Of a stretch of DNA of 64,000 nucleotides, positions 1 through 64,000 are shown in pieces. The notes under the pieces were generated by a model. It was given only the letters and a program-made list of their open reading frames with translations. It searched no databases and had not been told where the DNA came from. Made by a program: the position numbers and the translations under genes. Location of the stretch: the NCBI GenBank assembly GCA_045597865.1, contig JAZLKX010000057.1, positions 1-64,000 on the forward strand. The letters run 5' to 3'. The DNA is from Bacilli bacterium. GTDB taxonomy: Bacteria; Bacillota_I; Bacilli_A; RFN20; CAG-826. Each line of letters opens with the position of its first letter. The stretch's first letter is position 1.

Positions 1-2215
<2,215 letters not shown>

Positions 2216-2347
2216 TCATAAAATTTAATCGATTTTAAATCCGAGAAAATATACAAAGTAAAATTTGGGTTTGTTGTAAATAACTTGAGAACGTGTTTAA
2301 ATTATAGTATCTAGTTTTCAGAGATTAGTTCTCTGAAATTGAAAAAG

Positions 2348-2458
2348 TCTGGTGGTGATGGCGCGGTGGACACACCTGTTCCCATCCCGAACACAGAAGT
2401 TAAGCACCGTAGTGGCGAAGGTATCCAATTCGTTGGGGAGAATAGCGAGCTGCCGGGC
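2348..2458 (+). rRNA. rrf: 5S rRNA
   Basis: TCTGGTGGTGATGGC...CACACCTGTTCCCATCCCGAACACAGAAGTTAAGC...GAGAATAGCGAGCTGCCGGGC; follows 23S. Confidence 0.95.
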
Positions 2459-2479
2459 TTTTTCTTTTTAAGCGGATTT

Positions 2480-2488
2480 TGTTATAAT
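2480..2488 (+). promoter_or_regulatory. Extended -10 promoter (TGTTATAAT) 6 nt before the ATG; leaderless
   Basis: TGnTATAAT at 2480-2488, ATG at 2495, no SD. Confidence 0.65.
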
Positions 2489-2494
2489 ATAGTT

Positions 2495-3694
2495 ATGAAT
2501 AAAATAAATTTTATATTCCTTAGATCTAAAGTAGGCGAAAACGAGAGATTTAAGGACGCTGAGAAGGCTAAATTCCTAGTTGAGTTAAATGCTCAAGGTG
2601 ACTTTAAAATCGCGCCAGATGGCCAGGAAATTTTCTTTATAGAAACAGGTGGAACTGAAGAGCAATTTAGATACATTTATGAAGAGCATAAAGAGCCATA
2701 TTTTATCCTCGCGACAGACGCGAATAACTCACTTCCAGCAAGCCTTGAGATTGCTACTTTTTTGAAAAATAAAGGTAAGAAATTTTACCTAATTCATGGC
2801 ACTGCTAGCGAAGTCAGAGAGCAGTTAAAAACCGAGAATTTTTCAAAAAAAGTCATAAAATCAAGTGAATTCAAGGATGCAAAAATCCTAAAAAATAAAC
2901 GCTATGGAGTCGTTGGAAAACCTTCCGATTGGCTCATCGCAAGCGATACAAATTACAAAGATGCTGAAGAAAAATTAGGCGCAGTTTTAGTGGACATTTC
3001 TACTGAAGAATTTTTAGATGAAATTAAGAATGCAAAACCAGTTTTAGATCCAGTTATTTTCGAACCTCTTGTTAATGAGAAAGTTAGCAAAGAAGTTGTT
3101 GATGGTGCACTCATAATTTACGCAGCACTTAGAAACATCATTATTAAACACGATTTAGCAGGCATTACAGTGCGTTGCTTTGATTTACTTACATCTGTGA
3201 AGAACACCTCTTGTTTAGCTCTAGCAATGCTAAATAAAGATGGTTACATTGCAACATGCGAAGGTGATGTTCCTGCAATGCTTACGATGGCAATTGTTAG
3301 AGAAATTACTCATCAGAGCGCTTTCCAAGTGAACCCATCTTACATAAATATTGAAAAGAAATGTGCATTTTTTGCACATTGCACTTTACCTCTTGATATG
3401 TGTCTTTCATACGAGTTTGATACGCACTTCGAAAGCGGAATTGGACTCGGCGTAAAAGGTCGTCTAAATTTAGGAAAAGTTACCATTTTCAAGATTAATC
3501 GAAACTTAAAAAGTTTCGAACTATTCGAAGGAAAAATTGTTGAGAACCTTAAAAAGCCTAATTTATGTAGGACTCAAATTAAGGTTGAATTTGATGAAGA
3601 TATAAGCGAAATGTTTACCTCTCCAAACGGCAACCATTTGATAATTTTCTACGGTGCGCACAAGCAAGAAATTCTAGAAAAACTTACTCACTAA
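2495..3694 (+). CDS. L-fucose/L-arabinose isomerase-like protein
   Basis: Motifs ETGGTE, ITVRCFDL, CEGD, AHCT, THFES, CRTQ, GNH typical of FucI/AraA-like proteins; true start ATG 2495 (track ORF extends into 5S rRNA). Confidence 0.7.
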   Translation: MNKINFIFLRSKVGENERFKDAEKAKFLVELNAQGDFKIAPDGQEIFFIETGGTEEQFRYIYEEHKEPYFILATDANNSLPASLEIATFLKNKGKKFYLIHGTASEVREQLKTENFSKKVIKSSEFKDAKILKNKRYGVVGKPSDWLIASDTNYKDAEEKLGAVLVDISTEEFLDEIKNAKPVLDPVIFEPLVNEKVSKEVVDGALIIYAALRNIIIKHDLAGITVRCFDLLTSVKNTSCLALAMLNKDGYIATCEGDVPAMLTMAIVREITHQSAFQVNPSYINIEKKCAFFAHCTLPLDMCLSYEFDTHFESGIGLGVKGRLNLGKVTIFKINRNLKSFELFEGKIVENLKKPNLCRTQIKVEFDEDISEMFTSPNGNHLIIFYGAHKQEILEKLTH

Positions 3695-3708
3695 GAGTGA
3701 GTTTTTTT
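3686..3708 (+). terminator. Intrinsic terminator
   Basis: ACTCACT-aag-AGTGAGT plus T-run, overlapping the stop codon. Confidence 0.75.
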
Positions 3709-3769
3709 GATTTTATATTTATATTGTGTTATATTATTCGCAAGATAATTTAATTATCTTTTACAATAT

Positions 3770-4126
3770 ATGCCAGTTAATAAGCAAACAGACTTAGGAA
3801 AAATAAATATCACCAACCAAGCAATAGCAACCCTTGTAGCAGACGCTTCAATGGAATGTTATGGCGTTGTTGGTTTGACTTCAAAGAACTACTCTGAGAA
3901 AGCCTCAGCTGTTTTAAAACGTGAAGATTTAGAAAAAGGCATTGTTGTTAAAAACAATAAAACAAATATTGATATTTCAGTTTATATAATCGTAGCTGCA
4001 GGAATTAAAGTTACTGAAGTTTTACGAAATGTTCAGCAAAAAGTTAAGTATGTTGTGGGCAAACAATTAGAAATTTCCGTAGGAAAAGTTAATGTTTACG
4101 TCCAAGATCTTAAGAAGGTAGACTAA
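3770..4126 (+). CDS. Asp23/Gls24 family protein (YloU-like)
   Basis: G-I-I-A...ECYGVVG, VQ-KVKY, VNVYV motifs; upstream of DAK2 gene as in yloU-yloV. Confidence 0.9.
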   Translation: MPVNKQTDLGKINITNQAIATLVADASMECYGVVGLTSKNYSEKASAVLKREDLEKGIVVKNNKTNIDISVYIIVAAGIKVTEVLRNVQQKVKYVVGKQLEISVGKVNVYVQDLKKVD

Positions 4127-5769
4127 TGAAAACTATTAGTGCAAAACTATTGAAAGAAATGCTCATTTCAGGAGCAAATAATTTATATAATCACTATCCA
4201 GAAATTGACGCTTTAAACGTCTTCCCAGTTCCAGATGGTGATACAGGAATGAATATGAATCTTACTTTAGCAAGTGGTGCTAAAGAAATTCAAAATAGAA
4301 ATGACAGCGATGTTTATTCAATCGCTTTAGCGTTCTCTAAAGGCTTACTTATGGGCGCTAGAGGAAACTCTGGTGTTATAACTTCCCAAATCTTTAGAGG
4401 ATTTGCCCAAGCTTTAGAAGGCAAGAAAACAATTAATGCACAAGCATTCGCAGACGCATTCCAAAAAGGTGCAGAGGTTGCTTATAAAGCAGTTATGAGA
4501 CCTGTTGAAGGAACAATCCTCACAGTCATTCGTGAATCTTCAAGCGCCCTCGCAGGCAACGTAAACGAAGACATTGAAAAGTCTATGAAGTATCTCCTTA
4601 GCGAAGCTAAAGCTTCATTAAAACGTACTCCAGACTTACTTCCAGTCTTAAAAGAAGTTGGCGTTGTTGACTCAGGCGGTGCTGGTTTAGTTAAGATTAT
4701 GGAAGGTTTACTCTCAGGCTTACAAGGCAAGTTCATTGAGAAGAAAGAAATCTCTGCAGAATCAGTTGATGCTTCTGCTCAACAAGCTGTCGAATCAGAT
4801 GAATTTGGTTATTGTACTGAATTCATTCTCCGTCTTGATCCAGAGAACAAGAAACCATTTATTGAAAATAGATTTAAATCAGTGCTTCAAAGCCATGGCA
4901 ACTCACTTGTAGTTGTCCATGATGATGACATTGTCAAAGTCCACGTTCATACACTTCATCCAGGCGCTGTATTGACTTATGGTCAATCATTCGGTGAATT
5001 CGTCAAAATTAAAGTTGAGAATATGACCGAACAACATACAGCCTTAATGGAAGAAAAAGCTCAAGCTGAAGAAGCTCCAGCAGAAGAAGAAAAATTTGAA
5101 CCACAAAATGATGTTGGCCTAGTCGCTGTTGCAGCAGGTAAAGGTGTCGCAGACGCATTTACAGAGCTTGGCGTTAACGAAATCATTACTGGTGGTCAAA
5201 CAATGAACCCGTCAATTAATGATATTGTTGCAGCCATCAAGAAAGCAAATGCAAAAACAGTCTTTATTTTCCCAAATAACTCAAACATTGTTATGGCAGC
5301 TCTTCAAGCAAAAGATGTTCTCCATGATGAAGTTGAAGTTATCGTTATTTCATCAAAAACAATACCTGAAGGTATTGCAGCAGTCTCACAATTCTCTCCA
5401 GATCTTTCAAATGACGAGAACGTCAAGAACATGAAAGAAGTTCTCAAAAATATTACTTCTGGCGAAATTACTTACGCTGTTAAGGATACAAATATCGGTG
5501 GTGTTGAAATCAAGAAAAACAACTACATGGCAATTATGAAAAAGAAAATCATTTGCTGTGAAACTAAATCTGATAGAGCACTTGAAAAGATGCTCAAGAA
5601 AGCAATTAAAGAAGACAATTATCTCGCAACAATCTTCGTTGGAGAATCTGTCTCAGATAAAGTTCTTAAAGAACTTAAAGAAGAACTTCCAGAAACCTAT
5701 CCAAATATCGAATTTGATATTAGACGTGGTGATCAGCCAGTTTACGACTTCCTCGTCGGTATTGAATAA
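4126..5769 (+). CDS. fakA: DAK2-domain fatty acid kinase catalytic subunit (YloV/FakA)
   Basis: LNVFPVPDGDTG, GARGNSGVI, PVEGTILTV, VVDSGG, YCTEF, KVHVHT, GGQTMNPS. Confidence 0.93.
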   Translation: MKTISAKLLKEMLISGANNLYNHYPEIDALNVFPVPDGDTGMNMNLTLASGAKEIQNRNDSDVYSIALAFSKGLLMGARGNSGVITSQIFRGFAQALEGKKTINAQAFADAFQKGAEVAYKAVMRPVEGTILTVIRESSSALAGNVNEDIEKSMKYLLSEAKASLKRTPDLLPVLKEVGVVDSGGAGLVKIMEGLLSGLQGKFIEKKEISAESVDASAQQAVESDEFGYCTEFILRLDPENKKPFIENRFKSVLQSHGNSLVVVHDDDIVKVHVHTLHPGAVLTYGQSFGEFVKIKVENMTEQHTALMEEKAQAEEAPAEEEKFEPQNDVGLVAVAAGKGVADAFTELGVNEIITGGQTMNPSINDIVAAIKKANAKTVFIFPNNSNIVMAALQAKDVLHDEVEVIVISSKTIPEGIAAVSQFSPDLSNDENVKNMKEVLKNITSGEITYAVKDTNIGGVEIKKNNYMAIMKKKIICCETKSDRALEKMLKKAIKEDNYLATIFVGESVSDKVLKELKEELPETYPNIEFDIRRGDQPVYDFLVGIE

Positions 5770-5780
5770 AAACAAAAATG

Positions 5781-5804
5781 AGCCATCCTTTGGATGGCTT
5801 TTTT
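5781..5804 (+). terminator. Intrinsic terminator
   Basis: AGCCATCC-ttt-GGATGGCT plus T-run. Confidence 0.85.
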
Positions 5805-5902
5805 ATTGCGCATTTTCAAATAAAGTTATCAAGAAATAAACATATAATGTTTTTATAGTGATATTTATTTTTGTATGCTACAATACGTGCGGAGGTTTTA
5901 TT

Positions 5903-6871
5903 ATGGTCAAACTAGTTATTGATATGATGGGCGGCGACAATGGTTCTTATGCAACCGTTGGTGGCGTAAAGAAGTTTTTAGCATCACACAAAGATTGTGA
6001 AATCATTGCAGTTGGTGATGAAAACGAACTTGATTCAATTAGAGACATTGTTAAAATCATCCCTTCACAAAGCGTACTCCCAATGGAATGCGGAGTTTTG
6101 CAAGCTATGAGACAAAAAGATTCAAGTGTCTACAAAGCTGTTAGTGCTGTTAACGAAGAGAAAGCAGATGGAGTTATTTCTGCCGGATCTACTGGTGCGT
6201 TCCTTTCGTTAGCCACATTAATCACTAAAAAGATTGAAGGTGTTGAAAGACCAGCTTTAATAAGTCCATTTCCTACTAAAGTAGCAGGAAAATATGCAGT
6301 CTTATTAGATATTGGCGCTTCAAGTGAAAACTCACCTGAAGATTTAAAACAATTTGCTGTCATGGGCCAAGCTTACTGCAAAGCAGTATTTGGAAATGAA
6401 AACCCAAAGACCTATCTTATTTGTAACGGTACAGAAGAAGGCAAAGGCAATGACCTTTCAAAGAGAACTTACGCTCTTCTAAAAGATGATCCAAATTTCA
6501 AAGGTTATATTGAAGGACGTCATGTTTTAGATGGTGATGCTGATGTAGTTGTTTTTGATGGATTTACAGGAAACGTATTCCTCAAGACTGCTGAAGGCGT
6601 TGCTAAGATGATGGGTGGAATGATGAAAGATGCCTTTAAACATAGTTTATGTACCAAAATTGGCTACTTATTTGCAAGACGCGGATTCAAACCAATGCTT
6701 AAAACCATGGACTACAAGAAAGTCGGTGGCGCATTACTCGTCGGTGTAAACACCGTTGCAGTCAAAGCACATGGTAATTCTGATCCAGATTCATTTGCCG
6801 CTTCTATAGAAGTTGCATACAAACTTTGCAAAAATAATGTAGTTAACAAGATCAAAGAAAATTTAAAATGA
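5903..6871 (+). CDS. plsX: Phosphate acyltransferase PlsX
   Basis: DMMGGD, SAGSTGA, IEGVERPAL, GTEEGKG, DGFTGNV-LK-EG, KAHG; SD GGAGG before ATG 5903. Confidence 0.95.
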   Translation: MVKLVIDMMGGDNGSYATVGGVKKFLASHKDCEIIAVGDENELDSIRDIVKIIPSQSVLPMECGVLQAMRQKDSSVYKAVSAVNEEKADGVISAGSTGAFLSLATLITKKIEGVERPALISPFPTKVAGKYAVLLDIGASSENSPEDLKQFAVMGQAYCKAVFGNENPKTYLICNGTEEGKGNDLSKRTYALLKDDPNFKGYIEGRHVLDGDADVVVFDGFTGNVFLKTAEGVAKMMGGMMKDAFKHSLCTKIGYLFARRGFKPMLKTMDYKKVGGALLVGVNTVAVKAHGNSDPDSFAASIEVAYKLCKNNVVNKIKENLK

Positions 6872-7551
6872 AAGAATTAAAAGATTTATTTGAAAAGTTA
6901 GGAATTACTCCAAAGCACGTAGCTCTCTACGAGCAAGCTTTTACACACTCATCTTACAATGCTGATGCAAACACAAAGCATCACGATTATGAAAGACTTG
7001 AGTTCTTGGGTGATGCTGTTATCGATTGCGTTGTTGGGGAAATGGTTTTTGTCGCAAGACCAGAGCTAGATCAAGGTCCTTTAACAAAGTTAAGAGCAGC
7101 ACTTGTTTCAACACAAGGTTTATCTGAAATCTCAAGAACAATGGGACTTTATGAGTACATTCGCTTAGGAAATTCATTCTCAGGTGATATTAAACAAGCA
7201 AATCACATTTTAGAAGATGTTTTTGAATCATTTATTGGTGCAATGTATCTTGATCAGGGATTTGCAAAAACAAGAGGCTTTTTAGCAGATTTATTCATTG
7301 ATTCTGTTAAAAACTTTGATGTCGATTCATTAACTGACTATAAGTCAAAGTTACAAGAAGAGATTCAAAGTGAACATAGAGAGTCAGTTTCATATGAACT
7401 TGTTTCAGAAGAAGGACCAGCTCACGATAGAACTTACACTATCAAAGTAGTGTTCGACGGAATTGAAATGGGAACGGGAACTGGAAAGACAAAGCAACAA
7501 GCAGAACAAATGGCTGCAAAAGAAGCATTACAAAAGGAAGCTAGAAAATAA
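6868..7551 (+). CDS. rnc: Ribonuclease III
   Basis: ERLEFLGDAV signature, DVFESFIGA, C-terminal dsRBD (DYKSKLQE...AEQMAA). Confidence 0.97.
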   Translation: MKELKDLFEKLGITPKHVALYEQAFTHSSYNADANTKHHDYERLEFLGDAVIDCVVGEMVFVARPELDQGPLTKLRAALVSTQGLSEISRTMGLYEYIRLGNSFSGDIKQANHILEDVFESFIGAMYLDQGFAKTRGFLADLFIDSVKNFDVDSLTDYKSKLQEEIQSEHRESVSYELVSEEGPAHDRTYTIKVVFDGIEMGTGTGKTKQQAEQMAAKEALQKEARK

Positions 7552-8756
7552 TGGGTTTATTTAAGTTTTTAAAAGAAAAGTTTGGCAAAAAGCATCAAGA
7601 AACCGAAACTACTGAAGAAGAAGTTAAGGTTGAAACTTTAAGCGAGCCAGAACAACCTGAAGTAAAGGAAGAACCTGCTCCAGTCGTTTTAGAAACCAAA
7701 CCTGTTGAAGAAACCTTGGAAGAAAAGCCAGTTGTAGTGGAGCAACCCAAGGTTGAGGAGATTAAAAAACCAGAACCAGCTCCTAAAAAAGAAAAGAAAC
7801 CAGCAAAAGTAGAAGAGGCTAAAAAGACCGAGACGTACGTTAAAGGCATGGAAAAGTCTCGTGAAAACTTTGCTGCAAAGATAGAAAAACTTTCTAAGAA
7901 ATACAAAAAGGTTAATCAAGAATACTTCGAACAACTTGAAGAAATTCTTATTGAAGCCGATGTTGGCGTTAATTTAACTCTAAAGGTTATTGATGAAGTT
8001 GTTGCTCAAAGCAAGGCAAAGAAGATTGATGATGCTGAAGAAATTAATGAATTAGTTATTGATAACCTTTTCGAGGGCTACATGAATAGCGGAGAAAAGG
8101 TTGGTAATGATGTTAGATTTCAAAGCGAAGGCACAACAGTTCTTTTAGTTGCTGGTGTTAATGGTGTTGGTAAAACTACAACAATTGCTAAATTAGCAAA
8201 TCGTTATATTAAACAAGGCAAGAAAGTTATGCTTTGCGCTGCTGATACATTTAGAGCCGGCGCAATTGAACAACTCTCAATTTGGGCCGAAAGACTTGGT
8301 TGTCCTATCGTTGTGGGTAAACCAGAGTCCGATCCAGCATCAGTTGCTTTCGAAGGTGCTAGACGCGCAAAACAAGAAGACATTGATTTGCTTATCGTTG
8401 ACACAGCCGGAAGACTTCAAAATAAGATCAATTTAATGAATGAATTGGCGAAAATTTCTAGGGTTATTTCTAAGGAAATCCCTAATTCTCCACATGAAGT
8501 TTTCTTGGTTATTGACGCAACTACAGGACAAAACGGTGTAGTTCAAGCAAAACAGTTCTTAGATTGCATAAAATTGACCGGAATTGTTATTACAAAAATG
8601 GATGGAACAAGTAAGGGCGGAATCATTTTAGCAATCCGTGATGAACTCGGTATTCCTGTAAGGTTTATTGGTCTTGGAGAGAAAATGGATGACCTCCAAG
8701 AATTTGATTTAGAAAAGTATTTAGTTGGATTACTTATTGGAGAGGTAAATGAATAA
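7551..8756 (+). CDS. ftsY: SRP receptor FtsY with acidic, Pro-rich N-terminal region
   Basis: GVNGVGKTTT, DTFRAGA, DTAGRLQNK, DATTGQNG, TKMDG, GLGEKMDDL. Confidence 0.97.
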   Translation: MGLFKFLKEKFGKKHQETETTEEEVKVETLSEPEQPEVKEEPAPVVLETKPVEETLEEKPVVVEQPKVEEIKKPEPAPKKEKKPAKVEEAKKTETYVKGMEKSRENFAAKIEKLSKKYKKVNQEYFEQLEEILIEADVGVNLTLKVIDEVVAQSKAKKIDDAEEINELVIDNLFEGYMNSGEKVGNDVRFQSEGTTVLLVAGVNGVGKTTTIAKLANRYIKQGKKVMLCAADTFRAGAIEQLSIWAERLGCPIVVGKPESDPASVAFEGARRAKQEDIDLLIVDTAGRLQNKINLMNELAKISRVISKEIPNSPHEVFLVIDATTGQNGVVQAKQFLDCIKLTGIVITKMDGTSKGGIILAIRDELGIPVRFIGLGEKMDDLQEFDLEKYLVGLLIGEVNE

Positions 8757-9051
8757 CGTTGAGAAGACAAATCAAATCAATAGATTGCTCGACATTTATG
8801 GTCGTCTTTTGACTAAACCTCAATACGAAATTATGTCTGATTATTACTATTGTGACTTGTCATTAAGCGAGATTTCTGAGCTTAGAAAAATTTCTAGAAC
8901 AGCAGTCTCAGACGCTATCAAAACAGCCACTAAGAAATTGAAAAATTATGAAGAAAAAGTGGGGATTTGCAGGGTTTTTGATAAAAATACCACTGAAAAC
9001 TCCAGTGAAATTATTAAGAAGATAGAAGAGGAAATTAAGAATGGCATTTGA
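8749..9051 (+). CDS. ylxM: YlxM (UPF0122) SRP-associated HTH protein
   Basis: LLDIYG-LLT-Q...YY-DLSLSEI...SR-AV-D; located between ftsY and ffh. Confidence 0.92.
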   Translation: MNNVEKTNQINRLLDIYGRLLTKPQYEIMSDYYYCDLSLSEISELRKISRTAVSDAIKTATKKLKNYEEKVGICRVFDKNTTENSSEIIKKIEEEIKNGI

Positions 9052-10405
9052 ATCTTTAACTGAAAAATTCCAACGCATCCTTAAGAAAGTTCGCGGACAA
9101 TCTAGACTTACTGAATCTAACATGGATGACATGCTTAGAGAAGTTCGTGTAGCACTCTTAGAAGCTGATGTTAATTTTAAGGTTGTTAAGACCTTTATTG
9201 AGCATATCAAAGAGAAGGCTCTTGGTGCTGAAGTTTACACCAAATTAAATCCTTCTCAAATGGTTGTCAAAATTGTTCATGATGAGTTAGTAGAACTCCT
9301 TGGTTCAGGCGATTCAGAACTTAAATTTGAAGCACATAAACCAACCATCATCATGTTAGTAGGTTTACAAGGTACAGGTAAGACAACATCTGCTGGTAAA
9401 TTAGCTTATTTGATGAAGAATAAGATGAACAAAAAGGTTCTTCTTGCCGCAGGCGATGTTTATCGTCCGGCTGCTATTGATCAATTAGAGCAAATTGGTA
9501 AATCAATTGATGTTCCTGTTTTAGCAATGGGCACTGAAATTTCACCAGTTGAAATTGCAAAGAAAGCAAAAGAAAAAGCATACAACGAACACTTTGATGT
9601 TCTTATTATTGATACTGCTGGTCGTTTATCTATTGATGAGCCATTAATGAAAGAACTTAATGACATTACTGATGCAGTTCATCCAAATGAAACATTGCTT
9701 TTAGTTGATGCAATGTCTGGTCAAGATGCAATTAACGTTGCAAATGCATTCCATAGCGCACTTAATCTTACCGGTATCATTATGTCAAAACTTGATGGTG
9801 ATGCACGTGGTGGTTCGTCTTTATCTATTAAACACTTAACTGGTATTCCAATTAAATTTGCTGGCGTTGGTGAAAAAGTTAGTGACTTAGATGTTTTCCA
9901 TCCAGATAGAATGGCAGACAGAATTCTTGGAATGGGTGACGTTGTTACTCTTGCAGAAAAAGTACAAGAAGAAATTGATGAAAAAGAAGCCGCTAGAGAA
10001 GCCAACAAGATGATGGAAGGTAAGTTTACACTTGATGATCTTGTTAAAAATATGAAACGTATTCAAAGAATGGGTTCTTTAGGCGGATTACTTAAACTTA
10101 TTCCTGGTATGCCAACTCTTACAGATGAACAAAAGGAACAAGGCGAAAAAGAAATGAAAGTCATGGAAGCAATTATTAGTTCTATGACCCCGTACGAAAG
10201 AGCACACCCTGAAGTATTAAAGAACTCTCGTAAAGTCAGAATTGCAAAAGGATGTGGCAAGACAAATGCTGATATCAATAGACTTCTTAAGAAGTATGAA
10301 CAAATGCAAGAAATGATGAAGAGAATGCAGCAATATAAAAAGACTGGACGTATGCCTCCTGGTGGTATGGGATTACCTCCTGGAATGGGTGGTGGAATGT
10401 TCTAG
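9041..10405 (+). CDS. ffh: Signal recognition particle protein Ffh
   Basis: MAFESL, ALLEADV, GLQGTGKTT, DVYRPAA, DTAGR, FHPDRMADRILGMGD, Met-rich M domain. Confidence 0.98.
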   Translation: MAFESLTEKFQRILKKVRGQSRLTESNMDDMLREVRVALLEADVNFKVVKTFIEHIKEKALGAEVYTKLNPSQMVVKIVHDELVELLGSGDSELKFEAHKPTIIMLVGLQGTGKTTSAGKLAYLMKNKMNKKVLLAAGDVYRPAAIDQLEQIGKSIDVPVLAMGTEISPVEIAKKAKEKAYNEHFDVLIIDTAGRLSIDEPLMKELNDITDAVHPNETLLLVDAMSGQDAINVANAFHSALNLTGIIMSKLDGDARGGSSLSIKHLTGIPIKFAGVGEKVSDLDVFHPDRMADRILGMGDVVTLAEKVQEEIDEKEAAREANKMMEGKFTLDDLVKNMKRIQRMGSLGGLLKLIPGMPTLTDEQKEQGEKEMKVMEAIISSMTPYERAHPEVLKNSRKVRIAKGCGKTNADINRLLKKYEQMQEMMKRMQQYKKTGRMPPGGMGLPPGMGGGMF

Positions 10406-10431
10406 AAAAAAAGCTCCGCGATGGAGCTTTT
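10406..10431. terminator. Bidirectional intrinsic terminator between convergent ffh and trmD
   Basis: A-run, AGCTCC-gcgat-GGAGCT, T-run. Confidence 0.8.
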
Positions 10432-11203
10432 ATTTTGTGAATTTTTTGCTTTTGTTTAAGGCGTCTTCTAACCACTTTGGATTATCATCATTTTGGTCTA
10501 ATTCTTGAACCAATTTTTTATCTTGTTTTGTAAGCTCGTGTTTGGCATACAAATCAGGACGATATTCCCTGGTTATTTTGAGCGATTCTTTTCTTCTAAA
10601 TTTCTCAATAGCAGTGTGATTTCCAGTGTAGAGAATATCAGGCACTTTATGGCCATCAAAATCCTTAGGCTCAGTGTATTGAGGATACTCTAGAAGGTTA
10701 TCGTTGAATGATTCTTCATCAAGTGAAACATCAGTGATTGCTCCATCTTGAAGTCTAATGATTGAATCTGCAATTGCCATTGCTCCAATCTCTCCGCCGG
10801 TTAAAACATAATCGCCGATTGAGATGGTTTCATCAATGTAATTATTAACCCTTTCATCGACCCCTTCATAGTGTCCGCAAACTAAGACAATTTCGTTTAA
10901 TTTTGCAAATTTCACCGCAAATTCCTGGGTAAATTGCTTTCCACGAGGCGAAAGAAGAATCTTTCTTGCACCTTCAGACGCATTTGCTTTTAAGGCATCA
11001 ACAATTGGCTGGCATTTCATGATCAAACCAGCGCCTCCTCCTACTGGTGGAGTATCAACGCGACCGTACTTATCGAGTGTGTAATCACGAATATTTACAA
11101 TGTTAACTTCAACAACTTTCTTTCCAATTGCACGCTTAATAATCGAGTTCGTTAAGAACCCGTCAAACATTTCTGGAAATAAGGTTAAAATAGTTATTTT
11201 CAT
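10430..11203 (-). CDS. trmD: tRNA (guanine37-N1)-methyltransferase
   Basis: LTLFPEMF, CGHYEGVDER, SIGDYVLTGGE, LEYPQYT. Confidence 0.97.
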   Translation of the reverse strand: MKITILTLFPEMFDGFLTNSIIKRAIGKKVVEVNIVNIRDYTLDKYGRVDTPPVGGGAGLIMKCQPIVDALKANASEGARKILLSPRGKQFTQEFAVKFAKLNEIVLVCGHYEGVDERVNNYIDETISIGDYVLTGGEIGAMAIADSIIRLQDGAITDVSLDEESFNDNLLEYPQYTEPKDFDGHKVPDILYTGNHTAIEKFRRKESLKITREYRPDLYAKHELTKQDKKLVQELDQNDDNPKWLEDALNKSKKFTK

Positions 11204-11706
11204 AGTAAACCTTCAATGTAATTAACAATAATTTTCTTATCTTCAAGCGAAACGCATTTTATGAATGCTTGAACGAAGGGAATTAACGCATCTTTTTCGG
11301 ATGTTTTTACCCTTAAAGTTGCATATGAATTATACTCCTCAACTTTGATAACTTTTCCGATAGGTTTTCCGTTATCAAATTCGCAGTTCATGCCCACTAA
11401 ATCTGAGTAGAAAAATTCGCCGTTTTTGAGAAACTTTTGATCCTTCTCGACACAAAGAAATTTATGATTAATTTTCTCTGCTTCTTCGATAGTTGATATT
11501 TCCTCAAAAATTAGGTTATCGCAATCGCCATTTGTACGATGAAGTTTGATGGTTAATTCGCGTTCAACTTCATTCTTATCATTTAAAAGAAAAACGCGAC
11601 TTCCTTTTGAAAAACGGGTGTCGCGAAAATGAGTAGAGGGATAAATTTTAACTTCACCTTTAAGGCCGATTGTTCTAACAATTTGACCTACAGTAAGAAA
11701 TTCCAT
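11200..11706 (-). CDS. rimM: 16S rRNA processing protein RimM
   Basis: VGQIV-T-GLKGEVKI, EFFYSDLVG, LIPFV...V, GLL C-terminus. Confidence 0.93.
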   Translation of the reverse strand: MEFLTVGQIVRTIGLKGEVKIYPSTHFRDTRFSKGSRVFLLNDKNEVERELTIKLHRTNGDCDNLIFEEISTIEEAEKINHKFLCVEKDQKFLKNGEFFYSDLVGMNCEFDNGKPIGKVIKVEEYNSYATLRVKTSEKDALIPFVQAFIKCVSLEDKKIIVNYIEGLL

Positions 11707-11708
11707 GC

Positions 11709-11969
11709 TTATTTATTTTCTTCTTCGAATGATTCGAATTTTAAATGAATATGTTTTCCTTCATTTTTACCGGTAACAGAGATGATTTCTCTTAAAGCGT
11801 TTGCAACGCTTCCTTTTTTACCGATTAATCTGGCTGTGTCTTCGCCTTCTGTACAAATGAGAAGGACAACGTCCTTTTCATTATCAGATGGCATTTCACG
11901 AACCATTAAAGCATCAGGATTAATTAAGAAAGGATCAACAATTGTATGAATGATCTTCTCGTAGTCCAT
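11709..11969 (-). CDS. khpA: KH-domain RNA-binding protein KhpA (YlqC)
   Basis: D-ARLIGKKG-V-ALR KH GxxG loop; located between rpsP and rimM. Confidence 0.88.
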   Translation of the reverse strand: MDYEKIIHTIVDPFLINPDALMVREMPSDNEKDVVLLICTEGEDTARLIGKKGSVANALREIISVTGKNEGKHIHLKFESFEEENK

Positions 11970-12244
11970 TATTTTGCTTCCTTTTTAGCTTTGTTATACT
12001 TTTCCATTAAGCCCTTCTTTGTGAAGAGTGTACGGATTGAATCAGATGGAGTAGCACCTTTTAAGAGCCATTTTAATGCTAATTCTTCATTAATTTCTGC
12101 TGCTTCTTCTGGTTTTGCTGGATCATAAAATCCAATTTGTTCAACGTAACGTCCGTCTCTTGCGCTTCTTGAATCTGCAACAACGACACGGTAGATGGCG
12201 TCTTTATGACGGCCGATTCTGGTAAGTCTAATTTTAACTGACAT
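11969..12244 (-). CDS. rpsP: 30S ribosomal protein S16
   Basis: [37 protein letters not shown]. Confidence 0.98.
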
Positions 12245-12272
12245 AGTAGTAATCTCCTTTTTACCGCTATCT

Positions 12273-12300
12273 ATTATATATAGATTATTAGTGGTGTCAA
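12273..12300 (-). promoter_or_regulatory. SigA promoter of the rpsP operon
   Basis: Minus strand TTGACA-N16-TATAAT upstream of the AAGGAG SD. Confidence 0.75.
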
Positions 12301-12354
12301 GTAAAAATACTTAACACCTTGTATTTATACACTTATTTGATTAAGATATTAGCC

Positions 12355-13236
12355 ATGATTAAGTATCAAAAATGGATTTCAAAACATTGCAAAAATTCAT
12401 TAGAAAATAAGACGATTTTTATAACTGGTGGAAACTCAGGAATTGGGTTTGAAGCTACTCGTAATTTTCTTCATCTCGGAGCAACAATTATTTGGGGTTG
12501 CAGAAACCTTGAAAAAGCTGAAACGGCAAGAGCAAAAATTGTCGAAGAGTTTGCATTAGCAAATATTTCAATAGTTCAAGTAGATTTAGCAGACACAAAT
12601 TCTATTACAAAATGTGTCGAAAATTTGGCTAAAAACAACACCAAAATTGATGTCATTTACAACAACGCTGGAGTGTTTAGAATTCCACAAGGAAAAACTA
12701 AACAAAATTTTGATTTAGTTATTGGTACAAATTTGGTTGGAACTTATATTTTAAACAAATTGCTTTTAGATCATTACAAAAATTCTCAATTTATTTTTAC
12801 AACTAGCATTACAGCAATGTTTACAAAATTAAATCTTAATGATCCATTTTTTGAAAAGACCAAATACGGGAACTTTAAAGCCTATGGTAGATCAAAGTTT
12901 GGAATTAACCAACTTGTCTCATTTTGGAATGAAAATTGTGAAATAAATTTTGCACTTATCCACCCAGGTATTACATACACTCCGCTCATCAAAAAAGCCT
13001 ACAAATCCCGCATATTTTGCGCATTAGCCGCAGGATTTATGAAATTATTCTTCCATACAGCCGAGAAGGCGTCACTAACAGCTATTTTAGCTGTTGAAGA
13101 AAATAAAAAGTTTGGATATTATGGTCCAAGAGGTCCATTTGCAATTAGCGGTTATCCAAAGAAAAGAAGACTCATGAAAAGGTTCTTAAAAGGTAATAAA
13201 AATACCTTTGATTTCCTTGAGGGTCTGAAATATTAA
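12355..13236 (+). CDS. Short-chain dehydrogenase/reductase (retinol dehydrogenase-like SDR)
   Basis: TGGNSGIG, NNAG, YGRSK, HPG; ATG 12355 lies 7 nt after TTGTAT-N17-TAAGAT. Confidence 0.88.
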   Translation: MIKYQKWISKHCKNSLENKTIFITGGNSGIGFEATRNFLHLGATIIWGCRNLEKAETARAKIVEEFALANISIVQVDLADTNSITKCVENLAKNNTKIDVIYNNAGVFRIPQGKTKQNFDLVIGTNLVGTYILNKLLLDHYKNSQFIFTTSITAMFTKLNLNDPFFEKTKYGNFKAYGRSKFGINQLVSFWNENCEINFALIHPGITYTPLIKKAYKSRIFCALAAGFMKLFFHTAEKASLTAILAVEENKKFGYYGPRGPFAISGYPKKRRLMKRFLKGNKNTFDFLEGLKY

Positions 13237-13247
13237 TTAATTATTTG

Positions 13248-13276
13248 TTGCATCTCTTATAGAGAAAGAGTATTAT
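13248..13276 (+). promoter_or_regulatory. SigA promoter of rplS
   Basis: TTGCAT-N17-TATTAT. Confidence 0.65.
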
Positions 13277-13302
13277 CTTGTTTGCGAGTTTTATAACTCG
13301 AT

Positions 13303-13342
13303 TAGGACGTCCCGCTTTCAAGTGATGATATGAACGTACCGA
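13303..13342 (+). promoter_or_regulatory. Putative L19 ribosomal protein leader RNA
   Basis: ACGTCCCGCT...ATGAACGT in the rplS 5' UTR resembles the Firmicutes L19_leader core (GUUCCGCU...AUGAAC), recalled from memory. Confidence 0.55.
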
Positions 13343-13372
13343 ACAATTACTAGAAAAGAAGGAGGAAAAGAC

Positions 13373-13720
13373 ATGAACACAAATATCGTTAACGAAGTTA
13401 CTGCACGTCAAATTAAGAAAGATGTCCCAGAATTCAAAGCTGGTGATACAGTCTCAGTTTCCGTCAGAATTACTGAAAATAACAAATCACGTATCCAAGT
13501 CTTCCAAGGCGTCGTAATCCAACGCCGCGGCTCCGGTGTCAGCGAAACCTTCACTGTTAGAAAAATTTCTTCAGGCGTTGGTGTTGAAAGAACTTTCCCA
13601 ATCAACTCACCAGCAGTTGCTGCTATCAAAGTTGAAAAACGTGGTAAAGTTCGTAGAAGCAGAATCTTCTACTTACGTAATCGTTCTGGCAAGGCCGCTC
13701 GTATTAAAGAAATTCTTTAA
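13373..13720 (+). CDS. rplS: 50S ribosomal protein L19
   Basis: [51 protein letters not shown]. Confidence 0.98.
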
Positions 13721-13737
13721 TATTAGAAGCTTAGAAG

Positions 13738-13763
13738 AACCCGAGAAATCGGGTTTTTCTTTT
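13738..13763 (+). terminator. Intrinsic terminator after rplS
   Basis: AACCCGA-gaaa-TCGGGTT plus T-run. Confidence 0.85.
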
Positions 13764-13830
13764 GCTTTGTTTTTAGAGAAAATAAACTATGTTTCTTGTA
13801 GTCTAAACTAGATGTGCGTATAATAAGTGC

Positions 13831-14544
13831 ATGGCCGAAAACGTAAGTAATGAAAAACCGATTAAAAATCGAAAAGGATTAAGCATCTTTTTCAATATTT
13901 TTATTACGCTTTTAAGCATTATTGCTCTCGCTATTGCGGGTGTTTTGATTTATCAAAAACGTTATTTGACTCCTTTTTGGGTTAATGGACAATCAATGTA
14001 TCCAACCTTAAATGCTTATGCAGTTAATGAAAACAATGTTGCATATAAGGAAAATGGTTCAAGTACTTTACCTGGTTCTAAAAAAGTAGACTATGGGGTA
14101 ATGGATAAACATGATCGTGCTTTGAAAAATTTAAAGAGATTCGACATTGTTGTTTGTAAATACGGTGATGACGATGAAAGCGACAAGATTAAAAGAGTTG
14201 TTGCATTGCCAGGTGAAACAATTAAGTTTGGTCAAGGGGCTGAAAATGGCTCATTATACATCAAAAATGGTGAAGAATTTACCTTCGTTGAACAACCAAT
14301 TGATAATCAATATGTTGCGGCTGGTAATTACCCAGTTTCTGAAATAACCTTAGGAGATGGGGAATACTATGTTTTAGGCGACAACAGAGCTCATTCTAGT
14401 GATAGTAGAACTGTTGGAAAAATAATGCGCAGATGGCTTATTGGCAAAGTTGTATGTGTTTGTGCACATTGTGAAGTTCGCCAAGCAGCTGATGGCACTT
14501 TAGAGCCATTTAATATTAAACATTTTGTACCTATATTTTTATGA
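13831..14544 (+). CDS. lepB: Signal peptidase I
   Basis: N-terminal TM, GQSMYPTL (catalytic Ser), IKRVVALPGE (Lys), GDNR-S-DSR. Confidence 0.93.
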   Translation: MAENVSNEKPIKNRKGLSIFFNIFITLLSIIALAIAGVLIYQKRYLTPFWVNGQSMYPTLNAYAVNENNVAYKENGSSTLPGSKKVDYGVMDKHDRALKNLKRFDIVVCKYGDDDESDKIKRVVALPGETIKFGQGAENGSLYIKNGEEFTFVEQPIDNQYVAAGNYPVSEITLGDGEYYVLGDNRAHSSDSRTVGKIMRRWLIGKVVCVCAHCEVRQAADGTLEPFNIKHFVPIFL

Positions 14545-15395
14545 AGCAAATACATTGGTTTCCTGGCCATATGAAAAAGGCCCAAATAGAAGTTCAAGAC
14601 AAGATCAAATTAGTTGATGTAATTGTCGAACTTTTAGATGCAAGAATTCCTTTATCAAGCCGAAATCAATTGCTTTATAAAATGACAAAAGATAAGACTC
14701 GTTTAGTTGTCTTAACTAAGAAAGATTTAGCTGATTCCCAAATCACAGAATCATGGATAAATTTCTTTAAATCCCAGGGATTTGCGGCTGTTTTTGCAGA
14801 TTTAAACAATCCTAACGACGTTAAAAATATAGTTCGCCATGTTGAAGAATTAGGATCAATTAAGAATGCAAAGTATGCTGCAAAAGGTATGAAACCACAG
14901 CCTGTTAGAGCAATGATTATTGGCATTCCAAATGTCGGAAAATCTACACTCATAAATAAGGTCTCTGGTCGCAAGGCTGCATCAGTCGAAAATAAGCCTG
15001 GTCATACAAAGGCTCAACAATGGATTAAAGTATCAGAAAAATTTGAGCTTCTAGATACTCCGGGAATCCTTCAACCAAACTATAATGATTCTAAAAATGC
15101 AATCAATTTAGCCCTTGTTGGATCTATGAATGAGAACATACTTCCAAATGATCAACTTGCAACAATTGCCTTTTTGTATTTGCTTCAAAATTATAAGAAA
15201 CAACTCACCGATAGATTTAATTATTTAGACTTTGACTCTAATGTAGAAGAGAACTTTAAATTAATTGCGAGAAAACGTGGTTATTTAACTAAAGGTGGGG
15301 AAGATATAGAGAAAGCCTATAAAGTCTTCTTAAATGAAGTTAAAAATGGAGTTTTAGGGCCAATTAGTTTTGAAAGAGTTGACCAAGATGCTTGA
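14541..15395 (+). CDS. rbgA: Ribosome biogenesis GTPase RbgA/YlqF
   Basis: WFPGHM, DARIPLSS, GIPNVGKSTLIN, DTPG. Confidence 0.96.
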   Translation: MKQIHWFPGHMKKAQIEVQDKIKLVDVIVELLDARIPLSSRNQLLYKMTKDKTRLVVLTKKDLADSQITESWINFFKSQGFAAVFADLNNPNDVKNIVRHVEELGSIKNAKYAAKGMKPQPVRAMIIGIPNVGKSTLINKVSGRKAASVENKPGHTKAQQWIKVSEKFELLDTPGILQPNYNDSKNAINLALVGSMNENILPNDQLATIAFLYLLQNYKKQLTDRFNYLDFDSNVEENFKLIARKRGYLTKGGEDIEKAYKVFLNEVKNGVLGPISFERVDQDA

Positions 15396-16020
15396 TTACC
15401 AAGAACAATTCTATTCTGATAAAGTAAAACTCATCGTCGGAGTTGATGAAGCTGGAAGAGGTCCTTTGGCAGGACCGGTTGTTGCAGCAGCTTGTATTCT
15501 CCCGCGCGCGTATATAAATAAAGAAATAAACGACTCAAAACAACTTAGTGAAAAGAAACGCGAAGAACTTTTTGAAATAATTAAAAAAGATGCAATCGCC
15601 TATGGCGTTGGCATTGTCTCAGCTGAAGAAATTGACAATCTTAATATTTATGAAGCTACAAAAAAAGCCATGAAAATGGCGATTGATAATTTAAAACACG
15701 AGTATGATTTAATTTTAACTGACGCTATGCCATTAAAAGGATTTGATGTTGAAGTTGTCCCTATTATCAAGGGTGACGCAAAAGCTCTTCCAATTGCTGC
15801 AGCATCAATTATCGCAAAAGTTACACGTGATCATATGATGCTTGAATTAGGTGCTAAATATCCTGAATATGGATTTGAAATTCATAAAGGCTATGGCACA
15901 GCAAAGCATATGGAAGCTTTAAAGAAATTTGGCCCAATAAATGGAGTCCATCGTTTTTCATATAAACCTGTAATGAAAGTTTCTTTACAGGAAATGGATA
16001 TTTTTGATCTAAAAAACTAA
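15388..16020 (+). CDS. rnhB: Ribonuclease HII
   Basis: GVDEAGRGPLAGPVVAA, DSKQL, KGD, AASIIAKVTRD, HKGYGT; ATG 15388. Confidence 0.97.
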   Translation: MLDYQEQFYSDKVKLIVGVDEAGRGPLAGPVVAAACILPRAYINKEINDSKQLSEKKREELFEIIKKDAIAYGVGIVSAEEIDNLNIYEATKKAMKMAIDNLKHEYDLILTDAMPLKGFDVEVVPIIKGDAKALPIAAASIIAKVTRDHMMLELGAKYPEYGFEIHKGYGTAKHMEALKKFGPINGVHRFSYKPVMKVSLQEMDIFDLKN

Positions 16021-16078
16021 GTCATTAATGACTTAAAAAAATTTTTATCGGAAACGCACTTTTCCGCGGAAATATTAA
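16018..16078 (+). promoter_or_regulatory. Putative competence-regulon element upstream of dprA (palindrome plus TTTTATCGG-N18-AAATAnTAA)
   Basis: TAAGTCA-ttaa-TGACTTA (16018-16035), TTTTATCGG (16043-16051), AAATATTAA (16070-16078); same architecture at 57598-57658. Confidence 0.65.
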
Positions 16079-16093
16079 GTAGAGGTACTTTTT

Positions 16094-16894
16094 ATGGAAG
16101 CTAGAGAAGTTTTAATTTATTTATCAACAATTTACAAAGGTGACTGGAACAAAATTTTTGAAGCTATTTTTACTAAAAAACCAATTGATGAAAAGGAAAT
16201 TAAAGAAGTAATTAAAAATCAAAAGTCTAAAGCTGTAACTTGTTTAGATGACGATTATCCTCAACAATTAAAACCAATTCAAAAACCGCCATTTGTACTT
16301 TTTTATCATGGAGATCTTTCTATTATAAAAGACAAACATAAAGCAATTTCTGTTGTTGGAAGTCGCAAAAACACAAAATATGGTGAAGAAGTTACTACAA
16401 ATTTAGTCAAAGATTTATGTAAAGAACTAGTAATTGTTTCAGGCATGGCGCGCGGTATTGATGGCATTGCGCATCGAGTGTGTATCGCTAACGGAGGAAA
16501 AAGTGTAGCGGTTCTTGGATGTGGTATTAATGTTTGTTACCCTCCAAGCAATCTAGATATTTATGATGAGATGAAGAAACATCACTTAATTTTATCTGAG
16601 TATCCAGATTTAACTGAACCATGTCCAATTTATTTCCCAATTAGAAATAGAATTATTGCTGCATTATCTGATTGTTTACTCGTTACAGAAGGCCTTATGA
16701 ACTCAGGAACATCAATAACTGCATCTTTAACATTAGAAAATGGCGGAAATGTGTGTTGTGTTCCTACTCATATAGGTGAAAATTCTGTATGTAATCATCT
16801 AATCTCGTATGGAGCAGCCTTGGTAGAAACAGCAGAAGATATCTATTACGAAATGGATTATCGCAAGAATGAAACTGCTTTCGAAAAAATATAA
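16094..16894 (+). CDS. dprA: DNA processing protein DprA (Smf)
   Basis: YPQQL--I-PPFVLFY-G, VVGSRK, VSGMARGIDG-AH, VLGCGI, SEYP, FPIRNRIIA, SGTSITA; upstream of topA. Confidence 0.95.
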   Translation: MEAREVLIYLSTIYKGDWNKIFEAIFTKKPIDEKEIKEVIKNQKSKAVTCLDDDYPQQLKPIQKPPFVLFYHGDLSIIKDKHKAISVVGSRKNTKYGEEVTTNLVKDLCKELVIVSGMARGIDGIAHRVCIANGGKSVAVLGCGINVCYPPSNLDIYDEMKKHHLILSEYPDLTEPCPIYFPIRNRIIAALSDCLLVTEGLMNSGTSITASLTLENGGNVCCVPTHIGENSVCNHLISYGAALVETAEDIYYEMDYRKNETAFEKI

Positions 16895-16989
16895 AATTTT
16901 GTTAAAGAATATATCTATATCTTTAATATAAATAAAAGGGAAATTAGGCTTTGACTTATGAGTTTGAAATGCCTATATTATATGGACTT

Positions 16990-19053
16990 ATGAAGTTAGT
17001 TATTGTCGAATCTCCAAATAAATGTCACACCATCTCCCGTTACTTAGGAGAAGGCTATCAAGTTCTTGCTACAGTCGGACATTTAAGAGATCTTTCCACT
17101 AGTGGAAAAGGTGGCTTTGGAGTAGATATTGAAAATGATTTTAAACCTACATATGTTGTTTCTAGTTCAAAAAGATCAACAGTTTATGAATTAAAAGAAG
17201 CTGCGCGTAAGGCAGAAGAAATCTATCTTGCAACCGACCCTGACCGTGAAGGTGAAGCTATTGCATGGCATCTTACCCAAATTTTAGGTTTGGACCCAAA
17301 GACAACCAAGCGTTTAGAGTTCCACGAAATCACAAGGGTTTCAATCAATGCAGCTATCAAAAAACCTAGAGTAATTGATATGAATCTTGTGGAATCACAA
17401 GAAACAAGAAGAATTATGGATAGAATTATTGGATTTAGACTTTCCAATATTATCCAAAAAAAGATTAAATCTCCATCCGCTGGAAGAGTTCAATCCGCAA
17501 CACTCAAATTAATCTGTGATCACGACCAAGAAATTGCTGATTTTAAACCAGAACCTTATTGGACTTTATCATTAGAATTAAAGAAAAGTAATGCAAAAAT
17601 CGCTGCAAATTTCGCATCTTTTGGTGATGTGAAGAAAATTGAAGATGAAAAGACTAATGCTGACATTGTTTCTAAACTTAATGGAAATGCGAAAGTTGTC
17701 TCTATTAAAAAGTCAGTTAGAACAACCGAATCTAAACCAGCGTTTACTACCTCAACTCTTCAACAAGAAGCATTCAATACATACAAATTTTCAACAAAGA
17801 AGACTTCTAGTCTTGCTCAACAATTGTATGAAGGCGTTCAAATTAAAGGTGAACACACAGGTTTAATCACATACATCCGTACAGATTCAACTTATTTATC
17901 AGATACATTTGTTGAAAGAGCAGAAGCATTTATTGCAAAGAAATTTGGTCCAGAATACTGTGGTAAACGCAAAGTTGTCGCAGTTGCTGGTGCACAAAAT
18001 GCACATGAAGCTATTAGACCAACTTCAAATCATACAACTCCTGAATCAGTTCGCGCATACCTTACGCCTGATCAATATAAGTTATATAAATTGATTTATG
18101 AGAGAGCCGTTGGCTCACTCATGGCTCCTAAGAAAGAGTCAGTTCAAGTTGTAACTTTTGGTGTAAATGGAGTTACATTTAAAGCTGAAGCAGCACAAGT
18201 CGTTTTTGATGGTTATACAAAACTCGGTTCATCCGAAAAAGAAGAAGCCTATCACTTCCCAGCATTAACTGAAGGTGAAGAAGTTAAGATTAACAAAGTT
18301 AATAATGAACAAAAGATGACTGAAGCTCCAGCTGCTTATACTGAAGCTAAGATTGTTAAACTTATGGAAGACAAAAAGATTGGTCGTCCATCAACTTATG
18401 CTTCAACAATTGCAACATTACTTAAAAGAGAATACGTTGCTTCTAAATCTGGCTCATTAACTTCTACTGAAGTTGGCCAAAGAACAACAACAGTTCTCCA
18501 TAAATATTTCCCAGACTTTGTAGATGTTAAATATACAGCTCAAATGGAAGAAAAACTCGACCAAATCCAAGAAGGTGAAGTTTCAAGAACTGAAGCATTA
18601 ACTGAATTCTACTATCCATTTATTAAGTCAGTTGAAGATGCATCTGCAAAAATGTATAAAGATGATGACGAACCAACTGGTCGTAATTGTCCAATCTGTG
18701 GAGCACCGCTTGTTTACAAGAAATCCAAATACGGAAATTTCATTGGATGTTCAAATTTCCCAACCTGTAAATACAGAGAAAAAGAGGAAGAAGAACTCGA
18801 ATACACCGGTGAAATGTGTCCAAAATGTGGCAAACCTCTCGTCTATAGAGTTGGTAAAAAGAATAAAAAATTCATTGCATGTTCTGGTTATCCAGAATGT
18901 GATTATGTAAAGAAGGAAGAATCTGAACTAGAAGTAGTGAAGAAATGTCCTGAATGTGGTGGAGATCTTGTTGTTAGAGGTCGCGGAAAGAAAAAATTCT
19001 TAGGTTGTACAAACTATCCAAAATGTCATCACATTGAAAAATTAGATAATTAA
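16990..19053 (+). CDS. topA: DNA topoisomerase I with three C-terminal zinc ribbons
   Basis: LVIVESP-K, ATDPDREGEAIAWH, SAGRVQS, LITYIRTDS, AHEAIRPT, IGRPSTYA; ATG 16990 follows TTGACT-N17-TATATT. Confidence 0.97.
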   Translation: MKLVIVESPNKCHTISRYLGEGYQVLATVGHLRDLSTSGKGGFGVDIENDFKPTYVVSSSKRSTVYELKEAARKAEEIYLATDPDREGEAIAWHLTQILGLDPKTTKRLEFHEITRVSINAAIKKPRVIDMNLVESQETRRIMDRIIGFRLSNIIQKKIKSPSAGRVQSATLKLICDHDQEIADFKPEPYWTLSLELKKSNAKIAANFASFGDVKKIEDEKTNADIVSKLNGNAKVVSIKKSVRTTESKPAFTTSTLQQEAFNTYKFSTKKTSSLAQQLYEGVQIKGEHTGLITYIRTDSTYLSDTFVERAEAFIAKKFGPEYCGKRKVVAVAGAQNAHEAIRPTSNHTTPESVRAYLTPDQYKLYKLIYERAVGSLMAPKKESVQVVTFGVNGVTFKAEAAQVVFDGYTKLGSSEKEEAYHFPALTEGEEVKINKVNNEQKMTEAPAAYTEAKIVKLMEDKKIGRPSTYASTIATLLKREYVASKSGSLTSTEVGQRTTTVLHKYFPDFVDVKYTAQMEEKLDQIQEGEVSRTEALTEFYYPFIKSVEDASAKMYKDDDEPTGRNCPICGAPLVYKKSKYGNFIGCSNFPTCKYREKEEEELEYTGEMCPKCGKPLVYRVGKKNKKFIACSGYPECDYVKKEESELEVVKKCPECGGDLVVRGRGKKKFLGCTNYPKCHHIEKLDN

Positions 19054-19084
19054 GTAAGCTATGTGCTTACTTTTTTGTTATAAT
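19054..19084 (+). terminator. topA terminator fused to the extended -10 promoter of trmFO
   Basis: GTAAGC-tatgt-GCTTAC-TTTTTT running directly into TGTTATAAT, 7 nt before ATG 19092. Confidence 0.7.
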
Positions 19085-19091
19085 AATTCGC

Positions 19092-20381
19092 ATGAAGAAA
19101 ATTAACATAGTTGGTGGTGGACTTGCAGGTGCAGAAGCCTGTTACTTTTTCCTAAAAAGAAACTACGAAGTTCACCTCTATGAGAAGCGCCCAAAAGTAA
19201 TGACTCCAGCACATGTTACTGGTAATTTTGGAGAACTCGTTTGTTCCAATTCTCTGAAGTCTAACAAACTTGATAATGCATGCGGATTGCTCAAGGAAGA
19301 AATGCGCCACATGGACTCATTAACTATGAAAGTTGCAGCTGAAACAAGTGTTCCGTCTGGTAATGCTTTAAGCGTAGATCGTGAGGCTTTTTCAACAAAA
19401 ATCACGCAAATTCTCAAGGATTTTCCAAATTTAATCATTCATGAAGAGGATGTCAAAGACTTCCTTGAAGGACCTACTATTATCGCGACCGGCCCGCTTA
19501 CAAGTGATGCGCTCGCAAAGAAAATTTCTGAAACAATTGGTCAAGAATCTTTGTTCTTCTTTGATGCATCTGCACCTATTGTTTTGAAGGATTCTATAGA
19601 CATGAATATCGCCTATAAAAAGTCACGTTATGACCAAGGCGATGACAGCTACATTAACTGTCCATTTTCAGAAGAACAATATGATAAATTCTATGATGAA
19701 CTTATTCATGCTGAAGTAGCAATGATTCATGACTTTGATAAAAACTATTTTGAAGGTTGTATGCCAATTGAAGTAATGGCGAAACGCGGAAAAGAAACTT
19801 TAAGATTTGGACCAATGAAACCAAAAGGTCTCCAAGTTCCAACTAGAGAAAAATTCCACGCCGTTATTCAACTTAGACAAGATAATCTTAATGGAGATTT
19901 ATATAACATTGTTGGGTTCCAAACTAACTTAACTTATTCAGAACAGAAGCGTGTTTTTAGAATGATTCCAGGTTTAGAACATGCTGAGTTTGTACGCTAT
20001 GGTCTTATGCATCGTAACACTTATGTGTGTTCACCGATTGCATTAAATACAGATTTTTCTTTAAGAAAGAAAGATAACGCATTTTTAGCAGGTCAACTTA
20101 TTGGAGTTGAAGGCTATGTGGAGTCTGCTGCTATGGGTATTTTGGCGGCGGTTTTCGCATTCCAAAGAATGGAGAATGTCGAAATACAAAAACCGCCATT
20201 AGAGAGTATTATTGGCTCTTTGTATAACTACGTTATTAATGGAAATCCCGAGACATTCCAACCAATGAATGCTAACTTTGGAATTTTATATGATTCAAAT
20301 AAACATAATCGTGAAGAATCAATAAATAAATCTTTAGATTTAATCGATAAGTATTGGAGCAAAATTAATGAAAGAAATTGA
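19092..20381 (+). CDS. trmFO: tRNA m5U54 methyltransferase TrmFO (Gid)
   Basis: GGGLAGAE, ELVCSNSL, FFDASAPIV, FEGCMPIE, VGFQTNL, RYG-MHRNT, GVEGYVESAA, FQPMNANFG. Confidence 0.96.
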   Translation: MKKINIVGGGLAGAEACYFFLKRNYEVHLYEKRPKVMTPAHVTGNFGELVCSNSLKSNKLDNACGLLKEEMRHMDSLTMKVAAETSVPSGNALSVDREAFSTKITQILKDFPNLIIHEEDVKDFLEGPTIIATGPLTSDALAKKISETIGQESLFFFDASAPIVLKDSIDMNIAYKKSRYDQGDDSYINCPFSEEQYDKFYDELIHAEVAMIHDFDKNYFEGCMPIEVMAKRGKETLRFGPMKPKGLQVPTREKFHAVIQLRQDNLNGDLYNIVGFQTNLTYSEQKRVFRMIPGLEHAEFVRYGLMHRNTYVCSPIALNTDFSLRKKDNAFLAGQLIGVEGYVESAAMGILAAVFAFQRMENVEIQKPPLESIIGSLYNYVINGNPETFQPMNANFGILYDSNKHNREESINKSLDLIDKYWSKINERN

Positions 20382-21279
20382 TTTATTTATTGAACATCTT
20401 CACTATGATTTGAATTATTCTGATAAGACAATCAAGTCATATAAAAATGATATTGAAAGTTTTCTTTTCTTTATTTTTAATCAAGGTATCTCCATTGATG
20501 ATGTCGATACCCAAACAATAAGAAATTATCTTTATACAGAAATGCAGAATGGCAAATCTAAGACAACTTGTTGTCATAGAATTGCGGTTTTAAGGCATTT
20601 CTTTGATTTCTTATTAGATAAGGAATTTATACACGAAAATTGCTTCTTATTTATAACTGCGCCAAAGAAAGATGTTAGGTATCCAGATGTTTTATATTTA
20701 GAACAAGTCGAAACTTTGCTAAATAGAAATAGATTAAGAACTGATAGCCTTATGTTACGCGATCAAGCAATCCTTGAACTTCTTTATGCTTCAGGTCTTC
20801 GTGTTAGTGAACTAGTTAATGTCAAGCTATCAAATATGGACATTAGAAATAGAACAATTCGTGTGCTTGGCAAAGGAAGAAAAGAAAGACTTGTAATGTT
20901 TTCAAAATCTTGCCAAACAACACTTATCGACTATTTAAAAAATAGTCGTGAAGAATTATTAAGAAGAAATAAAAGCGATTTTTCGCTTGATTTTCTCTTC
21001 TTAAATTCTCAAGGAAAGCAACTCTCTAGTAGAGGTGTTCAATACATTCTTGAAGATATCGAAAACAAGACTGGATGTCATTATGGTTTACATCCGCACT
21101 TACTTAGACACACCTTTGCAACACACTTACTTGAGGGCGGTGCAGATCTACGTGTTATTCAAGAACTTTTGGGTCACGAATCTATCAACACAACACAGAT
21201 TTATACTCATGTTACTGAAGAAGCAATGAAGGCCCAATTTAACATGTCTCATCCACGTGCTAAAAAGCACGATAATTGA
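20368..21279 (+). CDS. xerC: Tyrosine recombinase XerC (CodV-like)
   Basis: [54 protein letters not shown], HPRA; topA-trmFO-xerC synteny. Confidence 0.9.
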   Translation: [303 protein letters not shown]

Positions 21280-21371
21280 TACTATTTTTGCATAGTTTAT
21301 AAAAACTATTTGTTTTATTAATGCTGGAGTGTTAGAATACTAACGCTCTTTTTCTTTAGAGAAAGAGAAAT

Positions 21372-21450
21372 ACACACATCATGAATTCAATTTCCGAGTC
21401 CCGTGACCACGGGGTCGAAAACGGGGGAGATTGTTCGAAGTGATGGAGGC
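21372..21450 (+). promoter_or_regulatory. Putative S2 (rpsB) autoregulatory leader RNA
   Basis: Long structured 5' UTR, ACACACATCA...TGATGGAGG with internal hairpin CCCGTGACCACGGG, downstream of TGTTAGAAT; resembles Firmicutes rpsB leader ends. Confidence 0.55.
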
Positions 21451-21473
21451 AAAAACGAATGGAGGCCAAAATT

Positions 21474-22559
21474 ATGGCAGAAGAAAAGAAAGTCGAAGCA
21501 CCAGTAGCTGATGCTGAGAACGTCATGGAAATGGTAATGCATGACGAAAACGCACCAATCATTACCGTCAGAAAATTACTCGAAGGTGGAGTCCACTTCG
21601 GACATCACACCAGAAAATGGAATCCAAAAATGGGCAAGTACATCTACGGTGCTCGTAATGGAATCTATTTAATTGACTTAGTCAAATCTGCAGCATGCAT
21701 TTCAGAAGCATATGTTGCATTAAAGAAAATCGTTGAAGAAAACGGTAAAGTCTTATTTGTTGGTATTAAACCACAAGCAAAAGAACTCGTCGAAGCTCAA
21801 GCAGTTCGTTCAGGTTCATTCTACATCACCAATCGTTGGTTAGGTGGTACCTTAACAAACTTCAAGACAATTCAATCAAGAATTCGTCGTTTAAAAGAAC
21901 TCGAAACAATGGAAATTGATGGTTCATTTGATCGTCTTCCAAAGAAAGAAGTTGCTCTTTTAAAGAAAGAAGCTGACAAACTCGCAAAGAACCTTAACGG
22001 TATTAAGGAAATGAGAAAGATTCCTAACGCAGTTGTCGTTTGTGATCCAATGCTTGAACACAACGCAGTTGCAGAAGCAAAGAAACTCGGAATCCCAGTA
22101 TTCGGTATCTGTGATACCAACTCCGATCCAGACAGAGTTGACTTTGTTATCCCAGGAAACGATGACGCACTTCGTTCACTCAAGGTTTTAGTTACAGTCT
22201 TAGCAGACGCAGTTGTCGAAGCAAAAGGTGGTATCACCGAAGTTGCATATACTAAAGATGAATTAGAAGAAGCAACAATGAAAGACGCTGTCCGTTTAGC
22301 AGACAAAGAAAATGCTGAAAGAATTGCAGCAATTCGTAAAGCTCGTGCTGAAAAGCAAGAAAGATTCGAAAAAGCACAACAATTCAGAAAGCAAAGAGAA
22401 GAAGCAAAAGCTGCTAAAGCAGAAGCTCCAAAAGCAGAAGCGCCAGCAGAAGAAGCAAAAGCTGAAGTAAAAGAAGAAAAACCAGCTGAAGAAAAGAAAG
22501 CCCCAGCAAAGAAAGCTCCAGCAAAAAAGGCTCCAGCAAAGAAAGCTGAGGAAAAATAA
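21474..22559 (+). CDS. rpsB: 30S ribosomal protein S2 with N- and long C-terminal extensions
   Basis: GVHFGH-T-KWNPKM, RWLGGTLTNF-TI, DTNSDP, IPGNDDA; SD GGAGG before ATG 21474. Confidence 0.97.
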   Translation: MAEEKKVEAPVADAENVMEMVMHDENAPIITVRKLLEGGVHFGHHTRKWNPKMGKYIYGARNGIYLIDLVKSAACISEAYVALKKIVEENGKVLFVGIKPQAKELVEAQAVRSGSFYITNRWLGGTLTNFKTIQSRIRRLKELETMEIDGSFDRLPKKEVALLKKEADKLAKNLNGIKEMRKIPNAVVVCDPMLEHNAVAEAKKLGIPVFGICDTNSDPDRVDFVIPGNDDALRSLKVLVTVLADAVVEAKGGITEVAYTKDELEEATMKDAVRLADKENAERIAAIRKARAEKQERFEKAQQFRKQREEAKAAKAEAPKAEAPAEEAKAEVKEEKPAEEKKAPAKKAPAKKAPAKKAEEK

Positions 22560-22561
22560 TT

Positions 22562-23428
22562 ATGCCAAGCATGATTGAACTCATTAAGGAATTACGTGAC
22601 CGTACAGGCGCAGGCATGATGGACTGCAAAAAAGCTCTTGAAGCTACAGGTTCAGATGTTGAAAAAGCAATTGACTGGTTACGTGAAAAAGGCATCGCAA
22701 AAGCTCAAGCAAAATCATCAAGAATTGCTGCTGAAGGTTTAGCAGGTGTCGTTGTCGATGGCGATAAAGCAGTTATTCTTGAAGTTAACTGTGAAACCGA
22801 CTTCGTCGCAAAAGGCGACAAATTCCATCAACTAGTTGATGATGCCGCCAAAAACACATTAGCAAACAACTATGCATCAATTGAAGATGCAAAAGTTGGT
22901 TGCGCTCAACTTTTCACCGATGCAACAGTTTCCATGGGTGAAAAGCTTGATTACCGCCGCTTTGAACTCGTTTCAAAAGCAGCAGGTAATGGTTTTGGTT
23001 CTTACATCCACATGGGTGGTAAGATCGCAACCTTAGTTATCCTTGAAAAGGATGATGCAGAACTCGCAAAAGGTCTTGCAATGCACATTGCTGCCAACGC
23101 TCCAAAGTATGTTGTTGACAGTGAAATTCCAGCAGATGTTATTGCTCACGAAAAAGCAATCGCTATGGAAAATATGAAAGCAGATCCAAAGATGGCTGGT
23201 AAACCAGAAGCTATGTTAAATGGCATTTGCGATGGAAAAGTTAAGAAATTACTTTCTGAATCAGTCTTAGCCGCACAAGTTTACTTACTTGATGGCGAAA
23301 AGACAGTTGCCAATGTCCTTAAGGAAAAAGGCAACAGCGTTATTAAATTCATTCGTTTCGCTGTAGGCGAAGGAATTGAAAAACGTAAAGATGACTTTGC
23401 TGCAGAAGTAATGTCACAAGTTAAATAA
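22562..23428 (+). CDS. tsf: Elongation factor Ts
   Basis: KELRDRTGAGMMDCKKAL, R-AAEG, EVNCETDFVA, AMHIAA, VGEGIEK--DFAAEV. Confidence 0.98.
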   Translation: MPSMIELIKELRDRTGAGMMDCKKALEATGSDVEKAIDWLREKGIAKAQAKSSRIAAEGLAGVVVDGDKAVILEVNCETDFVAKGDKFHQLVDDAAKNTLANNYASIEDAKVGCAQLFTDATVSMGEKLDYRRFELVSKAAGNGFGSYIHMGGKIATLVILEKDDAELAKGLAMHIAANAPKYVVDSEIPADVIAHEKAIAMENMKADPKMAGKPEAMLNGICDGKVKKLLSESVLAAQVYLLDGEKTVANVLKEKGNSVIKFIRFAVGEGIEKRKDDFAAEVMSQVK

Positions 23429-23443
23429 TTTGAAAGGAGCCTT

Positions 23444-24154
23444 ATGTATTCAAGAATCTTAGTTAAACTATCTGGCGAGTCTCTTGCTGGAAAAGGTAAA
23501 GAAGGAATCATTGAAAGTGAGGCTCTTTTAAATTCTGCAAAAGTAGTTAAAGCAATCGCTGACAAAGGAATTCAAGTTACAGTTGTTATTGGTGCTGGCA
23601 ATATTTGCCGTGGTTCCATTATTGAAAAAACCGGAATTGACCGTGTCAGCGGTGACTACATGGGAATGCTTGGTACAGTTATCAACTGTATCGCATTAAA
23701 AGAAGCTTTAGTTAAACTTGGACAAAAAGCTGTTGTTTTATCAGCAGTTGATGTCACATTTGCTGAAACTTATTCCCCAGAAGTTGCGGACAAATATTTG
23801 AAAGAAAATTATGTTGTAATGTTTGGTGCCGGCACTGGTAAACCATTCTTCACAACAGATACATGCGCAACACTACGTGCTATTGAAATTGGCGCAAATG
23901 CTATTTTAATAGCAAAGAATGGTGTTGATGGCATTTATTCAGATGATCCAAGATTCAACAAAGACGCAAAACTTTACAAAGAAATCAAGTGCTCTGAAAT
24001 CATTGCAAAAGATCTCAAAGTAATGGATTTAACAGCTGTCGAAATGTTGAAAGATAAAGATATTGATGTTCGTGTGTTTAACGCTTCAAAACCTGAAAAT
24101 TTCCTTAAGGCAGCAAGCGGAGAAGACATCGGAACAACAATTAAGAAAGGATAA
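23444..24154 (+). CDS. pyrH: UMP kinase
   Basis: KLSGE, GAGNICRG, DYMGMLGTVIN, GTGKPFFTTD, VDGIY-DP, VMDLTA. Confidence 0.96.
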   Translation: MYSRILVKLSGESLAGKGKEGIIESEALLNSAKVVKAIADKGIQVTVVIGAGNICRGSIIEKTGIDRVSGDYMGMLGTVINCIALKEALVKLGQKAVVLSAVDVTFAETYSPEVADKYLKENYVVMFGAGTGKPFFTTDTCATLRAIEIGANAILIAKNGVDGIYSDDPRFNKDAKLYKEIKCSEIIAKDLKVMDLTAVEMLKDKDIDVRVFNASKPENFLKAASGEDIGTTIKKG

Positions 24155-24158
24155 GAAA

Positions 24159-24704
24159 ATGGACCCAATCGCATTAGAAGCAAAAGAAAGCATGGGAAAA
24201 ACAATTCAAGCTTTCCAAAATGAACTTACAACACTTAGAACCGGAAGAGCTACACCAGCAATGTTAGACAGAGTTGAGTGTGAATATTACGGAGATAAAA
24301 TTGCAGTTAATCAAATCTCTTCAATCTCATCTCCAGAGCCACGTCAATTACTCGTTAAACCTTATGATAAAGGCGATGTTAAAAACATTTGTGCTGCAAT
24401 AGCAGCAGCTAACCTTGGTGTTAACCCAATTAACGAAGGTGATTGTATTAGAATTACAATCGCACCTCTAACAGAGGAAACACGCCGTGACTTAGTTAAA
24501 AAAGCTAAGGCAATGAGTGAAGATAGCAAGGTTGCAATTCGTAACATCAGACGTGACTTCATTGATTTAGTTAAAGCAAGTGATGAGATGACTGAAGATC
24601 TCCAAAAACGCGTTCAAGAAGAGATTGAAAACGTTACAAAAGATTCAGTCGCTGAAATCGATTCAATTCTTGCCAAAAAAGAATCAGAAATTATGGCAAT
24701 ATAA
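24159..24704 (+). CDS. frr: Ribosome recycling factor
   Basis: LRTGRATP--LD, LTEETRRDLVK, KVAIRNIRR, KKESEI; ATG 24159. Confidence 0.96.
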   Translation: MDPIALEAKESMGKTIQAFQNELTTLRTGRATPAMLDRVECEYYGDKIAVNQISSISSPEPRQLLVKPYDKGDVKNICAAIAAANLGVNPINEGDCIRITIAPLTEETRRDLVKKAKAMSEDSKVAIRNIRRDFIDLVKASDEMTEDLQKRVQEEIENVTKDSVAEIDSILAKKESEIMAI

Positions 24705-24731
24705 GAGAGGCTAATGCTTCTCTTTTCTTTT
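24704..24731 (+). terminator. Intrinsic terminator after frr
   Basis: AGAGAGGC-taat-GCTTCTCT plus T-run. Confidence 0.65.
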
Positions 24732-24806
24732 TATTAAAGAATTCATCACATTATTTTGCTTATACGCTTGCAACATTTTCGTGTGCCTGTGTATAATATA
24801 CGCACT

Positions 24807-25547
24807 ATGGCAAACGAGATTACTTTAAATAAACCAATTAATCATGTTGCAATTATCATGGATGGCAACGGTAGATGGGCTAAAAAACGTGGACTTCCAA
24901 GAACAATGGGCCATAAAGAAGCCTGCAATAGAATTGTTGAAATTTTCGACTACTGTGTTGACTATGGAATTAAAATAGTATCGTTTTATGCTTTCTCAAC
25001 CGAAAACTGGAAACGACCAGCTTCCGAAATTAAGTTTTTATTCCAATACCTTGAAATATTTTTTAAGCGCGAAATAAACAAAATTATGAAAGATGGAACC
25101 AGGATTATTGTTTCTGGTGATATTTCAAAATTGCCGGCAAAAACTAGGAAAACTACTGAAGAGGCAATTGAAAAAACAAAAAATAATAAGAACTATGTAA
25201 TGAATATTTGCCTTAATTATGGTGGTAAAGAAGAACTTACTAGAGCCGCTAAATTAATTGCAGAAGAAGTTAAAGATGGAAAACTAGCTCTTGAAGATAT
25301 AAATGAGCAAGTTATGGAAAATCACCTTTACACAGCCGGACTACCGAATGTTGATTTAATGATTAGGACAAGCGGTGAAGTTAGAACATCAAATTTCTTA
25401 CCATGGCAAATAGCATATGCAGAATATGTGTTCACACCAGTATTATTCCCTGATTTTAAAAGAAAAGAATTTGTCGATTGTTTGATCGAATTTAATAAAC
25501 GTAATAGAAGATATGGAGGGCTAGACAATGAAAAAATTAACAAATGA
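24807..25547 (+). CDS. uppS: Undecaprenyl/polyprenyl diphosphate synthase
   Basis: HVAIIMDGNGRWA, YAFSTENWKRP, NYGG, IRTSGE-R-SNFLPWQ, RRYGG; ATG 24807. Confidence 0.96.
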   Translation: MANEITLNKPINHVAIIMDGNGRWAKKRGLPRTMGHKEACNRIVEIFDYCVDYGIKIVSFYAFSTENWKRPASEIKFLFQYLEIFFKREINKIMKDGTRIIVSGDISKLPAKTRKTTEEAIEKTKNNKNYVMNICLNYGGKEELTRAAKLIAEEVKDGKLALEDINEQVMENHLYTAGLPNVDLMIRTSGEVRTSNFLPWQIAYAEYVFTPVLFPDFKRKEFVDCLIEFNKRNRRYGGLDNEKINK

Positions 25548-26559
25548 AATTAGCGGTTCAGCTAAAAAATCAATGTTAACCAGAATCATTACTGGTGCTG
25601 TTTTAGCAATTGTTTGTATTCCTTGTTTAGTTCTTGGATCTTGGTGGTTTCTTGGATTAACTGTAATCATTACTTTTTTTGCCGCATTTGAAATTGTTAA
25701 AGTAACCAATCTAAAAGGATTAATCAAAATATTAATTTATTTCTTAACAATTATATTTGCTCTAGGAATTATTTATTATTGTATGTTTTCTAAAAACATA
25801 GAGCTGATACAAGAAAAGGGTGGAGCAGCATTTGAAAATAAAGATTTCTTAATGAATTCTTTTGATAATATTACTCTATCAATAATGCTCATCACATTTA
25901 TGTGTGCTGTTTATTTTCTTATTTCATTTGCTGTTGAACCATTCTCAATTGCCTATGTTTTCTACTTCATTTCAATGATTTTGGTTCTTGCAATTGGCAT
26001 ACAATCATTCTTATTTTTACGCTTCTCTCCATTCTATTTCTTTAAAAATGAATGGGCTATTGAAGCTCCACTAAAAATTTATACTGATGAATTTAAATAT
26101 GGGCAATCCATGTTCTTATTTATTTACGTTATTCTAGGAACAATTATGAATGACATTGGAGCCTATTTCATTGGTTTACTTTTCGGTAAACATAAAATGA
26201 ATGAACGTATTTCTCCTAAAAAGACATGGGAAGGATTTGTTGGTGGTGTTGTATTTAGTTTAATTTCATCAATTACATTTGCTCTTATCTGTGCCGCTGT
26301 TGGTAAACCAATTCTTCCTATTTTTGATTTATCACATCTTTACTTCTTAATTATCATTTCAATTCTTTTACCTCTTGTTGCTGATGTTGGGGACTTCGTT
26401 TTCTCCTCAGTTAAAAGATCCTTTGGAGTTAAAGACTTCTCACAATTGCTTCCTGGACACGGTGGCATTCTTGATAGAATTGATTCTCTTATCTTCGCTT
26501 CAGCACTCGTTTCTTGTTTAATTATTTTCATAAATCTTATTCTTAACGGAGCCGTATAA
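25528..26559 (+). CDS. cdsA: Phosphatidate cytidylyltransferase
   Basis: Multi-TM; DIGAYFIG--FGKHK, ISPKKTWEG, GD--S-KR-GVKD, LPGHGGILDRIDS. Confidence 0.95.
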   Translation: MKKLTNEISGSAKKSMLTRIITGAVLAIVCIPCLVLGSWWFLGLTVIITFFAAFEIVKVTNLKGLIKILIYFLTIIFALGIIYYCMFSKNIELIQEKGGAAFENKDFLMNSFDNITLSIMLITFMCAVYFLISFAVEPFSIAYVFYFISMILVLAIGIQSFLFLRFSPFYFFKNEWAIEAPLKIYTDEFKYGQSMFLFIYVILGTIMNDIGAYFIGLLFGKHKMNERISPKKTWEGFVGGVVFSLISSITFALICAAVGKPILPIFDLSHLYFLIIISILLPLVADVGDFVFSSVKRSFGVKDFSQLLPGHGGILDRIDSLIFASALVSCLIIFINLILNGAV

Positions 26560-27701
26560 TGGATCAAGCAAAGAAAGTTCTATTACTAGGAGCTTCTGGA
26601 TCTATTGGTGGTCAAACCATTGATATAATCAATGAAGCTAATGGTAAGTTTATCCTTACCGCTTTTTCAGTTGGGAATAAGTGGGAAGTAGCAAAGGAAC
26701 TTCTTGAGAAATACAAAACAGTAAAACATGTTTATATAAAAAGCTTTAATAACGCAAAAAGATTACATAAACTATTCCCACATGTAAAATTCTACTTTGG
26801 AAAGCGTGGATTAGCTTCAATTACACGCAGAGTGAATTTTGATATTTGTGTTGACGCGCTAGTCGGCTTTGTTGGATTAGAACCAGCGATTATTGCATTA
26901 AAGCGTAATAAAATTCTTTGCTTAGCAAATAAAGAAGCATTAGTTGCAGGCGGAACAATTATTAACGATTTGCTTTCCAAAGGAAAAGGAAAGCTATTCC
27001 CAATTGATTCTGAGCACGTTGCTTTAGCAAAATGTTTAGCCAATTGCGACTCTAAAGACGTTAAGCGTTTAATTATAACTGCATCTGGTGGAGCTTTAAG
27101 AAATGTTCCGTTAGATAAACTTTCAGAAGTTAAGGCTGAAGATGCTTTAAAACATCCAACTTGGAAAATGGGAAATAAAATTACAATCGATTGTGCAACC
27201 ATGATGAACAAAGGTTTTGAAATTATTGAAGCCTTCTATCTTTATGGCTATCCTCTAGATAAAATTTATGTTCAAATGCACGATGAATCGCTTGTTCATT
27301 CTGCTGTCGAATTAAACGATGGCACTTTAATTGTGGATTATGGAAAACCTGATATGCATAATCCAATCAGATGGGCTCTTTATGAAGGAAAATGTGAATA
27401 TGAAGTTCTTAAAATTAAGTCCTTTAGTGAATTGAAAGATTGCCATTTCCATGATTATGATCCTAATAGATATCCATGCACTGAAATTGCAAAACAGTCT
27501 TTATTGGCTGGCGCTTCTAAAATGATTGCACTTAATGCCGCTAATGAAGTTTTAGTGCATAAATATTTAAGAGATGAGATTAAATTTTTAGACATCGCAA
27601 AAAATGTTGAAATTGCAGTAAATAACACAAAAATCCATGCAAAACCTTCATTATTTCAGGTTAAACGCATTGATAGAATTGTGAGAAAGGCGGTGGAATA
27701 A
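26559..27701 (+). CDS. dxr: 1-deoxy-D-xylulose 5-phosphate reductoisomerase
   Basis: LGASGSIG, LANKEALV, PIDSEH, TASGG, HPTWKMG-KITID-ATMMNKG-E, LNAANE. Confidence 0.95.
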   Translation: MDQAKKVLLLGASGSIGGQTIDIINEANGKFILTAFSVGNKWEVAKELLEKYKTVKHVYIKSFNNAKRLHKLFPHVKFYFGKRGLASITRRVNFDICVDALVGFVGLEPAIIALKRNKILCLANKEALVAGGTIINDLLSKGKGKLFPIDSEHVALAKCLANCDSKDVKRLIITASGGALRNVPLDKLSEVKAEDALKHPTWKMGNKITIDCATMMNKGFEIIEAFYLYGYPLDKIYVQMHDESLVHSAVELNDGTLIVDYGKPDMHNPIRWALYEGKCEYEVLKIKSFSELKDCHFHDYDPNRYPCTEIAKQSLLAGASKMIALNAANEVLVHKYLRDEIKFLDIAKNVEIAVNNTKIHAKPSLFQVKRIDRIVRKAVE

Positions 27702-29077
27702 TGGCTTGGTATGAATGGCTTTTATCAGCTTTATTATTTATCATTTCGCTCGGCGCCTTAATAACAATTCATGAAGCTGGACACCTTTCAATGGCAAAAG
27801 TTTTTAAAGTCTATTGTCATGAATTTTCTATTGGTTTTGGTCCTAAACTTTTACGTGTCAGAAAGAAAGGACACGAAACATATTTTGCAGTTAGAGGAAT
27901 TCCTCTCGGCGGTTATGTTTCAATGTATGGCGAAGGAGCAGAAGAGCTTCCAGAATTTAAAGATATTCCACAAGAACGTTCCTTAGAAGGCATTAAGAAG
28001 TGGAAGAAAGCTATTATTGTTTCTGCTGGTGTTATTTTGAATGCTATTTTGGCGTTTGTTTTAATTTTGATTTCAAATATGTGTTTTCCAGTAATGGGTC
28101 ATACAACTCGTACTGTAATCGCAGAAAATTCTATTGCTGCCACAGTTGGCGTTAAGACAAATGACAGATTGAATTTTATTTATCCATCTGAGTGTTTTAA
28201 GGACGAAAGTATTTATCCAATTGAATATGATTACACAACAAGCGATAAGCTAATTCACGCTGGCAATTTTTATATTGTTGATAATTCAATTGAGATGATT
28301 CCTGAAGCAACACCGGGGGTAGTTAAGCATTTTTCATTAGTTTTTATGTTTAATGGAAACAAAGATAGTTCCAACTTCTGTGATTGCATTAAACTTCTAC
28401 CAGCTGTTACAAAAGACGAAATTAGAAATAATGAATATTTAATTGGGAATAAGTTCTATGCTTCTTGGATTGAGGAAGAAGGAAGTCCAGAATATTATCC
28501 AGACTTTACTGTTTCAACTTACACACCTAGCGAGAAAACCACTTTTGTTACTCATTTAAGTTTCCAGGCAGAAGATGAAACTTCTTATTCAAAAGAATTT
28601 ACGTTATCAACTGTTGCTGATGGATCTAAGTACAAGTTTGCTGACATTGGTATTTCTTTCCCAGTAATTAAACAATGGTTACCTGTAGGCGATAGATTTA
28701 AACAAACATTTGTGGATTATGGAAATGCTGCAAGTGCAGTCTTTAGAGGAATAGGAGTGTTATTTACTGGTGGTATTAAAAATATGTCCGGCATAGTAGG
28801 AATTTTTGAAACCAGTGCTACCTTATTCTCTAATTATACATTTGCTACCTATTTATATTTCTGGGGTTTAATTTCGGTCAACTTAGCTATCTTTAACTTA
28901 TTGCCGTTCCCTGGTTTAGATGGATGGCAGTTACTTGTTACTGCAATTGAAGGAATTAGCAAAAAGAAAATCCCTAATAAATTTAAACAAATTATGTCAT
29001 TAATTGGACTTGCATTATTGTTTGTATTAATGATTGCTATTGTCGTATTAGATATTGTAAGGATTGTGGGGGTATAA
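27701..29077 (+). CDS. rseP: Site-2 (M50) intramembrane metalloprotease RseP/Eep
   Basis: HEAGH, FSIGFGP, PLGGYV, NLLPFPGLDG; dxr-rseP synteny. Confidence 0.92.
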   Translation: MAWYEWLLSALLFIISLGALITIHEAGHLSMAKVFKVYCHEFSIGFGPKLLRVRKKGHETYFAVRGIPLGGYVSMYGEGAEELPEFKDIPQERSLEGIKKWKKAIIVSAGVILNAILAFVLILISNMCFPVMGHTTRTVIAENSIAATVGVKTNDRLNFIYPSECFKDESIYPIEYDYTTSDKLIHAGNFYIVDNSIEMIPEATPGVVKHFSLVFMFNGNKDSSNFCDCIKLLPAVTKDEIRNNEYLIGNKFYASWIEEEGSPEYYPDFTVSTYTPSEKTTFVTHLSFQAEDETSYSKEFTLSTVADGSKYKFADIGISFPVIKQWLPVGDRFKQTFVDYGNAASAVFRGIGVLFTGGIKNMSGIVGIFETSATLFSNYTFATYLYFWGLISVNLAIFNLLPFPGLDGWQLLVTAIEGISKKKIPNKFKQIMSLIGLALLFVLMIAIVVLDIVRIVGV

Positions 29078-29079
29078 AA

Positions 29080-32000
29080 ATGAATGACAAAATGATTAGA
29101 TTTCTAACTTCAATCAAGCTCGAAAACCTTGATCGTTTTGATATGGATTTTGATCTTGTTACCCGCAATCAATTTAAGCGCGAGCAAGTCGATATGTTGA
29201 TTGTGAAAAACACACCTTGGGATGCAGATCTCCTAGAGGAATTCCAAGATGCCCTCGAAACAATTCAGTACCCATATTCCATGAAATTTTCTTACGTTAA
29301 AAAACCAACAAGTTTTGATGGAGAAAAATTGTTTGAAAATTGGCATTATAGACATAATCACTATAAGAGCGATTTAAAGGTCAAAGCAAACGGATCTGAC
29401 ATTGCTTTCTACTTCGATGATGAAGAACAAAAAGAAAAGAATAAATCTGTTGTTAAAGACTTCAAAGAGTTCCTTGACTTTATTGGCTACAAATTAAAAA
29501 TAGTGGAGATTTTAAGCGAAAAAACCCCTGAAATCCCGAATATTTCTAAAAATGATGAACCAGTAAAAGTTGAGATTACCAAAGAAGAAGAAAGCGCAAT
29601 TAATGCTTATAAAACCACAATTTCTGAAATGCGTCATGATAAGGAATTGCATGCTAAAGGACAATCTTGGAGAGATAGAATTCCTTATAAGAAAATTGAT
29701 GATTTTTCAACGATTGATGAGAACTGTTCAAATGTAGATATTGAAGGTCAATTATATGGCATTGATAAACCAAAAATTATTAAATCTGGATTAACACTTT
29801 TGACATGCGGAATTGGTAAAGGCGACACAGGTATTTCTCTTAAGATTATGGAGAACGAACATGACTCTGCTGAACTCATTGAATCTCTTAAAAACGAGAT
29901 GTGGGTTAGAGTTCTTGGATACGTCCAGAGAGATACATTTAAAAATACTATTGTTATTGATGTTAGAGCAATTACTCCAATCGAAGGACCTGAACTTAGA
30001 AAAGATGAAGAACCTGAGAAACGTGTTGAGCTACATTTACATACAAAAATGTCATCAATGGATGGTGTTACAAGCATCGATAACTATATTAAGCTTGCTA
30101 AAAACATGGGTCACAAGGCCTTAGCTTTAACTGACCACGGTGTTGTTCAAGCTTTCCCAACTGCTCAAAATGTAGTTAATGATATTTATAAAAAAGATTG
30201 CGATAAAGCAAAAGCAAACAATCTTCCTATGCCAGAAAAATTAAAAATTCTTTATGGCTGTGAATTTTATGCGGTTAATGATGAACTTCCATTCGCATTA
30301 AATCCTGTGGATGTTCCATTAAATAAAGCTACATATGTTGTATTCGACTTAGAAACAACCGGTCTTTCAACTAGATACGATTCAATAACCGAGTTTGGTG
30401 GTATTCGTTTTGAAAACGGCCAAATTGTTAAGTCTTTAGACTTACTCATCAATCCTGGAAGACCAATTCCTCAAAAGATTGTTGAAAAAACACACATTAC
30501 AAACGAAATGGTTGCAGATAAGCCTCATATTGAGGATGTTATTGATCAAATCCTTGAATTTATGGATGGTGCAATCATCGTTTCACATAACATTACATTC
30601 GACTACGGCTTCTTAAAGGAGGTCATGAAAAAACTTGGTAGGGGAGAATTTATTAAACCTGCTATTGATACACTTTCATTATCTCGTTATATGTTCCCAG
30701 ATGCTAATGCTCATAGATTAGGAAACTTATCTAGACACTTAGGCATGGATATTTATAATGATGAAGAAGCTCACCGTGCTGATTACGATGCTCGTATTTT
30801 AAATGATGTTTGGCTTGCTATGTTAGCTAAGCTAACAAAGAATAACGAAAATCTCAAACATAGTGATTTAGCAAAGATTAAATCTACAAACGCTATGCTT
30901 AAGCATATGCGTGCTTCTCACGTTACAGCACTTGCTAAAAATGAAGCCGGTGTCAAAGATATGTTTGAATTAGTTTCATTGTCTCACATCAATTACCTTG
31001 CAGATGTTCCAAAAACACCAAAACGTGAAATTGCTAGATTAAGAGAAAATCTATTGCTTGGTTCAGCTTGCTGCAATGGTGATATTTTTGAAATAGAAAT
31101 GACCAGATCAAAGGAAGAATTAATTGAAGCAATGAAATTCTTCGATTTTATCGAAGTTCAACCTCCTGAGAACTATATGCACTTGGTAAATAGAGGTGTA
31201 ATTGATTCTATTGATAAGGTTAAAGTCTTTATTACTGATATTGTTGAAACCGCACAATCAATTGGCAAAATTGTTGTCGCAACTGGTGATGTTCACTATG
31301 CAAACCCAGAAGACAAGATTAGCCGTGATATTTATATTTCAGCCAAAGCTGTAGGTGGTAAATACCATCCACTCCGTATGAGAGATCCAAATATTGAAAA
31401 TCCAAATCAACATTTTAGAACTACTCGCGAGATGCTTGATGCGTTTGAGTTCTTAGGCAAAGATAAAGCCTATGAAATTGTTATCAAGAACACGAATCTC
31501 ATTGCTGATATGTGCGAAGCTATAGATCCAATTCATGATTTACTTTGTAAACCAGAGATTGAAAATTCGGACAAAATACTTGTTGATTCATGTTTTAGTA
31601 AAGCTAGAGAGCTCTTTGGCGATGATTTACCACAAGATATTGTTGATAGATTAAATAAAGAACTAGATGGTATTAATGGTAATGGTTATTCAGTTACCTA
31701 TTACATTGCTCATGAGATTATTGAAACAGCCGCTAGAGACGGCTATATGGTTGGCTCACGTGGATCTGTCGGATCCTCGCTTGCAGCCCACTTGTATGGC
31801 ATTACTGAAGTCAACCCATTAGCACCTCATTATAGATGTCCAAAGTGTAGACATTTTGAGTATTCGCACGACCCGTCTATATACTCAGGCTCAGATTTGC
31901 CAGAGAAAAAATGCCCTGTTTGTGGTGAACCGATGGTCCATGATGGACAAGATATTCCATTTGAAACATTCTTAGGTTTCCATGCTGAAAAAGTTCCAGA

Positions 32001-33471
32001 TATCGACCTTAACTTCCCTTCAGACTATCAAGCAGATGCACACAACTTAACCAAAAAGATTTTCGGAGCCGAAAACGTTTTCCGTGCTGGCACAATTGGT
32101 ACGGTTGCGGATAAAACAGCATTTGGTTACGTTAAAAACTACTTTGAATATAAACTCAATACACTTGACACAAGTATGATTCCGACCGAAAGAATCGCAT
32201 ACATGGCATCACATTGTACTGAAGTTAAACGTACAACAGGACAACACCCAGGTGGTATTGTTGTTCTTCCAAAAGGTAGATCGATTTATGAATTTACCCC
32301 AGTTCAATACCCAGCTGATGATAATACAGCGGATTGGCTTACAACCCACTTTGATTATCACCCAGCCCTTGAACCACAACTATTAAAACTCGACCTATTA
32401 GGGCACGTTGACCCCCTCGCATTGCGTCTAATGTCGCTTTTAACAGGTGTTGATGTTAAGAAAATTCCTCTTAATGATAAGAAGGTTATTTCCTTATTTA
32501 CATCAACTGACGCTTTAAACTTAGACGAGAATTACCTTAAATCCAAAACAGGTAGTAGTGGACTTCCTGAATACGGTACTGATACATGTAGTGATATTTT
32601 GGTTAAAGCAAAACCTAAATCATTCGCTGATGTTGTTGCTATTGCAGGTTTAGCTCACGGTACTAACGTTTGGCAACATAACCAAGAAGATTTAATTAAG
32701 AACGGAACAATGACTCTTCATGACTGTATTGCAGCTCGTGATGACATTATGAAGTACTTAATCGCTCATGGAGTGCCACCTGAGGTAGCATTCGATACCA
32801 TGGAAAAGGTTCGTAAAGGAAAGAAAATTCCTCTTAAACATATTCCAGTTTTAAAGGAACATAACATTCCTGATTACTACATAGATGCATGTAATAAAAT
32901 CAAATATCTATACCCTAAAGCCCACGCTGTTGCATACGCGACAATGGCTGTACGTGTTGGATATTTCAAGGTTTATTACCCACTTGAGTTCTATGCCGTT
33001 TGGTTCTCTGCTCGTTGTGATGCATACGATATTTACGCTATGTTAGGTGGTAAAGAACGTATCATTTCACGTTACGAAGAGATTGAGAGAGCAATGAAAG
33101 ATAGAAGCATTAAGATTTCTAATAAGGATAAAGCAATACACGCTATGCTTGAAGTTGCAATTGAAATGGCAGAACGTGGATTCAAGTTTAAAAATATTGA
33201 TCTTTATAAGTCTCACGCAACAGACTTTATATTAGATAAAGAAAATGGTGCATTAATCCCACCATTCATCGTTATTGATGGTTTAGGAGAAGCTGCCGCT
33301 CAGTCAGTAGTGGAAGCTAGAAAAGATGGGGAATTTACTTCTAAAGAAGATTTACTCCGCAGAACTAAACTAAATGGTACTAACGTTGAAGATTTAGACG
33401 CTCTAGGCGTTTTAAAAGGATTAGGCGATACTGATCAAATGTCATTGTTTGAGTTTGGTCTTGATGCATAA
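29080..33471 (+). CDS. polC: DNA polymerase III PolC
   Basis: RVELHLHTKMS-MDG (PHP), DLETTGL exonuclease, GSRGSVGSS, VPDIDLNF, KRTTGQHPGG, IKYLYPKAHA, C-terminal QMSLF clamp-binding motif. Confidence 0.97.
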   Translation: MNDKMIRFLTSIKLENLDRFDMDFDLVTRNQFKREQVDMLIVKNTPWDADLLEEFQDALETIQYPYSMKFSYVKKPTSFDGEKLFENWHYRHNHYKSDLKVKANGSDIAFYFDDEEQKEKNKSVVKDFKEFLDFIGYKLKIVEILSEKTPEIPNISKNDEPVKVEITKEEESAINAYKTTISEMRHDKELHAKGQSWRDRIPYKKIDDFSTIDENCSNVDIEGQLYGIDKPKIIKSGLTLLTCGIGKGDTGISLKIMENEHDSAELIESLKNEMWVRVLGYVQRDTFKNTIVIDVRAITPIEGPELRKDEEPEKRVELHLHTKMSSMDGVTSIDNYIKLAKNMGHKALALTDHGVVQAFPTAQNVVNDIYKKDCDKAKANNLPMPEKLKILYGCEFYAVNDELPFALNPVDVPLNKATYVVFDLETTGLSTRYDSITEFGGIRFENGQIVKSLDLLINPGRPIPQKIVEKTHITNEMVADKPHIEDVIDQILEFMDGAIIVSHNITFDYGFLKEVMKKLGRGEFIKPAIDTLSLSRYMFPDANAHRLGNLSRHLGMDIYNDEEAHRADYDARILNDVWLAMLAKLTKNNENLKHSDLAKIKSTNAMLKHMRASHVTALAKNEAGVKDMFELVSLSHINYLADVPKTPKREIARLRENLLLGSACCNGDIFEIEMTRSKEELIEAMKFFDFIEVQPPENYMHLVNRGVIDSIDKVKVFITDIVETAQSIGKIVVATGDVHYANPEDKISRDIYISAKAVGGKYHPLRMRDPNIENPNQHFRTTREMLDAFEFLGKDKAYEIVIKNTNLIADMCEAIDPIHDLLCKPEIENSDKILVDSCFSKARELFGDDLPQDIVDRLNKELDGINGNGYSVTYYIAHEIIETAARDGYMVGSRGSVGSSLAAHLYGITEVNPLAPHYRCPKCRHFEYSHDPSIYSGSDLPEKKCPVCGEPMVHDGQDIPFETFLGFHAEKVPDIDLNFPSDYQADAHNLTKKIFGAENVFRAGTIGTVADKTAFGYVKNYFEYKLNTLDTSMIPTERIAYMASHCTEVKRTTGQHPGGIVVLPKGRSIYEFTPVQYPADDNTADWLTTHFDYHPALEPQLLKLDLLGHVDPLALRLMSLLTGVDVKKIPLNDKKVISLFTSTDALNLDENYLKSKTGSSGLPEYGTDTCSDILVKAKPKSFADVVAIAGLAHGTNVWQHNQEDLIKNGTMTLHDCIAARDDIMKYLIAHGVPPEVAFDTMEKVRKGKKIPLKHIPVLKEHNIPDYYIDACNKIKYLYPKAHAVAYATMAVRVGYFKVYYPLEFYAVWFSARCDAYDIYAMLGGKERIISRYEEIERAMKDRSIKISNKDKAIHAMLEVAIEMAERGFKFKNIDLYKSHATDFILDKENGALIPPFIVIDGLGEAAAQSVVEARKDGEFTSKEDLLRRTKLNGTNVEDLDALGVLKGLGDTDQMSLFEFGLDA

Positions 33472-33473
33472 GT

Positions 33474-33549
33474 CGGGGCATAGCACATCTGGTAGTGCGC
33501 TAAGTTCGGGACTTAGAGGTGGTGAGTTCGAGTCTCACTGCTCCGACCA
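33474..33549 (+). tRNA. tRNA-Pro(CGG)
   Basis: Cloverleaf; anticodon arm CTAAG-ttCGGga-CTTAG; C1-G72; encoded CCA. Confidence 0.93.
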
Positions 33550-33552
33550 TTC

Positions 33553-33629
33553 GCGCCTGTAGCTCAAATGGATAGAGCGTCCCCCTCCTAAGGGGAAGGT
33601 TGAACGTTCAACTCGTTTCAGGCGCGCCA
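33553..33629 (+). tRNA. tRNA-Arg(CCT)
   Basis: TCCCC-ctCCTaa-GGGGA; acceptor GCGCCTG/CAGGCGC; GCCA end. Confidence 0.93.
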
Positions 33630-33689
33630 ACTGCATCGCATGTTTCTATTGAAAATAGATAGAAATATAGTATTATATAATTCGTTGTT

Positions 33690-33765
33690 GGGCCTGTAGC
33701 TCACCTGGGAGAGCGCCTCCATGGCATGGAGGAGGTAGCCGGTTCGATCCCGGTCAGGTCCACCA
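33690..33765 (+). tRNA. tRNA-Ala(GGC)
   Basis: CCTCC-atGGCat-GGAGG; G3:U70; A32-U38; ACCA end. Confidence 0.95.
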
Positions 33766-33859
33766 GAACTAAAAAAATACTTCGACTCGTTCGAAGTTTT
33801 TTTATACAAAAAATGTGAATAATTTGTATAATATTTTTAGAAAATCGGAGGCAAAGTTT

Positions 33860-35548
33860 ATGGATAATAAAAAACTTTTTACCAACCATCGTTATTTTTA
33901 TTTTATAACAGAACTATTTGTTGGAATTGCTTTGATGGGCATTGAAATGTCTGCATCTAGACTTATTGCAGTTTACTTTTCATCATCTCAAATAGTTTGG
34001 ACAATCATCATTGGTGTAATCATGATTGCAATGGCAATTGGCAATTATTGGGGCGGCCATCAAGCAGATAAAAAACCATCATTAAAACGACTTTATTTTG
34101 AGTTATTATTCGCTGGTGCATGGATTGTTTTGATCCCATTTGTTGGACCATTTATTATTGGTGGCGTTTCAGTCATTCTCGCTCTTTTTGTGACAAGTAA
34201 TTTAGTTATTTGGGCATCGTTATTTTCGTGCCTAATTATCTTTGTTCCTCCTCTATTATTTTTGGGTAAAGTTACACCATCTTTAATCAAGTTTTCTTTG
34301 GATCAAAAAGTATCTGGAAAAGTTATCGGATTACTTGAAGCTTTGAATACAATTGGCTCGATCGTAGGAACCTTCCTTCCAACATTCTTGACCATTCCAT
34401 TTATAGGTACTTCAAACTCATTTGTTTTATTCGGCTCAATGATAGCTGTACTCGGCTTAATTTATGTCGTAACTTTCTATATTGATTATTTTAAAAATCA
34501 ACCTAAAAAAGAAGTTGCAACCAAAGACAAAGAAGAAGAGAAAATAATTAAGAAAAACAGGAAAAATCACGTAAAATCCCTCATATTCTCAGGTATTTTC
34601 TCTATTTTATGGATTACTGGAATGGTGGTTTCAAGTAATGCGTCTCCGATATTTTGGGGTGATAAAACTGTAGTTGTTGAAACGGATTCTATGTATAACT
34701 ATTTAAAGGTTAGCAAAGAAGGAAAAAGAACCTCATTTTCCACCAACGTTTTGTTTGGAGTTCAGTCTTGTATTAATGACGATTATTCATTAACAGGAAT
34801 GTATTATGACACCCTATTAGTATCGCCTTATTTAGTGAAGGAAAATCCTAAAGTTTTGGTACTCGGAAATGGTACAGGAACTTATGCAACAATGATGAAG
34901 GATTTTCTACATTGTGAATGTGATATTACTGCAGTAGAAATTGACCAGAAAATTATCGACTTATCTTACAAGTATTTTAAGATGAACAAAGACGTTAATG
35001 TTATCTGTGATGATGGCAGAAACTTCATTGCTAGAGACAAAAATACTTATGATATTATTCTTGTTGATGCCTACTCATCAATTTCAGCTCCTTTCCATAT
35101 GACAACAGTAGAGTTTTTTACTCTTGTGAGAGATCATTTATCAAATGATGGAATTATGATGATGAACATTAATATGCGTTCGGCTGCAAAAGGTTCAATT
35201 AATGAAGTTCTTTGTGATACAGCATATAGTGTTTTTGGAAATTTGTGTTCATGTTCTTCTTCTAGCGGAATGGAAGTCTTTGCATCTAAGAATAATGAAA
35301 CAAATTTGATTAAAAAAATAAAAGCTATATCAATTAAAGATGGACAACTTGAATACGTAATTGATAGTTTGAAAAGAAATATTAAACCTCACGTTGATAC
35401 AGGTTTAAGACTTTATGATGATACAGCAGATGTTGAAATGAGAAGTATTCAAACATTAGATGTTATTGTTCAAGAAGAAGTTAATTATTATAAGGATATA
35501 TATAGAAAAGAAGGCTTAGACGGTTTACTTAAAAGATTACTTGGATAA
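33860..35548 (+). CDS. Membrane-fused spermidine synthase-like methyltransferase (MFS/SpeE fusion)
   Basis: About 7 N-terminal TMs (E---SRL-A-F-SSQ-WT--IG...GSIVGTFLPTF); C-terminal LG-GTG, VEID, DGR, D-I-VDAY SAM-binding motifs; SD GGAGG before ATG 33860. Confidence 0.85.
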   Translation: MDNKKLFTNHRYFYFITELFVGIALMGIEMSASRLIAVYFSSSQIVWTIIIGVIMIAMAIGNYWGGHQADKKPSLKRLYFELLFAGAWIVLIPFVGPFIIGGVSVILALFVTSNLVIWASLFSCLIIFVPPLLFLGKVTPSLIKFSLDQKVSGKVIGLLEALNTIGSIVGTFLPTFLTIPFIGTSNSFVLFGSMIAVLGLIYVVTFYIDYFKNQPKKEVATKDKEEEKIIKKNRKNHVKSLIFSGIFSILWITGMVVSSNASPIFWGDKTVVVETDSMYNYLKVSKEGKRTSFSTNVLFGVQSCINDDYSLTGMYYDTLLVSPYLVKENPKVLVLGNGTGTYATMMKDFLHCECDITAVEIDQKIIDLSYKYFKMNKDVNVICDDGRNFIARDKNTYDIILVDAYSSISAPFHMTTVEFFTLVRDHLSNDGIMMMNINMRSAAKGSINEVLCDTAYSVFGNLCSCSSSSGMEVFASKNNETNLIKKIKAISIKDGQLEYVIDSLKRNIKPHVDTGLRLYDDTADVEMRSIQTLDVIVQEEVNYYKDIYRKEGLDGLLKRLLG

Positions 35549-35649
35549 TTAGTAATTTTTACTAATGATAAAACCGCTTACATTTGGTATACTTTAATTA
35601 CTAAAGTGCGAAAGCACATAAAGGAGGATACCAGTTGGTATAAAAACAT

Positions 35650-37173
35650 ATGGCTTATAATGGATTCGCTATTGATGAGTATTTAGACGCTATTCAAGTA
35701 ACTAAAGATCTCGATGAATTAATTAAAAAACCAATTTTCTCTATTAAACCAGATGCTTTAAAGGTTTATGAGGAAGAATACTTCGGTAAGAAGTGTCAAA
35801 AATCAAAGGAAATGATTGATAAAGCTAAGGATATTATTCCTGGCGGTGTTCAACATAACCTTGCATTTAACTATCCATTCCCAATTGTTATGACTAAAGC
35901 TTTAGGCAATAAGTTATACGATATTGATGGAAATGAATACTTCGACTTACTTCAAGCTGGCGGACCTACACTTTTAGGTTCAAACGACCCAGTTGTTAGA
36001 GAAAAAGTTATCGAATTACTTAATACATGTGGCCCTTCAACAGGTTTATTCCACGAATATGAATACAAACTTGCAGAACTCATTCACCAATGCGTTCCAT
36101 CAGTTGAAAAATTCAGAATGTTAGGTTCTGGAACTGAAGCTTGTATGTGTGCTTTACGTATCGCAAGACTTAAAACAGGACATAAGAACGTATTAAAAAT
36201 GGGTGGAGCTTACCATGGTTGGTCAGATCAAATGGCCTATGGCATGAGAGTTCCAGGAACTAAAAACATCAAATCCGGTGGTGTTCCAATGTTCGTCTTT
36301 AAACACACAGACGAATTCTTCCCAGGAGATTTAAAATCACTCAAACGTAAATTAAGAAGAAATAGATTACGTGGTGGTACAGCCGCAGTTTATATTGAAC
36401 CAATCGGCCCAGAATCAGGTACAAGACCAGTTACAAAAGAATTCGTCCAAGGATGTGAAAAGTTAGCACATAAGTATGGCGCATTGCTCGTTTGTGACGA
36501 AGTTGTCTCAGGTTTTAGAATTGGTGTTGGTGGTGCCCAAGCATACTATGGCATTGATCCAGATTTAACAATTTTTGGTAAGATTGTTGCTGGCGGTTAT
36601 CCAGGTGCTGGTGGTGTCGGTGGACATGCTGACTGTATGGCTCATTTAGGCGCAGGACTCGATACAGGTGGTGCCAAAAAGGGCAAAAAGAAAGCTAAAA
36701 AGATTAAAAAAGCAATGTGTGGTGGAACAATGGCTGCTACACCAATCAGCTGTGTTGCCGGTTACTATGCTATTAGCGAAATTATTAAACGTAACGCTTG
36801 TGAAGTCGCAGGACGTATGGGTGATCGTTTAACAAAAGGCTTACAAGAATTAATTAAGAAGTATAACTTACCATTCGTTGCATTTAACATTGGTTCAGTT
36901 TGTCACTTAGATACAGTTGGCACAATGCATTTTTGCATTAACTGGAAGAAGATTTGGACAATTCCTCATGTCTTAAAAGAAACAACCAAGAGACAAAGAG
37001 AAATGGAACACATGGGTGCTGCTTACATGGCAGAAGGTATTGTTACCCTCGCAGGTTCAAGACTTTATACTTCAGCAGCTTATACTGAAGCAGACATTGA
37101 TGAAGTTTTAAGAAGATTTGAAAATGTCTTTAAAAACTGTGCTCAACTTGAATTCCCGGATCAAAAGAAATAA
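35650..37173 (+). CDS. Class III PLP aminotransferase (GSA-aminomutase-like fold), substrate unknown
   Basis: IPGGV, G--LYDIDGNEY-D, SGTEA, YHGWSD, DEVVSGFR, PDLTIFGKIVAGG, GGT. Confidence 0.85.
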   Translation: MAYNGFAIDEYLDAIQVTKDLDELIKKPIFSIKPDALKVYEEEYFGKKCQKSKEMIDKAKDIIPGGVQHNLAFNYPFPIVMTKALGNKLYDIDGNEYFDLLQAGGPTLLGSNDPVVREKVIELLNTCGPSTGLFHEYEYKLAELIHQCVPSVEKFRMLGSGTEACMCALRIARLKTGHKNVLKMGGAYHGWSDQMAYGMRVPGTKNIKSGGVPMFVFKHTDEFFPGDLKSLKRKLRRNRLRGGTAAVYIEPIGPESGTRPVTKEFVQGCEKLAHKYGALLVCDEVVSGFRIGVGGAQAYYGIDPDLTIFGKIVAGGYPGAGGVGGHADCMAHLGAGLDTGGAKKGKKKAKKIKKAMCGGTMAATPISCVAGYYAISEIIKRNACEVAGRMGDRLTKGLQELIKKYNLPFVAFNIGSVCHLDTVGTMHFCINWKKIWTIPHVLKETTKRQREMEHMGAAYMAEGIVTLAGSRLYTSAAYTEADIDEVLRRFENVFKNCAQLEFPDQKK

Positions 37174-37175
37174 TT

Positions 37176-37955
37176 ATGGCTTACACAATTGAAGAAGCTA
37201 AAAGATTAATCATAAAGGCTGGCCTAGAGCTTTGTGAAAAGAAACTCATTGCCAGAACTTGGGGCAATATCTCAGCTCGTATTTCTGATACAGAGTTTGT
37301 AATTACCCCAAGTGGAATCCCTTATGATAAGGTTAATAATGACAATTTAGTCGTTGTTAAAATTGAAGATTGTTCGTGGAGCGGTGAAGTTAAGCCAAGT
37401 GGTGAAAAAAAGGTACATGCTGCCATTTATAAAGCCCGTCCAGGGGTTAATTTTATTCTCCACACCCATCAAAACTACGCTACAGCTATCTCGGTAGATG
37501 GTAAGGATAAGGACTTTGTTCCAGTTGCCAAGTATGGACTTCCATCAACAAAGAAACTTGTCAAGAATATTGGAAAGGCAGTTGTTGCAAACCCAGATAA
37601 AAATGCTGTTTTAATGGCACGTCATGGTGCAGTAATTTATTCTGACAACTATGACGATGCTTTTAAGATTGCTTTAGATCTTGAAGAACAATCAAAAGCT
37701 TTATTTGATAAGGTTGCTACTAAAAAGACTGAAAAGCAGGAAGCAAAACCTTATTTAGATGACTACGCACAAATGTTTGGTCATTCAAGTAAAGCAGTTG
37801 AAGAAGATAAAGAAGCTGTTGAATTAATTAAATTCAAGAACTCTCTAGCTGCTTCATATCAAAGTAAATTAAAACCAATGAAATGTTTAGACGTTACATT
37901 ACAACATTTTATTTATAAAAAGAAATACTCAAAATTAGCTAAAAACGCTAAATAG
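37176..37955 (+). CDS. Class II aldolase/adducin family (fuculose-1-phosphate aldolase-like)
   Basis: TWGNISAR, ITPSG, PSGE--H--IY--RP, HTH, HG zinc-ligand pattern. Confidence 0.88.
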   Translation: MAYTIEEAKRLIIKAGLELCEKKLIARTWGNISARISDTEFVITPSGIPYDKVNNDNLVVVKIEDCSWSGEVKPSGEKKVHAAIYKARPGVNFILHTHQNYATAISVDGKDKDFVPVAKYGLPSTKKLVKNIGKAVVANPDKNAVLMARHGAVIYSDNYDDAFKIALDLEEQSKALFDKVATKKTEKQEAKPYLDDYAQMFGHSSKAVEEDKEAVELIKFKNSLAASYQSKLKPMKCLDVTLQHFIYKKKYSKLAKNAK

Positions 37956-37964
37956 GAGAATTAT

Positions 37965-39566
37965 ATGAAATATGTAATTGCGTATGACATAGGTACTACC
38001 GGAGTAAAGACCTGTATTTTTAAACTTGCAGACTCAATTGAATTAGTCGCAGGTTGTTCTGCAGCGTATCCTTTATTCGTTTTGCCAAATGGTGGTGCCG
38101 AACAAGACCCAGATGACTGGTGGAAAGGAATGTGTGACTCTACTAAAGCTGTTTTAGAAAAAAGTGGAGTTAAACCAGAAGAAATTGAAGGCTTATCATT
38201 CTGTTCACAAGCACAAGGTGTTGTTTTAGTAGATAAAGAAGGAAAACCAGTAAGACGCGCTATGTCTTATATGGACCAAAGAGCTACTGAAGAAGTTAAA
38301 AAGGGTATCTCATATGGTTTACAAATCGCAGGCGCTAACATTTTTAAACTGTTGCCAAGTTTAGTTATTACAGGCGCTGTTACTTCATCTGCAAAAGACC
38401 CAGTTTGGAAATACAAATGGGTTGAAGCACATGAACCAGAAGTCTTTAAAAAGATCTATAAGTGGCTAGACGTTAAGGATTATTTGATATGTCGTTGTAC
38501 TAAAGAGTTTACAATGACTGATGATACAGCATTTGGCACACTCATTTACGATAATAGACCTGGTAAAGGCGGTTGTTTCTCTAAAAAGATGTGCAAAATG
38601 TTTAAAATTAACATGGATCATTTACCACGTATTATTCGCTCAACAGATGTTGCGGGTGAACTTTGCGAAGAGGCAGCTAAAGATTTAGGGCTTAAAGCTG
38701 GAACCAAAGTTTTTGGCGGTGGCGGTGACTCTAGTTTAATAGGTATTGGCGCAGGCGCGACACAAGTTGGTGATACACACGTTTACGTTGGAACTTCAGG
38801 TTGGGTTATTACCGTTACAGATAAACGTATGGTTGATACATCTGCTATGATTGCAGCCATTACAGGTGCTGATGCAGGTAAGTTCAACTACTTTGCTGAA
38901 ATGGAAACAGCAGGCAAGTGTTATGAATGGGTTCATGACCACCTAGCATTAGACGAAATTAACATTTATCTTGAGCAATATGGCAAACATCCAGGCTTTG
39001 AAGGCGAAAGAAGAACAATGTATGAGTTCTTAAACGAAACAATTAAAGATGTTAAACCAGGAAGCAATGGTGTTATCTTTACTCCATGGCTTCATGGTAA
39101 TAGATGTCCATTCGAAGATCCACATTGTACAGGTATGTTCTTTGGATTAAAGATTGATACAGGCAAGCGCGATATGATTCGTTCAGTTCTTGAAGGCATT
39201 TATTATCATTTAAGATGGATGATGGAATGCGAAAGCAAGAAATTAGACCTCAAAGACACAGTTAGATTCTGTGGTGGTGGAGCATTATCCCCTATCGCAT
39301 GTCAAATTTTATGTGATATTTTAGGTAAAAAGCTTGAAATTGTTGATCATCCTCAAAACGTTGGCGCAATGGGTGCAGCAGCAGTTATGGGCATTGGTTT
39401 AGGCCTTATTAAAAACTTTGATGAAGTTAAAGGTTACATTCCAGTAAAAGCAACCTTTGAACCAAATATGGAAAATCACAAACTTTATGAGCCTTACTAT
39501 CAAACATTTAAGATGCTACATAAAGCAAACAAAAAGATGTTTACATTAATTGAAGGAGACAAATAA
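37965..39566 (+). CDS. FGGY-family carbohydrate kinase (xylulokinase-like)
   Basis: DIGTTGVK, AEQDPDDWW, GGGD, GTSGW, PWL-G-R-P, RSVLEG, GGGA. Confidence 0.88.
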   Translation: MKYVIAYDIGTTGVKTCIFKLADSIELVAGCSAAYPLFVLPNGGAEQDPDDWWKGMCDSTKAVLEKSGVKPEEIEGLSFCSQAQGVVLVDKEGKPVRRAMSYMDQRATEEVKKGISYGLQIAGANIFKLLPSLVITGAVTSSAKDPVWKYKWVEAHEPEVFKKIYKWLDVKDYLICRCTKEFTMTDDTAFGTLIYDNRPGKGGCFSKKMCKMFKINMDHLPRIIRSTDVAGELCEEAAKDLGLKAGTKVFGGGGDSSLIGIGAGATQVGDTHVYVGTSGWVITVTDKRMVDTSAMIAAITGADAGKFNYFAEMETAGKCYEWVHDHLALDEINIYLEQYGKHPGFEGERRTMYEFLNETIKDVKPGSNGVIFTPWLHGNRCPFEDPHCTGMFFGLKIDTGKRDMIRSVLEGIYYHLRWMMECESKKLDLKDTVRFCGGGALSPIACQILCDILGKKLEIVDHPQNVGAMGAAAVMGIGLGLIKNFDEVKGYIPVKATFEPNMENHKLYEPYYQTFKMLHKANKKMFTLIEGDK

Positions 39567-39567
39567 A

Positions 39568-40044
39568 ATGGAAGCACAAAAGAAGAAAGAAGTAATTCGT
39601 ACATTAAAATATGTACTTATTGCAGCATCAGCAGGTATTATTCAATTTGGATCAACAGCTATTTTAAACTTAATTTGGCCTGTTGAAAAATTCTCAAATG
39701 GACCAGTTTTATTCTATTTAATTGGTTTAATTTTATCAGTTGTTTGGAATTTAACTATAAACAGAAAATACACATTTAAGAGTGCAAGTAATATGGGAAT
39801 TGCAATCTTATGGACAATTGGATTTTACATTATTTTTGCTCCAGCCTCATTATTATTACAAGGTTGGTTAACCAATGGTGTTTTAATTGAAAATTCTTCA
39901 TTGGTTCTTAATACATACCTTGGTTGGCATGCCCTCATTGGCACAGCCATCTGTATGGTTTTAAATTTAGGTCTTGAATATCCATTTCAAAGATTTATTG
40001 TCTTTAGAAATTCAATTGACCAAACAGATAAGAAAGATAATTAA
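39568..40044 (+). CDS. GtrA-like four-TM membrane protein
   Basis: KY...SV-WN-T-NRK-TFKS...QR--VF pattern with four hydrophobic helices; SD AAGGAG before ATG 39568. Confidence 0.75.
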   Translation: MEAQKKKEVIRTLKYVLIAASAGIIQFGSTAILNLIWPVEKFSNGPVLFYLIGLILSVVWNLTINRKYTFKSASNMGIAILWTIGFYIIFAPASLLLQGWLTNGVLIENSSLVLNTYLGWHALIGTAICMVLNLGLEYPFQRFIVFRNSIDQTDKKDN

Positions 40045-40050
40045 TAAAAC

Positions 40051-40087
40051 AAAAGCATCTCAATCAAACGAACGAGATGCTTTTTTT
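40051..40087. terminator. Bidirectional terminator
   Basis: AAAAGCATCTC...GAGATGCTTTTTTT between convergent genes. Confidence 0.75.
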
Positions 40088-40532
40088 ATTTCAAATTTTT
40101 AATTATATCTTCACAGCATTGCCATATTTCATTAATGACAATTTCATACTCTCCGCTATACCACGGGTCATCGATAGTGCCCACACGGGACGAATATTTC
40201 GATATTAATTGATACTTATTAGCGTAATCATCTATTAAATAATTTAGATATCGCAGATTGTTGTTATCCATATAAAAAATGACGTCTGCTTTTTCGTAAT
40301 CTTCTTTAGTTATTCTTGTTGCGTGATGTTCTCCAAATGGAATATTGTGGTTTCTTAGTGCACGTTTCATTGGTGGATAGATGTCATTTCCAATTTCTTC
40401 AGTTGAAGTGGCACGCGAGTAAACTTCAAATCTGTCTTCCATTTGATATTTTTGCATCAACAATTTGAAAATCCACTCAGCTGCAACTGAGCGGCAAATG
40501 TTGCCATGACATACAAAAATAATTGTTTTCAT
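40086..40532 (-). CDS. Low-molecular-weight protein tyrosine phosphatase
   Basis: FVCHGNICRS P-loop, DPWY. Confidence 0.93.
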   Translation of the reverse strand: MKTIIFVCHGNICRSVAAEWIFKLLMQKYQMEDRFEVYSRATSTEEIGNDIYPPMKRALRNHNIPFGEHHATRITKEDYEKADVIFYMDNNNLRYLNYLIDDYANKYQLISKYSSRVGTIDDPWYSGEYEIVINEIWQCCEDIIKNLK

Positions 40533-40587
40533 ATAAAATATTAAAACACATTTTGAATTTTGTGGTAAGATACTATGCGAGGTTTTT

Positions 40588-40983
40588 ATGAAACGCGAAG
40601 TATTTGTAGTTGCTGGTGCAATCGTAAAAGATGGTAAAGTATTTGCTGCTCAACGTGGTAACAAAGGTAAAACAGCTTTTAAGTTTGAATTCCCAGGCGG
40701 AAAAATTGAACCAGGAGAAACTCCTGAGCAAGCTTTAGCACGCGAACTTCGTGAAGAACTTTCAATAAATGTTGAAGTTCATGAATTAATAACCGCAATT
40801 GTTGATGAATATGAGGATGTAATCCTCCACATCGATACTTATCGTTGTACTTTAATTTCAGGTACTCCAACTTTATCTGAACACATTGCTTTGGCATGGT
40901 CAAATAAAGAAGAACTGGATAACCTTGAATTTTCTCCTGCAGATAAACCAACTCTGGAGAAGATCAAAAACCTGTATCTTTAA
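40588..40983 (+). CDS. MutT/NudG-like NUDIX pyrophosphohydrolase
   Basis: EFPGGKIEPGETPEQALARELREEL Nudix box. Confidence 0.92.
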   Translation: MKREVFVVAGAIVKDGKVFAAQRGNKGKTAFKFEFPGGKIEPGETPEQALARELREELSINVEVHELITAIVDEYEDVILHIDTYRCTLISGTPTLSEHIALAWSNKEELDNLEFSPADKPTLEKIKNLYL

Positions 40984-40993
40984 TTAAAGAAAT

Positions 40994-41076
40994 GCAGCGG
41001 TGGCGGAATTGGTATACGCTCAGGCCTCAGAAACCTGTCCGAAAGGGTGTGAGTTCAAGTCTCACCCGCTGCACCA
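40994..41076 (+). tRNA. tRNA-Leu(CAG)
   Basis: CAGGC-ctCAGaa-ACCTG (31:39 mismatch), long variable arm, ACCA end. Confidence 0.9.
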
Positions 41077-41118
41077 ATTGTTGAAAATCTTTGATTGTTC
41101 TTGTAGAATAATCGCACT

Positions 41119-41203
41119 GCCCAAGTGGTGAAATTGGTAGACGCAATGGACTCAAAATCCATCGGAGCGATCCATGCCGGTTCGAGTCCGGCCTTGGGCA
41201 CCA
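41119..41203 (+). tRNA. tRNA-Leu(CAA)
   Basis: ATGGA-ctCAAaa-TCCAT, long variable arm, ACCA end. Confidence 0.94.
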
Positions 41204-41214
41204 GCTTAAATTTT

Positions 41215-41664
41215 ATGACTAGAAAAGAACTAGCAATTCAATATTTCAAAGAAGGATACAACTGCTCACAAGCGGTTGTTTTAGCTTTTAAAGACTTAAT
41301 TTCAGATCCTGAAAAATTAGTAAAAATTGCTGCACCATTTGGAGGTGGTTTGTCTCGTATGAGAGAAACTTGTGGAGCAGTTTCTGGAATGGTTTTAGTG
41401 ATGGGAAATTTATTTGGTTATGATACTCCTGAAACTGGAGATAAAAAACATGAACTTTACGAAAATACCCAGGTTTTACTGAGGATTTTTGAGAAAAAGT
41501 ACGGTTCTTTGACGTGTAGAGTGCTTCGCGGAATGACACAAATTCATGATGATTCGACGCCAACAAAAAGAGATCAAAAATTCTATGAAACGACGCCGTG
41601 CAGTGAACTTGTTGGAGGGGCTGCAGAGATTCTAGACGAATATCTAAGTAATAAGAAAAATTAA
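41215..41664 (+). CDS. C-GCAxxG-C-C family putative redox protein
   Basis: GYNCSQAV, FGGG, TCGAVSG, C-L, C--LV; true start ATG 41215 (track ORF overlaps the tRNA). Confidence 0.85.
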   Translation: MTRKELAIQYFKEGYNCSQAVVLAFKDLISDPEKLVKIAAPFGGGLSRMRETCGAVSGMVLVMGNLFGYDTPETGDKKHELYENTQVLLRIFEKKYGSLTCRVLRGMTQIHDDSTPTKRDQKFYETTPCSELVGGAAEILDEYLSNKKN

Positions 41665-41714
41665 ATAGTAGTTGAATAATTCAACTCAATATCATATTAT
41701 ATTACTCGCCCTTT

Positions 41715-41790
41715 GCCGTCGTAGCTCAGTCGGTAGAGCAACTGTCTCGTAATCAGTAGGTCGGGAGTTCGATTCTCTCCGACGGCACCA
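41715..41790 (+). tRNA. tRNA-Thr(CGT)
   Basis: ACTGT-ctCGTaa-TCAGT; acceptor GCCGTCG/CGACGGC; ACCA end. Confidence 0.92.
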
Positions 41791-41805
41791 CGAAATACCA
41801 GCTTT

Positions 41806-41881
41806 GGATGTTTAGCTCAGCTGGGAGAGCATCTGTTTGACGTACAGAAGGTCATAGGTTCGAGCCCTATAGCATCCACCA
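41806..41881 (+). tRNA. tRNA-Val(GAC)
   Basis: TCTGT-ttGACgt-ACAGA; ACCA end. Confidence 0.93.
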
Positions 41882-41940
41882 TTTAAAAAGATAACTCCCT
41901 TGTGGAGTTTTTTCTTTTAAAAGTATACAATAACAGCTAC

Positions 41941-42014
41941 GCACCGATAGTTCAGTGGTAGAACATCAGCTTCCCAAGCTGACTATGCGGGTTCGATTCC
42001 CGTTCGGTGCTCCA
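41941..42014 (+). tRNA. tRNA-Gly(CCC)
   Basis: TCAGC-ttCCCaa-GCTGA; U73 discriminator; TCCA end. Confidence 0.93.
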
Positions 42015-42135
42015 TAAACAATCTTGGCGGCATTTGCTGCCTTTTTTTATTTAATTTTATTTTGTTTGCTTACAATAAAATAAATTTTAGTGTAGAATAT
42101 TAAAAGTTTAGTAAAAAAGTAAAGGAGGAAGCCAC

Positions 42136-43947
42136 ATGAACAGAAGAATAAAACAACTATTTCTAGGTTTATTAGGCTTTTTTCCTTTACTACTCTCAGG
42201 ATGTAGTTTTGAATTTGTTACAAGACCTTACAGAGTTGATTTGAATTACACAGAATGTTCAATTTCTGTTAATGAAGGAATGCAACTTTCCTTAAGTGTT
42301 GTTGGAAGATCGGGGACATTAAAATCATCCGAGTATTCTTATACATGGAGTTCCTCAGACACTGATGTCGCAAAAGTTTCTGCAGCAGGTTATGTTACTG
42401 CAGTCGATGCTGGAAAAGCTTTTGTATTTGCAAATGTTCATATTTTAAATTCTAACAAAATACTTGTTGAAAAATGTTCTATAACAGTTATTGACTCTGA
42501 ACCAGTATCTGTTTCATTAAACAAAGAAACTGTTGACATTCAACAAGGCAAGTATACTCAGCTTTTTGCTGTTGTTGAACACACCTCAAACAAAAAAGTT
42601 TTATGGAAAAGTGACAATTCATTAATTTCCGTTGACCAATATGGAGATGTAATTGTGAATTCTTCTGTTCCTATTGGAACTACTGCAGTTATAACTGCAA
42701 CCAGTGTATTTAATCCAGCTATGTCAGCAAGTTGTACTGTAACAGTCATTGAGCCTGAAGAAGTTCAGTTAGATTATACAATTATGTATTATATGTCTGG
42801 TTCTACACTAGAATACGATGACTCAAAATCTGGTAGTGAATGCAATATTGGCTTATTTAGCGAAGATATCAAAGAAATTTTAAGTGTAGAATTACCAGAA
42901 AACGTTAGATTAATTATTGAAACAGGCGGCACAAAGAAATGGAATTTGAGTTCTGATTACATCGTTGGTGCAGATTCTATTTCTAATCAAAAATTACAAC
43001 GCTGGGAAGTTTGCGGCGGCAAAATTCAACTCATTGATTCTTTAGGAACGAATAAAATGTCTACAAAAGACTCCTTTGAGAGTTTCTTAAAGTGGGGCCT
43101 TAGTGAATACGAAGCAAATCAAATGGGCGTTGTTGTCTCAGGACATGGTTCTGGAATTGGGGGATGTGCTCCTGACGATAACAATAACTCGGATTACTTA
43201 ACCATTAAGGAAATGGTTGATGCTACTACTGGTGCCATTAATATGTCTGAAAGAGAAAAGTTTACTTGGTTAGGTTTTGATTGCTGTATGATGCAATCAG
43301 CGGACCTTGCATCTGTAATATCAGATAATTTTGATTATATGGTTGCTTCCCAAGAATCTGAATTTGGTGAAGGATGGGATCATGATATCTATCTTAAGGA
43401 ACTTGCAAAGGACACAAAGATAGAACCACAAAAGCTTCTTTCGTCTGTAGCATCAAGTTTTGTAGATTCGTACGACAAAACCAGTTGCTTATTAACTGAA
43501 CCTTGTTATCAAACAATGTCAGTTTTAGACTTATCTAAAATGGATAATTTTGTTAGACATTTCAATAATTTTACCGAACAAGTTGGTACCAGCCGTTCTT
43601 CAAAAGTTGATTATGCAGTTTATAGTTCTGCGTTCAGAAACTCACTTAACAGATTCGGATCAAAGAAATACGGCTTAGTTGATGTAAAAGATTTCATATC
43701 ACATATTGGTACATTAAAAGCTGACGTTTCTATAGACGAACTTCTTAACGCTTTAAGCGACTTAGTCATTGTTAATAATTTCTGCTCTAAATATGCAGTT
43801 AAACCATGTGGATTGAACGCATTTTTCCCAGAATCAGCCGATTCAAAAAGTAAGTTGCAGATTTTAAAATCTGACTATCAAGATGGGGTAACTAAGTTTG
43901 TTGACTATCAAAAAATGTGTTTAGCATACGGTAGTTTTTATTTCTAA
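42136..43947 (+). CDS. Lipoprotein with two bacterial Ig-like (Big_2) domains and a clostripain (C11) peptidase domain
   Basis: Lipobox LLLSG-C; WSSSD--VA-V--G-VTA and W-SDN--I-VD--G Big_2 repeats; YTIMYYM-GS-LE, ETGG, HG-G (His), GFDCCMM (Cys), YMVASQE. Confidence 0.85.
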   Translation: MNRRIKQLFLGLLGFFPLLLSGCSFEFVTRPYRVDLNYTECSISVNEGMQLSLSVVGRSGTLKSSEYSYTWSSSDTDVAKVSAAGYVTAVDAGKAFVFANVHILNSNKILVEKCSITVIDSEPVSVSLNKETVDIQQGKYTQLFAVVEHTSNKKVLWKSDNSLISVDQYGDVIVNSSVPIGTTAVITATSVFNPAMSASCTVTVIEPEEVQLDYTIMYYMSGSTLEYDDSKSGSECNIGLFSEDIKEILSVELPENVRLIIETGGTKKWNLSSDYIVGADSISNQKLQRWEVCGGKIQLIDSLGTNKMSTKDSFESFLKWGLSEYEANQMGVVVSGHGSGIGGCAPDDNNNSDYLTIKEMVDATTGAINMSEREKFTWLGFDCCMMQSADLASVISDNFDYMVASQESEFGEGWDHDIYLKELAKDTKIEPQKLLSSVASSFVDSYDKTSCLLTEPCYQTMSVLDLSKMDNFVRHFNNFTEQVGTSRSSKVDYAVYSSAFRNSLNRFGSKKYGLVDVKDFISHIGTLKADVSIDELLNALSDLVIVNNFCSKYAVKPCGLNAFFPESADSKSKLQILKSDYQDGVTKFVDYQKMCLAYGSFYF

Positions 43948-43970
43948 TAATTCATCTAGGAGGTATTAAG

Positions 43971-45689
43971 ATGGAAAATACAATTAAATTTGAAGACATT
44001 CCTGCAAAGAAAGTCTCCATGAAAGCAATCGAAGCAAAGCTTGTTGGCTTTACTAACGATTTAAAAGCTGCAAAAGATCCTTCTGCTGCTTTAAAAGTTA
44101 TTCGTGCATTAGAGAAATACATGGATAAGTTTGAAAATAATGCAACAGTTATTTCAATTCGCTACACGCTTGATACAAGAGATGAAAAGATTGCTAAGTT
44201 ACAAGATCAAATTGATGAGATTTCACCATTAATTTCAAATTTAATTAATGAATTTAATAAGGTGTTAGTGAAACATCCTTGCCGCAAGGAATTAGAGGAA
44301 AAACTTACACCATATTACTTCCAAATGATTGATAACTCACTTAAATCATTTGATGAAAAGATTATTCCTGAGTTAATTGAAATTAATAAGCTCTCATCGC
44401 AATACGATAAAGTCTTAGGTGGTGCTGAAATCGAATTTAGAGGTGGCAAATATAATCTTTCTCAAATGGGTAAATTTGCTAAATCGAAAGATAGAGAAGA
44501 AAGACGTGAAGCTGCTATCGCATCAGATAGATGGTTTGGCGAACACGAAAAAGAAATTGGTGACATCTATGGAAAGCTAGTTGAATTACGTGATCAAGCA
44601 GCTAAAAAGTTAGGTTTTAAAAACTTTATAGAACTTGGCTACTTATCTCTTGGAAGAGTCGATTATGATGCCCGTATGGTGGCTAATTATAGAAAACAGA
44701 TAGCAGACGAGGTTGTTCCAGTATGCCAAAAACTCTACAAGGAGCAAGCTAAACGCATAGGTATTCCTTTTAATAAAATGTACTCATACGATTACAACCT
44801 TTCATTCTTAAGTGGCAACCCAACACCAGAGGGTGATCCAGATCATTTAGTTGAGATGGGCCGCAAAATGTATAACGAGATGTCAAAAGAAACAGGTGAT
44901 TTCTTCCAATTCATGATTGATAGACACTTACTTGATCTTGTTGCAAGACCAGGAAAACAACCTGGTGGTTATATGACATTCCTTCCAGTTCAAAAATATC
45001 CATTTATTTTCTCAAATTTTAACGGAACAGATGGTGATGTTAACGTTTTAACTCACGAATTTGGTCACGCATTCCAAGGCTATTTATCTAGAAACATTAA
45101 ACCAGGTGATTTCCGTTCTCCAACACTTGAAAGTTGTGAAATACACTCAATGTCTATGGAGTTCTTTGCATGGCCATGGATGAATTTATTCTTTGGCAAG
45201 GATGATGAAAAATATCGTTATTCACACTTAACAGATGCCATCGAATTCCTTCCATATGGCATTACTATTGATGAGTTCCAACACTGGGTTTATGAACACC
45301 CACATGCCACTCATGAGGAAAGATGTGCTGCTTATAAGGAAATCGAAAATAGATATGAACCACAAAAGAAATACGACCCAGAAATGAAAACAAATGGTCA
45401 TGGTGGTTGGTGGATGAAACAACATCACATTTTCTCAACACCATTCTATTATATTGATTATACTTTAGCTCAAGTTTGCGCTTTCCAATTCTTAGTTGAA
45501 ATGACTAATAATCGTGAAAGAGCATGGAAGAAGTATGTTAAGCTTTGTAAGACTGGTGGAAAATATCCATTTGTTACATTACTTCAAAAGAATCATTTGC
45601 GTAATCCATTTGAAGACGGAAATATTCATAAGGTAATGGTTCCTTTAAGAAAAATTCTTAAAAGCTTCGATTTAACAAAAATCAAATAA
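43971..45689 (+). CDS. M3 family oligoendopeptidase
   Basis: GKQPGGY, FSNFNG---DV-VLTHEFGHAFQ, EIHSMSMEF, HIF-PFYYIDY-LAQ. Confidence 0.93.
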   Translation: MENTIKFEDIPAKKVSMKAIEAKLVGFTNDLKAAKDPSAALKVIRALEKYMDKFENNATVISIRYTLDTRDEKIAKLQDQIDEISPLISNLINEFNKVLVKHPCRKELEEKLTPYYFQMIDNSLKSFDEKIIPELIEINKLSSQYDKVLGGAEIEFRGGKYNLSQMGKFAKSKDREERREAAIASDRWFGEHEKEIGDIYGKLVELRDQAAKKLGFKNFIELGYLSLGRVDYDARMVANYRKQIADEVVPVCQKLYKEQAKRIGIPFNKMYSYDYNLSFLSGNPTPEGDPDHLVEMGRKMYNEMSKETGDFFQFMIDRHLLDLVARPGKQPGGYMTFLPVQKYPFIFSNFNGTDGDVNVLTHEFGHAFQGYLSRNIKPGDFRSPTLESCEIHSMSMEFFAWPWMNLFFGKDDEKYRYSHLTDAIEFLPYGITIDEFQHWVYEHPHATHEERCAAYKEIENRYEPQKKYDPEMKTNGHGGWWMKQHHIFSTPFYYIDYTLAQVCAFQFLVEMTNNRERAWKKYVKLCKTGGKYPFVTLLQKNHLRNPFEDGNIHKVMVPLRKILKSFDLTKIK

Positions 45690-45809
45690 GATAAGGCCTA
45701 AAGGCCTTTTCTTTTTATTAAACAACTTCTACTATAGATTAATTTATTTTTTAAATAACATTTGCTATAATATTTTTCGCGAAAATCTGTTAGGAAGAAG
45801 GATAAAAAT

Positions 45810-46607
45810 ATGTTTGATTTAGTTAATAATAAATTCAATTTTGAATCACCTATTGTTTGGGTTGATTTTGGAATTTCAGTTTTGCTCTTGGCATTTCTTG
45901 TTTATGTATTTTTTAAAATACATTTTAATAAAAAGAGCTTCATCTTTTTAACATCCTTAGCTGTTCTAACAATTCTTTCTTGGTTTTTTGGATTTACATT
46001 TGTTAATACTATCTGTTTATTTGCAATTGCTTCCACAATCATTGTTGTTGCAGTTTCAAATCAAAATGAGTTTAGAGATCTTGTTGGTACTTTTGGTAAG
46101 AAAAAGCATAAAGTCCAAACAGAAAAAGTTTATGATAGACATGCTGTTTGCCAAAAGATTTCACTTGCTGTTGAAACTTTATCAAAAACAAAAACAGGTG
46201 CTTTAATTACCTTTGAAAAAGGTATTAAGTTAAATGAAGTAGTTAAGAGCGGTACAATCTTACACTCTCCAATTATTCCAGAACTTCTTACTACAATTTT
46301 CTACACGGGTACAAGATTACATGATGGTGCTGTTGTTATTCGTAGAGACGAAATTCTTGCAGCATCAGTTTATTACACGCCAACAACAAGGCCATTAACT
46401 GGTAAGTTTGGTTCACGTCATAGAGCTGCTATTGGTATTTCTGAAATTAGTGATGCAGTTACAGTTGTTGTTTCAGAAGAAACAGGACGTATTTCAATTA
46501 CCTATAAAGGTGAGCTCATTCCAGTTCAACAAGATAATTTATTAAGAACTTTAGAAGAATATTTAATTAATGAACCAGCTGAAGGTTCAGAAGAAGAAGG
46601 ACAATAA
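45810..46607 (+). CDS. cdaA: Diadenylate cyclase CdaA/DacA
   Basis: Three N-terminal TMs, GALI, LHDGAV, GSRHRAAIG-SE, VVSEETG-IS; directly upstream of glmM. Confidence 0.93.
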   Translation: MFDLVNNKFNFESPIVWVDFGISVLLLAFLVYVFFKIHFNKKSFIFLTSLAVLTILSWFFGFTFVNTICLFAIASTIIVVAVSNQNEFRDLVGTFGKKKHKVQTEKVYDRHAVCQKISLAVETLSKTKTGALITFEKGIKLNEVVKSGTILHSPIIPELLTTIFYTGTRLHDGAVVIRRDEILAASVYYTPTTRPLTGKFGSRHRAAIGISEISDAVTVVVSEETGRISITYKGELIPVQQDNLLRTLEEYLINEPAEGSEEEGQ

Positions 46608-46609
46608 TT

Positions 46610-47941
46610 ATGGCTAAATATTTTGGTACGGACGGAGTCCGTGGAGTTGCTGGTGAGTTTATCACTGAAACTCTTGCTTATAAAATTGGCCGTTATATTG
46701 GACAATATCCAAACGGACATAAGAATAGAATTTTAATTGCTAGAGATACACGAATCTCTGGTCAAGGTTTAGCCGAGTCAGTTGGCGCCGGTGCAGTTTC
46801 ATCTGGTTCAGATGTTTATAACATCGGAGTTTCTACAACCCCATCAGTTTCTTATTTAGTAAGAAAGAATAAGTTTGATTATGGTGTAATGATTTCAGCA
46901 TCACATAATCCTTATTACGATAATGGTATTAAGATTTTTAATTCTGAGGGAGAAAAGCTTGATGCTAAGATTGAAGAATTAATTGAAGGATATATCGATT
47001 CTCCTGTTGATAGTCTTCCAATGATGAAAAATCAAAACATTGGCCGTTATTGTCCAATTGATGATTTAGTGCCTAGCTATATTGAATTTATTTGTTCAAA
47101 AGCTAGTCCAAAAGTAAAAGGCATGAAAGTCTATATTGACTGTTCAAATGGTTCTGCAAGTGCAATAGCTCCTGTCGTTTTAAAGAAATTGGGTGTTGAA
47201 GCAACAATTGTTTCTAATAAGCCAAATGGTATTAATATTAATGACCGTTGTGGTTCAACAAAAATTGCTAATAACTCAGATGCTGTCACTAAAGGTAACT
47301 ATGATATTGCCTTTGCTTTTGATGGCGATGCTGATAGATGTTTAGCAATGTCAAATGATGGTTTAGTGGTAGATGGTGACGCATTAATTTACCTTAATGC
47401 TATGTATTTAAAGAAGCACGGTAAGCTTAATGACAATACTGTTGTTATTACCGTTATGTCAAATTTAGGCTTAAAAAAGGCTTTTGCCGCTGAAGATGTT
47501 TCTATCCACGAAACAAAAGTTGGCGATAAGTACGTTCAAGCCGACATGAAGGCAAATAATTTATCCATTGGTGGCGAGCAATCTGGCCACATTATCTTCT
47601 TAGAAGATCTTAATACTGGCGATGGATTATTAACTATGGTTCACACTCTTAATGTTCTTGCAGAAGAAGGAAAATCTCTTCAAGAGCTCATTAAGAATTT
47701 AAAAATATATCCACAAAGTTTGAAAAATGTTCGTGTTGTTAATAAAGAAGCAATACTTGCACATCAAGGCTTTATGGAAAAAGTTGCTGAAGTTGAAAAA
47801 TCTCTTGAGGGAAATGGCCGCATTTTAGTGAGACCATCAGGTACAGAACCACTCATTAGAATAATGTGTGAAGCAGCAACTCAAGAACAATGTGATGAAA
47901 TCACATCACTTCTTGCAAAATTCGTGGAAGATATTCAATAA
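46610..47941 (+). CDS. glmM: Phosphoglucosamine mutase
   Basis: YFGTDGVRG, ISASHNP, DGDADR, VGDKYV, GGEQSGH, RPSGTEP. Confidence 0.95.
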   Translation: MAKYFGTDGVRGVAGEFITETLAYKIGRYIGQYPNGHKNRILIARDTRISGQGLAESVGAGAVSSGSDVYNIGVSTTPSVSYLVRKNKFDYGVMISASHNPYYDNGIKIFNSEGEKLDAKIEELIEGYIDSPVDSLPMMKNQNIGRYCPIDDLVPSYIEFICSKASPKVKGMKVYIDCSNGSASAIAPVVLKKLGVEATIVSNKPNGININDRCGSTKIANNSDAVTKGNYDIAFAFDGDADRCLAMSNDGLVVDGDALIYLNAMYLKKHGKLNDNTVVITVMSNLGLKKAFAAEDVSIHETKVGDKYVQADMKANNLSIGGEQSGHIIFLEDLNTGDGLLTMVHTLNVLAEEGKSLQELIKNLKIYPQSLKNVRVVNKEAILAHQGFMEKVAEVEKSLEGNGRILVRPSGTEPLIRIMCEAATQEQCDEITSLLAKFVEDIQ

Positions 47942-47942
47942 A

Positions 47943-48548
47943 ATGGAATTTCAAGAATTTTATGATTTTGTTGTGAAAGTTCATTCAATTGCAAAGATTG
48001 GATTAACTTATTCAACAGATCCTTATGCAATTGATAACTACAAAGAGTTAAATGAACTTTCTAAGAAGATGCTTGAGAACTTTATGAATGTAAAGTTTGA
48101 TAAACCATCAATGTTTACTAAGGAAGTTTATCCAACTCCAAATATCTCAGTTAGAACTGTTATTGCAAAGGATAATAAAATTCTTCTTGTCCGCGAAGCA
48201 AATTCTGGACTTTGGTCATTACCTGGTGGATGGTGTGATTTATATGATTCACCATCTAAGGCTGCCTTTAACGAAGTTAGCCAAGAGGCTGGAGTAGAGC
48301 CAAAGATTGTTAGACTAATAGGTGTTCTTGAGAGAACGCCACATAAATCTAACCAAAATGTTCCTGAATACTTAATAGTATTCGAAGGAGACATTAATCA
48401 TACGGAGTTCCATGACCATTGTCATGAAACACTTGATGTAAAATTCTTTGATATGGATTGTCTTCCAGACATGTCAAAGAAACTTTCAATGGAAGAAATT
48501 CAAAGAATTTTTGAAGCATATAGAAATAAGACGGTCATATTTGACTAA
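47943..48548 (+). CDS. NUDIX hydrolase with N-terminal helical domain (YjhB-like)
   Basis: IA-GL-Y-D-Y N-domain, YPTP, WSLPGGW, EV-QEAG; ATG 47943. Confidence 0.85.
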   Translation: MEFQEFYDFVVKVHSIAKIGLTYSTDPYAIDNYKELNELSKKMLENFMNVKFDKPSMFTKEVYPTPNISVRTVIAKDNKILLVREANSGLWSLPGGWCDLYDSPSKAAFNEVSQEAGVEPKIVRLIGVLERTPHKSNQNVPEYLIVFEGDINHTEFHDHCHETLDVKFFDMDCLPDMSKKLSMEEIQRIFEAYRNKTVIFD

Positions 48549-48563
48549 TAAGGAGGAAAACAT

Positions 48564-49280
48564 ATGCCAACACCACATAATGAAGCTAAAAAAGGCGAAA
48601 TCGCAAAGGTAGTATTAATGCCTGGAGATCCAAATCGTGCAAAATGGATTGCAGATAACTTTTTACATGATGTTAAATTAGTAAATCAAGTTAGAGGTCA
48701 ATTCTGTTTCACTGGATTAACTAAAAATAATAAACGCATCTCTGTAATGTCATCAGGAATGGGCCATCCATCAATTGGTATTTATTCACATGAATTATTT
48801 GCAGAATATGATGTTGATTTAATTATACGTGTTGGTACATGTGGTTCTTATCAAGAAAAAATTAATTTTTTCGATGTTCTTATTGGCGAACAAATTATGA
48901 CAGATTCAAATTATGGAGCACAACTTGGTTATGATTGCCATTATGAACCAAAAGCAGATGCTTCAATTGTTTCGGCAGCTAAGGAAGTTTTGGAGAAGAA
49001 AGGTTTTCCTTATCACTCTGGAAAAGTCTTTGCTGCAGACGTTTTTTATGACTTCAATAAAGATATTTGGAAAGACTATGCTGCTAGGGGCGCAATGGCT
49101 GTAGAAATGGAGTCTTTTGCTCTTTATATTAACGCTGCATATTTAGGCAAAAAAGCCTTAACAATGTTAACAGTCACAGACCACTTTTTGAAGGAAGGTC
49201 GTTTGACTCCAGAACAAAGACAAACTGGTCTTAAAAACATGATTGAATCCGCTATCGAATTAGCAGAAAAATACGCATAA
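48564..49280 (+). CDS. deoD: Purine nucleoside phosphorylase DeoD
   Basis: MPTPHN-A, LMPGDP-RA, GMG-PSIGIY-EL, RVGTCG, VEMES. Confidence 0.95.
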   Translation: MPTPHNEAKKGEIAKVVLMPGDPNRAKWIADNFLHDVKLVNQVRGQFCFTGLTKNNKRISVMSSGMGHPSIGIYSHELFAEYDVDLIIRVGTCGSYQEKINFFDVLIGEQIMTDSNYGAQLGYDCHYEPKADASIVSAAKEVLEKKGFPYHSGKVFAADVFYDFNKDIWKDYAARGAMAVEMESFALYINAAYLGKKALTMLTVTDHFLKEGRLTPEQRQTGLKNMIESAIELAEKYA

Positions 49281-49281
49281 A

Positions 49282-49878
49282 ATGGGATTATTAATTGCTC
49301 TTGTTATTTTGCTTGTTTTAGCAATTGTATTTTTTATAACTTTTCCTATAATTAAGAGGAAAATTATAGCAAAGAAATACAACATTTTTTGTAGCAAAAA
49401 AATAGGATCAATTGCAAAGAAAAATAATTTACTTTTTCTTACAAATTTAAGGCTATCAAATTATAGTGGTGAAGAGATTAATATCGACCACATTTTATTT
49501 GGTAAAAAATACATCTATATTTTGATCAATTATTTCTTTAATGGAGATATAAAAGGAACCTCTGAAAATAACTCTTGGATCCTTGAAAAAAGACATGATG
49601 AAGGTTGTGAATATATAGATAATATTTCAAATGATTTAACCGGGAAAAATGGGGTATTTTCAGAAAAAATCACTGCAAATCCCGAATTAATTATTCCTAT
49701 TGCAATAGTGAACAACGATTGTGAAATTAAGGTCAATGGTATTAATAACAATAATACTTTTGTTGTTCATTATTCCTCGCTTAAAAAATTGATAAAAAAA
49801 TTAGAGTCTAGAAGCATTGCAAATTTAGATTGCGAGCAAACAAAAAATATATACGAAAGTTTAGAAAATGGAAACTAA
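49282..49878 (+). CDS. Membrane-anchored NERD-like (nuclease-related) protein
   Basis: N-terminal TM, then IDHILFG-KYIY-I---F-G-I-G---W pattern like NERD, but the usual ExK residues are not evident. Confidence 0.55.
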   Translation: MGLLIALVILLVLAIVFFITFPIIKRKIIAKKYNIFCSKKIGSIAKKNNLLFLTNLRLSNYSGEEINIDHILFGKKYIYILINYFFNGDIKGTSENNSWILEKRHDEGCEYIDNISNDLTGKNGVFSEKITANPELIIPIAIVNNDCEIKVNGINNNNTFVVHYSSLKKLIKKLESRSIANLDCEQTKNIYESLENGN

Positions 49879-50890
49879 GAAAACTGGTGTGGTAAAGTCT
49901 GGATTTAAAGAGGCAATAAAAAGATTTAAAATCGTGTCGTTACCTCTTAGTTTTTTTGCTGTAATTTCAATAGGTATTTTAGTCCTTGGTTTTTACGCTC
50001 CAATAACATTAATTTTTACTATTCCATTTGTTGTAATTCCATCATTGTTTTCTGTTGCTGCAATAAACACGATTGCCCCTAATGAAAACACCCATGAAGT
50101 TATTGGATTTTTTATAATGTTCAAAGCTTATTTTACTCAAGTTTTTATGGGTGGCTATAGAATTATTATTGGATTATTAAAAGCCATTTTAGTTTTTCTA
50201 GTCTTATCGACTGTTTTGACTGCAATTTTAACCACAACTATTATCAGCAAAGATCCTGCTTATATTGAACTTCTTTCAATTACAGACCCTGCTCAACTTG
50301 CTGAAGCATTTAATAATTTTGTAGAAAGTAACGCAACATTTAATAATGTTATGGCAATTACCTATATGAGTGGTTCCTTTGGATTCTTCTTTATGTGCGT
50401 TCATCATTTTGCAGTTAACAGTTTTAAATACAATTATAATTTTTTAGCTTCTCTTCCTCTTCCTATGCATGATTTAAATGTGATTGATAAAGAAGTAATG
50501 AAAAAGCATAAGTGGAGTTATAGAAAACAGCATTATAAAGCATTTTGGTTTTTAGGTTTATTATTGTTGTTAGCCTATGCCGGGGGCGAATTATTTGCAT
50601 ATTTTGTATTACCTAATATTAATGTTGCACAAATTCCGGTTGTTGGCTTATTCTTTGCATTAGTTATTGGTTTATTCTTTATTCCTTATTTCTTGAATGC
50701 ATCTCAACAAATTTTTATTACCTTTAGACCTTTGTATGTTGATACATTAATTGATTTGTCAAAAAAGTCTCTTGATGAATTGAAACAAGCTAATCAAATT
50801 ACTGAAGATAAAGAAAAAGAACTTCTTCAAATTATTGAAGCTCAAAAGATTAAAGATAAAAAAAGCGATAAAGATAAGGAATCAAAGTAA
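49868..50890 (+). CDS. Hypothetical multi-pass membrane protein
   Basis: 340 aa, about 6 hydrophobic segments, charged C-terminal tail, overlaps upstream gene. Confidence 0.7.
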   Translation: METKKTGVVKSGFKEAIKRFKIVSLPLSFFAVISIGILVLGFYAPITLIFTIPFVVIPSLFSVAAINTIAPNENTHEVIGFFIMFKAYFTQVFMGGYRIIIGLLKAILVFLVLSTVLTAILTTTIISKDPAYIELLSITDPAQLAEAFNNFVESNATFNNVMAITYMSGSFGFFFMCVHHFAVNSFKYNYNFLASLPLPMHDLNVIDKEVMKKHKWSYRKQHYKAFWFLGLLLLLAYAGGELFAYFVLPNINVAQIPVVGLFFALVIGLFFIPYFLNASQQIFITFRPLYVDTLIDLSKKSLDELKQANQITEDKEKELLQIIEAQKIKDKKSDKDKESK

Positions 50891-50892
50891 TA

Positions 50893-50920
50893 AAAAAGCC
50901 ACTTCATTGAGTGGCTTTTA
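50893..50920. terminator. Bidirectional terminator
   Basis: AAAAAAGCCACTT-catt-GAGTGGCTTTT between a CDS and the convergent tRNA. Confidence 0.8.
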
Positions 50921-50930
50921 ATTTATTAAA

Positions 50931-51004
50931 TGGAGCAGCTGGCGGGAATCGGACCCGTATAGCCACCTTGGCAAGGTGGTGTTCTACCACTGAACTACAG
51001 CTGC
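50931..51004 (-). tRNA. tRNA-Gly(GCC) with atypical T-arm
   Basis: Minus strand GCAGCTG...CCACC-ttGCCaa-GGTGG...ACGGG-TCCGATT-CCCGC-CAGCTGC-TCCA. Confidence 0.88.
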
Positions 51005-51064
51005 ATTTCAGCGTGATTATTTTATAATAAGTGTTATAATACTTCAAGCGAAATTAAAATTATT

Positions 51065-52720
51065 ATGAAAACTTACGAAGATTTAGCAAATTACATATTC
51101 CCAGAAATCAACGAAACAATTGCTGATTTAGAAAAGAAATATCCAGCCAGAAATTTACCAGAGGGCGCAGAAGTCACAAGATTCGCACCATCTCCAACTG
51201 GATTTTTACACTTAGGCTCATTATTCACTTCTTTGGTTGCTCATAAAGTAGCAAAAGACACAGGCGGTGTTTTCTATTTAAGACTTGAAGACACAGATAC
51301 AAAACGTGAAGTTGAAGGTAGTGGCGACGAACTTGTTCGACAACTTGCTCATTTTGGCATCGATCCAAAAGAAGGCTACCTTGGTCATGATGTTGGACCA
51401 TATGCTCCATATAAACAATCTAATCGCGCGTACATATATAAGGTATGTATTAAGGAATTAATGAAGAAGGGTAGAGCATATCCTTGCTTCTGCAGTGCTG
51501 AACAACTTGAAGAAACAAGACAAATTCAAGAAGCAATGAAAATGATTCCTGGTTACTATGGCGAATACGCAATCTGCCGTACAAATACTCCAGATGAAGC
51601 AATTGCACGTATTGAAGCTGGTGAACCTTATGTTATTCGTTTTAAATCAATGGGTAACCACAACAATAAAGTAACATTCCATGATGAAGTTCGTGGCGAT
51701 ATTTCAATTGCTGAGAACGATATGGACATTGTTATTCTTAAATCTGATGGACTTCCAACCTATCACTTTGCACACGCTGTTGATGATCATTTTATGCATA
51801 CAACAACTGTCATTCGTGGTGAAGAATGGATCTCATCAGCCCCAATACATATCGAATTATTTGAGACTTTAGGCTTTAAATTACCTAAGTACGCTCACTT
51901 ACCAGTTATCATGAAACTTGATAATGGAAATAAACGTAAACTTTCAAAGAGAAAAGATCCAGAAGCATCTGTTTCACACTTTATTGAAGAAGGCTATCCA
52001 AGAGAAGCTTTGCTCGTTTACTTAATGAGTATTGCAAACTCCAATTTTGAAGAATGGACTGCCGAAAATCATTCATTCAATCTAGATGAATTCAAGTTCT
52101 CTTTCGATAAAATGTCCCTAGACGGTGTTCTTTTTGACCAAGATAAGCTTAATTTCTTCTCAAAGGAAATCATTGCTAAAATGTCTAATCAAGAAGTCTA
52201 TAACAGAGTCTATGAATGGGCAGATGATGAATTCAAAGCTAAATTAGAAAAGTACAAAGAAGAATCTCTTGCAGCATTAAATATTGAACGTGGTGGTGAA
52301 AAAGCACGTAAGGATTATGCTGCATATAAAGATGTCTATCCTATTATTTCCTTATTCTATAAAGAAGATAACGAAAAAGAATTTAGTGAAATCGGTTGCC
52401 AATTTAAACCAGAAATTCCTAGTGATGTTGTAAAAGCTGTGCTCGAAGACTTTAAGAAATCAAATGACTATTCACTTGCAAATGATGTTTGGTTCAATAC
52501 AGTTAAAGAATTAGGTGCTAGACATAAATTTGCTGAAAGTGGTAAAATTTTCAAGCAAAATCCTGAAGCATATGTTGGACACGTTGGTGATGTTGCAGAA
52601 ATTATCCGTGTTGCAATTACATGTAGAAAGAATACTCCTAATCTTCACGATGTCTTAGTTATTCTGGGCAAAGATGAAGTTGATAGAAGAATTGATCGCG
52701 CTATAGCATCAATTAAATAA
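51065..52720 (+). CDS. gltX: Glutamate--tRNA ligase
   Basis: TRFAPSPTGFLHLG (HIGH), RLEDTD, AYPCFC, KSDG-PTYHFA-VDD, IRGEEW, KLSKR (KMSKS). Confidence 0.95.
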   Translation: MKTYEDLANYIFPEINETIADLEKKYPARNLPEGAEVTRFAPSPTGFLHLGSLFTSLVAHKVAKDTGGVFYLRLEDTDTKREVEGSGDELVRQLAHFGIDPKEGYLGHDVGPYAPYKQSNRAYIYKVCIKELMKKGRAYPCFCSAEQLEETRQIQEAMKMIPGYYGEYAICRTNTPDEAIARIEAGEPYVIRFKSMGNHNNKVTFHDEVRGDISIAENDMDIVILKSDGLPTYHFAHAVDDHFMHTTTVIRGEEWISSAPIHIELFETLGFKLPKYAHLPVIMKLDNGNKRKLSKRKDPEASVSHFIEEGYPREALLVYLMSIANSNFEEWTAENHSFNLDEFKFSFDKMSLDGVLFDQDKLNFFSKEIIAKMSNQEVYNRVYEWADDEFKAKLEKYKEESLAALNIERGGEKARKDYAAYKDVYPIISLFYKEDNEKEFSEIGCQFKPEIPSDVVKAVLEDFKKSNDYSLANDVWFNTVKELGARHKFAESGKIFKQNPEAYVGHVGDVAEIIRVAITCRKNTPNLHDVLVILGKDEVDRRIDRAIASIK

Positions 52721-52735
52721 GGGCATTGCCCTTCT

Positions 52736-52811
52736 GGCCCCATGGTCAAGCGGTTCAAGACGCAACCCTCTCAAGGTTGAATCAAGGGTTCGATTCCCTT
52801 TGGGGTCACCA
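52736..52811 (+). tRNA. tRNA-Glu(CTC)
   Basis: CAACC-ctCTCaa-GGTTG; acceptor GGCCCCA/TGGGGTC; ACCA end. Confidence 0.92.
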
Positions 52812-52891
52812 ATTAAAAAAAATAGAACTCTCTTTTGAGAGTTTTTATTTTATTCAGTTGAAATATAATTATTTCTTTATATAATAAAGAT

Positions 52892-53524
52892 ATGGAATAC
52901 GAAGAATTATTTATTCAAATACTTGATAATGATGAAAAAATCATCGATACGTTTAAACCAAAGCATAAAAGATTTGTTGGTTTAACAATTTTGAGAAATT
53001 TGATTGCAAGCTTACTTGTACTCATTTTTCCTGCAGTTTTTGTTGTTGCTTCAATTGCACTTAATAATGGCATCGATGAAACTACTCAATGTGAAATTAA
53101 TGGAGTAGCAGCTACTGGAGAGGACTGTAAGGCAGGGCTTGGAGTTTTCATTATCATCCCTTGCATCATAGCTGGCTTAGTTGTTTTAGGTTTTCTTTTC
53201 TCTGTTATTGCAAGAATTGTAGTTTATAAAAAGACTTGTTACTGCTGCACAAATAAAAGAATCATAATTCGTCGCGGTTTCATCGGCGCTGATTATCAAA
53301 CATTGGATTATGACCTTATTGGAGGCATGGATGTTAGAGTCGATTTTTTCGACAAAATTATGAAACCAAATACTGGAACAATTTCATTTGCATCTGCTGC
53401 TTCTCCAATGATTGATAAACAAGGTCCTTCATATTATTTTGCACACATCGAAAACCCATACGAAACATATAAAAAAATTAAGGAATATTCATCAACTTAC
53501 CGAGACGGAAAATTGAATAGTTAG
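52892..53524 (+). CDS. Two-TM bacterial PH-domain (bPH_2) protein
   Basis: L--DE-I---KP, two TMs, Y-TNKRIIIRRGFIG, GTI-F, F-HI-NPY. Confidence 0.75.
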   Translation: MEYEELFIQILDNDEKIIDTFKPKHKRFVGLTILRNLIASLLVLIFPAVFVVASIALNNGIDETTQCEINGVAATGEDCKAGLGVFIIIPCIIAGLVVLGFLFSVIARIVVYKKTCYCCTNKRIIIRRGFIGADYQTLDYDLIGGMDVRVDFFDKIMKPNTGTISFASAASPMIDKQGPSYYFAHIENPYETYKKIKEYSSTYRDGKLNS

Positions 53525-53527
53525 TTT

Positions 53528-54388
53528 ATGAAAGCGATCTATCTTTGTTCAAATAAAACAGGCATTAAAAAGTCGGAAAAGAAGACCGCTTTTATTTTTG
53601 ATTCGCTCCATAAAATATATAAAGATTTAACAATTGTAAAAACTGAAAATATTGAGGATTTTGAGGAAAATATTCGCAAATCTGTGGGTATTTTTGATAT
53701 TGTGATTGTTGGTGGTGGAGACGGAACACTTAAAGCTGCAGTCAATGTTTTGATGGAATTTTCGAAAGAAGAAAGACCAGTGTTAGGATATCTTCCACTA
53801 GGTACCATTAACGACGCCGGAAAGGCTGTTGGAATTAACGGAAGTTTACGCAAGGCTCTTAAGATTTTAGAAGAAAATTCGATAATAGAAGTTGATGTCT
53901 GCAAAGTTAATGATGAATACTTTAATTTTGTGTGTGCTGCTGGAGCTTATTCGGACATTTCTTATGTCACAAAAAGAAGAGCTAAAAAAATTATAGGAAA
54001 ATTTGCTTATTATTTTGTTGCAATTGCTTCACTTTTTAAAAAGAAAAAACTTGATGTTCATGTAGTCGCAGATAACCAAATTATTGATATGAAAACACCA
54101 TTAGTTTTAATTATGAATTCGAAAAATGTTGGCGGTTTTCCAGTTAATTTCAATTATTCAGTAGTCGATGGAAAGGTTGAAATTTACCTGACAAAACCTG
54201 GTCTTTTTAATGGATTATTGCATTATGCTTTCTTCAAAATGAGAACAATAAAACTAAAAGCTTCTCACTTAAAAGTGTCGATTAAATCGAATGAAACTTG
54301 GTGTTTGGATGGCGAAAAAGGTTTTAATGGCGACATTGAAATCAATGTAATTCAACGAGAACTCCGAATGGTTGGCAAATTAAAATAA
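53528..54388 (+). CDS. Diacylglycerol/sphingosine kinase family lipid kinase (YegS/DgkB-like)
   Basis: GGDGT, LGYLPLGTIND, F---AG, G-AY, DG, LDGE. Confidence 0.88.
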   Translation: MKAIYLCSNKTGIKKSEKKTAFIFDSLHKIYKDLTIVKTENIEDFEENIRKSVGIFDIVIVGGGDGTLKAAVNVLMEFSKEERPVLGYLPLGTINDAGKAVGINGSLRKALKILEENSIIEVDVCKVNDEYFNFVCAAGAYSDISYVTKRRAKKIIGKFAYYFVAIASLFKKKKLDVHVVADNQIIDMKTPLVLIMNSKNVGGFPVNFNYSVVDGKVEIYLTKPGLFNGLLHYAFFKMRTIKLKASHLKVSIKSNETWCLDGEKGFNGDIEINVIQRELRMVGKLK

Positions 54389-54452
54389 TTTAATTTTTTG
54401 CTTTTCATTTTAACAATATTATTATATTATTAACGCAGTAGGCGGAAGTTTT

Positions 54453-55319
54453 ATGAAATTCAAAAAACCAAGAGGATTACTATTAGGAATCGGATTCAGC
54501 GCATTTGCTATCGCTGTAATTTTGTTCTTTTTAGTCCCAGTATTTTTTAAGGATTTTCAATACAATGCTTTAGAAGCGATTTTAGGCGGACTTAAGGGAT
54601 TAGTATCTTTTAATTTTGCCAACGTTCTCTATACAGCTTTATTTGTTTTGTTTGTCCTTGCTTTAGCATCTGTTGTGATTTATGCAATTACTGCAGTTCA
54701 AAAGAAACATAAAATCCATCTTCTTATTGCCGCATTTTCATTAATTTTCGTTTTTGGTTCCTACTTAGGTATTTCTATTTACTTCTTAGGAAGTGATATT
54801 GCTTTTGGTGGAAAAATCACCAGTTCAACTAATTCTTTACTTTCTTTAATGTTAGTTTCAGAAAATGTTGGAGGTAAGATTTTATCCTCCTTTATCTTAG
54901 CATTAGTTGTTCTTTCAAATGTAATGCTCATTGTTCATATGTTTGTTGCATTGATTTCAATGATGGTTACTGAAGAAATTATTAATTTCGAAGCTAAATG
55001 TGAAGAAGAAACTCAAAAAGCTATTGAAGAAAAAACTGCCGAGATTGTTGCAAGCCAAGCAGCTGCTGAATCAGCTCCTGCATTTGCAACTGTATTGGCA
55101 CCAGAAGTAGAAGCCGATCTTGAAGAACGCAAACGCAAGGAAATGGCGTTCTTTAAAGAATGCTTAGATTCAGGTTATTTTACTGAATATGAAGAAATTG
55201 AATTCCCAGAGCCAATTGAAGGCGTTGAGGAAGAACCTGTGTGCGAAGCCAGTGTCATCGAAGAAAGAACCGCATTTATTTCTAGAACTAGTGTACACGT
55301 TGGCTATACACACGATTAA
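54453..55319 (+). CDS. Hypothetical four-TM membrane protein with acidic tail
   Basis: Four hydrophobic segments, then an E/A-rich C-terminus. Confidence 0.7.
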   Translation: MKFKKPRGLLLGIGFSAFAIAVILFFLVPVFFKDFQYNALEAILGGLKGLVSFNFANVLYTALFVLFVLALASVVIYAITAVQKKHKIHLLIAAFSLIFVFGSYLGISIYFLGSDIAFGGKITSSTNSLLSLMLVSENVGGKILSSFILALVVLSNVMLIVHMFVALISMMVTEEIINFEAKCEEETQKAIEEKTAEIVASQAAAESAPAFATVLAPEVEADLEERKRKEMAFFKECLDSGYFTEYEEIEFPEPIEGVEEEPVCEASVIEERTAFISRTSVHVGYTHD

Positions 55320-55377
55320 GTTGTTTTATTATAACTCTTAGAGTTATTTTAAAAATAAATATTTTGGAGGGCTTTAT

Positions 55378-56973
55378 ATGAAAAAAGCTAAAAACGCATT
55401 TGCGATAATTGGTATTGTATTAGCAGTTGTCGCAGCCGCATTACTAATGTTACATCCAGTAATAGACGGATTAAGCGCTGTCATGTTCCCAGACGGGAAA
55501 CCAGGACTACCATTTGATCAATATTTTTCAATGGTAGGTGGCAGAGTCCAGAAACTTTGGGATTTTTCATGGTTTAGTGCATTCAGTCTTGAAGCATTAA
55601 AATCAAATTTCCCATTCATTGTTTGTGTTGTTGGTCTTGTCTTGTTTGTAGCATTCCTTATCATCATGATTTGCAAGAAACACTTTAAAGGATTTGGTTG
55701 GTTTGTACCAATGCTTGTTTTATTCCTTTTATCAATTGTTGTTTCCTCAGTTTACGTTAATCCTGGTGATCCATCATTCTTTAACGAATACAAACCATTA
55801 ACTGAAGCTGGCGAAGGTTATGGTTTAATTCAAGTTTCCGAAAACTTATTCTTAACCCAAATCTTAGTTTATGTTGGATTAGTATGTGCAATTATTGCTG
55901 CAGCAATGTTCATAGTTGCATTAATTTTCTACATCATTTATGTTTGTGGTGAAGAAAGAGAAGAGGAAGCTGAAGAACCTGCTATTGAACCAAGTCAACC
56001 AGTCAGAGCAGCTGCTGAAGCAGCACCTGCACCAGTTGCCGTTCAATCAGCAATCGTTCCTGCACAAAAACCAGCAGCATCAGCTACAGTCGCAGCCGCA
56101 CCAGCAGCATCAGCTACAGTCGCAGCCGCACCAGCTCCTGCAAAAGAAGAAGCTCCAGCCGAAGATAACGCCAAGGTTATTAGACGCATTCTTGTTCATA
56201 AGAGTGGTAAAGTTGTCAGAGTTCTTAATGAACATTACTATGACATTACTACTAACGTATTTGTTGACCAAGGTTACTATGATCCAAATAGACCAGCTGA
56301 AACCGAACAACAACATTACGAAAGACTTATTAATGAAGCAAAAACTGTTTTACAACCAGCACCAGCTCCTGTTGTTGCTCCAGCACCAGCTCCAGCTCCA
56401 GTTATCGTTGTAACTCAACCACAACCACAAGTTGTTGTTGCACCAGCACCAGCTCCTGTTGTTGCTCCAGCACCAGCACCAGCTCCAGTCGTTGCTCCAG
56501 CACCAGCACCAGCTCCTGTTGTTGCACCAGCTCCAGTTGTTGTTGCTGCACCAGCACCAGCAAAAGAGAAAGTCGAACGTATTCCATTTACTGATCGTAT
56601 GAAACATGCTGAAAAAGCATTAAAATTCGCTTACAACGAAATTAAGAGTGAAATCTTATCATATGGTCTTAAATCACGTGTTTCTATCGCAGGTGATACA
56701 TTCAGACTTCATACAAAGACATATGTCATGCTTGTTGTTGCAGGTAAGAGCTTAAAACTCTACTTTGCTTTGGATCCAAAGGATTATAAAGATTCCAAGA
56801 TGCCACTTGGTGATGCATCCAAGAAAGTCCTCCATAAAGATACACCTCTTGTATTCAAAGTTAAGTCAGACTTATCAGTTCGTAGATGTAAACAACTTAT
56901 CGCTGATTGTTGTGCTAAAGACGGTCTTGAAAAAGGCGAATTTGTCAAACACGATCACGTTAAGGATTTATAA
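55378..56973 (+). CDS. Four-TM membrane protein with Ala/Pro-rich linkers and a C-terminal globular domain
   Basis: SD GGAGG; four TMs; (VV)APAPAP repeats; basic ~130-aa C-terminal domain. Confidence 0.8.
56071..56135 (+). repeat. Perfect in-frame 30-bp tandem duplication
   Basis: CCAGCAGCATCAGCTACAGTCGCAGCCGCA x2 ([10 protein letters not shown]). Confidence 0.95.
56356..56561 (+). repeat. Degenerate coding tandem repeat ([10 protein letters not shown])n
   Basis: Recurring GTTGTTGC(T/A)CCAGCACCAGC units. Confidence 0.9.
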
Positions 56974-56989
56974 TCTTTATTTAAAATTT

Positions 56990-57015
56990 AAAGGTGACCT
57001 TCGGGCCACCTTTTT
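56990..57015. terminator. Bidirectional terminator
   Basis: AAAGGTGACC-ttcg-GGCCACCTTTTT. Confidence 0.8.
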
Positions 57016-57550
57016 ATTTACTCAATTTTTCTTTGTATAACTTATATATTAAGTCACTTGTTTCTTCAATTGACTTGTTTTCAGTTTTGATTATAAAATC
57101 AACTTTTCCAATCTTCTCCAATGAGAAGTCATCAACATCATTTTTAAGACGTTTCGCAATATTTTCTTGTTTGTCTCCACGAGAAACCATGCGTTCGTGT
57201 CTTGTTTTTTCATCTGCAATTAAAAGAAATGAAACTATGTGTTTATTATTTAATTTTAAGAATGAATGAAGACCATTTGGATCAAGCACGACAATTTTAT
57301 TGTCATCAACTTGATCAATGCCGCATCCATAGTAATTTTCATTGTATAGTGAATGCTCTACAAATTTTCCTTCATTTAAACGTTTTGTAAATTCTTCTTT
57401 GCTAATAAAAAAATATTCAACGCCATCAGTTTCGCCGACTCGTTTTTCACGTGTTGTAGTTGTGATTGCTTTAACCAAGCCATGACGTTTTTGTAAATCA
57501 AGGGCTGTAACTGTTTTTCCGCTTGCAGAAGCACCGACTAATAAAATCAT
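57014..57550 (-). CDS. gmk: Guanylate kinase
   Basis: GASASGKT, TTR-R-GE-DGV-YFF, F-E----Y-N-YG; TATAAT 7 nt before the ATG. Confidence 0.9.
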   Translation of the reverse strand: MILLVGASASGKTVTALDLQKRHGLVKAITTTTREKRVGETDGVEYFFISKEEFTKRLNEGKFVEHSLYNENYYGCGIDQVDDNKIVVLDPNGLHSFLKLNNKHIVSFLLIADEKTRHERMVSRGDKQENIAKRLKNDVDDFSLEKIGKVDFIIKTENKSIEETSDLIYKLYKEKLSK

Positions 57551-57597
57551 AGAAAATATTATACTCGAAATAATAAATAAAAAATTGGCAAAAAAAG

Positions 57598-57658
57598 AGA
57601 CTTATTTATAAGTCTAAAAATATTTTATCGGTTTTCCAAAAATCACTGTAAATAGTAA
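57598..57658 (+). promoter_or_regulatory. Putative competence-regulon element upstream of the Tad-like operon
   Basis: AGACTTA-ttta-TAAGTCT (57598-57615), TTTTATCGG (57623-57631), N18, AAATAGTAA (57650-57658); in register with the dprA element. Confidence 0.65.
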
Positions 57659-57677
57659 TTGAGAGGAGAAAAATTAT

Positions 57678-57998
57678 ATGCCAAGAAATAGCAAAGACGG
57701 TTCATACTACAGATTTAACGAAATGGAAACTATCGCTAAGGTTTATTTTTTGCGTTCAAAGTATTTTAAAAACAATCTGCAAAAACCAGTTATTGAAACA
57801 AACAAAAAAGCTAGAAAGATAAATAAAATTACTAAAGCTTTTAGTGCATTGAGTGAACCGTATAAAACAATAATTAGAAACACTTTCTTTGAAAAGAAAG
57901 ATGAGTTTTGGTGGTCTGATTATTATCCTAAAACTACATATTATCGAATGAGAAATCAAGCCATAAAAGCATTTTTGCTAGCGTATAAATTACAATGA
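57678..57998 (+). CDS. Small putative transcription regulator (sigma region 4/ArpU-like HTH; MG284/MPN403-like)
   Basis: AF--LS---K-II---FF.....WW---Y-KTTYYR-R--AI--FL motif; SD GAGGAG; first gene of the pilus operon. Confidence 0.6.
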   Translation: MPRNSKDGSYYRFNEMETIAKVYFLRSKYFKNNLQKPVIETNKKARKINKITKAFSALSEPYKTIIRNTFFEKKDEFWWSDYYPKTTYYRMRNQAIKAFLLAYKLQ

Positions 57999-58945
57999 AA
58001 AGAAATCTAATATTACTAATATTGTCATCTTTTTTATGCCTTACAAGTACAGGGGCAGGAAAAACTAAAATCGGGATTAGTTCAATTAAAACTATGCCTT
58101 TTTATTTAGATGGTTCTACAACAGACATAAAAATCTCTGTGACCGCAAGCAAAATTGACCCCGTTATTATAGAAGTTAAAGTAAGCAATGATTTTAATAT
58201 TGATGGAGTAAGTATTTATAAAAATGTCTTGAATTCTCTCCAAACAGTAAATATCGAATATGATAATCGATATACAAGACCTGAGGATAATTATTTAATC
58301 GTTGATGAAAAGATAGGACCAAGTGTAAAAACTTATAAACATTATGTTAGTTTAGCCAAATCCTCTTCTATTTCTTTGACTGATCCTGTACATGTTTATA
58401 ATTCAGTTTCACAAAATTATTCATATAAGAGTGGAGTTTGGACTTCTTCTGTTGAAACATTAAAATTTTATAATTTTGAGGATCAATATGTTCCAGATTT
58501 CTATCATAAGATAGATCCTACGTATTTTTATATTTGTCCAGAAAGGTCTTATGACGAAGACAATTTGATGTTTACTGGCGGTTATTTCACGATAACAAAT
58601 AAAGATGGTTTATTTAATTCATTTAACCACGATTCAGAAATAGCATTTATACCTCTTACATTAGTAAAAAAGGAAAACAGGTATGTTTTAGCCTTTGCAA
58701 ATAATCTATATGTTAATACAACAACTTTAGAAATGAGTTCTAGCTATAAAGTCGGATTTGTTAATACAAGATATTTTTATTTGCCTAGAAACGAGAAAAG
58801 ATACGAAGACTTTTATGAGTGCGGAATAGTTTTAAATGGTTTAGGGCAAGATAAATCTAATTTTATTTCTAAATTTAAATATAAGTCATTAAAAAATATA
58901 TTTGGGGATTGCCGCAATAGCAAATATTGCATTATCAATAGCTAA
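57995..58945 (+). CDS. Hypothetical secreted protein (possible pilus-associated component)
   Basis: Signal peptide MKRNLILLILSSFLCL; beta-rich composition; C-terminal C-x4-C; ATGA-coupled to upstream gene. Confidence 0.65.
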   Translation: MKRNLILLILSSFLCLTSTGAGKTKIGISSIKTMPFYLDGSTTDIKISVTASKIDPVIIEVKVSNDFNIDGVSIYKNVLNSLQTVNIEYDNRYTRPEDNYLIVDEKIGPSVKTYKHYVSLAKSSSISLTDPVHVYNSVSQNYSYKSGVWTSSVETLKFYNFEDQYVPDFYHKIDPTYFYICPERSYDEDNLMFTGGYFTITNKDGLFNSFNHDSEIAFIPLTLVKKENRYVLAFANNLYVNTTTLEMSSSYKVGFVNTRYFYLPRNEKRYEDFYECGIVLNGLGQDKSNFISKFKYKSLKNIFGDCRNSKYCIINS

Positions 58946-58946
58946 T

Positions 58947-59354
58947 ATGACAAATTGTATCTTCTATTCATTATTTTTTGTTCTTTTCTTAAATTTTTCA
59001 TTTGGATCTTTAAGAATTTCACAAATCAATAGAATTTTTATGTCAATGTACAAGGGATTATTTGAATCGTGCACTGTTACGATTGATCAAAATGGTGAAC
59101 CGATATTTCCTTATTATAATCAAAGTTTATTAGAAGAAACAGCTCAAAGTTATGTTGATGAAAATATCGGAAAATTAACACCGTCTTATACCTTAACAAT
59201 AAATTTTTATAAAGAAAACGGCTATTCACATTGTTCAAAAAGAGACTTAGCTAGGTGCGTGAAATTAAAGCTTGAAACTAGAATTAATTATTTATTCTCT
59301 TATGAAAAGGAACAGGTTTATATGATTCAAGAAGGGGCAATTGATAATGAATAA
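58947..59354 (+). CDS. Putative TadE/TadG-like minor pilin
   Basis: Single N-terminal hydrophobic helix plus small domain with a Cys pair; located in the tad operon; ATG 58947. Confidence 0.5.
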   Translation: MTNCIFYSLFFVLFLNFSFGSLRISQINRIFMSMYKGLFESCTVTIDQNGEPIFPYYNQSLLEETAQSYVDENIGKLTPSYTLTINFYKENGYSHCSKRDLARCVKLKLETRINYLFSYEKEQVYMIQEGAIDNE

Positions 59355-60300
59355 TAAATTAATTGAATACATCGAAAAGTCCTTTTTGAAAGACTTGATC
59401 TGCCAAGAAGGAGTAACTGACATTTCTTATAACGGAAAGTTTATTTTCTACTTGCACAATACTGAGGGAAGGAAAAAAGCTGATATAAATGTAAGCAGCA
59501 ACGAAGTTTTAGACTTTCTTAGGCAAATTGCCAACTATTCAGAGAAACAATTTTCAGTAACAACTCCTCTTTTAGATATTTCAGTAGGAAAATATCGCAT
59601 TAATGCAGTTCATCCATCAATTGTTCGTGTTAAAAACGAAAAAGCATGTTCTTTCGCTATTAGAATAAGTTCAGAGGAATCAAGAATCATAAACGATAAT
59701 GATTTTATAGATGAAAAATGTCGTTCTTTTCTTTTTGAAGCAATGAAAAATGAGAAGTCGATAGTCATTGCAGGCCCAACCGGTAGTGGAAAAACTGAAT
59801 TGCAGAAATTTTTGCTATTAAACCTCAAAAATTGCACCCGTGTCATAGTTATTGACAATGTTGAGGAGTTGGAAAATGTGCGTTTGAATAATGAAATAGA
59901 CCTCACAAGTTGGCAAATTTCTCAAAATAATTTAAATGCCTCAATTCAAGAACTTGTCCGTAATGCGTTAAGAAGTAATCCTGATTGGATTGTTATAGCT
60001 GAATCTCGAGGAAAAGAGATGAATGAAGTATTAAATAGTGTAATGACTGGTCATCCAATAATTACAACTTTGCATGCAGAAGCAATAGAAGACATACCTT
60101 TACGTATTTGTAGAATGGTAGAAATGGCTGACGTGACTCAAAAGCACGAAAGCATTCTAAATGATATTTATGAACACATAAAAGTATGTGTTTTTCTAAA
60201 TAGAAAAATTGATTCAGATACAGGTGTAAAACGATATGTTGAAGCAATCGGTGAATTACAAAAAGACAAAACAATGAAAATTATTTATAGGAGGAAATGA
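59347..60300 (+). CDS. tadA: CpaF/TadA-family pilus assembly ATPase
   Basis: VTDISYNG, R-NAVH, AIR, Walker A GPTGSGKT, Asp box IDNVEEL, ALRSNPDWIVIAESRG, His box TGH---TTLHA; ATG 59347. Confidence 0.88.
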   Translation: MNNKLIEYIEKSFLKDLICQEGVTDISYNGKFIFYLHNTEGRKKADINVSSNEVLDFLRQIANYSEKQFSVTTPLLDISVGKYRINAVHPSIVRVKNEKACSFAIRISSEESRIINDNDFIDEKCRSFLFEAMKNEKSIVIAGPTGSGKTELQKFLLLNLKNCTRVIVIDNVEELENVRLNNEIDLTSWQISQNNLNASIQELVRNALRSNPDWIVIAESRGKEMNEVLNSVMTGHPIITTLHAEAIEDIPLRICRMVEMADVTQKHESILNDIYEHIKVCVFLNRKIDSDTGVKRYVEAIGELQKDKTMKIIYRRK

Positions 60301-60301
60301 C

Positions 60302-61006
60302 ATGAAAGGAATCACAATAGGTTTTTTAATTTTGTCTATAGTTGTAGGGATTATGTGCTATCTTACAACATCAAATTTATATTTTGCATTAGGTATATTT
60401 TTGATTTTTATTCTTTATTTCTTCTTGTTTCAATACAAAAAATTTAAAAAATATTTTTCGATAGTTAGAAGAGTACATTCTTGCTATTTTTTTGTTAATT
60501 CCTTTATAGTTTCGATGTCAGTAAAGGAATCGTATGAGGAAGCCTATAACAGCGGTATCAGAATTAACGATTCAAAGTTGCAATTTTATTGTAATGAGTT
60601 AAATGATTTATCTGATTATGAAAAAGTTAAATATTTGCGAAATTATTTTAAATTAGCAATATACAAAATGTTTTTAAATATTTTAGAAATTTATCAAGAA
60701 CAAGGCGGTAATATTTTAACAATGAGTGACAATCTAATTCGTGAATGTACAAGGACCGAAAAAACGCTTATTGAATCATATAATTTAGGGATCAAACATA
60801 TCATTGAATTTATCATACTTTGGGCACTATCTTTTGGTGTACTTTTGTTCCTCAAATTTGGTATCGGAGACTTTTATGATAAGATGCTTCAAAACCCTAT
60901 ATTTCCACCCTTAATTTTAGTGTTCTTTTTTATCTTTTTAATTTCAATTCACTTGTTCTTTAAAACGTTTACAAATTTAACAATTAAGGAGGATATTATT
61001 GAATGA
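60302..61006 (+). CDS. TadB-like pilus platform membrane protein
   Basis: Two N-terminal TMs, cytoplasmic domain with EQGGN, two C-terminal TMs; follows the ATPase. Confidence 0.7.
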   Translation: MKGITIGFLILSIVVGIMCYLTTSNLYFALGIFLIFILYFFLFQYKKFKKYFSIVRRVHSCYFFVNSFIVSMSVKESYEEAYNSGIRINDSKLQFYCNELNDLSDYEKVKYLRNYFKLAIYKMFLNILEIYQEQGGNILTMSDNLIRECTRTEKTLIESYNLGIKHIIEFIILWALSFGVLLFLKFGIGDFYDKMLQNPIFPPLILVFFFIFLISIHLFFKTFTNLTIKEDIIE

Positions 61007-61671
61007 AAAAAATACTCGCTCAAATAGAAAGACTTGGCCTTTCTGCCAAAAAAGAATTTGCAATTTTAACAGTTGTAGATTTGATTTTGTTTGCTTGTTC
61101 AATTGTTGCTGGAATATATGGGAAAAACAGTCTATTTTTCATATTTGGTCCAGGATTTGCAGTGATTTTTTCAATTTTATACTTAAGCCGATATGGTAAT
61201 TTGATCAATAAAATTAATAACAATAACTTACTTGAATTTTCTGAACTTTTTGGTTTCTTCAAGATATATATTAAAAATGGTTACAACGTATACAATGCAT
61301 TAAAAGAAATCTCATATTTTGCTAATGACAATTTAAAAGAATTATTGCAAATTTTATTGAATGAAATTGACGAAGACAAATCGGTTCAACCATTTATTAA
61401 TTTTTCGAAAAATTTTGATGAAATAATTGTTGAAGAATTAATGATTTCAATATACCAAATGATTGATGAAGGAGAGCAGTCAAATTATCTTGTTCAATTT
61501 GAGTTTATTTTTGACAAATTTTCTGATTCATTATTGCAAAAAGAATTAAAGAAAAAAGACTCGAAATTAGGAACGCTTTCAAGTGCTCCTCTTATTGGCT
61601 CATCTTTCCTAATTGTGGTCATTACAATAGGCATTATTGGATTAATCGGAGATATTACGAATGGGATATAA
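61003..61671 (+). CDS. TadC-like pilus platform membrane protein
   Basis: Two TMs, GspF-like F-----G-NVYNAL segment, C-terminal TM preceded by P. Confidence 0.7.
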   Translation: MKKILAQIERLGLSAKKEFAILTVVDLILFACSIVAGIYGKNSLFFIFGPGFAVIFSILYLSRYGNLINKINNNNLLEFSELFGFFKIYIKNGYNVYNALKEISYFANDNLKELLQILLNEIDEDKSVQPFINFSKNFDEIIVEELMISIYQMIDEGEQSNYLVQFEFIFDKFSDSLLQKELKKKDSKLGTLSSAPLIGSSFLIVVITIGIIGLIGDITNGI

Positions 61672-62002
61672 ATTAGGTTTTATTTTGTCATTATTTTTAG
61701 TAGTTGAATTGTTCATCTTGGCAGGAGATTTATTTACTGCCCAGGTGATTTATACCAATCTAGATGCTGTGAGTATAACAGCTGGCAACATCATTTCTTC
61801 AAAGGGAGGTATAACAGATGAAGTTAGAACATTTGTTTTGAACAATACCGGAGGCGAAATAACTGCTGTTGGAGACGAAACTCCTTTATTTGGATCTATT
61901 TATGTTTTTAAAATTTCCAAAACCTATCAACCTATGAATTTCTTTACAGACGAATCGGAAATTTCGGTTGTACGCAGCGTCGTCATTGGCTATTACAATT
62001 AG
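61661..62002 (+). CDS. TadE-like minor pilin
   Basis: N-terminal hydrophobic helix, L-A----A-----GG, V--SVVIG; typical Tad pseudopilin size and position. Confidence 0.6.
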   Translation: MGYKLGFILSLFLVVELFILAGDLFTAQVIYTNLDAVSITAGNIISSKGGITDEVRTFVLNNTGGEITAVGDETPLFGSIYVFKISKTYQPMNFFTDESEISVVRSVVIGYYN

Positions 62003-62015
62003 AAAGGAGAAAAGT

Positions 62016-62216
62016 ATGTCTGAAGTTAAAGGCACTTTATTAACCATTATTCTTGTATTAGCAGTATTTGCAACAGTTTTTACAGCAGTCACACTTGCTT
62101 TTCAAAGAAAAGCATCTGATGTAGCTACTAAAATTGAAAATGCTGGAGAAACAGCGGCACCAGCTGCTGCACCAGCTGCTGCAGCAGGAGTAAATGTATT
62201 GACTTATCATTATTAA
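62016..62216 (+). CDS. Putative Flp-like major pilin (atypical)
   Basis: 66 aa; strong SD AAGGAG; short leader MSEVKG then a ~23-residue hydrophobic helix and an amphipathic tail; last gene of the tad operon. Confidence 0.65.
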   Translation: MSEVKGTLLTIILVLAVFATVFTAVTLAFQRKASDVATKIENAGETAAPAAAPAAAAGVNVLTYHY

Positions 62217-62228
62217 TCAATGCAATCA

Positions 62229-62251
62229 AGGGAGGCCTAGCCTCCTTTTTC
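62229..62251 (+). terminator. Terminator closing the tad operon
   Basis: GGAGGC-cta-GCCTCC plus T-run. Confidence 0.85.
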
Positions 62252-62319
62252 TTATATAATATAAAATTCTTTATTTTTATATTCTATGTGATACAATAAT
62301 CACACATTGAGGTAAATTT

Positions 62320-62544
62320 ATGGATAAACTTGCTGAAATTAAAGAACGTCTTGCTAAAGCTGCTCACAAAGACAGCATTGACGATTCTATGAAATTAAGA
62401 GAGCTTGGTATTGATTCTCTTGACATTGTTGAACTTCTTTTACAACTCGAAGAGGATTATGGAATCCACTTTAATGACATGGATATGTCAAACCTTGTTA
62501 CAGTAAAAGATTTACTCGATGTAATAGCAAAACAATTAAAATAA
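62320..62544 (+). CDS. acpP: Acyl carrier protein
   Basis: 74 aa, acidic; LGIDSLD-VEL---LEE-YG phosphopantetheine motif; TV-D. Confidence 0.9.
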   Translation: MDKLAEIKERLAKAAHKDSIDDSMKLRELGIDSLDIVELLLQLEEDYGIHFNDMDMSNLVTVKDLLDVIAKQLK

Positions 62545-62594
62545 TTAATTTCTAGTTGTTTTTAATAATAGTATTTGATACTATTTATTGCGTC

Positions 62595-62669
62595 GCCCAC
62601 TTAGCTCAGCGGTAGAGCTATCGGCTGTTAACCGATCGGTCTGCGGTTCGAATCCGTAAGTGGGCGCCA
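62595..62669 (+). tRNA. tRNA-Asn(GTT)
   Basis: ATCGG-ctGTTaa-CCGAT; GCCA end. Confidence 0.94.
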
Positions 62670-62674
62670 CTTCT

Positions 62675-62751
62675 GGCCCGTTGGAGAAGCGGCTTAACTC
62701 ATATGCCTTTCACGCATACATTCATGGGTTCGAATCCCGTACGGGTCACCA
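62675..62751 (+). tRNA. tRNA-Glu(TTC)
   Basis: TATGC-ctTTCac-GCATA; ACCA end; followed by terminator AGATGC-ttcg-GCATCT. Confidence 0.94.
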
Positions 62752-62895
62752 AGTTTAAAAATAGATGCTTCGGCATCTTTTTTTATTCCTTTCTCGCACA
62801 TAAACATGCGAGTAATGTGGAAGAATTTCACAAGATTCTTGAGAAATACTTCCAAATGCGCGTATAATATGAACGCGAGTTTGAAGGAGGATATT

Positions 62896-63324
62896 ATGAA
62901 GAAATCATCAATCCTTAAGAACAAAACATTAATTATTGGTTGTGGTTCGCTTGGAGCTACAATTGCTAACAAATGTTCTCAAGAAGGCAAAAACATCATG
63001 GTTGTTGACACTGATGCTAAATCTTTTGAACATTTATCTGATCGTTTTAGTGGTTACACATTTGTTGGTGATGTAACCGATCTTTCTACATTAGAAGAAG
63101 CTTATATTACATCAGCAAAAGAAATTATTATTACTACAGGTGATGATAACACTAATTTATTTGTCGCGCACATTGCACGCGTTATTTATGATGTACCACA
63201 AATTTATGTTCGTTTATCTGATCCAGATTCTGAAATTTTATTAAAAGGAATGGACATAAAGTCCATCTTCCCACTTGAATTATCGTTTGATAAATTTAAT
63301 TTAATGAGAGGAGGCCGTAAATAA
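62896..63324 (+). CDS. trkA: TrkA-N (RCK_N only) potassium uptake regulatory subunit
   Basis: IIGCGSLG, VVD, GD, T-DD-N; SD AAGGAGG before ATG 62896. Confidence 0.85.
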   Translation: MKKSSILKNKTLIIGCGSLGATIANKCSQEGKNIMVVDTDAKSFEHLSDRFSGYTFVGDVTDLSTLEEAYITSAKEIIITTGDDNTNLFVAHIARVIYDVPQIYVRLSDPDSEILLKGMDIKSIFPLELSFDKFNLMRGGRK

Positions 63325-63989
63325 TGAAAATCGTTATTGCAGGTGGTTCTAATACCGCTGACTACATTATTAAAAACTTTAAAGGCCATTCTCATCAATT
63401 GACTATTATCAACTTTGATAGAGAGGCCGCAAACTATTTAGCAAAATCTTCTAAACTACCAGTTTTCTATGGCGATCCAACAAAACCATATTGTTTAAAA
63501 GATGCCCACATTGAAGGCTCTGATATTTTTATTGCTTTAGGCAATAGAGATTGCGACAACTATGTTTCATGTTTGCTTGCTAAGAAAGTTTTCAATGTTA
63601 AAAAATGTATTTGTATTTGTTCAAACCCAAAAAATGTTGAGGTCTTCAAACAATTAGGTATTGATTCAGTTATTTCTTCGACTGAGCAACTCGTTCAATC
63701 AATTCTTTCTGAATCATCACTAGAATCTCTCATTAAAACAATGTCTTTAGAGGACGAAAAAATTGTTTTAACAGAAATTGTTATTAAATCTACTTACTAT
63801 ATTGCTCATAAACATATTATGGAAATTAACTTTCCTAAGACCGGGTCTATTGCGTGTATTTACCGTAGACCAAGAGTTATTATTCCAAATGGTTCTACAT
63901 TAATTTTACCAAAAGATAAATTAATTGTTCTTTCGACACCAAATGATCAAAAGAGCATTATTGATTTCGTACAAAAGACTAAGAAATAA
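63324..63989 (+). CDS. trkA: TrkA (RCK_N plus RCK_C) potassium uptake regulatory subunit
   Basis: MKIVIAGG, GD-T, D-DN---L-AK, LGID-VIS, I-R---IIPNG-T-I---D. Confidence 0.88.
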   Translation: MKIVIAGGSNTADYIIKNFKGHSHQLTIINFDREAANYLAKSSKLPVFYGDPTKPYCLKDAHIEGSDIFIALGNRDCDNYVSCLLAKKVFNVKKCICICSNPKNVEVFKQLGIDSVISSTEQLVQSILSESSLESLIKTMSLEDEKIVLTEIVIKSTYYIAHKHIMEINFPKTGSIACIYRRPRVIIPNGSTLILPKDKLIVLSTPNDQKSIIDFVQKTKK

Positions 63990-64000
63990 TGAAAAAGACA

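Follow-up and report, generated by a model that had tools for sequence, protein, structure and literature searches.

A candidate promoter module of a competence regulon, spelled differently among related small-genome gut Bacilli

A two-box module lies upstream of dprA and of a pilus-like operon in the window (the whole stretch of DNA analysed, 64,000 nucleotides from an uncultured Bacilli bacterium represented solely by metagenome assemblies, genome G000), and copies precede further DNA-uptake and recombination genes elsewhere in the genome; the observation is real and larger than first described. The best explanation overall, which we consider probable, is that the module is the core promoter of a competence regulon in uncultured small-genome gut Bacilli, and that explanation includes, with about an even chance of being right, a mechanism in which p106, the first gene product of the pilus-like operon, reads the promoter. 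These sequence data suggest that natural transformation is switched on here in a manner not described before. To our knowledge, competence control is understood in detail only for a few cultured models (ComK, ComX, SigH, TfoX/Sxy). Small-genome gut Bacilli of this group are abundant in animal and human guts, and for this large group of uncultured organisms a testable, complete regulon map is obtained from sequence alone. No description of this system was found in the main texts of the open literature searched on RF39/Enteromonas competence and on MG284/MPN403.

The module and its copies in one genome

The regions upstream of dprA and of the pilus-like operon are identical at 43 of 70 positions without gaps (16011-16080 against 57591-57660), a figure of the original prediction that was confirmed by recounting; random 70-mer pairs from the window share 19.1 +/- 3.9 identities, and a fraction of 5e-5 of 20,000 such pairs reaches 43. 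The layout described earlier is likewise present at both loci, in the order A-run, 18-bp palindrome, A5-7, TTTTATCGG, 18-nt spacer, AAATA(T/G)TAA, GAGG-type ribosome-binding site (RBS) and ATG. At both loci TTTTATCGG begins 25 bp past the start of the palindrome (16043 and 57623), and the ATG follows the module at 16094 (dprA) and 57678 (pilus-like operon). The window holds two matches to TTTATCGG-N16-20-AAATA where 0.02 would be expected, and 0 of 100 shuffles reach two. The features of the two loci are as follows.

16018..16035, + strand: palindrome or hairpin TAAGTCA-ttaa-TGACTTA, with A-runs on either side; overlaps the rnhB stop codon and ends 8 nt before the box
16036..16043, + strand: A/T tract A6-T2 between hairpin and box, in what would be an UP-element-like position
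16044..16051, + strand: box 1, TTTATCGG, -35-like; the hexamer TATCGG occupies -35 to -30 if the transcript starts at 16081
16069..16078, + strand: box 2, gAAATATTAA, -10-like, with the core KAAATW at 16069-16074
16081, + strand: predicted start of transcription, at +38 relative to the box and coinciding with the first base of the AGAGG RBS
16094..16894, + strand: dprA, 266 aa (DNA_processg_A); topA, trmFO/gid-like and xerC-like genes come next
57598..57615, + strand: palindrome or hairpin AGACTTA-ttta-TAAGTCT, with A-runs on either side, in a divergent intergenic region
57624..57631, + strand: box 1, TTTATCGG, from motif scans
57649..57658, + strand: box 2, tAAATAGTAA, from motif scans
57661, + strand: predicted transcription start, +38, at the GAGAGGAG RBS
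57678..57998, + strand: p106, a 106-aa protein of the MG284/MPN403 family with a predicted sigma region-4-like fold (NF045770; AlphaFold; Foldseek)

DprA is a PF02481 match (E 7.5e-64, window 16094-16891). A guanylate-kinase-like gene on the - strand lies upstream of the palindrome at 57598..57615.

Throughout the 1.74-Mb genome, TTTATCGG-N18-AAATA occurs seven times, with a spacer of 18 every time, against about 0.1 expected (20 first-order Markov genomes, mean 0.1, maximum 1). A 52-nt weight matrix built from eight copies returned 13 sites scoring 29-63 and none between 18 and 29; the first eight match by construction, and the other five are new. All copies are intergenic and point toward a gene. 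The motif is supported as a promoter-type element defining a competence regulon, because its copies precede dprA, comEA-comEC-holA, recA, radC, the pilus-like operon and, as a weaker 14th copy, comFA-comFC. The genome-wide scan proposed in the original prediction was thus productive at comEA-comEC, recA and radC, less strongly at comFA-comFC, and unproductive at two further candidates: neither of the two ssb copies in the genome has the motif upstream, and coiA was searched for in the genome and not found. The gene set downstream of the copies bears out the predicted competence regulon, and comEC, on whose presence in the genome the claim leaned, was found. Further downstream genes are two ABC exporters, a C39 peptidase, a YhcG nuclease and a lipoprotein-pcrA-ligA unit, and two DhiT-like toxin/HTH (toxin-antitoxin-like) pairs also lie under the motif, with HTH members of Xre type (DUF2442-HTH_3).

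The uptake proteins were assigned by domains and models. ComEA carries SLBB and HHH_3 domains; ComEC matches TIGR00361 (ComEC/Rec2) over residues 93-659 (E 7.5e-47; 159.8 bits, below the curated 190) and has a Lactamase_B domain. ComFA is a 381-aa DEAD/Helicase_C protein with an N-terminal CxxC, and the 238-aa PRTase/ComF-like protein encoded after it matches the ComFC model TIGR00201 (E 9.2e-20, below the curated cut-off).

The geometry of the module is regular. Counted from the first T of the box, an RBS motif begins at +38 to +40 in all 13 sites, the ORF starts at +51 to +55 in nine of the 13, and an A5-N-T3 tract is conserved across all of them. The start codon falls exactly at +38 in three cases, namely comFA of G000 (GTG), comFA of the related genome G008 (ATG) and the lipoprotein gene of G000 (ATG, MRTFYFLLAVPLLLGGC). 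We infer a sigma-70-type promoter geometry, in which TATCGG would be the -35 element and KAAATW the -10 element, separated by 17 nt. At 9/13 sites, unusually for recognition by a housekeeping sigma, the -10-like core lacks the canonical final T. The predicted start of transcription is near +38 (window positions 16081 and 57661), 7 nt after box 2, and such a start would give very short leaders, with leaderless mRNAs for comFA and the lipoprotein gene.

The proposal that the upstream dyad is one common operator did not hold, as its sequence varies from site to site and the half-site order of one window copy is the reverse of that of the other. The palindrome types AAGTCAY-N3-4-RTGACTT and AGACTTA-N4-TAAGTCT each occur in the genome only beside motif copies, at three loci apiece. 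Because the hairpin sequences differ and yet end 8-9 nt before the box in 11-12 of the 13 sites, it is position and structure that are conserved, not sequence.

Conservation of the regulon in related genomes

The search of relatives upheld one half of the expectation raised earlier: the architecture recurs at orthologous promoters; the exact sequence does not, with 0-2 copies, a background level, in each of the other 40 genomes searched. By sequence, the exact motif is private to this species, and the relatives keep the regulon and spell its module differently. The dprA and p106 upstream regions share a genome-specific box in every genome inspected. In G008, TTTCAKCGAAA-N13-CYG has seven sites against none for the control, and these precede an ABC exporter, the p106 operon, the C39 peptidase, orf58-radC, dprA, recA and comFA. 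Seven promoter-like CCCAATAAAGTA sites in G020 lie at the C39 peptidase, comEA-comEC, dprA, an ABC exporter, p106 and two unidentified genes, and CCCAATAAAGTA-type sites in G001 lie at dprA, the C39 peptidase, radC and p106. Both boxes drift among species, not the -35 side alone, and the upstream palindromes are kept in G008 and G017. This is a rare case in which a whole regulon re-spells its promoters between close species with its membership kept, and re-spelling on that scale makes the co-evolution of regulator and site directly testable.

Candidate regulators

p106 is encoded once in G000 and matches NF045770, a C-terminal domain model, at 68.9 bits (cut-off 37.3); the same model matches 26/26 aligned p106 homologues. 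For its AlphaFold model (pLDDT 78, pTM 0.70), the top Foldseek match in the PDB is the -35-binding sigma region 4 of SigL (3hug; target-normalised TM 0.74-0.77, rmsd 1.6-2.6 A), followed by region 4 of FliA, SigK, AlgU and SigE on DNA; the sigma-4 matches have probabilities of 0.93-0.99 but weak E-values of 0.38-5. A sequence-profile search of the PDB with p106 returned nothing relevant, and Sigma70_r4 matches one of the 26 homologues (E 0.044). ArpU matches five of them weakly (best E 8.8e-4); p106 itself falls below the curated cut-offs of the ArpU/RinA model TIGR01637 (18.4 bits, cut-off 43.1) and of DUF1492 (E 0.15), so membership of the ArpU/RinA (Ltr) family is not claimed. The p106 family comprises stand-alone proteins of about 90-135 aa in 812 representative clusters (E<=0.001), with WW...Y-x-K-[ST]-T-[YF]-Y-R-x-R as the most conserved residues; these stay constant while the box changes, and no protein/box covariation is seen in them. 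p106 evolves faster than DprA (identity 65% against 85% in G017, 50% against 75% in G008), and 27 of 28 loci in the genus preserve the order p106, p316/p150, ATPase. Across the wider bacterial family (255 genomes at least 90% complete), NF045770 matches in 107 and an ATPase orthologue is present in 227. Genus g18 has the ATPase in 32/33 genomes and NF045770 in 0/33, and genus g19 has NF045770 in 6/6 and the ATPase in 0/6, so the co-occurrence of p106 and ATPase is not strict at this sensitivity.

p106 is a candidate autoregulated specificity factor for the -35 box, a role to which we give roughly equal chances of being correct and incorrect. The housekeeping sigma would read the -10 side and p106, as a stand-alone sigma region-4-like protein, the species-specific -35 box; being made from its own target promoter, p106 would form a positive feedback switch. 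A stronger version, in which p106 is a free-standing sigma region 4 that takes over -35 recognition on housekeeping-sigma RNA polymerase (a 'split' sigma) and co-evolves with the box, giving each species a private competence promoter code, is put forward tentatively, as a possibility only. Were it true, a single genus would have rewritten this code at all of the regulon's promoters, about 14 in number, a gene arriving from a sister species with its own promoter would stay silent in the competence programme of the recipient, and the MG284/MPN403 proteins of Mycoplasma would be factors of this type. The proposal would introduce a new type of master regulator, a family of about 100 aa with sigma-4-like members in 812 clusters without described function, those of Mycoplasma included, and the promoter/regulator pairs might serve as orthogonal expression switches.

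The alternative sigma factor expected by the original prediction was not found: Sigma70_r2 matches in G000 are rpoD and one phage gp55-like gene, which lies in a phage structural region beside a baseplate-hub gene. The only further genes picked up in G000 by TIGR02937 and Sigma70_r4_2 are ylxM, one ArpU-like gene of a prophage and three small HTH/zinc-ribbon genes, and the three profiles together reveal no MG428-like sigma. The closest relatives with the regulon, G008, G017 and G024, show rpoD only (G008 is 79% and G024 73% complete), and they are among the 15 of 37 genus genomes with a single Sigma70_r2 match. At 96.9% completeness and 5.4% contamination, the G000 assembly may lack a regulator gene. 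The DNA-binding domain of LexA was also searched for and not found.

Against this background, a conventional sigma factor of the ComX, SigH or sigma-20 type, too divergent to be recognised or missing from the assembly, could read both boxes and leave p106 a mere member of the regulon. Known Bacillota competence regulons run on dedicated sigma factors. Both the sigma-70-type geometry (two boxes, a 17-18-nt spacer, a likely start 7 nt past box 2) and the drift of both boxes fit such a factor, as do the N18/19 spacing and very short leaders shared by Mycoplasma genitalium sigma-20 promoters (PMC4446450). The profile searches of G000 and of the three regulon-bearing relatives argue against it, but ComX-like sigmas are hard to detect and two of those relatives are incomplete; we regard this explanation as unlikely. 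The module might instead be the operator of an SOS-like or Xre-type repressor, bound as a dimer on the -35/-10 region or on the palindrome and holding uptake and DNA-repair genes silent in the absence of a signal, with the DUF2442-HTH_3 proteins as candidates. A regulon rich in DNA metabolism (recA, pcrA-ligA, YhcG nuclease, radC), the missing LexA, the confinement of both palindrome types to motif copies, their retention in G008 and G017, and the two Xre-type HTH genes under the motif are in its favour. Yet inspection by eye finds no convincing housekeeping -35/-10 pair beneath the motif that a repressor could cover, and the left/right dyad symmetry of the core looks weak; the palindromes differ among sites, and the half-site order of one main type is the reverse of that of the other, so one dimer cannot read all of them, and the A/T tract at the UP-element position and the fixed RBS distance fit a promoter better than an operator. 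A repressor is judged improbable.

Least credible, and in our estimation very improbable, is that the copies are a dispersed repeat, such as a miniature mobile element or a cassette spread by gene conversion, and share no regulatory role. In favour of this, they resemble one another closely over a length of about 90 bp, even in the spacer, which is nearly identical in three of them, and they confuse assembly graphs: contigs from one DNA run leap from the promoter of p106 into the leader of comEA. However, 13 of 13 copies are intergenic and gene-directed with an RBS at +38 to +40, the downstream gene set is functionally coherent, orthologous genes bear the module in species that spell it differently, and neither target-site duplications nor terminal repeats were seen by eye.

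The pilus-like operon and comparison with known systems

Reading the module as a competence promoter would connect the uptake of DNA with a Tad-like machine instead of ComG. After p106, the pilus-like operon continues as follows.

57995..58945, + strand: p316, secreted or lipoprotein-like, with an N-terminal signal peptide; no family match
58902..59354, + strand: p150, opening with a hydrophobic helix ahead of a soluble domain, which by eye looks pilin-like; no family match
59341..60300, + strand: secretion ATPase (T2SSE) of the VirB11/FlaI/CpaF branch, the genome's sole T2SSE gene above the family cut-off
60302..61006, + strand: p234, a membrane protein with a weak single T2SSF-like domain (TadB/TadC-like; E 0.7)
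61003..61671, + strand: p222, a putative platform protein with one T2SSF-family domain (TadB/TadC-like; E 0.087 over profile positions 8-123 of 125)
61661..62002, + strand: p113, small, opening with a hydrophobic helix and by eye resembling TadE or a pseudopilin; no family match
61968..62216, + strand: p82, a small hydrophobic pilin candidate with a likely start MSEVKG at 62016 and a weak DUF6112 match; lacks the Flp motif

The ATPase matches T2SSE at E 4.7e-22. Its best partial NCBIfam matches, all below cut-offs, are VirB11 (127 bits) and the TadA-family ATPase (118 bits), and in the PDB it matches an archaeal GspE-like protein (1.5e-16), VirB11 (1e-15), FlaI (1e-11), CpaF (3e-11) and PilB/PilT (about 1e-6). 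A genome scan with PF00482 (T2SSF) gave nothing above cut-off; the nearest Atlas clusters of p222 belong to the T2SSF family (score 0.97). No operon protein has a Pfam match to a Flp-family pilin, even at E<=5, and p82 reads MSEVKG/TLLTI..., without the EY of the Flp motif G/XXXXEY. An A24 prepilin peptidase (TadV/CpaA, PF01478) has no match at E<=0.1 in the 96.9%-complete genome, and no TadZ-like gene was recognised. The machine is Tad-like but incomplete by known markers: of the Tad/Flp pilus originally proposed, the grouping of the ATPase with VirB11/FlaI/CpaF and the two single-domain T2SSF-like proteins would fit, and the Flp pilin and A24 peptidase were not found. A ComG-type competence pilus was rejected, given a ComGA model score of 61 bits against a cut-off of 300, a single T2SSE gene and no T2SSF match above cut-off.

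In the streptococcal ComX (SigX) late-competence regulon, the cin-box marks dprA, comEA/EC, comFA/FC, cinA-recA, radC and the uptake pilus operon. The present regulon resembles it in placing one short promoter signature over comparable uptake and recombination genes, in carrying exporter and peptidase genes along, and in including recA, which, there being no LexA, falls to the competence regulon in ComX streptococci and here alike. It differs in its box (TTTATCGG-N18-AAATA as opposed to the cin-box TACGAATA at -10), in that no ComX-like sigma was found, in a pilus machine that is not ComG, and in a motif re-spelled between species of one genus. A ComX/cin-box or SigH-type regulon was set aside, with no dedicated sigma-70-family factor found and no cin-box or SigH -35/-10 in the 13 aligned sites. 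Comparison by eye agrees with the earlier statement that the motif is unlike the cin-box, ComK, SigH and sigma-20 boxes, the last taken from PMC4446450.

Sigma-20 (MG428) is a recombination regulator in M. genitalium and M. pneumoniae (PMC4446450; PMC6105099), and its consensus differs between these sister species (TTGTCA...ATTWAT against TTGGCR...ATTYAT; PMC4446450). Shared with the present case are a small-genome Bacilli relative as host, two boxes at N18/19, a very short distance to the ATG and recA as a target (PMC4446450). In contrast, the regulator described there belongs to the sigma-70 family, of which no such gene was found here, and the targets described there are recombination genes, not an uptake machine (PMC4446450). 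A sigma-20 regulon was rejected, since the motif differs from TTGTCA-N18/19-ATTWAT and no MG428-like sigma was found; only spacing and short leaders are alike. The family of p106 bears Mycoplasma protein names (MG284/MPN403), and the main text of PMC4446450 mentions neither 'MG284' nor 'MPN403'.

The closest described relatives of p106, distant ones by sequence, are the ArpU/RinA late activators. The Ltr superfamily of phage late activators includes RinA, ArpU, LtrA (Sigma70_r4), LtrB (DUF1492) and LtrC (PMC3753634). As described in that source, these are small stand-alone proteins of about 100-140 aa, some with sigma region-4 similarity; they are specific for cognate promoters, are the sole factor needed to switch on a long operon, and are encoded directly upstream of the operon that they control, as p106 is placed. 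However, the Ltr activators are encoded by phages and work through 7-nt direct repeats at a single terS promoter (PMC3753634), whereas p106 is chromosomal, kept across a bacterial family and linked to about 14 dispersed promoters.

Transformation dependent on Tad (Flp, type IVc) pili is described for Micrococcus luteus (PMC4322843) and Liberibacter crescens (PMC8513845), and the combination of comEA/comEC with a Tad-type machine, not ComG or type IVa, would be common to both and to the present case. A CpaF/VirB11/FlaI-branch ATPase and two separate, putative single-domain platform proteins would be further Tad-like traits. Unlike the Tad transformers, the host here is a wall-reduced Bacilli relative, and only here would the machine and dprA be co-regulated by way of a promoter that they have in common.

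A promoter module shared by competence genes

The original prediction held that a single layout lies upstream of the ORFs at 16094 (dprA) and 57678 (p106, the 106-aa protein that opens a pilus-like operon), and this was confirmed by inspecting both regions. In each, an A-run is followed by a palindrome of 18 bp (arms of 7 bp) and A5-7. TTTTATCGG starts 25 bp from where the palindrome starts; then come 18 bases that vary, AAATA(T/G)TAA, a ribosome-binding site of GAGG type and an ATG.

Palindromes at the two window sites
16018-16035: 18-bp palindrome upstream of ORF 16094
57598-57615: 18-bp palindrome upstream of ORF 57678

The two regions are identical, without gaps, at 43/70 positions, compared with 19.1 +/- 3.9 for random pairs of 70-mers from the window, and the window has two occurrences of TTTATCGG-N16-20-AAATA where 0.02 would be expected. 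In the assembly of the source genome, G000 (1.74 Mb, 35% G+C, 58 contigs, 96.9% complete, 5.4% contamination), the exact motif was found seven times, always with a spacer of 18 bases, compared with a mean of 0.1 occurrences in Markov-simulated genomes. A 52-nt weight matrix made from these seven sites and one near-copy returned 13 sites scoring 29-63, with nothing between 18 and 29. Variation in the -35-like element (box 1) is confined to the last two letters (TTTATCGG, -GA, -AG, -AC), and in four of the five sites added by the matrix the -10-like element (box 2) reads AAATTATAA(T/G) instead of AAATAKWAA; the spacer is semi-conserved, and an A5-N-T3 tract lies ahead of box 1.

The units downstream of the copies were assigned by Pfam and NCBIfam.

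Units and features at motif copies in G000
58-aa ORF (L001:3055-3228, contig C25), then radC
comEA, comEC and holA
dprA, then topA, a gid/trmFO-like gene and a xerC-like gene
recA, with the motif between a cinA-domain gene and recA
p106 pilus-like operon
two fused ABC/FtsX exporters
390-aa C39 peptidase protein, then ybeY, cdd, era and recO
YhcG/DUF1016 PD-(D/E)XK nuclease
thioredoxin-like lipoprotein, then pcrA and ligA
256-aa protein without known family, then a lipid or teichoic-acid-like gene cluster
L006:3107-3816 (C37) and L005:6797-7521 (C39): two paralogous pairs, DhiT-like (DUF4160) plus DUF2442-HTH_3 (Xre-type)
L005:7693-8841 (C39), opposite strand: IS605-family tnpB (OrfB_IS605 and Cas12f1-like TNB, 382 aa), downstream of the motif copy at C39:62422
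motif copy at C25:98971; downstream of it, on the - strand (L003:8741-9000), 260 nt without an ORF

A degenerate copy, TTTCTCAC-N18-AAATA, precedes comFA-comFC. The original prediction had named matches at other DNA-uptake genes as what would support it, and they were found at comEA, comEC, comFA/C, recA and radC; both copies of ssb lack the motif, and neither coiA nor a prepilin peptidase was found in G000. In streptococci recA belongs to the competence regulon, and G000 is similar in that recA stands under a competence-type motif and no LexA DNA-binding domain was found in the genome. Taken together, the sequences and their comparison bear out the proposed competence regulon under a shared promoter module, and a real regulon marked by a private module is well supported.

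Because the 58-aa ORF before radC is conserved in two relatives (88% identity in G008, 61% in G001), it is probably a real small protein of the regulon, possibly a membrane protein. The DUF4160 protein matches the DhiT-like toxin model NF048015 at E 5.8e-20, below cut-off, and the DUF4160/DUF2442-HTH_3 pairs would form either a feedback regulator or a module of toxin-antitoxin type that is switched on along with competence. One pair is cut from its promoter by the IS605-type insertion, in which tnpB sits immediately behind the ribosome-binding site and keeps the competence-type promoter ~1.4 kb from the gene pair. The C25:98971 copy carries a ribosome-binding-like GAAAGGAG at +40 (counted from the first T of box 1) and no start codon; beyond the ~260 nt without an ORF lie a 133-aa protein without known family and rnhC, and the intervening region may represent a decayed leader or a small RNA. 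At the three sites without a directly following ORF, Rfam returned no known RNA.

In a DNA run, contigs that match the p106 promoter (window 57621 and 57654) lead on to the comEA leader or to a variant box. Through its length and similarity the repeated promoter can join separate parts of an assembly graph, and a strain whose box differs slightly is present alongside.

Promoter geometry and the upstream hairpin

At all 13 sites the ribosome-binding motif begins at +38 to +40, and the ORF start falls at +51 to +55 in nine of them. In three cases the start codon lies exactly at +38, namely the GTG of comFA in G000, the ATG of comFA in G008 and the ATG of the lipoprotein gene. The two comFA N-termini read from these starts are alike from residue 5 onward, and the lipoprotein gene read from its +38 ATG gives a clean lipobox signal peptide. 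The simplest reading of these positions is a transcription start at about +38; the mRNAs would therefore begin at the ribosome-binding site, and those of comFA and the lipoprotein would be leaderless. KAAATW (positions 26-31) would then occupy -12 to -7 and TATCGG (positions 3-8) -35 to -30, with a 17-nt spacer, which suggests a sigma-70-type layout with non-canonical hexamers and the A/T tract at the place of an UP element; this geometry is strongly indicated. Contigs of RNA run X1, which carry neither start nor level information and so weigh neither way, contained 8% of the words of window 55001-63000 and span only ~55.1-57.1 kb and 62.9-63.0 kb of that stretch, with the p106 operon outside.

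Other readings of the motif were judged by eye and rejected. Read as a reverse complement, it would be a SigD/sigma-28 -10 element (CCGATAAA), with the wrong spacing and an orientation against the genes, and a sigma-54 promoter (TGGCA...) would lack its -12 element. If the TATAAT of five sites were a housekeeping -10, the start would fall behind the ribosome-binding site. The left/right inverted repeat within the core is weak, and the direct repeat TTTAYCKG/TTYACCTG, 18 bp apart, is not kept in G008.

RNAfold analysis of the 45 nt upstream of the box predicted a hairpin ending 8-9 nt before it at 12 of the 13 sites, two of them weak; the lipoprotein site has none. The hairpin sequences vary from site to site, and at radC and at the C39 peptidase they are G+C-rich and of the ordinary kind that terminates the upstream gene. 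AGACTTA-N4-TAAGTCT occurs at three sites and AAGTCAY-N3-4-RTGACTT at three, and both types occur nowhere else in the genome; their half-sites stand in opposite order, so that a single dimeric protein could not recognise the two types. Seen from the other strand, each is a hairpin with a T-run behind it and could therefore terminate transcripts that leave the promoter in the reverse direction. Two of these hairpins lie between divergent genes and have no upstream gene to terminate. The hairpin may be an architectural element, may insulate against divergent or antisense transcription, or may bind Xre-type proteins of the regulon itself.

Conservation in relatives and the candidate regulator

TTTATCGG-N18-AAAT occurs 10 times in G000 (reversed control, 3) and 0-2 times in each of 40 other genomes (24 of the same genus, 16 of the same order). 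DprA is present in 36/37 genomes of the genus, always after rnhB, and in every genome inspected the dprA and p106 upstream regions have a common, genome-specific box.

Boxes and sites in relatives
G017 and G024: box TTCAGCGA/TTCATCGA
G008: box TTCAGCGA; sites upstream of the ABC exporter, p106 operon, C39 peptidase, orf58-radC, dprA and recA orthologues and of comFA
G048: box TTTTAGCC
G020: box TTTGGAC; seven promoter-like CCCAATAAAGTA sites, before the C39 peptidase, comEA-comEC, dprA, ABC exporter, p106 and two unidentified genes
G001: sites of the same type at dprA, C39 peptidase, radC and p106
Other genomes have boxes of their own

TTTCAKCGAAA-N13-CYG matched seven times in G008 (control, 0), and DprA of G020 is 50% identical. 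Since orthologous genes carry a different spelling in the relatives, both boxes drift and membership stays constant; judged from these comparisons, the exact motif is private to G000 and the regulon itself is conserved.

The original prediction assigned the promoter to an alternative sigma factor, and no recognisable one was found in G000, where rpoD and a phage gp55-like gene are the only Sigma70_r2 matches (PHROGs: late sigma factor for the latter). The only further matches, to TIGR02937 and Sigma70_r4_2, are ylxM, three small HTH/zinc-ribbon genes and an ArpU-like prophage gene towards the end of C57, the contig of the window.

Sigma- and activator-like genes, p106 and their surroundings
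L014:1381-1980 (C52, ~248.9 kb), - strand: T4 gp55-like late sigma factor, 200 aa (PHROG 234), beside a baseplate-hub gene
C57:80001-86320 (L127), ~20 kb past the window end: prophage-like or integrative island with serine recombinase, tyrosine integrase and KilA/Bro-like protein
C57:85185-85622, within that island: 145-aa sigma region-4/ArpU-like late activator
L128:5329-6603 (C25, ~167-168.6 kb): three adjacent small paralogues, 118-144 aa, with an N-terminal sigma-4/HTH-like motif and C-terminal zinc-ribbon repeats
57678-57998: p106, 106 aa, first gene of the pilus-like operon

Late promoters of the T4 type carry TATAAATA, and four motif sites read TGTAAATA. The gp55-like gene was nonetheless rejected as the regulator: it lies among phage structural genes, and no second Sigma70_r2 gene was found in G008, G017 and G024, rpoD being the only match in 15/37 genomes of the genus, these three included. 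Because it adjoins the baseplate-hub gene, its surroundings are either a phage region of the genome or a phage contig that binning assigned to it. The zinc-ribbon paralogues adjoin methyltransferase and HNH-like genes, and for this reason their region may be a defence or mobile island.

A reasoned candidate for the regulator is p106, which is single-copy in G000, evolves faster than DprA and stands first in the operon with p316, p150 and the ATPase in 27/28 loci of the genus. It matches NCBIfam NF045770 ('MG284/MPN403 family') above cut-off, as do 26/26 aligned homologues; its ArpU and DUF1492 matches are weak. The family is stand-alone (812 representative clusters, about 90-135 aa), and the named members among the close matches are all 'hypothetical protein' of Bacilli MAGs. 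The AlphaFold model has five helices (pLDDT 78), and its best PDB neighbours are sigma region-4 (-35-binding) domains, with Foldseek probabilities of 0.93-0.99 and weak E-values; searching the PDB by sequence profile, with the p106 alignment, yielded coiled-coil noise only. ArpU, RinA and the other Ltr proteins are small phage activators, some sigma-4-like, each specific for its own late promoter (PMC3753634). By analogy with them, p106 would read box 1, housekeeping sigma would read the -10 side, and p106 would feed back on its own promoter, a proposal given about an even chance. Against it, the residues of p106 that are invariant do not follow the changes in the box, and the structural matches are weak. 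Nor do p106 and the ATPase strictly co-occur across the family, and their pairing is not usable as support; at six more remote ATPase loci the ORF that opens the operon matches the p106 profile only at E 0.003-0.03, and divergence may hide homologues. Complex prediction of p106 with a 200-residue RpoB fragment containing the flap tip scored 0.01, which speaks neither for nor against binding.

The G000 regulon is similar in kind to the ComX, SigH and sigma-20 regulons. It differs in its motif, in having no recognisable sigma factor, in its Tad-like machine, in a candidate regulator with sigma-4 only, and in a promoter whose spelling changes between species across the whole regulon.

The pilus-like machine and other window features

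The operon ATPase is the only T2SSE ATPase of the genome, and its nearest relatives are VirB11, archaeal GspE/FlaI and CpaF, with PilB and ComGA far off. It is followed by two separate membrane proteins of about 220-234 aa (p234 and p222) with weak single T2SSF domains, as in the TadB/TadC arrangement of Tad systems, and four small or secreted operon proteins have N-terminal hydrophobic helices. The machine resembles the predicted Tad/Flp pilus in its ATPase branch and, by weak domain matches, in its TadB/TadC-like pair. No Flp-family pilin, A24 peptidase or ComG gene was found in G000; the pilin candidate p82 gave an uninformative best score of 0.75 against Atlas clusters. 'Tad-like' is a fair working name for what may be a Tad machine. 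Relatives of the ATPase, at 48-82% identity, come from MAGs of gut, rumen and faecal origin with the titles 'Bacilli bacterium', 'Candidatus Enteromonas sp.' and 'uncultured Mollicutes bacterium'. The window also holds RNA genes.

RNA genes of the window
1-2217: 23S rRNA gene, 3' two-thirds
2348-2458: 5S rRNA gene
33.5-33.8, 41.0-42.0 and 62.6-62.7 kb: tRNA clusters
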